From: Dicyema japonicum
Taxonomy: Eukaryota > Animalia > Dicyemida
NCBI GenBank assembly: GCA_011109175.1
Contig: RDEW01000010.1
Span: 1,020,796 to 1,084,795, forward strand
Direction of reading: 5' to 3'
Length of the DNA: 64,000 nucleotides
Notes under the pieces: generated by a model
Databases searched by the model: none
What the model saw: the letters and a program-made list of their open reading frames with translations, nothing else
What the model was told of the DNA's origin: nothing
Translations under genes and position numbers: made by a program
Shown here: piece by piece, positions 1-64,000 of the stretch
Layout: the number at the start of each line of letters is the position of its first letter
Numbering within the stretch: position 1 is the first letter of the stretch

Positions 1-880
1 ATTGACCGCTAAATATATGGTTCTGATTATTTTAGGCACGTTTTCTTAGATTCGTACTCCATGTGATACCACAGTAGTTGACGATTGTTTTTGTGGTATT
101 GATTATGTAGAGAATCTGATGTTGAAGAAGAGCTTTTGTATTGTTGAATGAAACCTTCATGAAGTTGAGTTTTTTATGGTAAAAGAGTAAAAATTGTTCT
201 CGTGTTGTTCCAGTCATAAGTAAGTCGGACAACTCACAATACTTCAACGGGATTTCTTTCGACGTGAATAGAGTTGTGCGTGATTTTTCATAGCTTGTGG
301 TCAGAAAGGTTCTAAGTACGTGCTTAAACGATCTAACAGATCTTACAAATGTGATCTAACAGATCTTGTGTCTATGAGCATTGATCCCTGAATGCGAGGA
401 TTATTTCGTCTTTGTAAGAGAGAATCAAGTATTGAGAATGCTAGGTGACAGTAGTAATGACGAAGGTAGTGACTGACACCGAAGATTTTGACGCGACCAT
501 TCCTCTCTGTCAGCTTAGGTAGCTCAGAATAAGCTTTTAAATTTTTTACGAGGAACATAAGACATCAATCTGTAAGAGAAAACAGAATTCTGTGATCTCA
601 CATGCTTCATGATCGGGAGATCGGAAAACTTACAGTTTGCATAGTGTTCCGATTAATTGACATGTTGAATATCCATGTTAAGACCCGATTGCGTAGGGAC
701 ACATACTGGAATTTGAATATCGTTGGAACGACTGAATAGATGGACTTTAGTTTTAAAATCATCTTTTCAACCTCCTCTACTGCGAGAACTAATTTGGTAA
801 CGACCTGTTTGGGGTTGATCGAGACAAGGGGAAAACCCTCAACTAGTTGTTGGTAATAATTTCACACGTGATAATATTAT
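1..880 (-). mobile_element. I/Jockey-like LINE RT remnant
   Basis: Decayed RT C-terminal text (KKLNFMKV...IVNYCGITWSTNL) similar to the copies at 55830-56144 and 42300-44880. Confidence 0.55.
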
Positions 881-969
881 GTAAAGATTTGTGAAATAAA
901 AATATTTAAAATCATAATATTTAAATTTATTAAAATAAAAAAAATTATTAAATATTAAAGTTTTGTTTA

Positions 970-1260
970 TGACTTGCTTGTTTGGTTGCAAGGTCCTCGT
1001 TATTCAATAGTAATGACGTGGGAAAGAATTGCAACAAAGTACCACAAGGGTTATCTGAAACAATTGGGGGTAGATAGGAAGCTCCAGGCCTATCTACAGT
1101 CACTGTATTAAATCGGACCCTAGAAACCCTGACACAGGAGTATAGGAGATAGAGCCCGGAGAAGCCAAATAGAGTTCAATTGGACAAGGCTCTCTCAGAG
1201 TTGTTTCAACAACCAGAATTGAACTCGCCTGGGAAGTGCTGTCGTCAGACAGTCGAGGAA
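970..1260 (+). mobile_element. R4/Dong-like RLE retrotransposon 3' remnant
   Basis: IVMTWERIATKYHKGYLKQLG...YLQS...RTLE, homologous to the ends of the 22.4 kb and 35 kb copies. Confidence 0.55.
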
Positions 1261-2420
1261 GGTTGTTGGTGATTAAATATTAAATTTTTATTGTTGGTTA
1301 AATAAAGTGGGTATTAAAATTTTGTTGAAAAAAGTCAAGTTCTCATCAATTTAAGAAAAATTTGGTACCAATCTCAATCTCTACTAAAGAACCACAATTA
1401 CACCCTGTCAACCTATAGGTGCCACTAACAATATGAGTAACACACACCAATAATCAACATCATAGTCCGACTTTCCGTAAACTCCACTTCGATTACCCTT
1501 ATAAACTCCCTCTTTTTATAATCTATAAGAAAAATAATACAGTCAGATTCCTCGTGTCTATTGAAAATGAGTCACTCTGAGGAATATCAATGCCGGTCAT
1601 GAATGTTTCCTAATAACTTTTACCCACCTTCATCATGAGACATCTGCCAACAATAAATTGTATAATCCATGACTCACCGTTATAGTTATTGCAGACACGT
1701 TGCAGAACTACGGACTTCAGATTCTTGAGTATCTTGTTTTTTTAATTGGTTTTAGGCGAATCTAACTTGAGTACCACTTAGCCATAAACATTTTTCATTT
1801 AAATTGAACACGTGTTGTAAAATACAACTAAAGGTAAGGTTTAATCTGTTCAGATGAGTTTTTCAGAGATTTTTCGATGCACAAAAGATGGATATTTTTT
1901 TGAATAAGGTCGATGAGTTCTTTTGCCGCCCGGGTTTCAATATCGGTCGCAAGTTCAATAACTTCATATTGACGGGATAGAGTCAACCTCGATTGAAAAG
2001 TTGAAATTTATTAGTAACCCCCGATACACAGAGAAAGAGTTAACAAGTAACAACTAAGTGATTGCACTCAGTTCCCACTGTCACAAAAAAAAGTCCTTCC
2101 AATGTCACAATGTCCACCCAGAACCAGCATAAAAAATAGAAGCGTCCATTCTTTGTAGTCATGAGAACTCCTCGAGTGGAGTGGGAGAGAGTAAATGATC
2201 CTTTTTTCGTGCACCCTGAAACTAGGCGGATCACATGATGTCATTCTATTAAAAGGGAAGAGGAGGACAGAATAAACAGAAAAAAATCTTCAAGTTGAAA
2301 TAAAATCTAGTTAAAATATTCTGGAATTAAAAATTTAAAATATTAATTTTTTGAATAATGACATTAGGGTGTGTTTAAATTTATGTAGTTTATTTGTAAT
2401 CTACAGTAAACGCTCTTATA

Positions 2421-4689
2421 TAGTAAACTCTCTCGAATATGCCACTCTTAAATTTGCCAATTCTGAAAATTTGCCAACATTTTTAAAAAATTTAAAATAA
2501 TTTAAAGCAGCATGGGTCGGAATGTTCTGTCGGAGGCTACACCAGACTTTCAATTGCTCAAAAAGTGGAAATATTGCGTATAAGAAACGAAAAAATCAGC
2601 TTCATGTCAGACGATATGCAACAGATTTTCTCTATTTTTTTTAAAATGAGAACTCAAGAAGAAACAGTCAATGCNTTGCTCAAAAAGCGGAAATATTGCG
2701 GTACAAAGAAACCAATAACTCAGCTTCATGTCAGACGATATGCAACAGATTTCGTTTATTTTTAAAAAGAGAATCTCAAGAAGGACAGTCAATGCAATAT
2801 TAATGAATGCAGACTCGCTTCTATTTCAGTTTAAGAACAGAAATCCTAAACTAAAAACTTGTAAAAAATTAAAATACCCGGAGCTTGATGAAAACCTAGT
2901 AGATTGGATAGATTCAATTGACTCAAAAGGTACTTACTCTAACATTTAAGGTGCTTCTCAATGAAAATCTATATTCACGATGTAAATCCAGACCACTCAG
3001 CACCGATGTTATTTTATCGAGATGGCGAATATTTGGACATATCCTCAGACTGGACCCGACTACGCCATGTAACAGAATAATGGAAGAATATTTCTACTAC
3101 GCCGGAAGTCGCGGATTTCGAGGCAGACCAAGAAACACACTTCCAACCTGCTTAAAAGATGACTACGAAGAAAATAGTCGTAAATTGGTGACAGCGGACG
3201 ATCTGGATGATGTTCGAATGAGGGCCAGGAACAAGATGGCGTGGGCGAGGATGGCGAGGAGGATGGCTGCAAAACATGGCTCAAGCAAACCCCTTTTAGG
3301 GCCACGCGAAAGAGCTCTTAACTAACTAACTAATTTAAGGTGCTTTATTGAAGGATTCTCTAATATTACATAAGGCAGAATTTATCGCTCAAGAACTTTC
3401 GCTGACTAATTTTAAAAATTCTTACGGGTTTTTGGAGAAATTTAAAAAAAGACATGGATTTCGAATGCGTTAATTACATTGCGAAATATGCACCGAATAA
3501 CATGTGGATGTTGTTGACTTTTTAAAAAAATTTGAAGAAGTTTCAAAAAGTTATTCGTCTGAAAATATTTATAATTTGAATGAGACAGGAATATTTTATA
3601 AATTGATTCCTTCTCGGAGTATTTGCAAATCACCATTTCGGCGGATATAAAAATTTTAAGGATAGAGTTTCAATCATGCTTGCGCCAATATGTCAGGGAC
3701 ACATAAGTTAAAGCCATTATTGATTGGGAAACCAAACATGCCCCGATGTTTCAAGAAATATGATTATAATTCCTTAGTTTCTTGATACAATTCTAAAAGG
3801 GCATGGATGACTTTATCAATTTTTACGAATTGGACTACGAATTTTGACAATCTATTGAAAATTGAAAAAAAGTTCAATTTTGTTATTAATGGATAATCGC
3901 CCATCCCATTGCCCATCTCTTTATTTGGAAAATATCAAAATTATGCTTATTCAAAGTACAGGACATATTCAACCTATGGATCTGGGAATCATCAAATCTT
4001 TCAAAGTTCATTTAACAATGCACAAATTACTACATTTAACGGATATTGGAATGCGAGAACTCAGTATATGAATCATATAAGAAGTTAAATCTTAGGGATA
4101 CTGTATTGTTTGTAAAAATGGCATGGGAAGATGTGAAATCCCAAACAATTTAAACTGTTTTAAACGTATAGAACGTATAGAATGCGAATCAGAACTTACT
4201 AACATAAATTTAACTGATGAAATCTTATCCAGAACAGATATTTATGATCCTATTGAATTAGAAGAATTTATTTCAATTGATCACAATGAAAAGGAGGCAA
4301 TTGATGAAGAGGAGAAATTCATTGCTATTGAGGAACAAGAAAATCCGGCAGTGTAGAAGTACATGAGGCATTAAACAAGGCTGAAGTGCTTTTAAAATTA
4401 AGAGAGATTAAAAATGACAATGATGCAGAATTCATTACTTCAATAAGAAGATTTAAAGAAAATATTAAAAATTCTAATAAGAGGGAATTGGGTATTACTT
4501 TAATATAATTTAATTAATTTTTGTTTCCTTGGTTAAAATATTGTTTTCCTTAAAAATAAAATTTATTAATTTATTTAATTATCCTTAAATAAATTACTTC
4601 AAATAAAATTTTATTCTGAAATCTGCTAATTCTCAAATTTGCCACAATTTCGCTTGAACCAAAAATAGGAAATTTGAGAGAGTTTGATG
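2421..4689 (+). mobile_element. pogo/Tigger DNA transposon (decayed)
   Basis: TIRs (C/T)AGTAAACTCTCTC(G/A)AAT with a TA flank, CENP-B-type HTH (KYPELDENLVDWI) and DDE motifs (DET, LLLMDNRPSH, QPMDLGIIKSFK). Confidence 0.85.
2957..3332 (+). mobile_element. 5'-truncated RTE-like LINE inserted into the pogo element
   Basis: RWRIFGHILRL...RGRPRNTL ORF end, (TAAC)n tail, and 13-bp TSD ATTTAAGGTGCTT at 2944-2956 and 3333-3345. The empty site is visible in the paralogue near 19943. Confidence 0.9.
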
Positions 4690-4729
4690 TATAATATATT
4701 ATGGAGAACCTAAATTTGTTAAAATACAT

Positions 4730-5780
4730 ATACCACGCGTGCTCAACATGTTTGTGGTGGTGTTGTGAAGTATTATAGTTTTCGTGATAAAGATTATTAT
4801 ATCTGCTTATAATGTTGAAGTACTGTTTGCAGAATGTTTTATAGAAATGTTTTGTCAATCATAAATGTATTATTTCAGCATTATTTATTCAAACATTCAA
4901 TTTATATTTTTTATATTGCATATTTCATTTTTGTCTCTCACTTGCATTCAGGAGTTCAGCCATCTTTCCTCTCATTACTTTCTTTTCAGGTGATTGAAGA
5001 GTTCTGTAATATGTTGGACTCATTCCCTCTGGATTCAATGATTGAGTCATCAGAATATGAAACTATCAGCTTACTATATCTTTTATGTCGTGAAATACTG
5101 TCCATATTGTCTAAAATACAATAAAAATTTTTGGGAAGTTTACGTGTTTGGACGGATTTGCTATACTCCGTCATTCGCACAAGATAAATATATTTGCGTA
5201 TATCATTAGTTGATGTTTCACAACCTGCCAGAATTTTGTCGACTTTTTTTATGATTTTAAAAATAGCAATTCCTCATTCAAATGTCAGTCGAAATATACT
5301 TAATTATTTATCCCTCACACGTGCCATTGGATTGATTATCAAATACAATTCATAATGCATTGAAAAATTTGTTTTTATTTTTCGCATTGTGTCAGGTTTA
5401 TTTCCTTCGATAATACTGAACTACGGTCTCCACCTTTTTTCTATTCTGAGGTTTGTCCATTTGTGTAATAGTTAGTCATAACATTGTATACATTATTATA
5501 ATTCACGTGCAACGAGTTAGATATCTGTGTTATCAATTTGTCGCGTGCGGTGATAGCTAACGAGCGCGAATTATTATCATACACAATTACACCGTTCAAC
5601 TGGGAATTCAAAATATTGTTTGATTGGTTCTAGTGGACTAACGTGGGTAGTTCAACGTATGTATCATAAATAATTCGGGGAAGTTTACGAATTTATTTGT
5701 TTTTGCTTTTTGTAACATTTTTGTCATTGTTATACAAATTGTACAAATCATCAGGTCACTAATCAGTTTTGTCGATATTA
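4730..5780 (-). mobile_element. Possible IS630/Tc1-like transposase remnant
   Basis: Degenerate HTH-linker text (KKGGDRSS) on the minus strand; heavily decayed. Confidence 0.3.
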
Positions 5781-6119
5781 ACCTCATGGACACTATGGCA
5801 GGTGTCACAAACTCAAATCATTGCATGGGACATTTTATTATCCATAATTTTTAGGGGGCATCTGCCAAAAATAGATTCGTAAAGATAAAGCATGTAGTGG
5901 AGGAAATCTTTTACATAGAAGAAATCCAATTCTGGAATTCCAACATTTTCATGTTTTTCTTTGACAGTCATTTTCTGCAGTCCTTTGGTGTTTAAATAAT
6001 TTTTTTTAAAGACAATTTATTTACTAATATTTTAAATTTTAATATAATAAGGAAAACATCGTTAAAGCTTTATAAAAATGCTTGAAATTCTAAATTCGAG
6101 CATTAGTTAACGCGTAGCG

Positions 6120-6670
6120 CTCGGTAATCAGTAGTGAAAAAATACAAGTAGGACTCCTGGAATATTGTTCGATAGTCCGCATACCATTAATTGCCACTTC
6201 AAAACCTTCAGGACTGCCGACATTAACCTAGTTTCAGGTGTTCAAATCAGTTTTGACGTTAGGTGACGAAAAACGAACCTGACAACAATGGGTGTCCACT
6301 TATGCAGAAGATGTGTGTAGAGAATCCCGGGTCATCCCGTCAAGTCTCTTTCCATCTCCTCGATCGAGATTCACTGGTTCAAGCTGAGATAGGAAGCCTG
6401 TAGCCTTCAGAGCTCTGCAGATCACATCGTTCAGAGCAGCATGACGTGGTCCCCTTCCGGCGCTTCTTCTGCAGGACGGCGGGTGCAATCCCTTTGCATC
6501 GACTGTTTTCCCGCATCGGCATCGGTGCTTCTGCCAAATGTCTTATCCTAGCCTTTGTCCGATTCAATCCTCAAAGAAGCGTCGTCCAAAAAGGTCCCGA
6601 GGTTTGTGCAAAATATTGCACCAAGCCATGCTCCACTCCCTCCACTTGAAGCTGACATCAAACAAGCCAG
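6120..6670 (-). mobile_element. CRE-like RLE non-LTR retrotransposon remnant
   Basis: [23 protein letters not shown]...[17 protein letters not shown] (CCHC/RH plus PD-like endonuclease motif). Confidence 0.8.
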
Positions 6671-8889
6671 ACGATGTTGATTTGGTTCTTTTTTGAGGTC
6701 TTCCAAAATTTTGTAGCAGACAATGTTATCCCAATTACTTTGTTTCGTTGTGTCTTCGGGGATTTTGAGTGCGGACCCGTGTCTTTGGGATCTTTTCTTT
6801 GTATTAATTTATTAATTTTAATTTTGACATTGATTGACAAGGATGTATCAGGTCTGCAACTCAATCTTGCATTCAGGCTCGTGACATAAATCTCATAACC
6901 TTGGCTGAGAGACAAAACTTAGTACCTATCCATTACTCTACTTTGAATTAATTAATCCATTAGTACACGATAGAGAAGCTAACTAATTATGTGGACACAG
7001 TTATTGCGGTCACTGAGAGACAAGTCATTCAAAGTCCACAAAGTGCAGGTGCACCTCCAAGAAACATAAAAAAGGGAAAGAGACGTCCAGTTTTTGCAGT
7101 AGTAGGCTTCCATCCAAGAGATCCTGTTTAAATGGTAGATTGAGCAAAGGGTTCAGTCTCCAAATAAAAGTAACTGTGTCCATTAAAAGATGACTTTGAA
7201 TCTCACTACTTAGGGAATATTCCGGACTAATATTAGACAATAATACAATTGAGCCCATCACGTTTCTAAAAATAATTCATGGTCAATTGTTGTTATAATT
7301 AAAAACATGATGGAGGAGTCACCGGGCTTTGTGGGTGAGGGCTACCATTCTAAATTCCCCGCTGCACTCGATTTTTCTGACTTATCTGTGGGAGCGTTTG
7401 CTTTTGGTAGTCACTTTTCTATTAGTCACTGATTTCTTTTACTTGAAGGGACATATAGCAAACAAATCATTCTTGAGCCTCAAGTAAATCCTCGCATATA
7501 GTTATGGATTTCTCCGAGTTGCGTATTTCAGATGCCTTTGGGGGATTAGAGAACCTTAGAGAACTTGGCATCAGAACGTCAAGCAAAGCAAGTTGTTCAT
7601 ACTTAGATTACTCTCCAGAAATATTTCTTGTATATTTAATGGTTTCATCTCATCAATGTGGATATAACCTCTAGTCCTTCTTATTGGACTCAGGAGGTAT
7701 TGGATACGCGAAATTTTTAATACAAGGAAGCATCGAATGTGCCAACATCTGAGTTCGAATCCCGTCTGACCCATATTGGGGGAACTTGGAAAAGCCTGTT
7801 TTGAGGTGGGGCAGAGGAATTATTAGTTAGGCCTTAAATTTTTAAGAATGACATCCGCTTCTCTTCATTATCTATTTCAGAATCTTCACTAACTTCATCT
7901 CCTTATTAGGAGAGGAGACACCGTCCTAACTCAGAGGATTTTGATTATCGGACCTTTACTTACTGTTCCTTGAATGTTGAATGTGGACTTGCTTGGTGGT
8001 AGACTATCTTGTGCGGTTCCTTTGTGATTGTATCGGTCTACTTATGGAAAATTCCGCCACTACTAAACCTAGTGAAACGAGTAAGTCACGTGTTTAATTG
8101 TCTGAAGTACGAAACGTGTCTTCATCCTCTAAAAATGGATTTACTTCGCATCTGCTTCTTCTTTGGTGGATAATAGTCTCAAGGAAATCGAGTGTACCAA
8201 GTTTCTAAAGTGTCGTGCACACAAAGCGTGGGTTTTGAATCCCAGCTGTCCTAAAAGTAACGTAGACGAATCTACTTTGAAGAAAAACGAGGGGATTGAT
8301 GAGATTATTAATTCTCAACTGTTCTATCCTCATATTCAGTAATATTCATTGCATTGAGATCAATGGCAAGTCCATTGTGAGCATGCATCACGCTCATCGT
8401 CCTTGAAACTCCAATTGGACCAGAACACAAATCCAACCCATTGAAAATCTCTTAATACAATTACAAGAGAAACTCTTGAAGACGGCTAGTCTACCGAGCT
8501 TCCCTCTGTTCAACACACTATCAAAATATCCATACAGAAAATTTGAGCCGATGCAATGTCCAATGAGAAGAGCAGTACAAGTCTCTCGACCCCATGGGAT
8601 TCGTCCTCTCCTTTGTCGGATTGGGGTCACTTGGTTGGTTGAGAACTTTTATTTCTTTCTTCGACCCAGTGATCCGGGGTATTAATAATCAATGGTATAA
8701 AACGAGTTGAACTAGTTATTTTCTAAGCCTCACAGTGCATGTTATATTTTTGCTCAAACAATTCCTTAAATGATCCAAATTGATATTTGATGAGAGATGG
8801 GACGTGGGATCCGGACATACCTTGATTTGACGTTAATTAGCTCAACCTCCTTCAGGTATATCCGGAGGGTTTTTAATTGAATTACCCGA

Positions 8890-9380
8890 TTCTGAACAAA
8901 AAACGATAGCAAGTAATCTGTAACAACTTGAAATCAAAGACACGTGTCATGGACAATAGAGTTCCCCAAAGTTCTCTTTTTGCCGACTCTTTTCAACCGG
9001 ATATACCACGACTTACTAACGAAAACTACATCCTGCTCTCCTACGAGGAAAATGTCGTCACCTCTGCCAGGGATAAAGATTGCCAAACAGCCACTCAAGT
9101 CATACAAGAAGTACTGGATACTCTGAGCCCATGGTTCACTCAATCCTGGTTAAAATTTCCTCATTGAAGTCCTTCCCGACTTTATTCATTACGCATATAA
9201 GAGACTACAGCATCAAACCGAGAATCCCCCTTAATAACAAGATTATCCCAGTCAATAATACGCCAGATGGGAGTTATGTTTGAACAGGCAATTTCTTTCC
9301 TTAACACGTGGAAAACCCGGTGACAATAGCTCTGAAGAGAATACAGATTCCGAAGATCATTTCAAAAACTCTAGGAAGCA
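8890..9380 (+). mobile_element. I/Jockey-like LINE RT fragment
   Basis: VPQSSL motif, degenerate YADD region and LSPWFTQSWLK. Confidence 0.6.
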
Positions 9381-10086
9381 ATGCTTGGTACGGGTAGAAC
9401 GGACAGTGAAGAGCGCTGCAGAATCGAGACCCTTAGTATTCATAAGCTTATGGTAACGCGGGAGTACATTTGAATAACTCAACAAGTGTACTTTAACGAA
9501 AGGAAAGAATTGGGAGCACCCGTTTTTGGCAATCACTTTCTTGTTAGCCGCTGGTTTCTTTCATTTGAAGGGACCACATTATATGCGATCGAATCTCACC
9601 TTGACGGAAGGGATTCTGAAGCGATAATCTCAGGAGATCTGCGTCAAGAATTTTGTTGTCTTCAAGGGCCCATATGTAACGGGTTGACATGAAGTCGTAT
9701 ATTCTTTAATCCACGTATTTCCATCGTTTTCTATGTGCAAACATAAAGTCCCCTCTAAAATCTTAAAGTATTTTCCGTCCTTGTGTTTCCTTCCACCACT
9801 TGTTCTTTCCACTTCCGAGTTGTGCTACGCCAAATACACCTAACGGATTTCTTGGAGCGTCCGCTTTTGGTAGTTACTTTCCTGTTAGTCACGGGCCTTC
9901 TTCGTTTAAGGGACCGGGAAAAATAAATAATAAACTTATCTGACACGTGCAGAATCGTAGTTCTAAAAGATGCGTTAAAAGAACGTATATTTCTCAATTG
10001 TCAGTTAATGACGAACAATGTCAGATATTGACAGTCAATCAATTCCATTAAAAGTTATATAAAATTATGAGTAAGCTAATTATAGA

Positions 10087-11842
10087 ATGGAAGATGGAGG
10101 CAAGTATGTGTTTGAAGACGGTGGGCACTACTGCGGAGAGTGGGTTAGCGGAAAGGCCGACGGCTACGGAGTCTGCACTGGTCCAAACAATCAAGGGGAA
10201 TATTCCGGCAAGTGGATTAACGGATACGAAACATGTGGCGTTTACGTATGGCCTAATGGCAATTTTTATGTTGGTTTATGGCTGAACGGTAAACGGCATT
10301 TCAAGGGAATGGAAAAAACAGAGTCTTGGATTTATGAGGGCGACTGGACCTTGGGTTTTAAAGGGACTTATGGAGTCCTTAAAAACAGCGAAACGGGGAT
10401 CAAATATGAAGGTTCTTGGTTCAACGGAATGTATGATGGGCATGGCGTAGAATCAAGCAACTCAGGAGGTTGGTTAATTTTATTTTAATTTAAAATAAAA
10501 ATAAATTTATAATATTTAAAATTTACATCGATGTGGGCTAATTTAAGGATTCTACGCGGGTGAGTGGGTGCGGGGAAAACGAGAAGGCTACGGCATCAAA
10601 CAGAGTATTCTTAACGCTAAAAAGACTCTACAACATAAAAATACTAATTTTCCAACAGTGACGGAAAAAATCGAAGAAAAGCCCCGAAAATTCTCAAATT
10701 CAGCCAAAAATAAAGCATTCGAGTCGATCAGATTTGTTCCAAAGTTTATAAGAAAAAGTTTTTCAAGTGACAACTTCAAAATAGCAAACTTGAAAAAATG
10801 GCAAAAGTCGGAAAACTTTAAAACAACGGACTCGTCTGACTCTGACGTGGCTGAGACATACAAGGGTCAGTGGTTAAACGACGAACGGAACGGATTTGGG
10901 GTTTCCGTGAGGTCTGACGGAGTCTACTACGAGGGAAGGTGGCTGAACAACCTCAAACACGGATTCGGGGTGACTTACTTCAACGATGGGACCCGTGAAA
11001 GGGGGGTGTACAAGAATAACGTCCACGTGGCTCCCAAATTCAAAATAACTAAGCTCTTCCAGAAAATCTTCCTTAACTACGACAAGAAGCTCTCTTGTTC
11101 TGTCGCTAACGCTCGCACGTCGGCGGAGATAGCCCAGCAAAAAGCGGAGGTCGTTTATTCCAAGTGAGTTTCCCATTCTAGCTTAGACAGGAGACGGCTA
11201 AGTACAAAGCAAAAAACATGGAGATGGTCGTTTCCAAGGCTATTTACGAGTCATCACGTGCCCAACATGTATCCCGGAAATATAACAATTGGAAGACCGA
11301 TGAAAGTCAAATTTGGGGTCTAAGCGTAGATTACGTATTTTGGGAGGTCTGTCTGAGAGACTACTTTTCCAACCAAAGGGTTAGCTCCCCGTTGGACCTC
11401 CCAAAGTCAAAGGACGGAACCTTGAACGAGTTTTTTAGGCCGATCTTCCAACGGCAATCTTCCATAAACGAAAGTCTGCCTATTGCTGAGGACAGAGACC
11501 CCATCGAGTCCCCTGAAAGGAAGGGAGTGAGGAAGTCCACGAAGATCTTAAAAATGTAGATTTTGTATGAGTGAATCTAAGAGACGAGGAAAAACTAAAT
11601 TCGGTCACTTCGAAGAGAATTAACACGAGCGTTACGGCTTCTAAACGGTAACTTGAGTTAACCCTGAAATTTAGGATGAAGTGTAAGAATTATAGAAATC
11701 AGTTGATTGCGGAAAAAGTATGGTTTATTTTTATCTGTAGAATTTACACATCATCAGAACATTCTTTGTTATTATTGTTGCATTTTCCGTACTTTCAACA
11801 TGTGTGGTAACACCCATCCACCGCAATAAAAATTTTTGTTGA
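10087..11842 (+). CDS. JPH: Junctophilin (MORN-repeat ER-plasma membrane tether)
   Basis: N-terminus [43 protein letters not shown] matches the junctophilin start. Second MORN block ([16 protein letters not shown]...[14 protein letters not shown]), helical region and C-terminal TM ([20 protein letters not shown]) are present. GT-AG introns at 10469-10547, 11164-11186, 11556-11581, 11648-11674 and 11718-11740 keep frame to TGA at 11840-11842. Confidence 0.93.
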
Positions 11843-11919
11843 CAATTTTAAATTTACTTATTATTTTTTAAAGTGATTTATTAAAACACAAAAATCAATC
11901 AAAAGTGGTACCCGCCGAT

Positions 11920-12240
11920 ATATGTGACGTTAGGCTGCCATTCGAGATAGCAAAAGAAATCAACATAAGCCACCGAGTTTCACGTGTGTCGTGGCTTTTT
12001 AGCGTAGCTAGGCGTCCAAGTTTTTTAGGAAACAAAGCGATTTCCCGCTTATTCCTCCTGTTGTCTCAACAACGATGAGGAGAACGTTAATAGATCTCGT
12101 AGCGCTTCGTATTTTTCTCCTTTCTCCTCGTTGTTTTCTTCCGTGGCATACAGTGTATCTACCACGCTTCTGACAATTTTGAATGGAAAAAATGGAGTCG
12201 ACGCACATAACATACTCTCCAAAGGCATTCCCTCCTCGAA
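11920..12240 (-). mobile_element. CRE-like 3' fragment between JPH and MAK
   Basis: IVVETTGGISGKSLCFLKNL. Related fragments occur at ~28350-28600, 36550-36700 and 38880-39050. Confidence 0.65.
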
Positions 12241-12388
12241 TGGAAAAATATATATTAATAAAATTTTAATTGTCAAAAAATTAAATTTTTATTTAACAAA
12301 TATTGCTTAATTTTTACACAAAGTTTATTTAAATATATTTTCTAGTGGGTTGAGTCTCCTGGAAGTGCGCTTAACGGTAATATTAGGC

Positions 12389-14082
12389 TTATCGGGGTCT
12401 AAAGAGAAATTAAACTATATTCTTACAAAGCGACTTGACAGGCACGTGGTCCAAAAGTGAGTGGACATAAGGTGTATTCTTTACTCCAGATACTATAAAC
12501 ATTATTTAACAAAGAAATACGGGAGAAGGTCCTCGTTGGATGGTCATTTCCCTTAGCATCGAGGAATAGCCGTTTTCTACGGATAAATCAAATTTTAACG
12601 TAAATGGGGACACGTGATCTTCAAAATCGCTATTTAGTAAGCTATCCATTGGAAGTCTTGGTTTTTGGTTATTGGCGTCATTAAAGTAGAGTTTTTTGTT
12701 TTCCTGATAGGCAGACGACTTTTTGTTTGACGAACCGGAAAAAATGGACAAAATTGGGCATTTGTTCTGATCATTAAGCTTGGAGAACCTCCTTTCTGGG
12801 TAGACAAGGGATCTTTTATTCACTATGGGGTTTTCAGTCTTTCGGGTTGGAATAGAGAGTTGTTTTTTTAACAAATTGGATAAATTGATGGGAGATGACA
12901 TTTTCTTGCTTTGAGTGGGCTTATTCTTGCTGACTTCTTCGTCGAAGCTGTATCTTGGAGTATTCTGGTTTCTCAGAGACGGATAAATCATGTCATTTTG
13001 AAAACTTTGATGTTTCTTTTGGGCAACGTGGAGTTCTTTGTCAGTCGAATTTTTCTTCCTCGTGTCAGAGTTTGAGAAATATTCACATTTCAATGCCTAA
13101 AATGCCACAAATCACTACTGTAGCTGCAGAGGGACGACTTTCGGGATTAAACCTTAGCATCAGATCAAGAAGCTCAATCACTGAGTTGGAGGCCTTACGG
13201 ACGACTCCAAGCAAACTCATTTTGGCACAACTGGGCCATTTGAAGTTCATTTTTGTGGACAGGCGGTATCCCTCTGCCCATTCGGACTAGCAGAATTGAG
13301 GATAATCAATATTACTCGAGATGGGGTACCGAGGATCGTGCAGATCTTGAATAACTGGTCGATTTCGCTAGTCCCAGGGAAGACTGGCCTCGAATTGTGA
13401 AGTTCTATTATAATGCAGGCAACAGCCCAGATATCGACTGATGGGCTGTAGTTTGTGGACCTCAACAGCAACTCCGGGGCTCTGTACCTTTATGAATTCA
13501 AATTTGGGGATATACCATCTTGTGGACACATAGTCAGAAAACGGGGGACGGGACCGAATTTCTCTGGCCAATCCAAAGTCTGCCAGCTTGATTGAGTCAA
13601 TGTTGTTGTATAAGAAGTTTTCCGGTTTGATATCCCTGTGGAAGAAGCCCTGTCGGTGAAGGTAAGCGACCGCATTCAGAATTTGGTAGGAAATCGTCCT
13701 TATATTTTCCTCAGAAAATCCCTTGGATCTGAATTTACATTTCAGGGGTCAACCTCTTCTTCATTAGTTCGTAGAGGTTCCCATTCATGTGCTCAAAAAT
13801 AAAGTACAGGACGTCGTTCTCCCTAACAAGCTCTCTCAACTTGACTATGTTGCAGTGATGTAGTTTTCTTAGTGTCTAAATTGAACCTCCTTTGAACTCG
13901 ACCTTCACTTCCCTTAGTTCGAGGCACTCATCCCAGGAATAGTAATTCCTCTTCATCCTTAAATTGACCCTTGAATTCTACTTTTTGATGGCGACTTTTT
14001 CTTGGGTCGATTTCACAATCCCAAAGTAAACGGTTCCGTATGTTCCATCTCCCAGTATTTTTGAAATTAAGTATTTGTCCAT
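12389..14082 (-). CDS. MAK: MAK/ICK (CILK1)-family RCK Ser/Thr kinase
   Basis: Spliced translation reads [18 protein letters not shown]...VAIK|[19 protein letters not shown]|[21 protein letters not shown]...HRDIKPEN...[22 protein letters not shown]|[10 protein letters not shown]. Introns are 22-29 nt. The long low-complexity tail is ORF 12506-13093. The exact last exon and stop are uncertain. Confidence 0.92.
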
Positions 14083-14142
14083 AGACTTTATTAAAACCTT
14101 TTTGTTTCAAAATATTAGGAAATGTTAACAGTAAACCAAACG

Positions 14143-14155
14143 GTTACTTAGCAAA
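14143..14155. promoter_or_regulatory. Possible RFX X-box upstream of MAK
   Basis: GTTACTTAGCAAA lies ~60 nt upstream of the MAK ATG and resembles the X-box of ciliary genes (imperfect match). Confidence 0.3.
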
Positions 14156-15049
14156 TTTAAATATTGGCGATATAATAAGCGTAAAATTAATTTTATTTAT
14201 ATTCATTAAAATGAAGATAAGCTAAAATTATATAAATTGTCAGTTTTTTAAATGGAAATATTTTAAAGTTTTTTTGTTATATTACCTTGACCTGTCTCGA
14301 ATGCTATCATCTATCCCTTTCCAGAAACAATGACCGGGGTCGTCTGAAACAGATACACGATTATGTATCTACGAGAACCATCCGAAGATTCGGTGATAAT
14401 TAAATACTACACCGGTCCCTTCCTCCAATAGACTTATCGGAATCCTCTCTTCCGAGGGACATACGGGTAAACTTGGCTCGTCTATGAAATAGGAACCACC
14501 CCTCTCTACCGACGTACGTTCGTAAACTCGATGATGTAGAACCAATGAACCAATTTAATTAACAGGAAGTAAGGAGTTAGTTTATCAAATATTTAAACGT
14601 GTCCGCCTATGCGGCCTGGACACTTCCGATGAACCCCGTCTCCATTTTAATCTCGTCCTAGTGTTGGATCCCATGAATCCTGCCCTTATATCCTGTACGT
14701 AGTAGGTACAAAGCTAGTAAGCCCATCTCCAGTTAGTTCTCCCTTAGTGGATCCCTTCCCCAGTAGTCTCAAGCCGCCTTCTAGGGACCAATGATGTGGT
14801 TAACAAAGTCTTGCGTAGAACCCAATTCGAATGTAGGGAACATTTGGTATGGGTACCCATCGAGTAAGTCCCAACTCCAGTATGTACTTCTACGATAGTC
14901 CCAGGTCCCGTAGGGATCAAAGTCTGGAGGATGACAAAGTCCGGTGTAGACCTGGATTCGAATGTAGGGATTCAATTGGTGTAGGTACCAGGTCCAACTT
15001 GAAGAGTATTCAGAAAATTTGACCTTTGTCTACTGCGCTTTTCAATAGG

Positions 15050-15450
15050 TTTATTCGTAATATTGAATATATCCTTTCAACTTGTTATATGCTTCTCCAC
15101 CGTGTAATGGGTTCCTTCGTAATTGTGAATATATCCTTTCAACTTGTGATATATGTTTCTCCACCGTGTAATGGGTTCCTTCGTTCGTAAAATGTTTATT
15201 CGTCTTTAAGAGATTCACTCAAAGTGAATAGGTTCCTTCGTCTTGTAGGCTTTGTAATATGTAAAATCGTATCGTATTGTAAAATGGTCCTTGTTATATG
15301 TGTCGTTATATTGAAACTATTTCAACTTGAGAAAATGAAAGTAGCACCAATGTCCGTCTTGTAATGTTTATCTTCGGATCGTCTTGTAATATGGCTCTTG
15401 TAATGTGTATCTCCGGATCGTCTTGTAATATGGCTTTGTATTGTGTATCT
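15050..15450. repeat. Short tandem duplications (~60-bp and ~40-bp units)
   Basis: TTCGTAAT..GAATATATCCTTTCAACTTGT...GTGTAATGGGTTCC occurs twice, and TTGTAATG...CGGATCGTCTTGTAATATGGCT occurs two to three times. Confidence 0.7.
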
Positions 15451-15599
15451 TGGCATTGAAACTCTTTCGACTTGCGAACACGTAAGTAGCATAAATGGTC
15501 GTGGCACCAGCACGACGACTCATGAAAATCAAAAAATCTTGATGTAGAAGATTACCTCTGTTCCTTTTATACCCTCTCCGAGTTGACAGCAAACCACCT

Positions 15600-16190
15600 T
15601 TTTGAATGTCCTTAATTAGTACACTGTTCGTCTACAATGCTAAGAAACAAGAATACACACTGGGAGTAAACAATGCACACAGTCTGCGCTACCTAGGAGT
15701 AGACTATGGACACGCAGGAGATTACATGGACGACATAAAGGGGAGGATAAAGAAAGCCTTTCAGTCGCTCCTATGTACACGGAAGTTACAGGTTAGCCGC
15801 GACATCTACCTGTTAATCTTCAAGGAAGTTATTCTTCCTAGTCTACTTTATGGGTGCGAGGGGTGGTTCTTCTCTCCGAAAAGGGAGAAGATCTTATCCC
15901 TCCTAGAGAAGACTAGGAGAGCTGCAATTAAGCTCTCTTTAAACAAGAAACTGAAAGACTGTCCAAGCGAGGACGAAAACAAGTTCTTAGAACCGACTAG
16001 CAGGATTCTGGAGGATCGGATCAATGGTTTCAGGAGGAGATCAAAGATCCAGGACACGTATATAAAGCTGGGAGAAATGGCCTGAAAAAAAGGAAGGTTC
16101 AGGTGTGGATGCAAGTCTTATGGTAGGACTCAGATGTAATACCCTCCAGATACAAGTTATTGAAACAGTGGTTACTTAACTAACTAACTA
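15600..16190 (+). mobile_element. 5'-truncated LINE with intact ORF2 end
   Basis: RYLGV...RIKKA...VILPSLLYGCEGW, followed by a (TAAC)n tail. Confidence 0.8.
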
Positions 16191-16195
16191 ATCAC

Positions 16196-17885
16196 TAGGG
16201 CAATTTAAGTGCTAAAATGCTATTTTTATTTTTTATACTTTTTTAAATATACAATTGAATTTGGAATAATTATTTTTTAATTTTGTTAAAAAAAATACAT
16301 TATAAATGCTATAAGTGCTATTTTTAATTTTAAATGCTAATTTTTGTTTAAATGCTAATTTAAATTGCAGTTAATAATGTGTTTACGGATTCCGAAACCT
16401 GCAGGTCCAATTGAAAATTTCAAACCGATCGTGCTTTTGACCACTTTGCGAAAAACATTGTCGATTACAACATTGAATTGAATATCAAATTCAGTTGACC
16501 AATACTTGTCACCAAGTCAAAGCGGATTCAGACCAGGAAAATCAGTATGGAGTCATCGGTAGCTTACGGCAATATGTCAGAAGTGCAGAAAAACAATATA
16601 TACTCTGGGAGTCGGCTAATCAAAAGCATTCGACTGTGTCTGCCGAGATAAACTATTGCAAGTTCTCAAGGACATAATTGATGAGGACTGTTTGATGATT
16701 GTGCGTTTTTTGCTGGCTGACACGAGCCTCATAGTGAAAGTGGGGAAGGGCTATTCGGAAAAATTCACGACCGGCATGGTATTCTGCAAGGGGACTCGCT
16801 TTCGCCAGTTCTCCTTGCAATCTATTTGGAAGCTGCGTTGAGGGACGTTAGGAAAGAATTAGGTCACTTAAATAATCATTTTGTTGAATTAATGTATGCT
16901 GATGACATCGATTTTGTGTCTGAGGATGTGGTGGTACTAAGAACTGTAATAGATAAAGCCACAACAGTTCTGGAGAGGTGGTCTTTGAAGATCAATTGAG
17001 AAAAGCGGAGTTAACTTCGATTAAGCGGTTCGATGGGAAATGGAAGTTTACTAAAAGGCTCGGCTCGTTTTTGGGTGATGCTGAGGACATTGCTTGCAGA
17101 AAGATGTTGGCATCGTGTGCACTGAAAAGATGTGGAGTATTTGGACTCGCAGAAAACTTATCTCCTTAAATCTTCGGATGCGCTTATATAGCGCGTTCAT
17201 ACAACCAGTCCTATTATATAACTCGGGAACATGGGGAACATCAAAAACGGACCGTGACTGACTAGACACATTTCATAGAAATCAATTGAGAAAAATTGCG
17301 GGAATTAAATGGCCACAGATTATCAAAAAAGACACTCTCTACAAATTATGTAAATGCAAACCGATAAGCAGAGAAGTAATTACCTCACGCTGGCGACTTA
17401 TCGGACATGTTCTGAGAATGGACGAAGTGATTCCTTGCAATCAAATGATGGAGGATTACTATTATACAAGGACTACATTTTGATAATGACAAGGCAAATA
17501 TCAAAAATTATATAAATAAAAGAATGGAGGAAAATAGATTTAAACTTATTATTGAAATGACTGAACCAAAAATTAGCCAACAAGATTATTTTTCTCTTTC
17601 ACGCTGTCAGGCATCCTATGCATCTGTTGAAAGAGCTATTAAAATGCTAAAAAAATTAAAAAAAAAGATAGGAACTTCCATCCAGACAATATCAAGCATT
17701 GACTTTTATTATATTACATTAAATAAAATTTAAATGTTATATTTTATTATTTTAAGTTATAGATTTTACAATTTTAAATGCTAGATTTTATCATTTTAAG
17801 TGCTAACTTTTTTAATTATAATTGCTAGATTTTGTGATTTTTTAGCGCTAAAAAAATTTTTTAAGTGCTAGAAACACTTGCCCTA
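16196..17885 (+). mobile_element. hAT-type DNA transposon (internally deleted)
   Basis: TIR TAGGGCAA...TTGCCCTA, perfect 8-bp TSD CTAATCAC (16188-16195 and 17886-17893), subterminal TGCTA repeats and a CQASYASVER dimerisation motif. Confidence 0.9.
16380..17480 (+). mobile_element. RTE-like LINE nested in the hAT element
   Basis: QGDSLSP, YADD, LYNSGTW and RWRLIGHVLRM motifs with frameshifts. Confidence 0.85.
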
Positions 17886-19239
17886 CTAATCACTTATTTT
17901 TTTGTTACCGTGGTCTTTGGTATTATTATCCAATGATTGGTTGAGTGGCTGACGCCTCTCTAATAATGTCTATGTATCGTACTCTCAGTCTGTCTATTCT
18001 ACTCGGAGAATAACATCGATGAACTGCGCAGAGGTGCGAGGAAGAAAGCTACATGGAGAAAACTGGTGGAATGTATAGTGAAGAGCACAGCAATAGCGGA
18101 ACCCTGAGTATTCATATGCTTTTAGATAAAACAGGGGTGCATTTAACTAACTACCTTAACCAAGTGGTTATTTTGCCTAAAGATGTAAGCATGAAGGACG
18201 TGGATGACTAGGAGACATCGGTAGCGTGAGGTTCTATACAAAGAAAGTGTCGGATACATGTAAATTCCGTGTTTGAATCCTGTCTCTCCAAAAATTGAAG
18301 ATAGTTTGAAGGATCACTTCTAAGAAGCTCCACATGTGACATGATAGTTAATATGGCTCCATGTATGTCGTTAATAAGTTTGAGATGAGTAGCATGAAAA
18401 TTATCCACATGGGAGATCTCATCACTATTTTTCATTTTACCTCAATCTCGCTATAATCCTTAATGAGCCCAAAAAATACTTTGCAACCCCAATCCATAAC
18501 CGTTAATATAATTTGAAGTCTTACAATTTTTGTGTTAAGTTTTATTAAATCTCATTTTTATTGATTTGGGTCTTATTTCGATCGGCAATCAAAACATCTT
18601 TAATTGAAACAAATCAATAGCGCTAGTTAACTCTGAATTGAGAGCAAAGAGAATTGAATAAAAATCACCCCCAAACCCAATAACCTTAAAGTTTCATCAG
18701 AGTCCCATCCACCATCTTAGATTATTATATTAGGATTTTTATTGAGATCTCGACCTACGGGAGACTTATAGTGGATCTAACCTAGAGACTAGGTTCCCAA
18801 TTCCATATACAAATCGAGTGAATAAATTTCTCTATAAAAGCGTGAATGTTGTGGTTTATATCTTACACAGTAATAGATGAGCGGTTTATAGGATTCCATG
18901 CATTAACAAACTCATGGATAATTCGACTTTCCTGGTTAACATAGTTATCAATTACTTCTCTTCCCCTTTCTATTAGAATGGTGTCATGTGATTCACCTGT
19001 CTCAGGTGACTCCCAGTGCCACGATGGCACGAAAAATGTGCTCTCCTCTACTCTATCGAATGGATTCCCACGCTGGATGTGTTCTTTCCTTTCCGGTGGT
19101 TCTGTTTCTGCGACCATGGGGATCATACATTTAATTAGTTGTCGACTATTGACTTTTCTCGTATAATAAATTCGATTGCAGAAAATATAATGACTGTCAA
19201 AGATGTCAAAGAGTAAATCTGCTGGTCGTCCAACAAACG

Positions 19240-19620
19240 ACTTGAAACCACTGAAAAAAGTATTAACAAACGACTTAAACTACATGCTGACACTTACGAT
19301 TTAATTACGGAGTACTAGCTTGGGACCAAGCGGCATTGTAAAAGAGAAAAGGAATTGGCACTTTTAAAAAGATGTGTAAACAAAACCCAAAAAAACAAAC
19401 TGTTCTATGTATGGATTGATGTTAAGAAGGCTTTTGACTCAGTCAGTCATGAGTGTTTTGTTAAAACCCTGAAAAACTCGGAACTGCCAGAGTGGATAGA
19501 TAACCAAATTTGTAATATCCATTATTACAAACTGGCGTGTGTCATTAAGGCTGGGGAAAACCTATTGGGAACGATTGATATTTAACGTGGTATACTCCAG
19601 GGTGACTTTCTATCACCTCA
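19240..19620 (+). mobile_element. R4/Dong-like RT fragment
   Basis: WIDVKKAFDSVSH and RGILQGD motifs. Confidence 0.7.
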
Positions 19621-19629
19621 GTTATTTTT

Positions 19630-20530
19630 AAAAAAAACTCTCTCAAATATGCCACTTTTAAATTTTCCATTTTTATCGATTTTTCTATTTTTCAATGATA
19701 TTTGCCATTTAAAAAAATTATTTTTTAAAAATTTAAATAATTTAAAGCAAGCATGGGTCGGGTTGTTCCTGGTGGAGGCTACACCAGACTTTCAATTGCT
19801 CAAGAAGTGTAAATATTGCTGTATAAAGAAACCAATAAATCAGACAAACTAAAAACTTGTAAAAAATTAAAATACCTGGAGCTTGATGAAAATCTGATTG
19901 GCTGGATTCAATGGACTCAAAAGGTACACTATTTACTCTAACATTTAAGGTGCTTTATCGAACGATTCTCTAATATTACATAAGGCGGAATTTTTCGATA
20001 AAAAACTTTCTTTAGCGATATTGGAATGCGAAAAGAACTCACTACATCAATCATATTGTTATCAGCACTTTCACGAGAGCCATAATATTTATAGCCCCGC
20101 ATGTGAAGATGAATCATATAAGAAGTTAAATCTTGGGGATTCTGTATTGTTTGTAAAAATGGCATGGGAAAATGTGATATCTCAAACAATTGAAATTTGT
20201 TTTGAATGTATTTAACGTACAGAATGCGAATGAGAGTTTACTAACATAAATGTAACTGATGAAATCGTTTCCAGAACAGATATTTATGATCCTATTGAAA
20301 TATAAGAATTTATTTCAATTGACTACAGTGAAAGGAGGCAATTGATGAAAAGGAGAAATTAATTGCTAGGAGCAAGAAGAATCCGGTTGTGTGTAGTACA
20401 TGAGACATTAAACGAGGCTGAAATGCTTTTAAAATAAAGAAAGATTAAAAATTATCTTCTAGAAAATATTAAAGATGAAAATGATGCAGAAATCATTACT
20501 TCAATAAGATGTAAAGAAAATATTAAAAAT
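19630..20530 (+). mobile_element. Second, deleted copy of the pogo/Tigger element
   Basis: High nucleotide similarity to 2421-4500. Confidence 0.85.
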
Positions 20531-21237
20531 TCTTAAAATTAAGTCTAAATCCAAAATTTTGCATTTAGTGATATCTTTACAACAGTGAATCAGCTTATCT
20601 TGAAGCTACAAAGTAGAAGATCGGACTTAATTATCTGAACACGAAAAAAAATGTATATGGGGAAATTGAAATTTTGGAAAAAAACAGTTTGAGAAAAACA
20701 ATCTGGCATCACTGATATTATTTGAAAATTTGAACCATTCAAGATTTTTGAATTAAAAAATTATGAACCAAGAGATGAAAATCTTGAATTGGCTGAAATG
20801 GTGTCTTTATTAGAAAAAATTGTGAAACTGAGAACATAGTTGATAAAGAAGGTTTCATGCATACATAATAATAGACTCTCACCCAAATGTTTTCCAGCAT
20901 GAAGAAACAATCATAATTTCTTTTCCTACAAACTGGATGGTTGAATCTGGCTTTTCAGCTATTTTGGATGTTTTTAGTAAAATAACAAAACACATATGGT
21001 TCAGCAGCAGAGGAACAATAAGACTGAATACCTGCATTAAGATTTACTTTGATATCTTGTGTAAAAAACAACAAGTTCAAGTTAGTCACTCGTTTATTGA
21101 ATGTTGTTAATTTTTTTATGTTTATCCTCGATTATTTAAATAAAAAGCTTCAAAAAATAGTTGGTTAGTTATATTTTTATGAAATCGCTCTGTGGACCAC
21201 AGCAAATTCTCTGTGGTCCACGTTGGGAACCATTGGT
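20530..21237 (+). mobile_element. hAT Charlie/Buster-like 3' remnant
   Basis: SDIF...LILKLQ and TTWMVESGFS motifs, and a terminal GTTGGGAACCATTG resembling a Charlie TIR. Confidence 0.65.
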
Positions 21238-21269
21238 TTAAAGTACCGAAGATGAAAAAAACATCGAAC

Positions 21270-22320
21270 TTCAATTTGAAATATAAGATTCACTGTTCAG
21301 AGCCATCTTCCTGACCACGTGTCCTGCCAAGTTTAAAGGAAAATCCTCAACTATTTGACATTTTGGAAAATATGTAAATAAGAAATGCAATTGGCTAATT
21401 GGAGACATAGGGCATAAACTTTCCTTAATATGGTTCATTGTTAATACAAAATAAGAGAAGACAAAAAAAGAAATATCTAGATGAGATGGGTAACACCTTG
21501 GGATAGAATTCACGAGGGATCGATCGACAACCATTTAGCTATTAATTTATTCTCCTTTGTCTAATACACCATTTTTGTAATGTACTTGATGCCGAACCTC
21601 CCTCCTGACCAGGGATGGAGATGTGCAAATTTTAATCCAGAAAATTCCATTATGAGAGCTACCAGAACAATCAGTTCTGAATCGGTTATCTCACGAACAT
21701 GCGCTCCAGTATCTTGTTGGAAGAAGTAGATGTTGAGATATATCTCTAAGGGGTACCATTAGAGATGTAGTAGAATCGGGACATATAGGAATGAAAACTT
21801 GTTGACACAGTCTTCCGAAAAGGATTTTGTGACCCAGCATGAGGCATCTATGCTGAACTGATCTTGTTCGTGAGAACCACATGAGAAATGTGTTAAAAAC
21901 TTTTTTCAGGTCGATTGAGACCGAAACATTTCTTTAGGAGGTTTTCAATTATTTTACCTTCTGCAATAAACTGTGTGAAGGTAGATAGATGGGAGGTTGT
22001 TAAATGAAAGGCGACGGAAACCCATGTTGTGTTTTAAAAAGTTGAGGTACCCTGAAATCATGTTCTAGACTATGCTTTCCAAATTATAAGAAATCTTCTT
22101 TGTGTTTATGGCACATTGTACACATCCATCTGTGCTCCATTCAACGTGCGCCGTCGACCTTCCAGGTCTGAATCCATTTGAAAACAAAAAAGTTGTCTCT
22201 GAGAAAAGCTGGAATTTTGTGACCCGAACAGCTAAGAAACACACATATGGCCACAATCACAGTAAAATACCAAATGGACCCAACTATAGACATTGTGCAG
22301 GCTCTAACGAACTTACAAAT
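21270..22320 (-). mobile_element. I/Jockey-like LINE RT remnant
   Basis: QHGF and SIDLKKVFNT (degenerate IDLxKAFD) motifs. Confidence 0.65.
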
Positions 22321-22329
22321 TAATTTTCC

Positions 22330-23240
22330 TGTTTAACACAAAAAAATCATCGTCTACATGGATTACGAAGGGAAATATTTCTCCAAAGGCTGAAGCAATG
22401 TTCTTTCTTTTGCAAGATAAAAATATCTTTTTCCGGGATCTTTGTCTAAACTGGCCACATTGCAATACCTCAAAAAACGGTCGATCATATGGCCATGAGG
22501 TGTAACAAGATGCTAAACTTTGACTATACAAGACGACACAATGAAATAGTCAAATGAATTCACATGTACTTATCCAGGAAATTCGGAATTAAAAAATCAA
22601 ACAAATTGAAGTCGCATTGTTTCAAAGCATAATTACAAACCAGTATGCTGAGATCCGAGTTGATACGACTATTCCAACAGAGTCCAAGTCCAGTATAACA
22701 AGCCTGACATTTTCTTGTATGATAAGAGAATGATCCAAATATGGCTGGTTGAAGTTGGAGTAACATCAATGGACAATCTTAAGGCTGTTGAAGTGGAAAA
22801 AATTATAAATTTGATATTCTTGCGAGCGAATTAGAGATCATACAAAAAGCAAAAATGAATATACTCCCCATTGTTCTGACCTGGGATGAGATTGTCTCCT
22901 GGTTTTTCAAGTCATCATGAACATCATTGGAATTACGGGTAGCACTCGAGCGTACATCCAAACGATTGCGCTAAAAAAGAGCCTGAAGAGCATGACTAAC
23001 GAATATAAGCACAACTTCGATGACCTAACAATGGGGATCAATAAAAACTGGAAAGTGGTGCGGAATCCTCTTATTGGTTACAAGTCGGGAAGGAGGAAGC
23101 ACGACACTGATAAAAAACTGGATGGTCCAAAAATAAGGGGAGAAGCAGAAATGCTAGCAAAAGAATTTCAAAAACTGATGGACTGGTTGGAGAGTCCGGA
23201 AAGTTCTGAAAGGACCAGTAGAATAAAAATGGGGACTAGA
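22330..23240 (+). mobile_element. R4/Dong-like RLE retrotransposon 3' part
   Basis: YNKPDIFLYDK...LVEVGVTS...VEVEK, then PIVLTWD and YIQTIALKKSL. Confidence 0.8.
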
Positions 23241-24410
23241 AAAGGGTTTGATTCAGTCTCCGGATATTTAATTAAAAACATTGCCAGAACTACCGCGAAT
23301 CGGATAAAATTAAAAAATTTCATAGGCTCAACCGTTTCAAGAAGCGTCATAAACTATTTTTAAAACATTTTCTGGTGAAAAGAATTCCAGTAACAAAAAT
23401 TCAATTAAAAAATTTTACGAAGAATATGTTTTTTACTAAGTTAAATATGGAAGATATTTTTAATCAACAAATTTTAATTCTTTGTAATAATGCTAGATGT
23501 CACATTTGTCAAAATTCATTATTTACTGCTTGTCCTGAAGCACTTAGAGAATATTATGATTTCAGACTTAACGTCTCCAAGAAATTACAATAAAATACAA
23601 TATTGGGGGAAAACTAGCGATTACTATTTTAGTTAATAAATAAAATGGCTTTTTTATTTTTAATATGCTATTTAATTTAAAAAAATAAAAAAATAGTATT
23701 GAAAAAAGATAAATTATTTTACTCTGTATTTGGGGTATTTTCTATTGGGACAGGGGTTGAACTGCATATGCCGCGGTATGTTTGATACAATTTTTTTCAC
23801 AAATCAAAAAATTAAAATTATCATAACTTTTTTCTCCGCTATATATGTATGGTGTTAATTTCTTTATCTTCATCATCTAGAATTGGCAATTCTTCGTTTT
23901 TCTTGTCCCCCTGAATTTTTTCGATAGATGAAGTACTAATACTTCCTCAATTCATTTTGACCGTCAAAATAAAGTAGCGCTTCTAATTCCAGTTTTTTTA
24001 TTTTTTAGAAAGATTCACATTGGAAAAAAATCAAATACTCTTTGTTTTGTTGCATCGTGGAGCATATTTATAATCGCAAACAATGTTTTTGCGTGGAGTT
24101 TCGACTTGTCCCTGTATCCATGGAGCTCATGGTCGTCCCGAAACGTGGAAAATGATGTATTTTTTGTAAGGTAGTTCCATATGGGAATTTTTGAATTCCC
24201 TTCCATTATCTTTAGAATTCGGCGAATCTCATTTACAGATTTGCTAACTTTTACCACGTCAATTTTTGAAAAAAATCAATTAAAACAAGAATCTTTTAAT
24301 TATACTGCGAAATAATTACCAAGGACTAATTTTCATTTTGTGTGGAATATCGCCTTAAATCGACAAGATCTACAATGTATCGGTCTCTCTGCCCATAAAT
24401 AGGCGTAATT

Positions 24411-26327
24411 TGTCACATGGGCGGCGCGTAACGCATGGGCAGCCTGTTACATTTTTTCGACTTTGAAAAGGTCTTTTGATTATCCGACATTATTATTATT
24501 ATTACTCCACAGGATCACTGAGTCAAAAAGAAAGAAATAAAAGTTCTCATCTAACTAAGTGATCCCAGACCGACAAAGGTGAGGATGAGTCCCTCATTGG
24601 ATTATCCGACATTTAATTTTATATATCCGATTTATATCGTGATTTAATCCTGTTAAATTAGTTTTTTATTCATAAATGTTATGATTATAAAGATTTTATT
24701 TTTTATAGCGGTAAACCTAGATTTCTAGCGTGATTTATAGCATGGAAGATTATTTTGTTGCAATGGCTTCTTACAAGGGTTTTGTGAAAGATTGATGATT
24801 TGCATGATAAATTTCCCGAAAATCTTCCGAGGCACCGAAAATATAGGCTTGTAAAGAAAATAGAGAATTTTTCTATTATCAATGACAGGTATTGTAAATT
24901 TTCAATAATTTTAGACTGTATCTTAAATCAACTGATCCCAAGTTAGTCATATCCCTGGATAATGAAACCGAAATGGAGCATGTTGCGAAATCGTTGCACG
25001 AGTTTTCACACGGAGGAGTCAATAAAATTGAGTATGAATGTCGACAAAGATACTTCACTGTAAAGAATGAGATTATCAGAAAAGTCATTCGAAATTGTGA
25101 AGTCTGCAAATTTTCGCGTCCTTTAAAAGTTCGTGATTTTTTATAATTGTAGATTGGAGATATAAATCACCATTTGTATGCTTTTCCAAATGAACGTTTT
25201 CAGGTAGATCTAATAGACCTGAAAAAATTTTCAACATTAAATGAAAATTTCAAATGGATTTTAACGGTCATTGACATATATAGTAGGCTGGTTTTTTTTA
25301 ATTTATAGATTCGCTTTTGTACGACCACTCTATAATAAGTCTGGTAAAGAAGTATGTGAAAACGTAAGATCTTTGTTCCGCCTGAATGGGTCATGTAAAT
25401 TTCTTCAGTCGGACAATGGTTCTGAATTTAAAAATCAAAAAATAACAAAACTTTGCGAAGATTTTAACATTAAGCAAATTCACGGAAAGTCTAACAATAT
25501 ACGAGCACAAAGAATTGTCGAAAGATTTAATCAGACGATCACGAGGAAGTTGTCAAAAATGCTGGATAACAGTGAAAAAAAGTGGCTTGATAAATTAGAA
25601 AGTGCAGTCACAGTTATAACACATCGGTCCATTAATGTTCTAACGAAAGTCCTTTCGAAAGATATCGAGGAATTAAGGGAATAAATTCAATAATTAATGG
25701 TTATACTTATATCACATTATGACTTAGATAATTTAAGTGATGAGTGTGCGATTCAAGAACAAATTGACGATTTGGTTAATTGTTCGACTCCAGAATCTAT
25801 TGAAAATTCACGTAGTTTGATTTAAAAAATTTATATCTAGATAATTCCCAGTCAGATAATTCGTGTCCGAATGCGAAGAGATTCAACTTCGAAATTAAAT
25901 CGATTGAAGAAAATTCGAATTATTACAAAGCTATGAACAGGAAAATGAATGTTCATAATAGTAAATATACTTTTAACATGGGAGATAAAATGTTAATCAA
26001 AAAACATTATAAATAGGTTCGGGCTAAAAAGGACTTTGGAACAAATCCCTCATTGCGACTGGATAAGTTTGAGTCTCAGTATTATCCAGTTGCAGAAATA
26101 ATTAATATTTTATCGAATAATCGCGTGGAGGTAGTTTTAAATAGTTTAATTTGATAGATAAAAAATTCGAAATGAGAAATATCAACTGTATTAATGAGTA
26201 GACTAAAAAAGTTACTTAAATTTAATTTTTTGTGGTTAATAAATCATTTATAAAATTAATTGAAGTTAATCTTGGTTCAAGGTTAATGTAACAGGCTGCC
26301 CATAGGTAACGCTTGGCCCATGTGACA
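24411..26327 (+). mobile_element. Ginger-type (integrase-like DDE) DNA transposon
   Basis: 41-bp TIRs TGTCACATGGGC...CCTGTTACA (24411-24451) and its near reverse complement (26287-26327), TSD TAATT, HHCC zinc motif, FQVDLID, QSDNGSEF and VERFNQTI motifs, and tiny introns. Confidence 0.88.
24492..24599 (-). mobile_element. 5'-truncated short retroposon inserted in the Ginger element
   Basis: (TAA)n tail and 14-bp TSD GATTATCCGACATT (24478-24491 and 24600-24613). Homologous to 8590-8690. Confidence 0.85.
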
Positions 26328-27138
26328 TAATTGCTGGATTAGTCGCAAGCATTCGTTTAGACTAAAATTGTTAGAATTAATAATTTACCTGACGATAAAC
26401 ACATTTAGATACCACAGTAACCACTTCACTACGTCTTGGACCAAATGGTGAGTGACAATAAACTACATGTTTTATCACTTCCAAAGTGATTTAGATTATG
26501 TTGAGCCTAATTTAAATCCACAAATATACAACTTCAATGTATTTTTGTTATAATTCAGCTTCCTCAATACAAAGAATCGAAACTCTCGACCATTTTAGTG
26601 ATTTAGGCCGCGGAATCTATGAAACTGAAACTTTGAACACATCGTTTGATTTTTGCCCTTTCTCTTCAGTCAATGAATTCATCTAGTTGTCACGATTCAC
26701 TGAAAATCTTAATTTTTTCAATTGCTTCTCAGTTAATTCCACTAGAACCATATTTTATAATTGATATTTTCAAAAAAACTATACATAATAAGTTTTATTT
26801 TTTATTATTAATAATTTCTTCAAATGAAATGTTTTCTAAAAAAATAGTTTTTTCGTATTTTGAGTATTGACCTCCCAGCTCTGGCGTCTCTCAGATCTGG
26901 ACTATGACAATGTTCGCGCACTGAAATCAAACTAAGCCATATTCACATGATTTTTAAATTTTGTGGAAAGCCGGCAGAAACATGAAGATCTTATAAATCT
27001 CAACACAAATTGATTATGGTAACTCACATCTGTTTTTCCACTAAAGATTTTTCACTTAGAAGTAACCATATAACGACAGATCAGTGATCTTAAGCTCATC
27101 TTACCTTGGATTGGCGCATAGTTATGACCACCCAGATT

Positions 27139-27403
27139 ATTATTAATTCCTGATACACCGGAGAAAGTTAACAGTAGCAGTTTCCACTCTTACAGAAAAA
27201 GAGTCATTCAACGTCATACAAGTCCATACAAAACCAGCATAGAAGGTAAAAGACGTCCATTCCTTGCAGTTGTGGAAACCCCTCCAGTGGAGTAAATGAT
27301 TCTTTTGGATCATATGACCCCACTCTGATAGGAAAGAGAAGAGGAGGAACAGGCAAAAACAGAAATATTCAATCAATTAGCCACATAACACCACATGGCG
27401 CCA
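27139..27403 (-). mobile_element. Near-complete unit of the structured short retroposon family
   Basis: Head TGGCGCCATGTGGTG shared with 41100-41116, core CTCCACTGGAG, conserved 3' end and (TAA)n tail. Confidence 0.65.
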
Positions 27404-27867
27404 GATTGTCAAAAATATTTATTATTCTAAGACCGAATAGGTCTATTATCCACGATTATCTCCACATTGAGGCCCAAGTCAATATGATGTTATACACTCA
27501 TATCCATATATAGTAGCCTGTTAGTGATCAATCAATTAAGTATACTAATTAGGTTTGAATTAGTTCTCCCCTTTCTTAGATATTTGAATTTGGCTGGCAT
27601 CAGTAAATCCAAGTCCGCACTTACCCAACGTCAAGTGTCCTTTTTTAGAGGCTCTTACACAATCTTTCAAGAATACGTATACTGGAAACACGGGGAGGAC
27701 TTAATGTGGAAAACTTCGACTGTAGAAGGTCAACTTTTAGTTTTTAGTCAGTAGTGTTTATAAAAAATTGAATAAAGCATACGCGCTAAAAACGGTGTAT
27801 ATTGAAATTTTTCAAATATTCATGCACATTACGTTCGATTTAAAAGAGCTAATACTTGGGGGAAGTA

Positions 27868-28291
27868 ATGTTCGATTTATTCATATCAATGATTGCTATG
27901 ATATTAAACAACCGCGAACTACGTATCGCAGAAGAGAGATCTCGGGCAAGTTTAATTATATTTTTAATTAACCGAAGGATGCGAGAGAACAGCTGGTTTA
28001 CTTGAGATAGAATATTGGGCGTGGGCGGATGTGTACAGATATGTAAAAATGGGAATCAATCAAGTCCAAGATCGATTTGGAGATATCTGTCCTGATGAGT
28101 ACAATAATGTAATGCATTATGTCACATTCTGGATACATCTTAGACTCAATGAAACACATAGTGGAGATAATCAAAATTCTCGTTGTGGACAAATTCCATT
28201 AATTCGTCTAGCGAATACATTACTGGAAAAAAACCTCAATTCCACGAATATTAAGTTGAAGCTGTACTTGGACTGCGTTTTAATTAATTAA
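27868..28291 (+). pseudogene. Secreted 4-Cys family, copy 1 (splice sites decayed)
   Basis: MFDLFISMIAMILNNRELRIAEERSR is followed by an intron-homologous 26-mer that reads GC...AA and is 1 nt out of phase. Exon 2 (ORF 28031-28291) keeps the Cys pattern. Confidence 0.7.
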
Positions 28292-29580
28292 CGAACTAAT
28301 CATGCTTTTACTTTCCTGATTAACACCGATATTAATAAATTCTGTAATCCGATAGGACATCGCCTGCATCGACTCTCTATCTCCTGCTAATATAATCAGG
28401 AAAGCGGTGAGGGCATTATCCCCCAAAAGGCAGAGAAGGGTAAGGGGAGGAAATACCATGAGACAACCGATGGATAAACAGAAAGTTTTTGATTTTTCAA
28501 GAGACTGGGACGGCTGACTACAATCAGAAGCCACGACGTCCGAGAAACCCAGTAATTCCACTAATTGATCTTTATTACTACCGTGAAAGGCAATGGAGTG
28601 ATTGGAAGACAGTTCCTTTTCATGTTCATCGTGGTAGAAATCTTGGGTTACTTATCGCAAAATCTCTCACTCTTTTAAATGATGTACATGGTTAGGGAAG
28701 AAGGAACAGTTTCAAAGAAGGACGACTGATAGAGCCCATCTCCACAAAAATCATTGAGAAGTACCTCCACTCATCTCTGTAGAAAAATCCGATCGGGATT
28801 GAAATTTATGGACAAATCGGTTTTCTAGACGAACCGGATTTCTATCTTCCTCACAGACGATGAGGAATCAGGTCGTAGCTTTAATAAGTAGGGGAGAGAT
28901 TGATGATCCAGTTGGTGGGCCCAGCATACGGATAGTTGTTTGATAAAGCATGTTGAGTCTGTTGATCAAAGTCTCAGATAACGAGGATCTCCACACAACA
29001 GGGCACTATTTTTGGTTGCTACTGTTAATTTTTCCACATTTTCTTTAGAAAAAGTTGTTCAACAACAGTTTCAAATTTAGGCGTATTTTTGAGGAAAAAA
29101 TCTTCTCAATGGGAAGTTTCCTAGGAAATGTGTCGAATTCTGTCAACGGAGACGATTGTTGTACGCATGTTAGGTAAAGCTGCATTAAAACTTAAATTTG
29201 AGTGCAGTCAGGGAATTAACCGATTGGAATATACACATTAGTCAGTGCTGCCTACGAACACGGTTTGAACCAGTTATCTCCCTTTCTCAGATATTTGGTT
29301 GACATCAGTAAATGCAAGTCTGTGTTTAACCAATGTCAAATATCCCCTTTCAAATGCTCTGACCTGATCTTTCCGGAGTACATAGTATACCGGAAACATA
29401 GAGTGTAGACTGAAATGGGAAAGTTCACTTTGAGTTTCTCAATCGAGGAGTGTTTCTGTAAACATTAAATAAGCCAGACGCGGTAAAATTAATTCTCGTC
29501 TGAGATCTCACGATTCGACGAATCTCAAAAATTCATCCACATTACGTCCGGTTTAAAAGAGCTAACACTTTCGGGGAGTA

Positions 29581-30092
29581 ATGCTTTATGTATTTGTATC
29601 AATGATTGCTTTAATGTTAAATAACCGCCAAATACGTATCGAAGAAGAAAGATTACGGAGTAATTTTAATTTTTTAATTTATTTAAATTTAAACCAATAA
29701 ATAATTAATAATTAATTAACACAGCCATCCATCCAATTTTAATTATATTTGTCAATAAAAAAATAAATTAATTAAAAATTAAATTAATAATTAGATGAAA
29801 ATTGTGAAAGAACAGCTCATGCACTTTTGGTGGAACGTTCATCATGGGAAGATGTATACAGATATGTAGTACTCGAGTGAACCAAATCCATGCGGAAATA
29901 GAATACTTTTGTCTTGATGAATATAATAATGTGATTTCTTATGCAACCTTCGTGCCACGTGTTGAACTTAATGGAAGTTCCTACTGCGAACAAGTAACAT
30001 TACTTCGTTTAGCCAATACATTAATTGTAAAAAACCTCAATGCAACGACTAATAAATTAAGGCAGTACGTGGACTGTGTCTTAGATTACTAA
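29581..30092 (+). pseudogene. Secreted 4-Cys family, copy 2 (1-nt frameshift, expanded intron)
   Basis: Exon 1 reads MLYVFVSMIALMLNNRQIRIEEERLR, then a 135-nt GT-AG intron 29660-29794. Exon 2 has a frameshift near 29868, and ORF 29844-30092 carries the homologous C-terminal part. Confidence 0.72.
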
Positions 30093-30988
30093 CAAACTAT
30101 TTGTCCTTTCCTAATAGTATTATGTTATAAAATACTAAATTTGTTATTTGTGTATCTGTTCGTTTACATATTTGGATAAATGAATCAAAAATCAAATTTG
30201 GAGAAACTTTTTACTTTGAGAGATATACTCTGTGAACGTAAGGCGGATAGAGCGCCTGTTGGAACTGACGTGTCACTTTCCGCAAATCTGAAAACTCGAA
30301 GTCCAATTGTTGTGGATTCGATCCAATACGAATTTGTGCCATTGAAGTGCACACGTTTCTGTTTGGGTCAAGATTGGAGGCCTCTACGTGCTCTGAGAAA
30401 ATTGAAAAGTTCATTTCTGAGTCGAGGTTGCATTGGGAGTTAAACATGGAGAATATAAGCTATGGGTGTTCTTGGAGTTTTTCTTGTCTCCTCAAACAGG
30501 TTACTTTGTAGAGCACCCAGTTATACGGAAGATATTAGGAGTGATCATATACCGCAAGACTGAACAGTAATTTTGGGGTAGGGAGAACTGCTGATGTTTT
30601 CCTTGGAGATGAGCAGATGGAGTCACTATAAGACGTTCATTCATGTGGAGAGCTGAGAAAAGTAACAACGACTAATGATATTAATCGTTTAAATGCCCAT
30701 ATTATTAACTTCTTAAAACTGTCTGGCACGTGTTCCGAAGAAAGTCATACTTCGGAAAATACAGCGAAGATTTCATATCATGATAAATCGCGGAGAGATA
30801 GAGTCCGACGTTGTGCTGACACTAAAGATTGCAACACCTTAACAGGCAAGATATCTTAAGAAAATTAAAATTTTTTATTTTCAAATTATTTTGTGTTTTT
30901 CGCGTTTAATTGCAAACAAAAAATTGCAAATACTGAGCTTTAGGTTATTCTTAAAGATAACTTATCCAAAACCTGAAAAAATTAATTG

Positions 30989-31040
30989 GAGGCCATTTTG
31001 AATGGAGGCCGTTTTGAATGGAGGCCATTTTGAATGGACA
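30989..31040. repeat. 16-bp tandem repeat, three copies
   Basis: GGAGGCC(A/G)TTTTGAAT repeated three times; probably transposon subterminal repeats. Confidence 0.75.
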
Positions 31041-31089
31041 CGATTTTAAACCGTTGATATTTCGTCATTTCAAAGATTTAATGTAACAT

Positions 31090-32420
31090 ATTTTCATTCA
31101 ATATTGATTTCTTCACATTCGCAAATATAATCCATCGTTTTCAAAATTGGATCGCGCAAACATCTACCTTGAAGCGGTTTCGTCATCCAATAATGTCTCA
31201 GTGAGGTACATGGTAATGCCTTGAGCCATGCACCACTTTCGTTCGTGGATGCAGAAGTCAGATGATGATGGTCTACTTCAGTTTGAGCATAAAAGCTTGT
31301 CAAACTCTCGTTGTTTATTAGGTTCTTCAGAAATCCCACACTTAGTCACGTCCAGACTTCCGAGCCGTGCATGCCAGTAGTTCAGCGTCTGACCCGTTAA
31401 TTTAGCGTAGGATCTGGCGTGTAAGACCACTGGAAGGATATGTCGAAGATAGAAAGGCCGGGGAGGGAGAGTTCTAGTAGTGAGTTTATTCCGATTCCTC
31501 CGTAGCGAAGCGGTAGTTTGTATTGGATCCAGTAATTTTTATCAAAATGTTGAGTGTTTATTCAATGGCAGTCCTCAACTTCTCGTCGATGGCTCTTAAG
31601 AGTTCATGTCATAGAAACATGGGGCTGTTCGTAGAAGAAAAAAGAGTAAGGTGAAAATTCCTGAGGAAAAATAAAGACGTGTGGGAGTCCAGAGTTTTTA
31701 ATAGTTGAACGGATGCAATTTTCTCTTCCATGAGAGTCGACATATTACTGCCATATAGAGGAGATTTGAGAAAAATTCGCTTTTCGAGTCTGGTGACTGA
31801 GACGTCCTGGAGATAGGATGAAATCGTAGTCAATGCATGGTTAAAGTTGTCCTTTCCACAAGAAACGTTATGATTTCACCTTTTGACGGATTCGGTTCCA
31901 ACCCAAGTTCTTCAAGAGCAGAGATGGCGGACTCCACATCTGCCACCACAATTTCCAAATTCCCCCGATGGTCATATCACCATAAGTTCATTGGGGTTCT
32001 GTTTGATTAAGTCTTATTATCGATGCCCAAGGCAAAAAGTAGGAGGCTTGTTGGATTCCAGTCTTAAATTCGATGGTATGTTGTCCTAAGATCAGCGTGA
32101 ATGGGGTACCATATGAGAGTTTCACCATCCTGATAATTTCCAAAATCCTGGAGATGATATCTTCTATGGTTAACAGTATCGTATTTAGAGGCATTTTCTC
32201 GATGATTGATTTGAGGTTTCCTTTCTTTCAGTTCGTTTGGATGTGATCCGAGGAGAAGAGGTGCAAAGCAGAGAAGACGAATCCAGGCTCTTAAGTATTG
32301 TCATCGACTGCCCTGGTGATTAGCTTTGAAAGACAGGAGGCAGCTATTAGACACGTCGATCTTGCGATCCTAAGTGAGGTCCACTTTCGGTTCATTGTCG
32401 TTCGTTCTGTTGGTAAGGTT
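31090..32420 (-). mobile_element. CRE-like retrotransposon remnant
   Basis: RT remnants, LPLRYGGIG and SGAWLKALPCTSL motifs. Confidence 0.8.
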
Positions 32421-32689
32421 TACCATTTTTATTCTCAGACTCAAAAGCGGCCCACTAGACCAACTCAACACGTTTTTGTGTATATATTAAATTCAAATTA
32501 TATAAATTTCTAATATCACGATCTTCATACACAGTAGCTAACATATCAAACATTTTGGAGAAGACAGGTAGATATTTCCCAAACGTCTCTGGATCATTGA
32601 ATAATTGTTAATTTTTGCGTTCATGTGAATATTAAACAAGCCATACGAGCTAAAATTAATTTTCATCTGTGATCTCGCAATTTTATGAA

Positions 32690-32747
32690 TTTCAAATATT
32701 TATGCACATTGCGCTTGATTTAAAAGAGCTAATACTTTCGGGAAGTA
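32690..32747 (+). promoter_or_regulatory. Conserved proximal promoter of the secreted family
   Basis: A block TTTCAAATATT(C/T)ATGCACATT...GAT(T/A)TAAAAGAGCTAATACTTTCGGGAAGTA-ATG is conserved, with more divergence in copy 5 and the 40.7 kb copy, before all copies. A TATA-like box starts ~29 nt before the ATG. Confidence 0.65.
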
Positions 32748-33160
32748 ATGCTCGATTTATTTATATCAATGGTCGCTTTAATATTAAATAACCGCCGAAT
32801 ACGTAGGGCAGAAGAAGAATTACAAAGTAAGTGTATTTATATTTTTAATTAGATGAAAGATGCGAAATAGTAGCTCATACACTTGAGGTCGAAAATTCAA
32901 CATGGGACGATATATACAAATATATACTAAGCAGAGTTAATCAACTTCACACACAATTTGTCGATTCGTGTCTTAATGAATATAATAATGTAACTTATTA
33001 TGCGACATTGGCGTCACATGTCGAACATAATCGAGAAAATCAAAATTCTTACTGCGAACAAGCCACATCACTTCGTTTAATCAATACATTATTCATAAAA
33101 AACCTTAATACAACGACTAATAAGTTTACGCAGTATGTGGATTGTGTTTTAGATGACTAA
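32748..33160 (+). CDS. Unrecognised secreted 4-Cys protein family, intact copy 3 (128 aa)
   Basis: Exon 1 32748-32826, 26-nt GTAAG..TAG intron 32827-32852, exon 2 32853-33160. Protein: MLDLFISMVALILNNRRIRRAEEELQNERCEIVAHTLEVENSTWDDIYKYILSRVNQLHTQFVDSCLNEYNNVTYYATLASHVEHNRENQNSYCEQATSLRLINTLFIKNLNTTTNKFTQYVDCVLDD. AATAAA lies ~37 nt after the stop. Missed by the ORF track. Confidence 0.85.
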
Positions 33161-33238
33161 CAAGCTAATTGTAATTTTCTGATTAACGTAGTTATCAATA
33201 AATTTTGTGTCTGTCTGTTATCAATATTAGATTATAAG

Positions 33239-34960
33239 TAGGGCAACCAGAAAATTGCAATTTTTAAAATGGAAATTGCAAATAAAATTTTTTTAATTGT
33301 AAAAAATTGCAGTATGGAAAAATAAACGAAATCAATTAATGGATTGGACTTAATTTGGGACTCCCGAAGAACTTCAACTTCAACAAACAACGAGACTGGA
33401 ACGAACTTGTATGTTCGAGGACCATCGATGAGCTAAAACCACAACTCGACCAGCATCGTCTGACTTGTCTGGCTACCGCATCAACAAACGTAAGTGGTGC
33501 ATGGCTCAAAGCATTCCCGTGCATTTCACTCGGAACTTTTCTGGACGATGACTCCACGAGGATTGGGGTTTGCGTCCGCCTCGGAATCGATGTTTGCGCA
33601 ATCCATGCGAAAGGACTCCACGCACTTTCCTGCCGAAGGAGCGCTGGAAGGAGCCTGAGACATAGTGCAATCAACAAGGTTATTGCGTGGGGACTAGAAG
33701 CTGCCGGATTCCCTGTCCAGATGGAGCCCCTAGGACTTTCCACGGCAAACAGAAGGCTGGATGGAGCGACTCTGTTCCCGTGGGATGCTGGGAAGTACCT
33801 GGCCTGGGATGCCACCTGCGTAGATAGCTTCTCCCCTTCCAATATTACAATGAGTGCGACAAATCCAGGCTCAGCTGCAGAGAAAGCAGAAATACTTAAA
33901 GCAAAGAAGTACACATGCCTCGGCGAGCATTACACATTCGAACCAGTCGCAGTCGAAACTTCGGGAGTCATAGGAAGCAGGTCGTTAGCCCTGCTCAACC
34001 AAAATTGGATCGTTAGTCGCTAAAAAAGGAGGGATGTCAGAGAGAAGGTGGCTCATTGAGAGCGCATCTCTTAAAGATCGTAAGGGGAAATGCGCTCTCA
34101 ATCCTGAGAGCAACCAGTAGCCTTTAACTATTTGGTTTTATTCTTCAATAAATTGTAATTATTTAAAAAATTAATGTAATACGAAATTAAATATTCCTGA
34201 ACATTTTCAAAGTTTCGATTTTTAGAAAGAATTTTCGTCAAAAAAGATATCCCTTTCAACTGAAACTGAGCTTCCGCAACAATTTCGAAAATATGAGTAA
34301 TTTTCTGGCTAAATATTTTTATTTGGGAAAATCAAAAATACTTAAATCTCATAAGATCAGATCTGCATAAGATTTTTCAATTGAATAATCGAGAACCAAT
34401 AGTTTGATTTATTTCGGTTAAACTTGAAAACCACGTGTGAATATTAACTGATTCTTTTGCATAAAATAATTAAAAATCGAAACATTTTTGATTGAAACTC
34501 CATCTCCTTCAAAATCAGAGACAATTTTAATATTTTCTGGAAGATTTTGGGGTATTATATGGCTGCTTTTTGCCAGCTTGACTTCTTGTGAGAATTTCCT
34601 AAGATGAATTTCCTATTTTTGAGAACATTTCACAGCGTCTTTTGTTCTTCACCGTGGCAGCCTTTAAAGAAGAAATCAGGTTATCAACATCTGTGAAGTA
34701 GGATTTTATTCTTTGTGTAATAGATGTGAAACAAAAGTGACGTGGGAAAGATTTGGATATAAAAATTTCATTGAGGTCCCAGCTAGAGTTAGATTTATTC
34801 TACCACTTGTCATATCTTGAAGACAAACTTTTCACGTGCATCTGTGACGAATAAGACGAACTTTTCACGTTCAAATGAAAATTCTCATTATTTCATCAAC
34901 TTCAACACTAATTGTTAAGTGGTAGGCGGAAAATGTAGGTAGTTACACGATACGAGAAAC
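33239..34960 (-). mobile_element. hAT-like transposon remnant (TAGGGCAA end), interrupted by a CRE insertion
   Basis: TIR TAGGGCAAC at 33239. Minus-strand IKSYFTDVDNLISSLKAATVKN and CCGSSVSVER motifs. Confidence 0.65.
33340..34150 (+). mobile_element. CRE-like retrotransposon 3' part (best-preserved copy)
   Basis: ORF 33355-34023: [42 protein letters not shown] and PVAVETSG. Confidence 0.88.
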
Positions 34961-35039
34961 AATTATAGCATTTTTTAAAACTTTTTTTAACTTAAAAAAA
35001 AACAATTATTTCCGTTTTATCTTAAAAGGTTAATTCTAA

Positions 35040-36350
35040 TAAAAATGTCTTCTATCCAATTCCTCTTCGAGGAACTAAGGAGTAAACCCAATTGTCACAG
35101 TCCTTCTCCTTTTCCTCAATATATATTGTCATCACTTCGCTCACACTCTTCTCTTGAATTTCTTCATAATCAGACCGAGAGTAAATATCCTTTACCACTT
35201 CATTAAGTTTATCATAACGTTGCGAAACGTCGACTTCGTTCATATATGACACAGTCATACTCTACAAAGTCTTCTTGATTACCACGATTCAACATACGCA
35301 TACGTTCTTTCACTTTTATTCACAGATCTGGCACTTCCACGAATGTAAAGTCACTAGGCCATCCCAAGTGAGTACAATTGGGACAATCTTGACCTCTGCT
35401 TGGTGTATCAACTCCAGCTCTTTGGAAAAAAAGTCATAATCCCTCAGCTTTTCGCATTCCACCTGCTGTAGATTTTGGGAAGATGTTGCTCCTACTTCGA
35501 CCAAGGTAATTTTGTTTCCCCTTTTATCAAAAACGAACAGGTCTGGCTTGTTATGCTCAATGATTACATCCGTTTTGATTAAGGTCAACTCTGATTTTAA
35601 CTGAGTTTTCATTACAATGGATTGCACTGAATGAGTCATCAGTTACTTCTCGTTTTTGAGACCAAATTCTCTGCAAAAGTGGAAATATAGACACCGCTTG
35701 ACTACGTTATGTCTTCTTGCATAATCCCCATGCAACATCTTTTCACAGCTTGATGATCCACGGTCTTCTTCCATTTTTTACAATGGGTGCACATTGCATT
35801 TTGTTCTCCAAAGAACAAATTCCTATCTTGAATAAGGCAGAATAAGGCTTCTGACCTTGGGGAGTTATTCCCTTTTAGAAGCCAATGAGAGGAATGCTCC
35901 ATATTCACATTATCCTACAACAAATTCTTATAAATAACGAAATGAAGATTCTTCACTCTTATTTGATTCATCATTAACCTTCTTTTGCATGTTCGATATA
36001 AATTTTATATCCAACTCAGAAGTGTCGCAAACAGAATACTAATGCTTAGAAATTCTTCGATTAATGCCAAATGTGTTTTATTCCGAAATTTCGGCTTGAA
36101 GAATTGTGGCACTTCTACTGCAAACAGTACTTCTGAGTTTCAAATCCTGAAAAAATTCATATAACATCTTCTCACTTAGAAGAGAGATTGAGTGTAGCCC
36201 TCTCCCAAGGTATTTCCTCGTTAAATAAAGCCTCTGCTTGCATGCAGGTTTGAGATGGAATCGATGTTTAATCAATATGGTGCGGATAGCTGAGTCAATC
36301 AAGTCGTATTCATATGGTTCCATATTAATGAGTCCGATATAATAGTTATA
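35040..36350 (-). mobile_element. R4/Dong-like RLE retrotransposon 3' part
   Basis: RLYLTRKYLGRGL, CTHC zinc knuckle and HNKPDLFVFDK...VEVGAT motifs. Confidence 0.85.
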
Positions 36351-37667
36351 TAAAGAAAAAAGTTTTTTTAATTATTAAAAAAATTTTTGAAAAATAATTG
36401 CAAAAGTTTCAATCATTGACTAAAATTGCAAAAAATAGCAATTTTAAAATGAAAAAAAATTATTTATTTAAGTTACATAGATAATTAATAATTAATTAAC
36501 ACAGCTATCCATTTAAAGTGGACCTCGCCGACATTTTTGGTCTTGCGTTGCCTTCATGATTGCAACAAAGATCAACTGGAGAAGCCACCGGGTTTCACGT
36601 GAGTCGTGGCTATTTAGTGTAGTTAGGCGTTCAAGTTTCTTTAGAAAGCGAAACGATTTTCCACTTTGGCATCTCCACCAGACTTGGATTTGAGATTTAC
36701 GGACTCACAAATGCTGGTGTCGATTGTTATGGACACCATGCCCTCTCGAGTCGAAGAATTGCAGGAGGATTCCCAAGACACAAGGCGATAAACGGAATTT
36801 CCAAGCGAGCCTTGGAGTCTGAGAGATACCCCGCAATACTTGATTGAACCTGTTGGCCTGGAAAAAATTTTTTAAGCATTGACTGGATATAGTTGAAGAT
36901 TTCAAAAAAGAGTCTTTCGGGGTTGCGACCTGATCTTGCTTCTTTTCAAAATCTTAAGGCCGATTTCTCGAAATCAAATTCATTAGAATTCAAAAAAAAT
37001 TTATTTAGTAAAGAAACAATCAATCCGACGGTCATACGGTAGCCAACCTGACTGCGTGGCTATTCTTTTTTCAGGATACTAGCGATATTCACTCTAATTG
37101 CCAGGAGCGCTCGCGGATGTGTATTTAGAATTAATCTGAAAAGTGAACATTGATGTGTGATTTATAAAAGCGGTTTAAGATGCTTTTCCCAAACTGTTTC
37201 GATTTCTCTTCGTCGCCCTTAAATCGTTTATTTGGATGAATCGCCTATGAATAGATTTTCACGTAATTTTGTGTTTTTGTGTGTCAAAATAATTTATTTT
37301 TAAGCATGCGAAAGCAAATTTTAATGAATTCAAAAAGTGGAGCTAAAACAGTCAGGAAAACCAAACTACGGTCAGTTAACAATGAATTAAAAATATTTAT
37401 AATAAATTCAAATTATATAAATTTTCACCATCACGATCTTCATACATCATACCATAAACAAACACTACGGGGAAGACAAGATATTTCCCAAAACGTCTCT
37501 GACTCACTGAATAAAGATAATTTTTTTAATTTTTGAACGTTCATGTGAATATTACACAAGTCATGCGCTCTAAAATTATTTCGCACAAAAGATCTCGCTA
37601 TTAGATGAATTTCAAATATTCATGCACATTACGTTTGATTTAAAAGAGCTAATACTTTCGGGAAGTA

Positions 37668-38080
37668 ATGCTCAATTTATTTTTATCAATGGTCGCTTTA
37701 ATATTAAATAACCGCCGAATACGTAGGGCAGAAGAAGAACTACAAAGTAAGTTTATTTATATTTTTAATTAGATGAAAGATGCGAAATAATAGCTCATTC
37801 ACTAGAAAACGAAAATTCAATATGGGACGATATATACAAATATATACTAAGCAGAGTTAATCAATTACACTCACAATTTGTCGACTCGTGTCTTAATGAA
37901 TATAATAATGTAACTTATTATGCGACATTGGTGTCACATGTCGAACATAGTCGAGCAAATCGAAATTCTTACTGCGAACAAGCCACATCACTTCGTTTAA
38001 TCAATGCATTATTTATAATAAACCTTAATACAACGACTAATGTGTTTACGCAGTATGTGGATTGTGTCTTAGATTACTAA
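37668..38080 (+). CDS. Unrecognised secreted 4-Cys protein family, intact copy 4 (128 aa)
   Basis: Exon 1 37668-37746, 26-nt intron 37747-37772, exon 2 37773-38080. Colinear with copy 3 at an offset of 4920 nt, with an open frame and a downstream AATAAA. Confidence 0.85.
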
Positions 38081-39289
38081 CAAACTAATTGTACTTTTCT
38101 GATTAACGTCGTTATCAATAAATTTTGTGTTTCATGTCATCACCAAAGAGATTTTTTTTCACTGAATTCAAAAATGGAGTAAAAAGGAAAAATTCAATAG
38201 ACCACGGTAACTAATCACGTGATCACGGCATGCTCCAAAAGAGACTTCCTCGAGCCAAACAAGTACGAATGGACCGTATAACTGGTTCATCGTTGTCGCA
38301 ACGGCAGTTCTTACGTATATTCATAGGTCACCCACCATACCACAGCCAGTCGAGCACTGAGTTAAAAAATAAATATCTTATATATTTTTAAAAACATATC
38401 AGGCTTAGAATCTGAGGTCCCCTTCGAATCTTGTCCATTGCTTTGGTAATTGTTGACGTTTTTGTGCGTATATCAGTCTTCTGAACTCAGGCATTGTTAT
38501 TTCCTCTCCAACTTAGACTTGAACCCTTCCAAAAGCATAGCCCATCCACCTCTAGGGACACGACCGAGTCTAGAGCGCGTGCTTTTAATAATCGAGGTAT
38601 CCCATAGTTCTCGACAATCAGCTGTTGAGGAAGACATTATTACTCGTAAAACCGGAAATTTCGTGTTGTTTTGCTGAGGACGAATCCTAGAAGCATCCGC
38701 GTCGGAAACATGTCGGACAAACTCGGCGGCCGTTCGATTTGGGTTTTCTTTACTCAATTCGGAAAAATTCGCATAATCCGATAAATTTAGATAATTCTTA
38801 CCAACAACAACCATTAACCTTTTTAAAAAACTAATAATTTTTCTTAATCAACATAATTTTGAATATTGAATCCCGCCGGCATAATTGATGAAAAGTTGCC
38901 TCACATGAAAGCAATAATGATCAACTGGAAAATCCACTGGGTTTTACGGAGGTTGTGGTTTCTGAGTGTGCCAGACGTCCCAGTCTCTTGAGAAAATACC
39001 GTGACTTCCCACTTATTTCTCCAGTTGACTCTATGACAAAAGCGTGGAACATCTTCATTAAATACAAATTAAATGAATTTCGATTTTCAGTAGATAGATA
39101 ATTTTATTAACATAACAAACTCGTTACTAATTAAAAAACTAATTAAAAAGGGATAAGCCAACGATTTTGTCCTGGTTGATGGGGTCTGGTATAACGAGAC
39201 ACCATATGTCTCTTTTTCGAATTATTGACCTTTTGCATCCGACAAGAATTATTTTTTCAAATGGTGCAATATTTCCTCAACGGATCTTG

Positions 39290-40040
39290 CACGTCTCTCA
39301 TGATTAGGCGGTAATTTAGACTTTAAATTCTTGCAGCGATCCGATTCCCTAGACAAATCAAGAATTCCAGTGTTGCAGGAGCAAGGGAACCATACGTCTC
39401 AACGGCAAGTCGGACAAACAAAAAATCCTTAGGTAGGACCGCGTACTTTTCCCGTTTCAACTTCTCGGCCTTCTCAGGCTCCAGAGGCATCTGCTGTAGG
39501 TTGGTAGAGGCAAACGTGTCGGTGCAGGTAACGTCCCAGACAAGAGGTTTATCGTTACCAGCTTCAAAGAGGAAGACTGTCATCCTGTCTAGTCGTTTCC
39601 CGTCCCGCCTGCAAAGACCGACTGGTTCGAGCATGGAGGGATGTCCGACAGCATCTAAAGCTCTCCTAACGACTTCGTTCAAAGCATGTGTCTGGGAAAT
39701 CTGCCTGCACTCTTCCTGCAGGAGAGAGGTTGTAAGCCAAAACAGTCAAGCTGGTCTCCCCATCGGCACGGATGTGGAACACAGACTTTTAATCCCAGTC
39801 GTAATGAGATCCCAATACGGACGCATTCATCATCCAGGAAGGTACCCATAACTCCATTGGGAACGGCGTTGAGCCAAACATCGCTCTCGGAAAACTGCCC
39901 CGACAACAAACAGGCACGGCGATGTTGGCTACATGACACTAGCAAATCTTCGAAAGAATTCCAAATAAAGCATCGTCCAGGCCCCGCTGAGAGATCGAGG
40001 AAAGCAGGAAAGCTGATAAGCACGGTTCTCGAGAATTAGG
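39290..40040 (-). mobile_element. CRE-like retrotransposon 3' part
   Basis: ORFs 39679-40023 and 39323-39682 with WLNAVP, SCRKSAGRFPRH, WDVTCTD and AVETYG. Confidence 0.85.
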
Positions 40041-40694
40041 AATAAAATTTTGCTGTTTAAAAATCTTTTGGCTGTGAGTTTGACAGGATGCCTAATGAAC
40101 TGTAATTGGAGGTCATTGCATATTGAAACAGTGAAGGAACCTTTCTTTAATTCTAATGGTGACATCAATGGTTGGGACAGTTTACGTTTGTGAACAATTT
40201 TTTTTCAAAAATGAATATTTTCAATGAATGATGAACACGTGAAACAATCATAAAGCAAACATCGAAGACAATTTAAAAGGAAAGCGTCAGTTCCACTAAT
40301 CTCACCAGCTTTTTTTCCATTTTTGAGTTTATTATCGATATCTTCCGAGAAAGCACTTGATTAGCTGCTGTACATTATCTCTCGGTTTTTTCAACAGGTT
40401 TGAAGTTCATTACCAAAAAACATCAACTTGGACTCGATTTGTCAATTCATGTGGTCAGTATTTGCCGTCTTCATCAAACAAAAAATATCGCACATTCTAT
40501 TTTGGGATTAAAATAATTAATTTTAGCCTCAGTACGTTGAGCTATGCATTTCTATACATGTGCCTCATGGGGACCTCACATTTCTTAGACTAATAACAGA
40601 ATAACTTAAAAAATGTTTTTGGAGTTCCGACAGATCTGTGATTCTCTTTGATTTAAGTCAGTTTGAGCCCGTGGATTAGTAAACGATAATCATG

Positions 40695-40814
40695 TAGCCT
40701 ATAAAGAATAAGATACTTTTTCCCTGCAGTCGATTTGGCTGAGAATAATACATTTTTAAATATGCATGCACATCGTCTTAGATATAAAAGAACTTGTGCG
40801 TTTGCGAATTGATG
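40695..40814 (+). promoter_or_regulatory. Orphan sixth promoter and ATG of the secreted family, cut by a retroposon insertion
   Basis: Homologous to 45240-45359, with TATAAAA at 40783 and ATG at 40812. A short retroposon follows immediately. Confidence 0.6.
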
Positions 40815-41369
40815 AATTATTCCACGGGTAAAACCAAACTAAAATAGAATTATTCCACGGGTAAATCCAAACTAACTAATTTCTGACGCGTTCCAGCATA
40901 ATCTTCACCAAGAACAGTGATTCAGAGGGTGTTGTCCGTCGATTCCAGAACTTGTTGCCAGGGAATTAAATTGTCTCCCGGTGGAAAGAATAGTTGGATC
41001 CTCTTGAATCTCGGCCAGGCATTGTGCATCACCTGTAAGGTAGATCCAATGGCGCTATCAGAGGAAAGGAGAAGAAATTTTCACCCCAATTAGCCGGATA
41101 CCACCACATGGCGCCACATCACGCGCCTTAAATACTTAATTTATGGTATTATTTTTAGTTAAAAAGTAAATATAAAATTAACAATTTCTTAAGATTAATA
41201 TATTTTTTATTTATTAATTTTTTTGAAATTTACAAATATTCAGTTCATAGAGAAACAACTTAATCCCTTTAATCTACTTTAGAATAATGAAGATTCTATT
41301 ATTTTTTTACATGAAGGGGGTTTTTCCGGTAAAAGATATTGTAGTCGTTATTTGTTTAATTACCGATAG

Positions 41370-41720
41370 GTGGTGTAGGAATGATAGTAGAAATAGATGA
41401 AAGTATATATTTTCTAAACGAAAAAATAATTGGGAACGATTATTCACCCAACAATGGATTATTGTGGAAACTAAAAAATGTTTCTCATGGAAATTCAAGA
41501 TCGCACTATGAAAACACTTACAAAAGCGATAATCTAGAATGTGACAGTTGGCTTAACACTTATATCTATTGGCGATGAGTTGACCAACAGTCTTCAAGAT
41601 ATAGGTTTGGTACATATGTCGGTAAATCGTCACTATAACATTATTGACGCGAGTACTGGCCTACACAATGCATATAGAGGGGTTCTAGTATCATTAAAAC
41701 TTTTGCAGATTGAGGGGTAA
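41370..41720 (+). mobile_element. Merlin (IS1595/ISXO2-like) transposase remnant
   Basis: IVEIDES followed after a frameshift by KRKNN...QQWI, then HMSVN and IEG remnants. Confidence 0.65.
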
Positions 41721-42299
41721 TACTAAATGGCGAAACTAAAGGAAGGTGGAACCATATGACACATTCTAAACAGCTATTTCGTCCCTAACCTCACCCGTAA
41801 CCCTAACCATGAATTCGACGCAATATTAATGGGAATACGGAATCTTTAGCCCCAACAACAAATTATGACTAAATAAAACTATTTTAAAGACCAGACGTGC
41901 TCGGGCTAATAACTACAGAAGTCTCAACGGAGATCGGCTGGACAACGAAACGGTTCACGATGTCGTGGTACTTCCTTTTTTCAAATCATCAGCAGTGCTC
42001 GCTGCGGAACCCGCGTGCAACGATGACTTAAGCAAATTCCTATTAGAGAAAGTGTTCATGCATGTTGAATCCCCCAAGACACCTCCCATGACTTAAAGGG
42101 AGGTTTGTTTCTTATTATTAACCCAAGAACATCAATAGTTAATTTAATTACTAAATTAATTAAGTGATCTCGAAAGCCTCTATCAGATTTCTTATTTTCT
42201 CCTCGTACGCCTTCTGGGATCCAACGCAACTTCTCTGTGGGCGGGGTGGTTTCGGGAATAGAAATTTGAGAAGGGTGATGTATACCCTTCTTATAAGAC

Positions 42300-44880
42300 A
42301 CGTCGTGGCTGTGTATTGTTAAGAGTTGCACTGCCTGCACATGGTAGTAAATTTCTTTCCATTTTGTCGGATAAGGTCGTCAAGTGATGAGGGTATTAGT
42401 TTTTTTAGTTTCCCGAGATCCCCAAGATTTCAGTTTACTAGTGAAAGGTATTTTTGTCTGGTTGATAAATATATCCACCATCATTTGTCCAAGTTGTTTG
42501 TCAGAGGTAAATATTCTTCAGTCTTTCTGATGCCTTTAGGAGATCTTGATCGCGGGATCCGATTAAAAAGTCATCAGCGGAGGAAATCGTCTTTATTATC
42601 GGGTTGTGGTAAATCGGACATGCATAAGTTAAATAAGGCGGGTGATAAAGGGGAGCCTTTTGGGACACTATTGGGTAGTAATTTTGAAACTGATTTGGTC
42701 CCATCCATGTTTACCCGGGCCCTTCTTCCATTGATGGAATTAGCAGCTAAAGTTTTATATTGGAGTTTACGGAGAGGCCAAACAATTTCTGGGTTAGGAT
42801 TTTCCTTGAGACAGAGTCGAAGGCCTTTTGTAAATCGATCGAGCAAACGACTGTTTTGAGGTGGCGTGGATTTGTGTTTAAGCCTTCAAGGATAAATTGG
42901 TTGAGGGAAGTTAGGTGGGTAGAAGTTGAATATCCCTTTCTGAATCCATGTTGTGAAGACGAAAAAAAGGGACGGGGTTATAAGGTTAAGAATCAATTTT
43001 CCAATAACTTTGATAAGCTGCATAGTAAAGAGATTGGTCGAAGTGATGCAGGATTTTCCTTAGGCTTCCCAGGCTTAAGGATTGGGCGTATATAGAACAG
43101 TTTCCAAATAGTCGGAATTGTATTCATGTTTATTGAATAGTTGAGAATCACTGTGATTACATCAATCGCAATAGGTCCAAGATGTTTTAGTAAGATACCA
43201 GAAATAGAATCAGACCCACGTGAGAGCGAAGAATTCATCCTCTTCAAACTCTCACTGACATCTGAATGTGAGATAAAGTCAATCAGTTCTCTTCGGTCTC
43301 ATTGAAGACAAAGAAGGCCCATCCATTTTTTTGTAAGTTTTGTGGCTTATACTGGCGTAATATTTCATAAGTTTGTTAAAACTGTACTGATCCGTCTGTT
43401 GTCTGTTAAAAGTACCTTTAGGCCAAATTGTCTAATTTCTCTCCACATCGTCTGAACAGACTCTGAAATGGACGGGAAGATACTAGTTTGTCCCATTTGT
43501 TGGCTTCAGCTTTTCTAATCCTTTTATATATTTCGTCATTGAGAGTTTTTGTTTGAATTTTCTTTCCGAGAAGGAAGGTACGTGTCTTTTCAGGGGATTC
43601 CTTTCTTTAATTAATGATTTGGTGTTCTGATCGAGATTTTCATTGTAGAATCTAAATGATCCGCGCGGAATGAATGTTCTCCCGCCATGAGAATAGTTTT
43701 GTTTAAAAAGTCAATAGCATCATCTATTGAGAGACTATCCTTATGTTAAAGTTTAGTAGAGCTTGATCGATGTATTTTGAATAGTCTTTCCAGTTTGCTT
43801 TCTTATAGTTGAAAAATGAAACAGTCTCTTTCCTGTGGTAAAGAACTTTTTTGATTCAAATGATGATTGGATTGTGGTCAGAAAATAATTCCCATAATTC
43901 ACCGTCCAAGCTGTGTCCGTGCAAGGTTTGGGGAACAGAGGTAATGTCTAGGGACGTTGATGCTTCGTTTTCCTTGTAAGGAGTCCTAGTGTGCTTCTTG
44001 GAGTTGTTGAGGATAGTCAGGAAGGTGAGCTAGTGTAATAAGGATAATCCTCTTGAGCCTGTGATTTTAACCAGGCTGGATGTTTAGCATTGAAATCTCC
44101 ACACAATATCAGGCTTCCGAGCTTGTTTAACTTGGTTAGGTTTAGTGAGAATCCCTTCGGGCAAGAAGATGGAGAGGGACGTAGATGTTTGTAATCTAAA
44201 GAGTCCCAATCCACTTGTAATTGATATCCCAGATATTTCCGTGGTCCCATCGTTTATTAGTGATTGTAGTTTTGCTGAGATGTCCGTAAATTGAATGTTA
44301 TCTTATAATGATAAAGAGACCCCCACCACGACGGTTCGAGCGGTCCAGGCGGATGCAGTGATATCCTGGAAAATGCGAGGTAAGTTATGATGGAATAAGT
44401 CAGTTTTCTTGAAGTGAAATCAGGTCAATGTTCTGTTCTTTAATGAAAGACCGCAATTCGAGAATTTTGCTTTTGATTCCGTTGATGTTTATCTGCAGAA
44501 TTAAGAGTGGAGGCCTGGATCAAGTTCAATGTCACCGACGAGAATTATCAGAAACCCATTCAGCCGAGGGGAATTAAGAAAGGGAAGACGCTGTCGTCCA
44601 AAGAATCATTCTTCGGATGGGAGGTTGTTAATGGTCATTTTTCGCGTTGCATTAAGTGCACCCTGAGTGCCTCCAGAAGGCTCATCACTGGTAGACCACA
44701 TGACGCCACGTTCTAATATTGCGAAAACATTGTCAATAAATATCCAAAGGATTTCCATTGGACGGAAATTTGTTTTGTAATTATGCAAGAAGCAGTGGTT
44801 TATCGAAAAGCACCGCAACTCAAAACACATTGCACGGATTCCAAATACGAACAATAGATTGCAAATTATATTAAAAATGA
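42300..44880 (-). mobile_element. I/Jockey-like LINE, largely complete ORF2 (APE plus RT), decayed
   Basis: ILQINING, LQEN, GGGL and CGDFNAKH (APE); LRPISLLCSLSKLLE, QHGFR, VPKGSPLSPALFN and ADD (RT). Confidence 0.88.
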
Positions 44881-45356
44881 CTTTACTACTTATTGTTGGC
44901 TATTGACTTCCAGAGACATTTTCACATGCAAATATGCCGCTTTGTAAGCTATGAAATCATGCAATCAAACTTTTTCGACTGGAAGACATTGGATATAGAA
45001 AATTTCAAAACGTGGATCGTCCAGTAAACTACTATCATATCACAGGCTGTTAGTGTTATCACGATGTAAGCGTTATTATAAAGAAAATCAATTAATTTAT
45101 TTTTTCCACTACACATTGAGAGATCACTGTAACAATCTCTTGCCTCGATACATAATAGCGCATTTCTTTGCCAATCATCAGGGTAAATGCGTTTTCAATT
45201 ATGAGAGCACCAGTAGTTGTTAACTGCTAGTTTTTGCATTGTCTGTAAAGTATAAGATATTTTTCCTTGCTGTCGATTTGGCTGAGAACATAATAAATTT
45301 TTTAAATATGCATTCACATCGTCTTAGATACAAAAAACTAATGCGTTTGCCAATTG

Positions 45357-45730
45357 ATGCTGGTTTTATTGGTAGTAAAAATTAAATAGTAACTTTATAT
45401 TTAATTTAAATAGAAAAACTGTTGACAGAAGCTTTCCCAATTTTTTTAGCATTGAAAGCTATTTACAGACAGTCAAATGATCGTGTCGATAGTATCCGAA
45501 AAAGACATAAAAGAATTTGTCTTAAAAGTACTGGAGAGCAAAGTATTATACAACACTTGGATATCTTAAAGATTTTCATAGTAAGAACGAACCAAACCAT
45601 AATCTTCAAAAAGTGCCCTATTTGTGTGTAGCAATTTCAATTTAAAAAAAACATGCACAGTACATCAATTAGATATGATCAGTACATAGAATCTATTTTA
45701 AATGAAGATTATTCTCCTAAGACTTTGTAA
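45357..45730 (+). pseudogene. Divergent member of the secreted family, copy 5
   Basis: Same promoter block and ATG spacing, and a ~25-nt GT-AG intron. IYRQSNDRVDSIRKRHKRICL aligns gap-free to IYKYILSRVNQLHTQFVDSCL, and KNMHSTSIRYDQYIESIL aligns to KNLNSTNIKLKLYLDCVL. Several frameshifts. Confidence 0.6.
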
Positions 45731-46119
45731 ACTAATTAATAATTTTACTTTCTTGGTTAAATTTTCTTTATTCAGTTAATTTCAATATCAGAAAAATAAA
45801 CAAAATAATATTAGTATAACACGACAATACACAAAAAGTTTCAAAAAATAAAGTACAATACAATTTCGAAACAGATATGTTACAGGTCTTTCTATAAATA
45901 AATGGAAAGACCTGGAGCAGCTGCTTCAATTGCGGAAAACCTAAAAATCAAAAAATATTCTTGCCTCGAGGACCGCTATTGCTTTACTCTGGTTGCGGTC
46001 GAGTCATCAGGAGCCGTTGGTTTAATGACGGCTGAGTTCTTGCGAACTTAAGGAATGCTTGCCAGAAAAAAAAGGGATAAACGAGAAGGGGTCTGGTTGA
46101 GACAAAAGATTGGAGTTTC

Positions 46120-46690
46120 TTTGTTCTGAGCAACGTCCAGTAAGGCGTACCCGACTTTAAATTGCTTCCCCGCTATCCTAAGGTCTTTATCCAGCGAAAC
46201 CGGGAGAGTATTTCTCGGGTTCCCTCTGAAACGAGGTCCATCAGCTTCGAAATAGTCCTCCATGACAGTATTTCTGCTGCCTCCAAATCCATTCTTAGAA
46301 TGTGTCCGAATAGTCTCCACCTGCATGCCGTTATTTCTAGTGAGACAGGTTTGCTTGATGTCCTGGTATAAACTATTTTGCTTCTGAGCCTTGAATGCCA
46401 TGTCGAGGCTAGAGTACGTTGAAACTGATCTCTATGGAACGAGTCTAGATTGTGATTGTCCGTATCAGAAAGTCACCATGTTCCGGCATTGTAGAGGAGA
46501 ATAGACTTCACCAGTAAATTGTATAAACGTATCCGTGTTTGTGTACTCAATCCTTTACGCTTTAGCCAGTTTTCCTTTAGGCTGCGTAGTGCACTGTTTG
46601 CATGTGTTTTCCGCATAATTACGTTTTGTTCATCTCCCAATAACGATCCGAGTTTCTTTATATTTCTCCAATGTTTATCCATCTTGTTAA
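46120..46690 (-). mobile_element. RTE-like 3' fragment
   Basis: KKLGSLLGD...LLYNAGTW and RGNPRNTLP motifs. Confidence 0.8.
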
Positions 46691-46699
46691 ATAATATTA

Positions 46700-48973
46700 T
46701 TATTTAAGCACTTCACGAGAGCCCCGCATGTGCAGCAAAAGAAACAGGGTTAGATGTCACTTTTGCATGCTCCCCTGTTTCTAGCCAAGGCTTTCATGTT
46801 GTCCAGGTCGTCGGCATTTTTAGATTTCTTTTGATATTGACCAGGTCTTTTTGTAAGACTATTGGCAGTGTTGTTCTACGTCTTCCACGATAGCGGCCTT
46901 CTTGACTTCTTGAACATAGTATGTTTCCATAGATATGTTAGGTGGGGATGTTAATTCCATCCTCAGCACGTGTCCGAAAAGCTCCATCTGGATTCCAGTA
47001 CTTCTAGGCTGATAGGTCTAGTGCTGGATCTCTTATATAAAGCATTCCTCTATATTCTCGTAGGCCAAGTAGTTCCTGTTATTTTTCTCAGCTGACCTCT
47101 GTGGAACGAGTCTAGTTTTTCCATATCCGCTGATGAGGTCGCTCTAGTTCCAGCGTTATATAAAAGTACGGGTTTTATGTATGAGTATAATAGGATTCTC
47201 ATTTTCGTGTCGATGCCTTTTTGATTGAGAATTCTTCAGTTTATATAACGCAGCATTGGCTAGAGTTTTCCTACGTAAATATCTTCGCTATCTCCCATAA
47301 GTAAACCGAGTTTCTTTACTTGTCGCCACTTTCTTCTAGGACGTGACTCATCCTTCTTATCTCTGTGAGTTCTGTTTTCTCTCTGTTCACAGTAAGAAAC
47401 CATTTCCCTAGTACATCTGGTGCTTTTTCTAATAGGTTTTCCAAAACCTCTTTGTCTTCAGAAATTAGGTATACATCGTCCGCGTAGATTACTTCTTCCG
47501 TCTTTCCTTGGTATGACGGTCTAAGTTCCCTCATAGCGGCTTCCATAAATTGTGAATAGTAGAGGAGAAAAGAGTCTCCTTGTGGAGTGCCCGTGTTTTT
47601 TTCAAATTTTCTTGAATAGGTTTTCCGACTCTCACAAGGAGCTCAGTGTTAGAAAGTAGAATTCGGATCATCCTTAGACTCGATTCATCAAGAAATCCGC
47701 TCAGTACCCCATTAATTTGTTCCTGTTAACCGTATCAAAAGCTCTTGATAGGTCAATTCCCAAATATTGGTGGCGTTACGGTATCTTTGATATGTTGCAC
47801 ACCTCCATCTGTGACTCCAGACCGCATCAGCTGTGGATCTCCTTCTCGAAAACCACTTTGACTATCTGGTAGGTATTTGTAAGCAGTCCTTTTATTCGTT
47901 CAAGCACAATGTTTGCCAAGACTTTGCGTAATGAATTTAGTAGTATGATGGGTCGCAAATTTTCGAGCGGTCCTCTGTTTGTTGATTTTTTGTATGGGGA
48001 TTAGTAGTCCCGTACCCAGAGGTAGAGTTGAGTTAGTGAAACATTTCATTAGCAGTTAGCAATTTTTCATTCAGGAGTCAGGGCCGTATTTCAGTAGTTC
48101 GGGTTTTGTCATCTGGTCCAGGACTTCTGTTATTCTTGAGTTTTCGACAGGCGTTTTGATTTCCTCGGGCCGTAATTTATCTCCAGGGGTCTTGATCTTC
48201 CATCATATGGTAAATTTCTATGGTTTTGATGTTGAAAAGCTTCTCAAATGAGTTGCGATGGCTTCAGTTTGTTCTTCGGTGTTCAGTATCAGCTTACCGT
48301 TCTCGTCTTTTATGGTTAGTCGACTTCGGTTTGTTCGCCGCAGCAAACGGGCAGCGACGTACAAATGTGCGTTGTCTTTCACATTGTTTACCTCTTCTAT
48401 ACAGGAAGCTATTTCTTATCATCTGGGTTTTCTTCATCCCGATTTTCGCATTCAAATCCCCAGCAATGAGTATTAGTGATGACGACTCAAATTCGTTGTA
48501 CGTCCGTAACAGTGCTGAATAGAAGTCGTCTAGTTCTGTCGGATCTTTCGCTACTCTCCCGCAGTGTGGCGCATAAACATTTATAATTGTCAGAAGCTCT
48601 TCGAAGGAGGTAAGTCGTTTAGACGGATTTGTATAACGCAGATCCTGTCATTCACACTCCATATAAGGTGGACTGCACTTGTCAACTTTGAGTGGATAGC
48701 AAATCCAAGTCCATAATATTTTGAGTCACTCGGTAGACACATTATTCGATATTCGCCATAGTTCTCATCAAGGCTATAAGTAACTTTCGTCTCTTGTAGG
48801 CACGCAATGGATATGTCATATCTTTCCAGGTCGTCACAGAGAATCTTCCTTGACCAGGTCGTAGATAAGCCTCTAGCATTGAACGTAAGGAGCTTTAGAC
48901 GAGATGCATCCCGTTGTATCCCTTGTTTTTTAGACATTTTTCTCAATTGCGATCCAATCAAGAAACGAGGCAC
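46700..48973 (-). mobile_element. RTE-like LINE, near full length, decayed
   Basis: APE N-terminus TFNARGL...ACLQETK, YAPH, KSPGPD, LRPIILL, YADD and a (TAA)n tail. Confidence 0.88.
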
Positions 48974-51900
48974 GTCACCACCTCACCAAAAAGTCTTGAA
49001 TAAAAAATGGAAAGTTCCCATAAATAAATGGAAAATTCCTCAAAAAATTAATAAAATTTCTAATATTTTTTAATATTTTTTTATTAATTCTCTTCACTGA
49101 CATGATAACACTGCGTCTAACAAATCTACCTGCCGATCTTTTCTCCCCAATGCTTGACCACGCCTCAATCGAAAACAACGGCTCCGGTTTCATCGGTCTG
49201 TGTGGTCGTGAGACAAGTTGTTTCTTCCATTCAAGACTAGAAGCCTCAAATACACGTAAATTGGGGGAAGAAACCCACCACTCTTCAAATCTTAATAAAA
49301 GATGATCGTTGTCGATACAGGAAAGCCGTTGGTGCTCTAGAGGAACACAAGAAAAACCTCTCGATCTTCTTGAGGTGTACCGAGATTACTTAATTAGTTT
49401 GTTGACTTCTTCTTTGTGTTCCCTTCTCGGGGTTATTAAATAAATAAAATAACACTACCGGCCTGTGAAATATTAATTATTTTTTGGTTTTTTATTTAAT
49501 TTATTTATAACCACAGGAAACACCGAGAAAGAAATAGTAACCAAACTAATTAGGGTTCCCCTTATCATTCTCGCCATTTTAATTCTGTGCTCATTGAGGG
49601 ATCCTACCACTTTCGCTTGCGCCTACACATGAAGTCGATGAGGGACGGATGTCTGAGGATACTAATGTTAGATTGACATTATGTGTTTTTCAGAATTTGG
49701 CGGGACCCAGTGCCACTGGATTTGAAAAAGAACCCCTAACCCGTAACTGCATGGGGTCCCTTTCTCTCCCGACTTATATATAACCTTTGTAAATCATCTT
49801 GTAATCTAATTCATGCGATTCGCCTCCTTCAATTGGCTCCCATTGACATGGTGAAACAAAAAGGATCATTTGCTCTCTCCCACTCACTGGAGGAGTTCCA
49901 CCAACTATAAGGTTTAGATGCATTCTTCCCCTTCGACTAGTCTTGAATGGACTTGCGTGATATTAAACAGTCTCTGCGAATATGGGGATACATTTGATCA
50001 GTTGTTAACTATCAACTTATTTCCAAAGTTAACAAAAACTTTATATTTAGCATATATTTTCTTTTTCTGCGACATTAGTAGGTTCTAAGTTAATTTATAG
50101 CATTTTAAACCACATCAATATTCCCGACTGTTATAATGCCATTAGAACAAGCAGTAGCATCAGTATAGACTCAAATTACATTGGATTTGCAAGCAAGTAT
50201 ATATTATTCAGATATTTGACGCAAACTCTAATTAACCGCAAAAATATATGCTTGAATATGGAGGATCTCTTTAAGTACTTGAGTTTTGCACTTCGGCATC
50301 ATGGCCTATAAGAACGTCCATTGGATTAGTAAGAAGATTTTGACAAATTAGGTAAATTCGATTATTGTTATTAGCAAGACTATCCCCCTGATTATGACCT
50401 GGGATGCTGCCGTAAAGAAATGCTTCAAGAATTATATGGATAGACTGTCTATTGGAGAAGGACTTACATCCAATCAGTTTTGCTTAAGAGAACTCTCGAA
50501 AGTATGCTAGTCGAATATAAGAGATGAAGGTTTCTGATGAAGTCACCTCTATTACCTTTCAACTTTTGGAATTGGCATGCCGTGAGGACATCCCATTGAA
50601 CTCTAATAGAGATATTTCGACTGACTCTGATGTGGAAATTGGGATCGTTATTGGGAGATGACCAACCTTCCATTTTACCTCATCCACTCTCACCTCGGAC
50701 GAATTAATAGCCATGTTCATATCATACAGAGTCTTCAACCCAGCCAATGTGAGTACTGAAATGGCACTTTAAGTGGGATCACTCGTGGAGATCAAATGAC
50801 CAAATGTTTTTGTGTCTAAAATTGAAAAATAGAATGACTTACAATGACAAATCTACGTACATCCAACTTTTTGTTCGGGTTTCTGATGTCTCCTGCGTTA
50901 GTCCCTTATTAATGTTCGCAAAAAGGAAAACAAGAGCTTCTATCCATCATGAAGCTAAGTAAATCTCTCTACTTCCATTGAGCACAAGGACTCGACGTGA
51001 AAGTGGTCGATCTCAGGAAACAACTAGTCTTGCCGGTACGTTTCCTATTTGTCGCCAGCTTTCTACATATAAGTGAAGCTGCAGTTGACAATTTAATTCA
51101 ACAAAAATTTATTTAATAATTCCAAGATCAACCAACAAAAAAGTATCAAACGTCAAGTACTAGGGAATTAACCATCCAACAGTTTCCGTATTCTTATCGC
51201 TCGATAGATAAACGACTTTAACGTTTTCCTAAGTTGCTTCCACTAACGTTTCTGGTCATTATCGTAGTATAGTTGCTTTATTGTATTATGTCACGAGCCC
51301 TGAGCGAGATCCAGCCAAAGACGAGATTCGTCTCAACGCTTGGAGATACTTGATTCCGTAACACCTCGGGATCTCAATCGTTTATGGAAATGCCCTCCAT
51401 CACTAATAAATATTATAAAAATGACAACTTTTGACATCTCGGCAGAAGGGATGATAAAAAAAATTAAAAAACTAAATTTTTGTCAATTATATATTTATTT
51501 CAAGTAAAATGTTGGTTGAGTGATTGAAACCTCTTCAATAATGCCTATGTCTTTATTGTACTTAGTCTGTTTATTCTACCCCTTTACAGTTACAACTTTC
51601 AACGTCAGAGGACTCCTTTCGAGCATTAAACAGGAGACCTTATACATTGATTTGGACGATACAAGGTTAGCGAAGTCTGCTTACAAGAGATGAAGGTGAT
51701 TGTGGATGGGATGTTTGCTACGGAAATTATTGACTAATACTACTACCGTCCGACTTCCGAATGTAATGGGCTTTGCAGTTCATCTATCAATCGTGAATCG
51801 GCTACACAAGGTATGGAGAGTTTACAGAATCCTTATCATTCAATTGAATTACATAAAAAGAAATCGATTATGTCTGTCATTAATGAGACGTGCGAGTAGG

Positions 51901-54079
51901 AAAGTTACATGGAGAAAACTGGTAGCACGGATAGTGAAGAGCACGACGCAAGTGAACCCTAAGTATTCATATGCTTATAGGTAAGGTGGGAGTGCATTTA
52001 ACTAATTAACTAACTTAACTACAAGTGAAATAAAAGTGATATTTTTAATCAAATTGATATTTAGGATCATGTGAGACTGATTCCCGCCTAGAAGAGGTCA
52101 AAAATTCACATTCACAAAATTAGTAATAAATGAAATTTTGATGATCAACTTAGGGTCTTGGGCTAGTCTTTAGATTATAAGAGACCGTAAATTCACTCTA
52201 AAGTATGAACGACGTTTTGGGTTAAACTCAAGTTTGAGACTCGTCTTGAGTTAAATGAGGTCCAAAATAAATTCCAAAAATTGGGCGAAAATAAAATTTT
52301 CTTAAAATCAAAATTTTAAACAGAATTTTAATATGAACCACAACAATGTCTAGAGATGGATAACCCCACGAGGGAATGCGTAAGAAATGCATGACTCAAT
52401 GTACTGTTCCTATGACGTTTCTAGGATAGGATGGTCGCAAACCTTCCATAGTCAGATAATCTCTTCTCTTTTAGATGAGAAAACCATCCCTCGCCTTTAT
52501 ATATGAAATGAAAGAAAAAATAATGAAAGTCTCTCATTTAAGACAAAGCTTGCGAAGGCATAAGAGTAGATAAAAAGATCTTCCGCCTCGCATAAATATC
52601 CTCTACAATTCCTTCAAATTGAATTGATACTCTAATTCGGTGTTTCTCAACCTGGGCGATATCTTGGGAGATAGAATTTATAATTATTTTAATTATAAAT
52701 AAAAAAATATTAGTAATATTTTTAGATAAAAACGTGAAATAATTTTCAGGCATCATAAAATGAGCCACTTAAACACTGTGATGGGATAGATTTCTCCCTC
52801 TGGACTTTCAACGTCAAGGGGCTCTCCAGTTAAACCCATACTATTATATAACTCGGGTATTTGGGATTGCACAAGATAGCCACTTAGAAAGTTGACTCCT
52901 TTCACAGATACCAGCTTCGGTATACCATTGCCTCCTGGGACCACTCCAGACTTCCTTCCAACATTATTTATAGGAGAACGAGGAGCACAGTAATTTCGCG
53001 CGAGATCATGGAGGCAAGATGGTCATTGTTTGGACTTCGTCTGGACTGAGGAGCCACGCAAACGTGGCCATGAAGGATTACCTTGTTCTGGGCCCTCAGT
53101 GGTAACGTGGTCGACGCAACCGACCGTCTTTGTTGAAGACGGGAATTGGGAGACACCTCAAGGACTGAGAAGACTTCGGCAGGCTTAGGGACCTTAGCAT
53201 AGCGTAAGTTCGTATAATAATATTATAGAATGAGTTCTGTTATAAAATGCGACACCGAATTAAAAAAAGACTAAAACCAAATTAGCCAATATTGATTGAA
53301 ACGTTACCAAAAAGCTATCAGTTCCAAGGGTCACATTAGTTATATTTAAAAAAAGTGTTAAGTAGGTTTAGTGAACCTCTTTTGACTCTGGATTAAAAAT
53401 GATAAACATACTGACAGAGCGAATGACACTGCACCGAAAGTGGACACCATACTTCCAATACATCTCTTCCTTGTATAATCTGTGACAAACCAACAAGAGG
53501 AAAATCGGTATCCAGGGCTCCTGTTGCCCGAATTTTGGAGACCTTGGGTTATATTTAATGATTACCGTATTTTTAATGAAATCATTCCAAAGACCAATGG
53601 CAAAATCAAACTTATTAATCCCTCATCCAACAGTCATCCAGAGGACAAAGTCCGGGGGACTAAGGTCGAAACCAGAATTCGTCGCTAGGAAGCGAAGTAG
53701 TCTCTAGGTGAAATGAAGAGATGGATCAGGAATTGGGTGTTCCTACATAGGATGAATGTGATGACGCCACTAGAAATAAGGATGAGAAATCTTCAATCAA
53801 GTAGTCGTCACCACACGGCTTTCGTAAATTGTTTTACTATTTTAAACATTTTTGTTTACAAATTAAATGCATAAATAAGTTATTAATTTAATAAAATTCT
53901 AAAGATTTAAATTTACTTGAAATTCAAAATGAGCGACGGGAAAAAGGATTACCGCCTAATCTTTTTTGAATTGCCGTCGTCTGCAAGCAATCTGGCCGTT
54001 AGTAATTTTATGAAGACGCAAAGTAATTTAGAAAGTCGCTTTATTTAATAACCCCGAATACACCGAGAAAAAAGTAATA

Positions 54080-54900
54080 CAGTCTAACTTTATTTTGGAA
54101 CGGACCTCGAGAATGGAACACCTCTGTTTTGATAAACCTTCGGGAATGGAACACTTCAAAAATTTTATTAGAAAATTAATAAAATCCTTACAAAAAGACC
54201 TCGTTTTGGAACACTTATAATTATTTTAATTTAAAATTAAATTTTACAGTTTCTATATTTTACTACAATTAATTTTTAAATCACGTGCAAATTTTTGTTC
54301 ATTTTTTTGCTAGTTTTAAAGTTATCTACACCTTTTATGGGCTTAAACTGCTAAACTTCTTTCAAAAAAGGAGGATTCAATTCGAAAACTCGCGAGAATG
54401 TTTGACACAAGTATCGGTACAATTTCTAGAATCAAGAGAAACATTGTTCCATTCATAAAAAATAAACAGATTTATTCGAATGCAGAGACTTCCTAGTCAG
54501 TGACTAGTGAAAAGCATAAACTTTTGGATTCAAAACTTAAAATCATTTTATTAGGACTGAAAGTCGCATCCAGAATCTTACTTCAAAATTTTAAAACTTC
54601 AAACGGATGGTTAGAAAAATTCAAATTAAGACATGAATTTGTCTGGAAAAAAAGTTTCTAGTGACAGTTCCATGATTGATGAGCTTTTAATTCAATTTAA
54701 TATCAAAATTGACGAATATGGATAACAAATGTAACTGTAAAAACAGCAATTGATAACATAAAGTTGAGGAAAACATTTTAAATATGTTGCCGGATTGTCT
54801 TAAAGATTTTTATATTTTAGAAAACTATTCATGCGCAATTTAAAGTTTAAATATAGACAAAAAATACTGATTACTTTATGTTAGTTTTCCGTTAAATTCT
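54080..54900 (+). mobile_element. Tigger/pogo-like remnant, different family
   Basis: TA|CAGTC start, subterminal GGAACAC repeats and FKTSNGWLEKFKLRH motif. Confidence 0.6.
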
Positions 54901-54999
54901 AAGGTTTTTAATCAACTCAATAATAACATATTTTTGTACAATTTTGGAGTATTTTGTACAATTTTGGAGTAAGTAACTCGATCAGGGTGCCATTCTTTA

Positions 55000-56630
55000 G
55001 GACTGATCTGAATTCCTTCCATCTTGGTTTTTTGCAGAAACCCAGGAAACCTAGACTATTGTTTCTGGTCTACTCCTTTAAAACGAGAGTAGTAAATGAT
55101 CCTCTTCCGTGTGAGGGAAAAGACGCAGGGGCATCCTTTCAGCGAGTTCTTTCCTCAATTCCGTTGTTAAACTGGATATTTCCAATGTCTTAAACATTGT
55201 CAGACGAGATTGCCTTCTCTAAGCTTATCCTCGCGGGGTAGATATGGAAACTGGCTTCTCTAGTGCATGGTTCGGACAGCAATTTTGTATTTGGAGACAA
55301 TATTGTCCTTTCTCAAAACGGTGTCCAGATGGGAACCACTTCCTTTGCCCTGACTCTCAATGATGTTGTACGCAATGTGCGCTTCCCGTTCAATGCATGG
55401 TATCTGAATGGCGCTACGATCGGAGGTCCCCACGACTCCGTTATGGAGGACTTCCAAGTCATTGTCTCGTCTCTAAAAGGTCTTGGCTTGGCCGTTGATA
55501 CCTCGAAAACTGAGATTATCAACGTTTCTATTTTTATTGAACCAGAAAACCATCGTCATATCCAAAATAAACAAAATTCAGGTGATCCCAGCCTCCCTCA
55601 ATAGTCTTCGCATCTTTTCTAGGTGTTCCGACTGCGTTCCAGCTCATTTCCAATATGGGTGGGGTCCGCATACTCGAGTCCTTCGCAGGGGCACTGTTCC
55701 AGTCGCCTCTATCATATTTTCTAGGTTTCTGGGCAGGATTTCCACACGGGAGGATTTCCTTAGCAGGTTTGCTGCCTTCACTTGAATGTTGCAGATCTTG
55801 TCCAAATTCGTTGCAGCAAGGCTAGATCCCTAGACATTACGTGCGTATCCCATTGTAGAATCGGTGAACTGTTTGTATATGACATCCAGTCCACTAGGAT
55901 CTTTTTTGTCTCTTAGGTTTCCCAAGAACGCCTTCAGGAAGTTGATTTTCCTCGTGCAAGTCAATAACATATTTTCGACATGTTTTGTAACGGCTAAGAA
56001 GGTGTCAAAAGTAACTCCTATGATTTTCTGGGATTTGTTTTGCTGGATTTTCTTTCCATCCAGTGTGACGTCAATTTCTATGGCCGACTCAGAACTTTCA
56101 AAAATCAGTATAGTAGAGCAAAGATCAAAGGAGAACCTTAGCATTTTATATCGTCTTGGTTTGGATGTTTGTGAGGCTTATATAGTAGAAAGGAATCCAC
56201 CCCTCCTCCCTCCGGAATATTTCCCAGACAGGCGACCCTAAATAATATTATTGAATGTGGTCTTGAAGCTGCTTGTTTCCCATCTATCATCGAACCTTTC
56301 AGACTTGGCCGAAGCGATGGGATAAGGCCAGATGGGATTACGATCTTCTTATTTACTGAAGGAGGTTCTCTTGTTTGGCATGTAACCTGTGTCGACACCT
56401 TTTCCTTGATGAATATGATTCCTACTATAAACTGTTCTACCGTTTACTCAGCAAAACGAAGGAAGCTAGTTAAATATTCTTAGGGACCGTTTCTCCTTCA
56501 CAATAGCATTATAGCCTTCCGGGGACGAGACTGTCCCATAGGCGTTCTCCTAGAGATTGGAAGCGTAATCTCGTCAAGGTTCGGAGATCCTCGGAAGCGT
56601 CATCGGTTTCGTGAACGCCACGAGATCGCA
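55000..56630 (+). mobile_element. CRE-like remnant with a nested minus-strand I/Jockey LINE fragment (55600-56150)
   Basis: SQNGVQMG...AWYLNGATIGG and RPDGIT...VWHVTCVDT motifs. The nested piece reads KIIGVTFDTFL...RKINFLKA. Confidence 0.75.
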
Positions 56631-57140
56631 ATCGTATTTATTTATTAAAACCAAAAATCACCGACAAATTAAATAACTGCATAGCCGTCAGGTGATTCGG
56701 GCCGCCTCGAATAGCCATCTCATTCTTGCTCGGTGTTCCTCCCTGGTTCCAATGCATTTCCAGATTGGGTGGAGGTTTCTAAGTTTTTTGAGGGTTTATA
56801 AGGCTCCGGTTTTCCTCACTAATTCCTCAAATGGTGTAGGGTTTAGAGGTGACTGGGAAAACCTTTGCAGAGCCTTACTGGCCATTTTTTGAATATATTG
56901 ATTTTTTCTATATTCGCGTTTGATAGTTTGGTTCCCATGCAGTACACCCGTAAGTTAGAGACGGTTTAATATACTGCACGTAGAGCGAGCTAAATTAAAA
57001 ATTCCAAAGACCAAAGTAAGACAAAAGTAACTCGCTTTAAATTATTTTAAATTTTAAATTCGTTTATTAATATTAAATCATTAAAAATAAATTTTAGTTA
57101 CTATTGTTACCTTGACTTAAATAAAAATTGATTATTTAAA

Positions 57141-60100
57141 ATGGCAAAAAAAAGAAGAGAATGTTAGTGATGTAAGTATAGTTATTAAATTATAGTTCGA
57201 CAAAATGTCCATCGAAGTGAAGGAAGCCGTTACCGCCGTTTTAATGCTAAATAGTAAGGAGAATGAAGTTTTGGCCAAATCCTGCGAATCACTTTTTAAA
57301 TTCGCTAGCAAATGTAAATTCATAAATGAACTCCCACAGCTATTGAAGCCAGAAGGACGCTAAACGACTTGAATTGCATCCCACGCTGCTAAACCTGCTA
57401 ACAGTGAGATCAAACTGTTAAGAGAAATGCTTGTATGGTGATTGGGACTCTCAGCCAATATGGTGATATCTGTTGGTCACGTGTAGTCGACGTCAAGCAA
57501 AAGCTGCTTTACTCAAAAAAGTACATTAATATTTTTGTCAACCTCATCAACTCGGATGGTAAGTGCTGGGGTTAGGGAGTAGAAAGTAAACTAATCCACG
57601 AATTCTCGACTCTCACGTTATGCAACCTGGCATCCGACAGTTCCTGTCGTGTGTGGATCGCTGAGTCCTCAGGTTTGGACGCTTTGAACAACTGCTTGAC
57701 TTCTTCTGACCCTGACATACAGAAGAATTCAGTTGAGACTCTTTTGAAGATTTTGGAAGTTTTTTAGTATTAATTCTGATTTGGTAGGATTTTAAAGTTA
57801 AAAAATTGTTCAAGAAAGCCAATATCTTCCCCAATATTTTCCCGCTCTTCTCGTCTGAATATCCCGTCATTCAACGTCTGGCCTTGTCCTGCATAGCTCT
57901 TGCTTCTGATGACCGTTTTTTATTGAATATTGATTTCTAGCTGAAAATAGAGCTGTTTTAAGGGAGCTGGGATGTTCTAAGATATTGTTAAACCTCCTGA
58001 CAAATCCAAAGTACACTGACCTGCAGCCTTATGTGTTAGCCGCTATTGCAGTGATCCTTGAGGACCCACAAATGGCTCAGGTACGTTTTATGGAGGACTG
58101 ACTTCTCAGGAAATTAAGGAAGAAGGTGGAATAACGACTTTGCTTTCGATTCTTTCAGACACAGAAATCGAACTAGCAGCTGCGGACGCTAAGCGTGACA
58201 AAAAGTCCCCGAAGCAAAAAAAGGGGAAAGAAGGTATATATTTCTGATATATTCTTTCAGCGAAGACTTCGAAGGTATCCAGCGCCAAAGGTTGGGTCAA
58301 ATAGTCAAAATAGTTACTAGGAAGGCAAAAGACGTCCGAAACTGTGATTATCCCAATGGCTCCAGACGTGAAAGTTCAGTTGTTGAAGTCTCTGGCAGCT
58401 CTGGCTAAGCACGGTCCCCTATAAGTCTTATACCTCTTTAGAGGAGCACAGAAAACTGCTCTATGAATGTGAGATTGAGAAGGTCTCGTCAAATTGTTGA
58501 CCAATGAAAGCCAGCTTATTCAATACGCCGCTTTGGAGGGTTTGGTAAATATGGCGGAAAATATTGTTAGTCGAATCCGAATTGGAAAAATCGGTATTTT
58601 TGGTGGACATGCTATTTATTAGATGGGATCTCCCCCATAATCAAATTGATGACTAGTGACAACTCGGATAACAGAGAAACCTCCTCCCAAGTGATCGCTA
58701 TACTTACAACGGATAATAAGCCGAACTGCAAGTAATGGGGGTCTCCTACTATTTAGGGAGGTCTCCTCACACTATGAGATTATTTTGAGAGGACTGAGAG
58801 ACAGTAAATTGGTGGTGATCACTAACTGTCTTAATATACTAATAAATTTGGTTGTTTCGAACTATGTGAGTCCAACCAATGCTGGGAGATCATCAGTTGA
58901 TGGGATCTACAATCTACTGAAGAAATCGTACTTGATTTAGCTATTTTAGAGCGTCAAACAACTTCAAGGCCAAGTCCATGTCTTGTCTAGCCATTTCTAC
59001 ATTTTCAGTCGAACCTGATGTCCAATGCAAGGTCTTCAAAATCCATTAAGTTTTCCAGTTCACGAAAAGCAAGGTCCTGAAGGAATTGATCCCTTTGTTG
59101 GAATCCAAGTTCGAATGTGTGCGTACCAATGCAGCCTGGAGTATCGTCATCCTTTCATCTAAGCCTTATGCCGCCGAGAATCTGTCTGAAATGGGGTTTA
59201 ACAGGTTAACTCAGATTTAGAGCCTTGGGAGTGCTTCATAATGTCCTCACTTCAGCTTCTTTGACAAATAAATTCGCTTTGGCTGCATACAACTCTATAC
59301 TGGACTCAAATTTGATCGCTAAATTCGCCTATGAGAATGTCCTGGGTTTCAAATTATGGACAAAATGCAGATTTTACGAATATTATCGAAGAATCCTTTT
59401 TGGACGTCGGGAGACTGAAGGAAGGGAAGCACATTCTCAGCATAGAATCATATTGTAAACTTGAAGTCAGCGAGAAATTGCCTAATATTCTATTCAGCTT
59501 CAACTCTCGGTCTTACGGTCTGTTTTACCGCAGGAAGAACGAAAGTCAACCTTCCGATGCCGACGAAGAACTGAGCGGGGACGAAATAAATGCCATGGAA
59601 ATTAGAGCGTGGCATTTTTACTGATTTTAGTGAAAGTGCAATAAGCAAGGAATCGACTTCACTACTTCTAGACGACTCAGGAAAGCGAAGTAAAAGGGAA
59701 AGTTCAAAGTACTTATTAAAACGTCATCTCTTAAGTAGTCCACTAAAGGAGAATCTGGTGGATCCCCCGGGAAGGTTATCCGAATGCTCGTGGGATCCGA
59801 TGAATGATGGGACCTTAATATCCTACCTAAAGGAAGCCTACGAATTAGTAAGCTCAGCAGAAGATGATCGGTCAAGGATAACAAGCCTGGCCAGGTTTAA
59901 TTGAGTGACCGAATATTGACTAGTCTTGTCTCAAGAATACTTGGAGGTCAAATCACTGATATCGATCAGATCAGTTATGAATGGGAAATCCACTTTGCTG
60001 AGCTTAGAGACAAATACCAATCAATGGTCATTCCCATTGGACTGATTAAGAAAGGCTTCTATGTTCACAGAGCCATGCTGTTTAAGGTACTCATTAGACT

Positions 60101-60320
60101 TAAATAAGGTTTTGGCTGATAAACTGAGCATTCCGTGTACTCTTTACAGAGGTAGTTATGGAAGAGGGTGGAATACGGTGTCTATTTCAACGGACGAGAA
60201 ACAGGTTAAAAATCCCTCACTATTTGGTAGAAAGAGTACATAGTCAATCTGATGACAGATGTAGGACAGCTTATCGACGTTGATTCGCCAGACAGTGAAA
60301 AGTACACAATGTTACATTAA
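57141..60320 (+). CDS. ARMC3: Armadillo repeat-containing protein 3 (ARM repeats plus C-terminal EDR1-like domain)
   Basis: FDKMSIEVKEAVTAVLMLNSKENEVLAKSCESLFKFASK matches the ARMC3 N-terminus. The C-terminus reads VIPIGLIKKGFYVHRAMLFK|VLADKLSIPCTLYRGSYGRGWN...YIVNLM, with TAA at 60318-60320. Many ~22-28 nt introns. Several single-base indels in homopolymers near the 5' end are probably assembly errors. Confidence 0.9.
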
Positions 60321-60671
60321 CAACGATAATATATTAACGTTACTAACATTTTATTAAAATCTACATATCTCTGAAATATAATGGCGGAATTAATACTTAA
60401 ATAAACTTTAAGTACCAGTTGGTAATTTGTCGAAAACTCCCCTTAGATTCCTTTGTTCTTTATCTTCTCGTTTTACTGGGGTAATATAATCCCCCTGTCT
60501 CAAGTAACACACAGTGCCAGTGTATCCGGGATTAGTGAATAATCAATAAAGAAGATTTAAGCGTCATCAAAAAAAATTTTCAGGCAAAAATCATAACCAA
60601 ACTACCATGAAAATAAAAAACAAATAATATGTTCTTAAAAATACAATATATTTCATGTCACGTGGCAACAA

Positions 60672-61833
60672 CTAATACTCAGGGTTCATTGGGAAAATTT
60701 TGGCAAAGATTTTCCCCTCCCATAAGGGAACTATGTCGGCGTCATCGAACACCTCAGCGAAGGCCACAGAAGAGTCAAAATCGAAACAAGTGGTCTTGAA
60801 GAAATACCTAAAGTAAGGACAACCAAAAACCGAAATCTTCCCTTCCTTCCAACGATGGACTTGAATGTCCCTAGATTGATCCTCGTTTCGTTGATCACCG
60901 TCCTGTAGGGGAACTGATCGTCCGAAAACTGGTACCCAACAACAAGAGACCCAGTTGGGGCCACAAGAGAGAAAGAGAAATTTTCCTTGCTCCGATTCAT
61001 GGACCTGGCCTACAACTAAACACGTGACACTACAGTTTGGTTCAGTCTCTGAGCAAAGCACGAGGTCGGCTGAATATTGAGTGGAATCGAAGTCTCCTTG
61101 ATAGAGTTTTCCTTCCAAATCCTAGAAATATGCTTGTCCAGGATGTCATCTGGGTAGGCCATCGAATTAAGCAAGGACCTGTCGTCAGCCTAAAAATCAG
61201 TCTTTTAGGCACGTGAGTCTTTACGCTTTCCATCCTCTGTGAAAGAGCGTCGGCAAAGTCCTGCGGATTGTCCACGGCCATAGTACGAGGATTGAAGCGT
61301 TTGGAGACCTGGAAAGTTACAACGCAAAGTACCGACTGATCGACTATACCAGTCGAGAATGAGCGGTTCATGAAAGGCTGAGAAATAGCGGGCTTCAAGC
61401 ATGAGTAAGTTGAGTCGGCCTCTCTCACAAAATCCAAATATTCGGGGGACAGTAAAAAAATCTTGAAATAATTGTCCCTCATGTAGTTAAAGGACTCATA
61501 GTAAGTTTCCATGAACAATTGGCGTAGGTTTTGGGGCTCCTCCTTCGAGACAATAGCACGTGATATCCTGTGAGACATCTCTGCCGAAAGACAGGGGATG
61601 TTTTCCCTCATAATAAGTCTTCTATGGACGGACTTTGCGTGGGAATAAAGCCTGGTGGGGTCACTGAGCTCCATTATGCCTTTGCAGGAGAATAGAAAAT
61701 CAAGTGAAGAGCCAAGCTGAATCTTATCCATGAATCTCTTGAAGACTTGGAGTCCTTCTCTGTTTTGAAGAACCTCGTCGAAACTGTTGAACCACGGAGG
61801 TACCCTCACATTTGAATAATTAGAATTATCCAT
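60672..61833 (-). CDS. AXIN: Axin (RGS, GSK3-binding, beta-catenin-binding and DIX regions), ~363 aa
   Basis: RGS domain (WFNSFDEVLQNREGLQVFKRFM...LDFLFSCKG), GSK3 helix (NPQDFADALSQRMESV), beta-catenin motif (PDDILDKHISRIW) and DIX domain (VVGYQFSDDQFPYRT...FR|YFFK...VPLWEGKIFAKI). Removing introns 61190-61212, 61010-61033 and 60808-60830 leaves 1092 nt in frame. Confidence 0.93.
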
Positions 61834-64000
61834 TCTGACTGTTAACAACCACTAAGAAAATCACATCAAAAATAAAAAAGGTTAAAATAATTTTTTTTAA
61901 TAAATTAAATCCACTAAATAAATAATTATTACAACCAGACTAGCTTGCCATACAATAACCAACTGGCGCGCTAAAAAGCTTTGATGTACCCGACAGGCTC
62001 GTAGCGTGTATTGCTAATGGCGGTACTTTGAAGTTTTACAACAAATAAATTCGATAGAAAATCAATCATATCAAAAGCAAAACAATGAAAACTGCATGCA
62101 TTCAAACACCAAAACAAATTTACAAGAACAAGCTAAGCGCTGTGGGGAATTACGTAAAACATGTAGAGAAATGGTATAATAGGGCGAAATATAAGGAATA
62201 CCATAAATGCGTAAACTTAGTGGACGAGGGATACCTTGAAAGGAAAATGATTAATAAGCGGCGATATTAATATAAATGATTCAAATTAGAATAGGCAATT
62301 AATTAAAGGACGGCGGCACATTATGAAATCTTCAAAGGCCCCGGCATTAAGTGCTTTCTTTGTACCGCCGATATAATCTCCATATAATACATTTTACCCT
62401 TGCCTTTGTTAAACTTAGTCATCTCTCATTTCATCCCCGCCTCGAATGATATGACTAAAATAGTAATAAATCATCAAAGGAATTTTAAATAGAGGCTTAT
62501 TAATAATTCCACTCGAAAATAATGAATTATGGAAATTTGGTTGCTATCACAGCAAATTGCACGTAAATTATTCTGCACGGAATCACAAACAAGTATTAAT
62601 AAATTTATAGATTTTGTGTCAATTTAATGAAAAATCTTAAATATGAGATAAATTCTAAATTCGTCGACTAAGCCGACAGAGCCTACTGAACTGTAATTGT
62701 GTTATGCTCTTTGCCTTCTTTAATTCCCTAGAGGCATCTTGGGATCCACCTAAGTTAGGAGACCCTCATGGCCGTATCCAAAAACGGTCTCTCTTTTCCA
62801 TATTCCAGTGGAGGCGTTCAGTAAGATGACGAACATAGATGGACCTGATGCTTTGAAAGGATGCGTCCGACTCCGACTGGGGGAGGTATTTCAGATATAT
62901 CAGGGGATATTAATTCCTTTGAAACGAAGCTTCAAATTAATTAGTTACAATTTATTTAATATTTTTGACAGTCTGTGATGTCAATATAATTGTCTTCAAT
63001 ATTTTGAGTCAACAAGAATTCATTATGCAACCTTCTAATTCAAGGACAGAATGCATTGATGTGGAATATTACAACGATTGACTTCTTCAAAGGCAATCCC
63101 ACCTAAAGTTGTACATTTCAATCAATTGTCAACAAATTCACGAGAAATATGACATTTGACTATTTTAACATTACATCATTAACAACTGAATGTACCCTCG
63201 GGATTAAATCGATTTGCGTTTCCCCCAATGGGAGAGTCGTTCGAATTTTGCTTGAGGCTTTTCTACGAGAATTTTATTTTCCATTTTTCGTGTTTTGAGA
63301 TCCATTCACCTCTCTTAGTGGCTAGGGACCTATACCTGTAACAATGCTCTTGGGTTCGATTTTCCTCTGTCGACTTATCGAAGGTTCACTTCCTATGCTT
63401 CGTGCCTTTCTTCGTTCATTTAGCGTCAAGGGATCCACCTGTCTCAGGAGGTGCCCAGTGGCAGGATAGGATCAGAAAGGATCATTTGCTCTCTCTAACT
63501 CTACTGGATTATTTCATGGAGAGCTTTCGACAACCGAGGTTTTTGAAGGACTAGCCACACTCAGAAGCCATGAGGTCCGTGGAAACCCAATGCTTTATCC
63601 AGGTGGGAGGCAACATCACATCAAGTCGGCAGGGATTAATTGAACTTAATGATAATTTTTACTAAATTATCATTTTGTAAAAATAATGAGATTTTTGATT
63701 AAAAATAGTCGAATTGATTCTATTGGTATGCAGAAAATCGACTTGAGAATAACAGTGCCAATCTTTACCGTAGCGTGGACTATACGAAATGGTTACATGT
63801 TCTGCTCTTTGCCTTCTTCGATTCCTTAGAGGCGTCCTAAGATTCATCTAACTTAGGAGACACTAATTGCCTGGTCGGCATCCGAAAATGGTCTTTCTTT
63901 TCCTATTCCAGTGGAGGGGTACGGTAAGGAGATGGGTGGACTTGATGTCTGAAAGGATGCCCCTCTTTCCGACCAAGGGAAGTGGATAAAACCTGTTTCA

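Follow-up and report, generated by a model that had tools for sequence, protein, structure and literature searches.

The repeated units of 270–350 bases in a 64,000-nucleotide stretch of Dicyema japonicum DNA (the window) are worn copies of an abundant SINE superfamily. We put at about 0.85 the probability that they are decayed SINE copies, about 325 bases long when intact and built of a head, a structured core, a variable body and a 3' module copied from a LINE, and that they were mobilised by LINEs. The element is of an ordinary kind, previously undescribed for the dicyemid genome, and a literature search found no paper on dicyemid SINEs. Its sole unusual feature is a strongly folded conserved core.

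The published D. japonicum assembly comprises 67.5 Mb in 377 scaffolds with 36.7% GC (PMC6736024). Repeats make up half of the genome, and the classification given for them is limited to many LINE ORF2-like genes (PMC6736024). The assembly searched here contains 67,542,437 bases in 377 contigs.

Results

Extent and ends of the family

The genome was queried with window unit 63380–63640 and then with a full-length copy. A profile was built from 30 young copies and iterated once over the genomic loci collected. The youngest subfamily, whose consensus is 324 bp long, has at least 2,077 candidate copies genome-wide in a first-look search. The best 40 of these candidates are 93–96% identical to the query over its full 327 bases and are spread across many contigs, and mean pairwise identity among the 30 young copies is 94.9%. 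The window units, at 61–73% identity to the young consensus, are old copies. Several subfamilies coexist in this one genome, with a common core and differing heads and tails. One genomic copy (L010) is interrupted by an antisense LINE insertion.

All 30 aligned young copies start at the identical base and have a (TAAA)n tail, and the sequences upstream of them are unrelated to one another. TSDs of the youngest subfamily are 8–18 bp long. An exact TSD of 12–18 bases directly follows the tail in 8/30 young copies, compared with a 95th percentile of 9 in mismatched control pairs. The elements are scattered singly and form no tandem dimers. The family has these properties of a SINE: it is short, non-coding and scattered through the genome in large numbers, its 5' end is discrete, it has a repeat tail and TSDs of variable length, and it shares a 3' end with a LINE. 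The sequence-only reading had proposed that the retroposon is non-autonomous and that a LINE copies it by target-primed reverse transcription, and the discrete 5' ends, unrelated flanks, repeat tails and TSDs support this proposal. It had also named an outcome that would count against it, namely longer copies revealing the unit as a LINE 3' UTR; the same-base start in 30/30 copies shows that this is not so. Each clear TSD is set off from the consensus start by 2–23 extra bases, which the simple model does not predict.

Elements within the window

All nine units that had been listed as homologous match the profile (E 3e-51 to 6e-7), several of them over a shorter span than first given (Table 1). 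The common 3' terminus that had been described does occur, with (TAA)n or (TAAA)n after it. Seven further 3' ends had been called related; six could be accounted for, and 9850–9935 matches nothing. Those at 54040–54080 and 49495–49560 match the SINE profile, 60450–60550 belongs to an internally deleted SINE copy, and 49390–49448, 8590–8690 and 24492–24599 are 3' ends of LINEs. An insertion said to have a 14-bp TSD and a 5' truncation fits the copy at 2007–2293. Its truncation is borne out, and its TSD has 7 exact bases, or about 13 when mismatches are allowed.

Table 1. SINE copies and LINE 3' ends in the window. Model positions are those of the SINE profile; L numbers denote genomic loci.
Position	Strand	Feature	Evidence
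2007–2293	-	SINE copy, 5'-truncated, starting at model position 37	nhmmer E 2.7e-51; 70% identity to young consensus; tail and short TSD
6947–7116	-	SINE copy, 3' half, diverged (model 170–317)	nhmmer E 5.9e-7, iterated profile only; no match with young-copy profile
8413–8693	+	5'-truncated 3' end of (TAA)n-tailed sister LINE	blastn 82–84% to RT-bearing copies in L025, L042
18945–19160	+	SINE copy (model 55–295), conserved core at 18972–19077	nhmmer E 2.7e-35; row of core alignment A1
24489–24592	-	5'-truncated 3' end of (TAA)n-tailed sister LINE	blastn 93–95% to L025, L042
27139–27403	-	Old SINE copy, nearly full-length (model 6–316), core partly deleted	nhmmer E 2.3e-47
40983–41117	-	SINE head and core (model 5–167)	nhmmer E 1.9e-18
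49114–49448	+	5'-truncated 3' end of (TAAA)n-tailed partner LINE	blastn 85–86% over 335 bp to LINE copies in L083, L085
49499–49559	-	Isolated 3' terminus of related element, (TAAA)n-like tail	nhmmer E 2.9e-4
49811–50023	+	SINE copy (model 92–293)	nhmmer E 1.5e-30
53727–53819	-	Short head/core fragment, missing from the sequence-only reading	nhmmer E 1.1e-4
54040–54078	-	Lone 3' terminus with tail	nhmmer E 3.5e-6
60418–60550	+	Internally deleted SINE copy, head/core joined straight to 3' stem arm and tail	model 25–130 at nhmmer E 2.2e-7; tail read directly
62704–62819	+	Core of rarer, older subfamily copy (first given as 62670–62915)	nhmmer E 1.9e-13; 19 genomic candidates
63311–63640	+	Old SINE copy with tRNA-like head, core 63399–63549	nhmmer E 1.9e-25; at least 722 genomic candidates for the core
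63787–64000	+	Second rarer-subfamily copy, reaching window end	nhmmer E 2.6e-21 (63787–63987); 76–78% identical to 62700–62864

A LINE shares the SINE 3' end

An RT-encoding LINE that has the same tail as the SINE is homologous to it at the 3' terminus, over the last ~87 bases of the SINE, in agreement with the earlier proposal of LINE mobilisation. In this (TAAA)n LINE the 3' terminus was matched by SINE model positions 237–323 with an nhmmer E of 2e-8, and the similarity is confined to this segment. When the repeat tails were stripped, the Smith-Waterman score of the pair was 52 compared with 19 ± 2.3 for shuffles (z about 14). The SINE and LINE tails are ~80% identical over ~50 aligned bases. 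At least 442 genomic candidates were counted for the LINE 3' unit and at least 343, at 86–97% identity, for the RT region next to it. The two are collinear, ~200 bp apart, in at least nine loci, and the LINE copy in L085 carries RVT_1. The partner LINE is abundant, recently active and RT-encoding. A closer partner than the one found may exist.

The LINE ORF terminates in Gly-Ile-Thr-stop ~55 bases ahead of the (TAAA)n tail. RTE LINEs are described with a very short 3' UTR. As seen in the broken 3' halves from which it was examined, the partner LINE combines such a UTR with an A/T-rich tandem-repeat end, as RTE elements do, and the earlier designation 'RTE-like' appears to fit its very short 3' UTR. 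The helper had been placed among local (TAA)n- and (TAAC)n-tailed LINEs. The (TAA)n part of that suggestion survives as a sister of the (TAAA)n-tailed partner, and the 3' end of the (TAAC)n LINE at 15618–16190 is unrelated. Seven LINE families represented by the 30 best RT loci were also rejected as partners; their tails are (TTGTC)n, (TTTGA)n, (TTCA)n and (TAAC)n, and none matched the SINE tail above shuffles.

In the 3' module the last three codons of the LINE are followed by a short hairpin from its 3' UTR, then by a G-run and finally by a tail of (TAAA)n or (TAA)n. A stem search in each sequence revealed that the 3' stem is retained across families with differing arms (GGATACAC/GTGTATCC, GGATATAC/GTATATCC and GGATCAC/GTGATCC). 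Column-wise counting of stem pairs was dropped because MAFFT put the arms of the families out of register.

Head sequences

Older subfamilies have heads with tRNA-like A and B box pairs, 42–44 nt apart, directly upstream of the core (L016, L019, L029 and window 63311). In the window copy an A-box-like motif lies at 63311 and a B-box-like motif 42 nt on. The head of the young subfamily is reduced to a short GC-rich hairpin, with no B box and with A-box-like motifs only at two mismatches. The earlier remark that the units have no tRNA B box is correct for the young subfamily and incorrect for its older relatives, including the window copy with the head at 63311–63363.

Box search, Rfam and ARAGORN gave the young subfamily neither a recognisable promoter nor an origin from a small RNA. 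In Rfam the young copy matched nothing at E up to 10, and the head of the young consensus was not called by ARAGORN even at relaxed settings. The older tRNA-like heads did not match the Rfam tRNA model (62600–64000 and three older copies, at E up to 10 or 5), and only one of them (L019) was called, in a very relaxed ARAGORN run. ARAGORN found no tRNA in the whole window. A tRNA-derived SINE is defined by a head that a covariance model or a tRNA finder recognises, and outside that one run no such recognition was obtained. Rfam searches of the window at the gathering threshold, and of the young copy, 62600–64000 and the older copies at relaxed thresholds, gave chance-level matches only and no tRNA, 5S, 7SL, snRNA, hammerhead or HDV.

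Folding of the core

The conserved core of ~65 bases is common to all subfamilies and strongly structured, and the young copy folds with z = -4.06. The core can be drawn with all four helices in the HDV-type order P1-P2-P3-P1'-P4-P2', with 65–85% of cells paired in 20 diverged copies compared with 33–48% in slid controls. Covariation is no higher than in shuffles, with just one pair changed on both sides, in three sequences, and RNAalifold gave no consensus structure for the 20 diverged cores. At the first P1 pair (A1 columns 9–42), 13 sequences have G-C and 2 have G-U, the wobble that closes P1 in HDV ribozymes. The ~88 bases upstream of P1 are kept in 30/30 young copies. Retention of these bases 5' of the would-be cleavage site implies that the copied RNAs had not been cut there, and cleavage at the 5' edge of P1 is contradicted. 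No curated HDV-family model of Rfam matched the young copy or 62600–64000 with an E of 10 or less. A descriptor search for HDV-type folds in all the DNA collected returned 2,703 real and 2,282 shuffled matches and was discarded as non-discriminating.

Among the genomic loci examined, no LINE 5' end carries the core. The one readable LINE 5' end (L076, L069) has a nested hairpin pair with no evident similarity to it. Two exact-pattern scans for the core in metagenome contigs, few of them animal, gave no matches.

Discussion

If the units are LINE-mobilised SINEs, the SINE RNA would be made from an internal promoter, which in the tRNA-headed forms would be a Pol III promoter, with transcription starting at variable upstream points. 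Such variable starts would explain the heritable extra 5' bases between TSD and consensus start. The LINE reverse transcriptase would recognise the hairpin and repeat tail on the SINE RNA and copy it by target-primed reverse transcription into nicked A/T-rich targets.

Another origin for the 5' half of the element is possible but rather doubtful. The family would be no classical Pol III SINE but a deletion derivative of both ends of the helper LINE, in the way that NARTc derives from L1Tc or the R2-derived SIDEs from R2. Its head/core would be a LINE 5' RNA module, an HDV-type pseudoknot with a signalling role in promotion, translation or structure. For the 3' half this proposal agrees with the best explanation; what sets it apart is where the 5' half comes from and what it does. 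It gains from the fit of the core to the HDV helix order above the slid controls, from the folding z-score of the young copy and from a young head with no small-RNA signature. However, the older subfamilies pair the core with tRNA-like heads in the classical SINE layout, core covariation does not rise above shuffles, and the LINE loci examined yielded no core-bearing 5' end, the L076/L069 end being without evident core similarity. HDV-type ribozymes are known from several clades of LINEs, in which they lie at the 5' end, and the helix order is also compatible with a core that is an active HDV-like self-cleaving ribozyme processing the element RNA. An active ribozyme is nevertheless very improbable, given the bases kept upstream of the would-be cut site in every young copy, the prevailing G-C at the first P1 pair, the lack of an Rfam HDV match and the failure of RNAalifold to find a consensus. 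We tentatively suggest, at odds somewhat short of even, that the core may be a functional RNA pseudoknot of HDV topology that has lost the ability to cut or never had it, derived from helper-LINE 5' ends and kept as a structural signal, which would make the family a hybrid of tRNA-SINE and LINE derivative. Such a signal might, for instance, act in transcription, in the assembly of an RNP or in recruiting RT. In a more remote variant the core would be kin to a SINE domain from the host, a cephalopod, and this would mean host-parasite transfer.

Two further readings have fared poorly. LINE 3' ends do account for three of those listed as related, as would be expected if the units were LINE 3' UTR fragments or chance A/T-rich similarity. 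The probability of this is negligible: it is refuted by the common discrete 5' start with unique flanks in 30/30 copies, by a LINE match limited to the last ~87 bases and by profile E-values in the window to 1e-51. We also find it hardly credible that the units are a hammerhead retroposon or retrozyme yielding circular RNAs, like schistosome Sm-alpha. Dicyemids have been placed near flatworms (PMC6736024), and the sequence-only reading had suggested a look for circular RNAs, but nothing supports such RNAs or a ribozyme. No hammerhead or other ribozyme family was detected in the window (gathering threshold), the young copy or 62600–64000 (E up to 10), and the elements are dispersed singly with TSDs, not as tandem dimers. 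A hammerhead reading of the three-way junction was rejected on direct reading, the core boxes being absent.

As in CORE-, V-, Deu-, Ceph-, Nin-DC and MetaSINEs, a head and a conserved central domain are joined to an exchangeable LINE-derived tail in the dicyemid SINE. Unlike tRNA-headed central-domain SINEs, the young dicyemid subfamily has lost a recognisable tRNA head, and the likeness to central-domain SINEs (CORE, V, Deu, Ceph, Nin-DC, Meta, Inv, Pln, Snail) is one of layout. UnaSINE1/UnaL2 of the eel and Bov-tA/RTE likewise have a SINE 3' end that is homologous to a LINE and in which a stem precedes a tandem-repeat tail. The dicyemid stem is kept by compensating changes between families, as in stringent-type pairs, but its first arm overlaps the last ORF codons of the LINE, a difference from UnaSINE1/UnaL2 and RTE-derived SINEs. 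NARTc/L1Tc of trypanosomes and the R2-derived SIDEs are also short and non-autonomous, and like them the dicyemid element joins a fold that can be drawn in HDV-type order to a LINE 3' end. In NARTc and the SIDEs the HDV-like ribozyme, retained from the 5' end of the LINE, lies at the very 5' end and defines it, whereas the dicyemid fold lies ~88 bases inside and was left uncut in the copied RNAs. Sm-alpha and Sj-alpha of schistosomes resemble the dicyemid element as abundant, structured retroposons of ~330 bp in a parasitic spiralian, but they carry a hammerhead ribozyme, and none is detectable with Rfam in the dicyemid element.

Between the stem of the SINE and that of the LINE the changes are compensating, which makes the pair suitable for tests of template recognition by a LINE reverse transcriptase. 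With the boundaries and profile from this analysis the family can be masked in the assembly, and its insertions could serve as characters for dicyemid relationships. Together, the SINE and its helper LINE account for part of the dicyemid repeat load.

Recovery of the SINE family

The sequence-only reading had picked out nine units of about 270-350 bp in the window as homologous, together with seven "related 3' ends". By blastn the nine units showed only partial similarity to each other. A genome search with unit 63380-63640 returned an 85-base core in at least 722 genomic candidates, and when nine of these were aligned, a complete element some 325 bases long became apparent. With a full copy as query, at least 2,077 candidates were found genome-wide, the best 40 of which were 93-96% identical across the whole length. 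All copy numbers, whether of SINE, LINE or core candidates, are lower bounds from the search tool. 30 young copies (mean pairwise identity 94.9%) were aligned with their flanks. They have one common start, one common end, unrelated flanks and (TAAA)n tails.

A profile of the 30 young copies was run against the window with one iteration. It matched all nine units (E 3e-51 to 6e-7), which are thus homologues as proposed, and one further fragment absent from the original list. At 61-73% identity to the young consensus, the copies in the window are old members of the family. SINE copies occupy about 3% of the window. 6/7 of the listed 3' ends are real and one, at 9850-9935, is unrelated. Part of that list is LINE rather than SINE because it includes the 3' ends of the two LINEs described below (Table).

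The window, positions 1020796-1084795 of contig C2, is eukaryotic DNA of 33-41% GC and contains pieces of host genes. Window-wide scans detected neither a tRNA nor, at gathering threshold, any Rfam family. A weak C/D-box snoRNA-like match, to SNORD70 (22 bits, E 2.2), is at chance level. The published Dicyema japonicum assembly comprises 67.5 Mb in 377 scaffolds with 36.7% GC and 48.9% repeats (PMC6736024).

Table. Coordinates of features in the window and in genomic loci of the assembly taken for comparison (L-numbers).
Feature	Sequence	Position	Strand
5'-truncated SINE copy	window	2007-2293	
Older SINE with box-pair head	window	head starting 63311	
Older SINE with box-pair head, second copy	L016		
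Older SINE with box-pair head	L019		
Older SINE with box-pair head	L029		
Other SINE-like family with tRNA-like head	L020	93-500	+
Other SINE-like family with tRNA-like head	L066	2975-3400	+
Other SINE-like family with tRNA-like head	L026		-
Other SINE-like family with tRNA-like head	L066		-
First LINE, (TAAA)n, 3' end	window	49114-49448	
Second LINE, (TAA)n, 3' end	window	8413-8693	
Second LINE, (TAA)n, 3' end	window	24489-24592	
Young SINE tail-to-tail with LINE 3' end	L052	459-1200	
Nested 5' hairpins, most abundant young LINE	L076	930-1010	-
Nested 5' hairpins, most abundant young LINE	L069	880-960	+
LINE 3' part, (TAAC)n end	window	15618-16190	+
64-bp tandem repeat	window	15054-15184	
39-bp tandem repeat	window	15357-15451	
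Host gene pieces (MORN repeats and RGS domain)	window	10568-11167; 61042-61848	+; -
Weak SNORD70-like match, chance level	window	63119-63192	-

Marks of retroposition

8/30 young copies have an exact direct repeat of 12-18 bases that starts directly after the tail and recurs upstream. In mismatched control pairs the 95th percentile of repeat length was 9 bases and the maximum 12. Seven further young copies have repeats of 8-10 bases at the same position. Some copies are truncated at the 5' end. Together, the direct repeats, repeat tail and 5'-truncated copies are the marks of target-primed reverse transcription, as is established for non-LTR retrotransposition.

In the young copies of L021-L050, 2-23 extra bases lie between every clear TSD and the consensus start. 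These bases are partly common to independent copies (endings GATTTG, ATAAGG, ATCGAG and ATATAG) and diverge further upstream. They look like heritable 5' flank from different source copies, and could arise if transcription started at variable points upstream of the element. In L051, L052 and L076 a young SINE copy lies tail-to-tail with a LINE 3' end on the opposite strand. The junction is kept in all three loci at 88-93% identity. Either LINEs preferentially target the (TAAA)n tail, or the composite is being copied as a unit.

Probable partner LINE and the 3' module

The genome is LINE-rich, with 6,563 RT candidates. Seven LINE families from the 30 best RT loci were rejected as partners because their tails differ and show no significant similarity to that of the SINE. 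Two further LINEs were reached through tail-only matches of the SINE profile. The first has a (TAAA)n tail, a 3' unit with at least 442 candidates and an RT region with at least 343 candidates at 86-97% identity. At least nine loci have the RT region and the 3' unit in collinear order with about 200 bp between them, and copies of this LINE are 5'-truncated at differing points. Long open frames of this LINE lie, among other places, near 238.5-239.6 kb of contig C328, 797-798 kb of C68 and 372.4-373.5 kb of C112. The L085 copy contains RVT_1. SINE positions 237-323 align with the terminus of this LINE (E 2e-8), and with the simple tail removed the SINE-LINE local score is 52 vs 19 +/- 2.3 for shuffles. 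The second LINE has a (TAA)n tail, with RT immediately upstream, and its 3' module is a more distant relative of the one shared by the SINE and the first LINE.

In the first LINE, Gly-Ile-Thr-stop closes the reading frame about 55 bases ahead of the tail. A stem spans this region, with its first arm overlapping the last codons and its second immediately preceding the G-run and tail. The arms are GGATACAC/GTGTATCC in the young SINE, GGATATAC/GTATATCC in an older, putatively tRNA-headed SINE, where both sides have changed, and GGATCAC/GTGATCC in the (TAA)n LINE. The stem is kept among the three despite their differing sequences. Stringent LINEs recognize a signal of stem plus repeat tail, and the 3' module fits that signal.

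Other LINEs of the genome were also observed. The most abundant young family encodes APE and RT in an open frame of up to 907 aa, and its 5' end starts with a nested pair of hairpins shortly before the endonuclease. Compensating changes distinguish the inner stems of the L076 and L069 copies (GATCC/GGATC against GCTCT/AGGGC). Tails in L053-L080 include (TTGTC)n, (TTTGA)n, (TTCA)n, (TAAC)n, (TAA)n and (TAAA)n, and some copies of two families have an extension of about 230 bp after the tail repeat. The (TAAC)n-ended LINE of the window has 86-88% protein identity to the L077/L079 family. Its 3' end is unrelated to the SINE tail, and two tandem repeats lie just upstream.

Head of the element

The young SINE starts with a GC-rich hairpin. 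Its head lacks a B box, contains only poor A-box-like motifs and had no Rfam match at E up to 10. In older relatives, an A-box-like and a B-box-like motif are separated by 42-44 nt, as they are in tRNA genes, and the pair immediately precedes the linker and core. A scan of 676 kb on both strands yielded only 24 such box pairs, many of which belong to heads of this SINE family, to heads of another one, or to a true tRNA gene. The tRNA covariance model gave the older heads no score, so the old subfamilies are only likely to be tRNA-derived. In the young head, the string GTGGTTAATTGG can be aligned to the B-box region of its older counterparts, and on this evidence the young head appears to be a shortened remnant.

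A further SINE-like family combines a body of its own with a well-preserved tRNA-like head, in which 43 nt separate the A and B boxes.

The conserved core

About 65 core bases are conserved across subfamilies with differing heads and tails. Two mutually crossing helices are visible in the core, and in an alignment of 20 diverged cores the HDV-ribozyme-like order P1-P2-P3-P1'-P4-P2' can be drawn. Paired cells reach 82% in P1, 85% in P2, 85% in P3 and 65% in P4, compared with 33-48% in slid controls. Folding of a young copy gave z = -4.06. Three observations argue against a working ribozyme: P1 opens mostly with a G-C pair instead of G-U, no curated model matches, and 30/30 young copies retain about 88 bases ahead of the predicted cleavage site. 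In the 20 diverged cores no measure of covariation rose above shuffles, and a double-sided change was seen at only one pair in only 3 sequences. RNAalifold predicted no structure from the core alignment. Among the loci examined, no LINE 5' end carried the core.

Place among known elements

A head followed by a conserved central domain and a LINE-derived tail is the layout of known SINEs, and a 3' stem common to SINE and LINE is likewise a textbook feature. A literature search found no paper on SINEs in Dicyema. On this basis the family is a SINE of familiar kind that appears to be undescribed for this genome. Its folded core may be a novel variant.

Follow-up and report, generated by a model that had tools for sequence, protein, structure and literature searches.

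Dicyema japonicum is a parasite of the octopus kidney, and dicyemids are animals of about 30 cells with only about 5000 annotated genes. The DNA analysed here (the window, 64,000 nucleotides) carries a series of similar short reading frames, which an earlier note, made from the sequence alone, had described as a clustered family of small secreted helical proteins. The question raised by this locus is whether these copies are protein-coding genes and, if they are, what kind of protein they specify. On balance, we consider it probable that they are genuine protein-coding genes, forming a multigene family specific to Dicyema, and that their product is a secreted, stapled three-helix binding protein.

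Family copies in the window and in the genome

Repeat finding and alignment identified four clear family paralogues in the window (c1 to c4), lying as units at 27.8, 29.5, 32.7 and 37.6 kb, with ATG codons at 27868, 29581, 32748 and 37668; these, the other family features described below and the LINE-type tail ORF at 33355..34023 are on the + strand. Two copies, c3 and c4, are intact. In c3, a pattern match to the family promoter core, GCACAT-N9-TTTAAAAGAGC (32704..32729), is followed by exon 1 (32748..32826; 26 codons plus 1 nt), which encodes a hydrophobic, signal-like N-terminus and then RRIRR and which in c3/c4 reads MLDLFISMVALILNNRRIRRAEEELQ. A predicted phase-1 intron of 26 nt (GTAAGT..TTAG; 32827..32852) separates it from exon 2 (32853..33160), which encodes a 101-aa four-Cys domain of predicted three-helix fold and ends in a stop codon. 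The c4 layout is that of c3 displaced by +4920 nt, with a promoter core matched at 37624..37649 and the gene at 37668..38080 (exon 1 37668-37746, 26-nt intron 37747-37772, exon 2 37773-38080). An AATAAA is kept about 40 nt past the stop in both copies, at 33197-33202 in c3 and 38117-38122 in c4.

The c1 gene (27868..28291; profile i-E 1.4e-42) is preceded by the family promoter, AAATATTCATGCACAT ... ATTTAAAAGAGC, at 27814..27849, as found by pattern matches. Its splice sites are shifted relative to c3/c4, and in-frame splicing is possible with a candidate intron of 28 nt (GTTTAA..GAAG; 27950-27977) between exon 1 (27868-27949) and exon 2 (27978-28291, with stop); the acceptor, TTAACCGAAG, is common to c1 and the intact C35-A member. 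Exon 2 of c1 contains no internal stops and retains all four Cys. The profile match at c2 (29581..30092) comprises exon 1 (29581-29659), an AT-rich intron of 135 nt (29660-29794) and an exon 2 (29795-30092) that is split over two frames by a 1-nt frameshift near 29871-29876, with a shortened loop between helices 2 and 3, and c2 is a probable pseudogene.

Two further traces of the family lie downstream. What had been proposed as a sixth copy reduced to an orphan promoter proved to be a true orphan (c6, 40758..40814): the pattern match at 40768-40793 and the ATG (40812-40814) are present, and the coding body just past the ATG has been replaced by a dispersed repeat that begins within about 30 nt of this codon, the stretch downstream having 731 first-look candidates. 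The fifth copy (c5, 45304..45651) is a decayed relic with a promoter at 45304-45339, an ATG at 45357 and a stop 10 codons on. Its exon-2 remnants (45452-45529 and 45526-45651) are collinear and frameshifted, are only marginal profile matches (i-E 0.39 and 0.017) and have lost the fourth Cys. The same-strand clustering and the mixture of intact and broken copies reported earlier were thus both recovered.

A genome-wide count, which had been suggested as a check, gave 35 profile matches, which fall into about 28 loci spread over 14 contigs of D. japonicum; a query with a single exon-2 protein gave 21 matches. Exon 2 is complete and stop-free in 13 of the 35 profile matches, about half of the loci are broken by stops or frameshifts, and the family copy number is about 20-30. 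The loci sit mostly as tandem clusters, and the copies are 26-88% identical as protein. Eight intact members outside the window, besides c1-c4, served for motif comparison.

The copies in the window are separated by LINE and short-repeat insertions, in agreement with the interleaving already described. Between c3 and c4 lies the tail ORF of a LINE-type retrotransposon outside the family (33355..34023, from genome-wide matches); its ORF at 33355-34020 has more than 5000 first-look candidates genome-wide and elsewhere forms part of long LINE-type ORFs. A weak RVT_1 match was found at 42574-42843. Carriage of the family ORF as cargo of a mobile element would account for its many copies, and it would fit both this repeat-rich setting and the c3/c4 duplication, in which the two copies share no more than about 740 nt (32483-33210 vs 37398-38130, 88.7% identity) between unrelated flanks. 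However, a Pfam profile search found no RT, transposase or integrase domain in the unit, which spans promoter to poly(A) signal in the style of a normal gene; the true repeats nearby number in the thousands, compared with roughly 28 mostly tandem-clustered family loci, and protein identities of 26-88% under selection are unlike those of a transposon burst. We regard this explanation as highly improbable.

No relatives of the family were found in two large sequence searches or in a profile search of 1.8 billion proteins, and a 5.8-billion-protein collection likewise contained nothing resembling it. Pfam-A, including the saposin-like and Taeniidae antigen families, yielded no match above gathering score (best E 0.009-0.2, far below the cut-offs). 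The statement that the family has no recognisable homologue was therefore upheld, and these searches likewise returned no match to a housekeeping or transposon protein. Together with the locus count and the broken half of the loci, this agrees with the lineage-restricted, birth-and-death family that the earlier note had envisaged.

Gene plan, promoter and constraint

In the plan of the family gene, a phase-1 intron 22-30 nt long separates a hydrophobic exon 1 from an exon 2 that encodes about 100-110 residues, including the four invariant Cys. In all intact members checked, removal of a GT..AG intron is the sole way in which the hydrophobic exon with its Met meets the frame of the Cys domain; the lengths of these predicted introns are not multiples of three and their phase is always 1, consistent with splicing of the putative introns. 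Contigs from genomic runs, the sole runs holding this stretch, cross the c3 intron unspliced. The 26-nt phase-1 intron highlighted previously is indeed present in c3/c4, but it is ordinary, because introns of less than 30 nt are the norm in the D. japonicum genome (PMC13644364, PMC6736024).

The promoter motif occurs almost only in the neighbourhood of family members. The promoter pattern gave 14 matches vs 0 in the control, all 14 of them adjoining family members, and a promoter 16-mer gave 19 matches vs 0, with 16 of the 19 adjoining family members. Promoter divergence is 2-4 times below exon-2 dS and dN: it is 0.18 between c3 and c1 (exon-2 dS 0.55, dN 0.39) and 0.12 between members C35-A and C35-D (dS 0.52, dN 0.50). 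The TATA-like box of the family promoter, as seen in c1, lies just about 29 nt upstream of the ATG, an odd spacing that leaves hardly any room for a 5' UTR unless another start site is used.

The protein sequences evolve fast under weak constraint. The hand count of 15 replacement and 7 silent codon differences between c3 and c4 was reproduced exactly; the corresponding dN/dS of 0.66-0.78, drawn from only 22 differing codons, is indistinguishable from neutrality. Family-wide, a maximum-likelihood codon model gave an omega of 0.63 (2dlnL against omega = 1: 15.4), which is significantly below 1 and indicates that the exons are under selection as protein. This result bears out the claim of a fast-evolving family, for which a dN/dS check had been advised. 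Some member pairs reach a dN/dS of 1.3-1.7 by NG86, and the gene-wide value of 0.63 does not establish positive selection.

These measurements bear directly on whether the family, or at least its window copies, consists of silent relics: duplicated ORFs that have no function today and are decaying among transposons. Such decay is suggested by the stops and frameshifts in about half of the loci, by the broken state of c2, c5 and c6 and by the near-neutral ratio of the c3-c4 pair, and no family transcript or protein is on record in the 5.8-billion and 1.8-billion protein collections or in the sequencing runs, which are genomic only. Nevertheless, omega = 1 is rejected for the family as a whole, members that are only 26-31% identical still have in common their Cys, EYNN motif, splice phase and promoter, and conservation of the promoter beyond synonymous sites is unexpected for dead genes. 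We consider it improbable that the family or its window copies are functionless, and we favour the reading of its intact copies as protein-coding genes.

Predicted fold and secretion

The exon-2 Cys at positions 3/39/67/97, which correspond to full-length positions 30/66/94/124 in c3/c4 as had been noted before, are invariant across the family, and the four Cys, E42, Y49 and Y94 remain invariant at 26-31% pairwise identity. AlphaFold2 modelled c3 with pLDDT 88.1 and pTM 0.72 (helices 2-34, 40-62 and 66-100), and a member 28% identical to c3 with pLDDT 94.2 and pTM 0.80, also with three long helices. Both models have loops of 3-5 residues between the helices, and the predicted fold is an up-down-up three-helix bundle, so that the proposal of a four-Cys helical bundle is matched by confident models of two members. 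By its topology, rather than by coordinates, the c3 model sets Cys3 beside Cys67 and Cys39 beside Cys97, from which we infer disulfides Cys1-Cys3 and Cys2-Cys4. Structure searches returned generic helix bundles as their sole matches. The four-helix cytokine fold, with its up-up-down-down order and long overhand loops, was rejected, as the models have three helices and short loops.

The N-termini are signal-peptide-like, as previously described: mean Kyte-Doolittle hydropathy over residues 4-13 is 2.2-3.0 in all nine models, followed by polar residues. As in secretory proteins, an N-terminal hydrophobic h-region is thus followed by a polar c-region and a second hydrophobic span is lacking; the family proteins are probably secreted. 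At least one sequon occurs in every member, including the NVT and NTT sequons already seen in c3/c4, and 7 of the 11 non-redundant intact members have retained a sequon at one common helix-3 column, suggesting that the proteins may be N-glycosylated.

The same N-termini could instead be uncleaved anchors or intracellular helices, in which case the proteins would go unreleased and the bundle would remain cytosolic, membrane-bound or inside the ER or a granule. They do not possess a basic n-region, and in c3/c4 the hydrophobic core comes after an acidic or neutral residue and before the positive charges of RRIRR, a charge order that, under the positive-inside rule, is not usual for a cleaved signal. 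The c3/c4 sequence also has N-N at -1/-2 with basic residues right after, which is atypical for a signal-peptidase site (small residues at -1/-3), and parasite surface proteins with membrane-proximal three-helix bundles are among the generic structural neighbours. Yet the apolar stretch is only about 12 residues and therefore too short for a membrane span, and inspection of the members' sequences found no C-terminal hydrophobic or GPI-like tail. The four invariant Cys and the conserved sequon fit an oxidising, glycosylating compartment, and a signal-like part on its own phase-1 exon is typical of secretory genes. Retention in or on the cell is, in our view, unlikely, and secretion remains the preferred reading.

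The suggestion of furin or prohormone processing fared less well, as did that of a cytokine-like product. Under that suggestion a furin-type convertase would act on a prohormone-like precursor, and its cut at RRIRR would free a four-helix cytokine- or pheromone-like ligand. RRIRR does match R-X-K/R-R, the established furin/convertase consensus, the genome encodes one convertase P-domain locus (P_proprotein, PF01483; C46, 52 bits, above cut-off), and the predicted product is small, helical and Cys-stapled. However, c3 and c4 are the only copies with RRIRR, a single C112 copy has RRIRK, and an R-X-K/R-R site is absent from c1 (RELRI), c2 (RQIRI) and all eight other intact members; because the motif is limited to one subfamily, furin processing is not a family trait. 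It also stands only 2-7 residues behind the hydrophobic core, so a cut there would take off little more than the signal peptide itself. The predicted fold, with three up-down-up helices and short loops, scores poorly against helical cytokines (E > 0.9; TM 0.20-0.29). We judge such a precursor to be quite improbable.

Proposed workings and known systems

Taken as a secreted three-helix protein, the family suggests the following scheme. Each unit of about 0.7 kb would consist of the family-exclusive TATA promoter, an exon 1 of about 25 codons, the phase-1 mini-intron and exon 2; exon 1 would encode a short cleavable signal peptide and exon 2 a domain of about 100-110 residues. This domain would fold in the ER as an up-down-up bundle with one disulfide per end, Cys1-Cys3 at one tip and Cys2-Cys4 at the other, and in most members with an N-glycan on helix 3. 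The protein would be released extracellularly, into the host urine or between the parasite's cells, and we infer that it may act by binding, with the conserved tips (DxCxxEYNNIMYYxTLG, YCEQIP) held constant and the helix faces free to vary. Amid retrotransposon insertions, the family would have evolved by tandem duplication and rapid divergence, with genes dying frequently.

An effector, cytokine or pheromone role is purely conjectural. One tentative and rather improbable version is that dicyemids invented the family as a means of extracellular communication, either as a parasite pheromone-like signal or as a coat/effector on the octopus renal epithelium. Its private promoter would then drive high output in a single cell type or stage, the helix faces would diversify and the stapled tips would be the receptor-binding part. 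In dicyemids, a density cue has long been postulated to trigger the change from asexual to sexual adults, and this would be a possible role for a pheromone-like signal. The retention of 20-30 orphan, secreted-looking genes in a reduced genome makes the family a candidate for host-parasite or parasite-parasite signalling. It combines weak but real constraint at the protein level with a private promoter conserved above its own synonymous sites, and this motif offers a handle for locating the expressing cell type or stage and the transcription factor behind the family.

Parasites commonly have lineage-restricted families of secreted, Cys-stapled proteins, and several known systems resemble this one in part. 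Class I helical cytokines (IL-6, leptin, CLCF1) are likewise small, helical, disulfide-bonded and secreted, but their four helices and long crossover loops make a different fold (Foldseek E 0.9-2.1). The trypanosome surface proteins HpHbR (4e40), ISG75 (8rd2) and 5vtl are extracellular parasite proteins with similarly long antiparallel three-helix bundles, although they are 2-4 times longer than the Dicyema domain and membrane-anchored; VIA-align Z scores (8.4 and 7.1 for 4e40, 7.1 for 5vtl and 7.0 for 8rd2, over 95-101 residues at 5-10% identity) lie in the range that the tool itself labels a generic helical arrangement. The cestode antigen B genes (PF05596), which encode the hydrophobic-ligand-binding proteins of the Taeniidae, also form a lineage-restricted tandem multigene family in a parasitic spiralian, with two exons, the signal peptide on exon 1, a short intron and a small, all-helical secreted product. 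Their subunits of about 8 kDa do not have the four-Cys framework and show no sequence match to the Dicyema family, whereas the Dicyema domain, of about 100-110 residues, is predicted to be stapled by two disulfides and shows no obvious cavity for a ligand. The Euplotes pheromones (Er-1) are ciliate proteins of 38-40 residues with three disulfides and no sequence relation to the Dicyema family, and they were absent from the results of all structure searches with the Dicyema models. Nevertheless, they too are secreted, disulfide-stapled, up-down-up three-helix bundles, the arrangement predicted here, and as in Dicyema their paralogues or alleles diverge rapidly, in proteins that act by binding.

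Gene copies, gene plan and surroundings in the window

The four-cysteine genes had been described in the earlier note as a clustered family on one strand, and repeat finding together with alignment recovered exactly such a cluster: four paralogous units, all on the + strand, with start codons at 27868 (c1), 29581 (c2), 32748 (c3), and 37668 (c4). The c3 and c4 copies are intact; in both, exon 1 comprises 26 codons plus 1 nt (MLDLFISMVALILNNRRIRRAEEELQ in c3) and is followed by a 26-nt phase-1 intron (GTAAGT..TTAG) and by an exon 2 encoding 101 residues. The unit common to these two copies is ~740 nt long (32483-33210 vs 37398-38130, 88.7% identity), starting ~265 nt 5' of the ATG and ending just beyond a conserved AATAAA. 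The c2 copy carries an AT-rich intron of 135 nt, and its exon 2 is thrown out of frame by 1 nt. In c1 the in-register GT and AG are lost, and in-frame splicing is possible with a 28-nt intron (27950-27977) whose candidate acceptor, TTAACCGAAG, is the same as that of one intact member elsewhere. The relic c5 (ATG at 45357) keeps its promoter and ATG, beyond which there are only marginal, frameshifted, collinear remnants of exon 2. The proposed orphan promoter, c6, was likewise recovered, with a dispersed repeat in place of the gene body after its ATG (40812-40814). Directly 3' of this ATG, within 40815-41120, a ~30-nt motif occurs twice in tandem (AATTATTCCACGGGTAAA.CCAAACTAA), and beyond the two copies comes a short dispersed repeat, for which the genome yields 731 first-look candidates. 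At C359:26-28k, adjoining a broken c3-like gene, the whole stretch recurs as an 85-87% copy.

The spacers between family copies consist of retrotransposon debris, and the interleaving with transposons reported earlier is borne out by a LINE-type open reading frame (ORF) between copies (33355-34020; >5000 first-look candidates genome-wide, found inside LINE-length ORFs elsewhere) and by a weak RVT_1 match at 42574-42843. Two ORFs, at 33355-34023 (+) and 39323-40023 (-), carry no Pfam domain and represent the C-terminal part of this very abundant LINE family, whose ORFs elsewhere are as long as 1949 aa; its post-RT domain appears to be uncharacterised.

Searches, folding, and look-ups were run exon by exon on spliced models, never on a joined exon 1 + exon 2 protein; exons were joined solely for the reading-frame test at candidate junctions and for pooled counts of codon differences. 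Even in members just 26-31% identical to c3, the four cysteines (exon-2 positions 3, 39, 67, and 97), E42, Y49, and Y94 are invariant, and the best-conserved block of the family is DxCxxEYNNIMYYxTLG. Some C35-type members have two extra cysteines, and a sequon occupies one helix-3 column in 7 of the 11 non-redundant intact members. In all intact members examined, the ATG is followed by a ~12-residue apolar stretch (ML.LLI.LVSLV-like; mean hydropathy of residues 4-13, 2.2-3.0), then by about ten polar residues, a phase-1 GT..AG intron of 22-30 nt, and the Cys domain. A conserved signal in the style of conotoxins was considered and dropped, since in distant pairs residues 1-14 are 40% identical vs 33% for the domain.

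These introns vary in length, and most of the lengths are not divisible by three; their removal nevertheless always restores the frame, which provides good indirect evidence that the mini-introns are spliced. Four sequencing runs of one 2019 study hold the c3 stretch, all of which behave as genomic DNA, and their contigs run through the unspliced intron and contain no joints. The only public runs with this stretch are genomic. Across 32600-33300 in runs X1-X4, genomic unitigs break at words common to paralogues, and several differ from the window at 2-9 positions over 80-185 nt, which is consistent with alleles or close c3 paralogues in the sequenced animal pool. The 26-nt intron listed in the earlier note is ordinary for this animal, because introns of <30 nt are an already known, genome-wide property of Dicyema japonicum (PMC13644364).

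Family copies across the genome and selection on exon 2

The assembly searched comprises 377 contigs and 67,542,437 bases (the window is G000:C2:1020796-1084795; GC across it, 30-42%), and the published assembly has 377 scaffolds, 67.5 Mb, 36.7% GC, 49% repeats, 1.24% heterozygosity, and 5,012 genes, with 313 lineage-specific clusters named without description (PMC6736024). The c3 exon 2 as query gave 21 genome matches. The genome-wide copy count proposed in the earlier note was obtained with a profile built from 12 members, which yielded 35 matches, representing ~28 loci spread over 14 contigs; clusters are found on C35 (at least 7), C2 (the window), C10, C80, C1, and C374. A complete stop-free exon 2 is present at 13 loci, the others having stops, frameshifts, or truncations. 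The C35 cluster has colinear counterparts on C10 and C80 (C35:1183-1193k vs C10:29-34k and C80:16-21k; L022-L026, L029, L035, L041, L043), at 94-96.5% identity across whole 3.3-kb loci, and C1 has one on C374, at 96-97% identity (L037/L049 vs L042/L044). These contigs would be haplotigs or else segmental duplicates of recent origin, which brings the non-redundant family count nearer to 20. Each colinear copy has different family members intact or broken, which, if the contigs are haplotigs, would mean segregating null alleles.

The earlier hand count for c3 vs c4 was reproduced (7 silent and 15 replacement codons). Over both exons, this pair gave dN 0.062-0.064, dS 0.087-0.094, and omega 0.66-0.73; exon 2 alone gave 0.68-0.90, depending on the method, and NG86 omega across intact pairs ranged from about 0.5 to 1.7. 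In a maximum-likelihood codon model of the 11 non-redundant intact exon 2 sequences, omega was 0.63 (0.68 with rate variation) and omega = 1 was rejected (2dlnL = 15.4), indicating that the sequences are under selection as protein, weakly on average. Roughly a fifth of the columns are nearly invariant; the remainder evolve close to the neutral rate, and positive selection on the family is possible. When the exon 2 columns were checked for a tendency of the variable ones to be polar, entropy and hydropathy were not significantly correlated (Spearman -0.12, p 0.22), and a 3.4-3.5 periodicity is clear in helix 3 only.

A promoter private to the family

Upstream of the ATG, all family members align without gaps. 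The layout consists of AAATAT[G/T]CAT[G/T]CACAT and, after a spacer of 8 or 9 bases, a TATAAAAGAAC-type box, the first T of which is ~29 nt 5' of the ATG; in the window, the promoter regions span 27814-27867 (c1), 32694-32747 (c3), 37614-37667 (c4), 40758-40811 (c6), and 45304-45356 (c5). The combined pattern has 14 matches in 67.5 Mb, vs 0 for the reversed control, and all 14 lie just 5' of a family member or relic, including c1, c3, c4, and the orphan c6. The promoter 16-mer alone has 19 matches (vs 0), 16 of which adjoin family loci, including c5. Downstream of the other three, exact copies at G000:C46:522892, C79:409994, and C345:1477203 (L065-L067), there is no family coding sequence, and these may be truncated or orphan promoters, or chance matches. 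The C345 copy retains ~10 nt of the subsequent promoter sequence and then diverges, suggesting a truncated orphan promoter. Divergence over -62..-1 is 2-4x lower than exon 2 dS and dN in the same pairs, so that no other part of the unit is as constrained as the promoter.

Within this promoter, a palindrome, TGCATGCA, lies inside AAATATGCATGCACAT, and the motif may resemble POU/octamer sites. The motif also holds out-of-frame ATGs, which would result in upstream ORFs if transcribed. A perfect TATAAAAG-type box is situated just ~29 nt 5' of the ATG. With so short a distance between TATA and ATG, the 5' UTR would have to be minimal or the start unconventional. Spliced-leader trans-splicing as an answer to this distance was set aside, as no Dicyema support for it was found in the literature searched.

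Fold, relatives and comparison with known systems

AlphaFold2 predicted three helices in c3 exon 2, modeled with the family alignment (2-34, 40-62, and 66-100; pTM 0.72, pLDDT 88.1), and the same three helices in a C35 member just 28% identical (pTM 0.80, pLDDT 94.2). The topology of an up-down-up bundle would bring Cys1 and Cys3 together at one tip and Cys2 and Cys4 at the opposite tip, from which we infer one disulfide staple per tip. Foldseek against the PDB gave best E values of 0.47 and 1.6 for the two models, and the Atlas structural neighbours of the c3 model are bacterial helical domains (TM 0.59-0.67). In the wide VIA-align search, the best match of both was PorM, a bacterial periplasmic motor protein, with Z of 10.6 and 9.6; by VIA-align's own flag, helical bundles commonly score in this range. 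All of these matches (Foldseek E at least 0.47) are to generic helical bundles and were read as a widespread arrangement rather than as kinship.

The claim that the family has no recognisable homologue held throughout. Pfam returned nothing or matches far below threshold for four exon-2 translations; word-indexed searches of 5.8 billion proteins, with c3 exon 2 and with the 12-sequence alignment, found no relative; the profile, run exhaustively against 1.84 billion representatives, gave 0 matches; the ESM Atlas, searched by features, gave no usable match; and no publication on the family was found in the literature.

RRIRR is confined to c3 and c4; one C112 copy reads RRIRK, and the polar linkers of other subfamilies are unrelated. 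One convertase P-domain gene is present in the genome, and RRIRR is positioned almost at the expected signal-peptidase site. Our preferred reading, of moderate confidence, is that these are small Dicyema-specific proteins of the secretory pathway, folded as three-helix bundles with two disulfide staples, expressed from a dedicated promoter and undergoing tandem birth-and-death among transposons; as a working mechanism, the protein would act by binding, either on the surface of the parasite or in the urine of the host. The furin-processed, cytokine-like ligand envisaged in the earlier note finds no support in its specifics: RRIRR is not a family trait, the bundle predicted for both modeled members has three helices, and helical cytokines match poorly (TM 0.20-0.29). 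Families of the kind proposed here are a familiar phenomenon in parasites.
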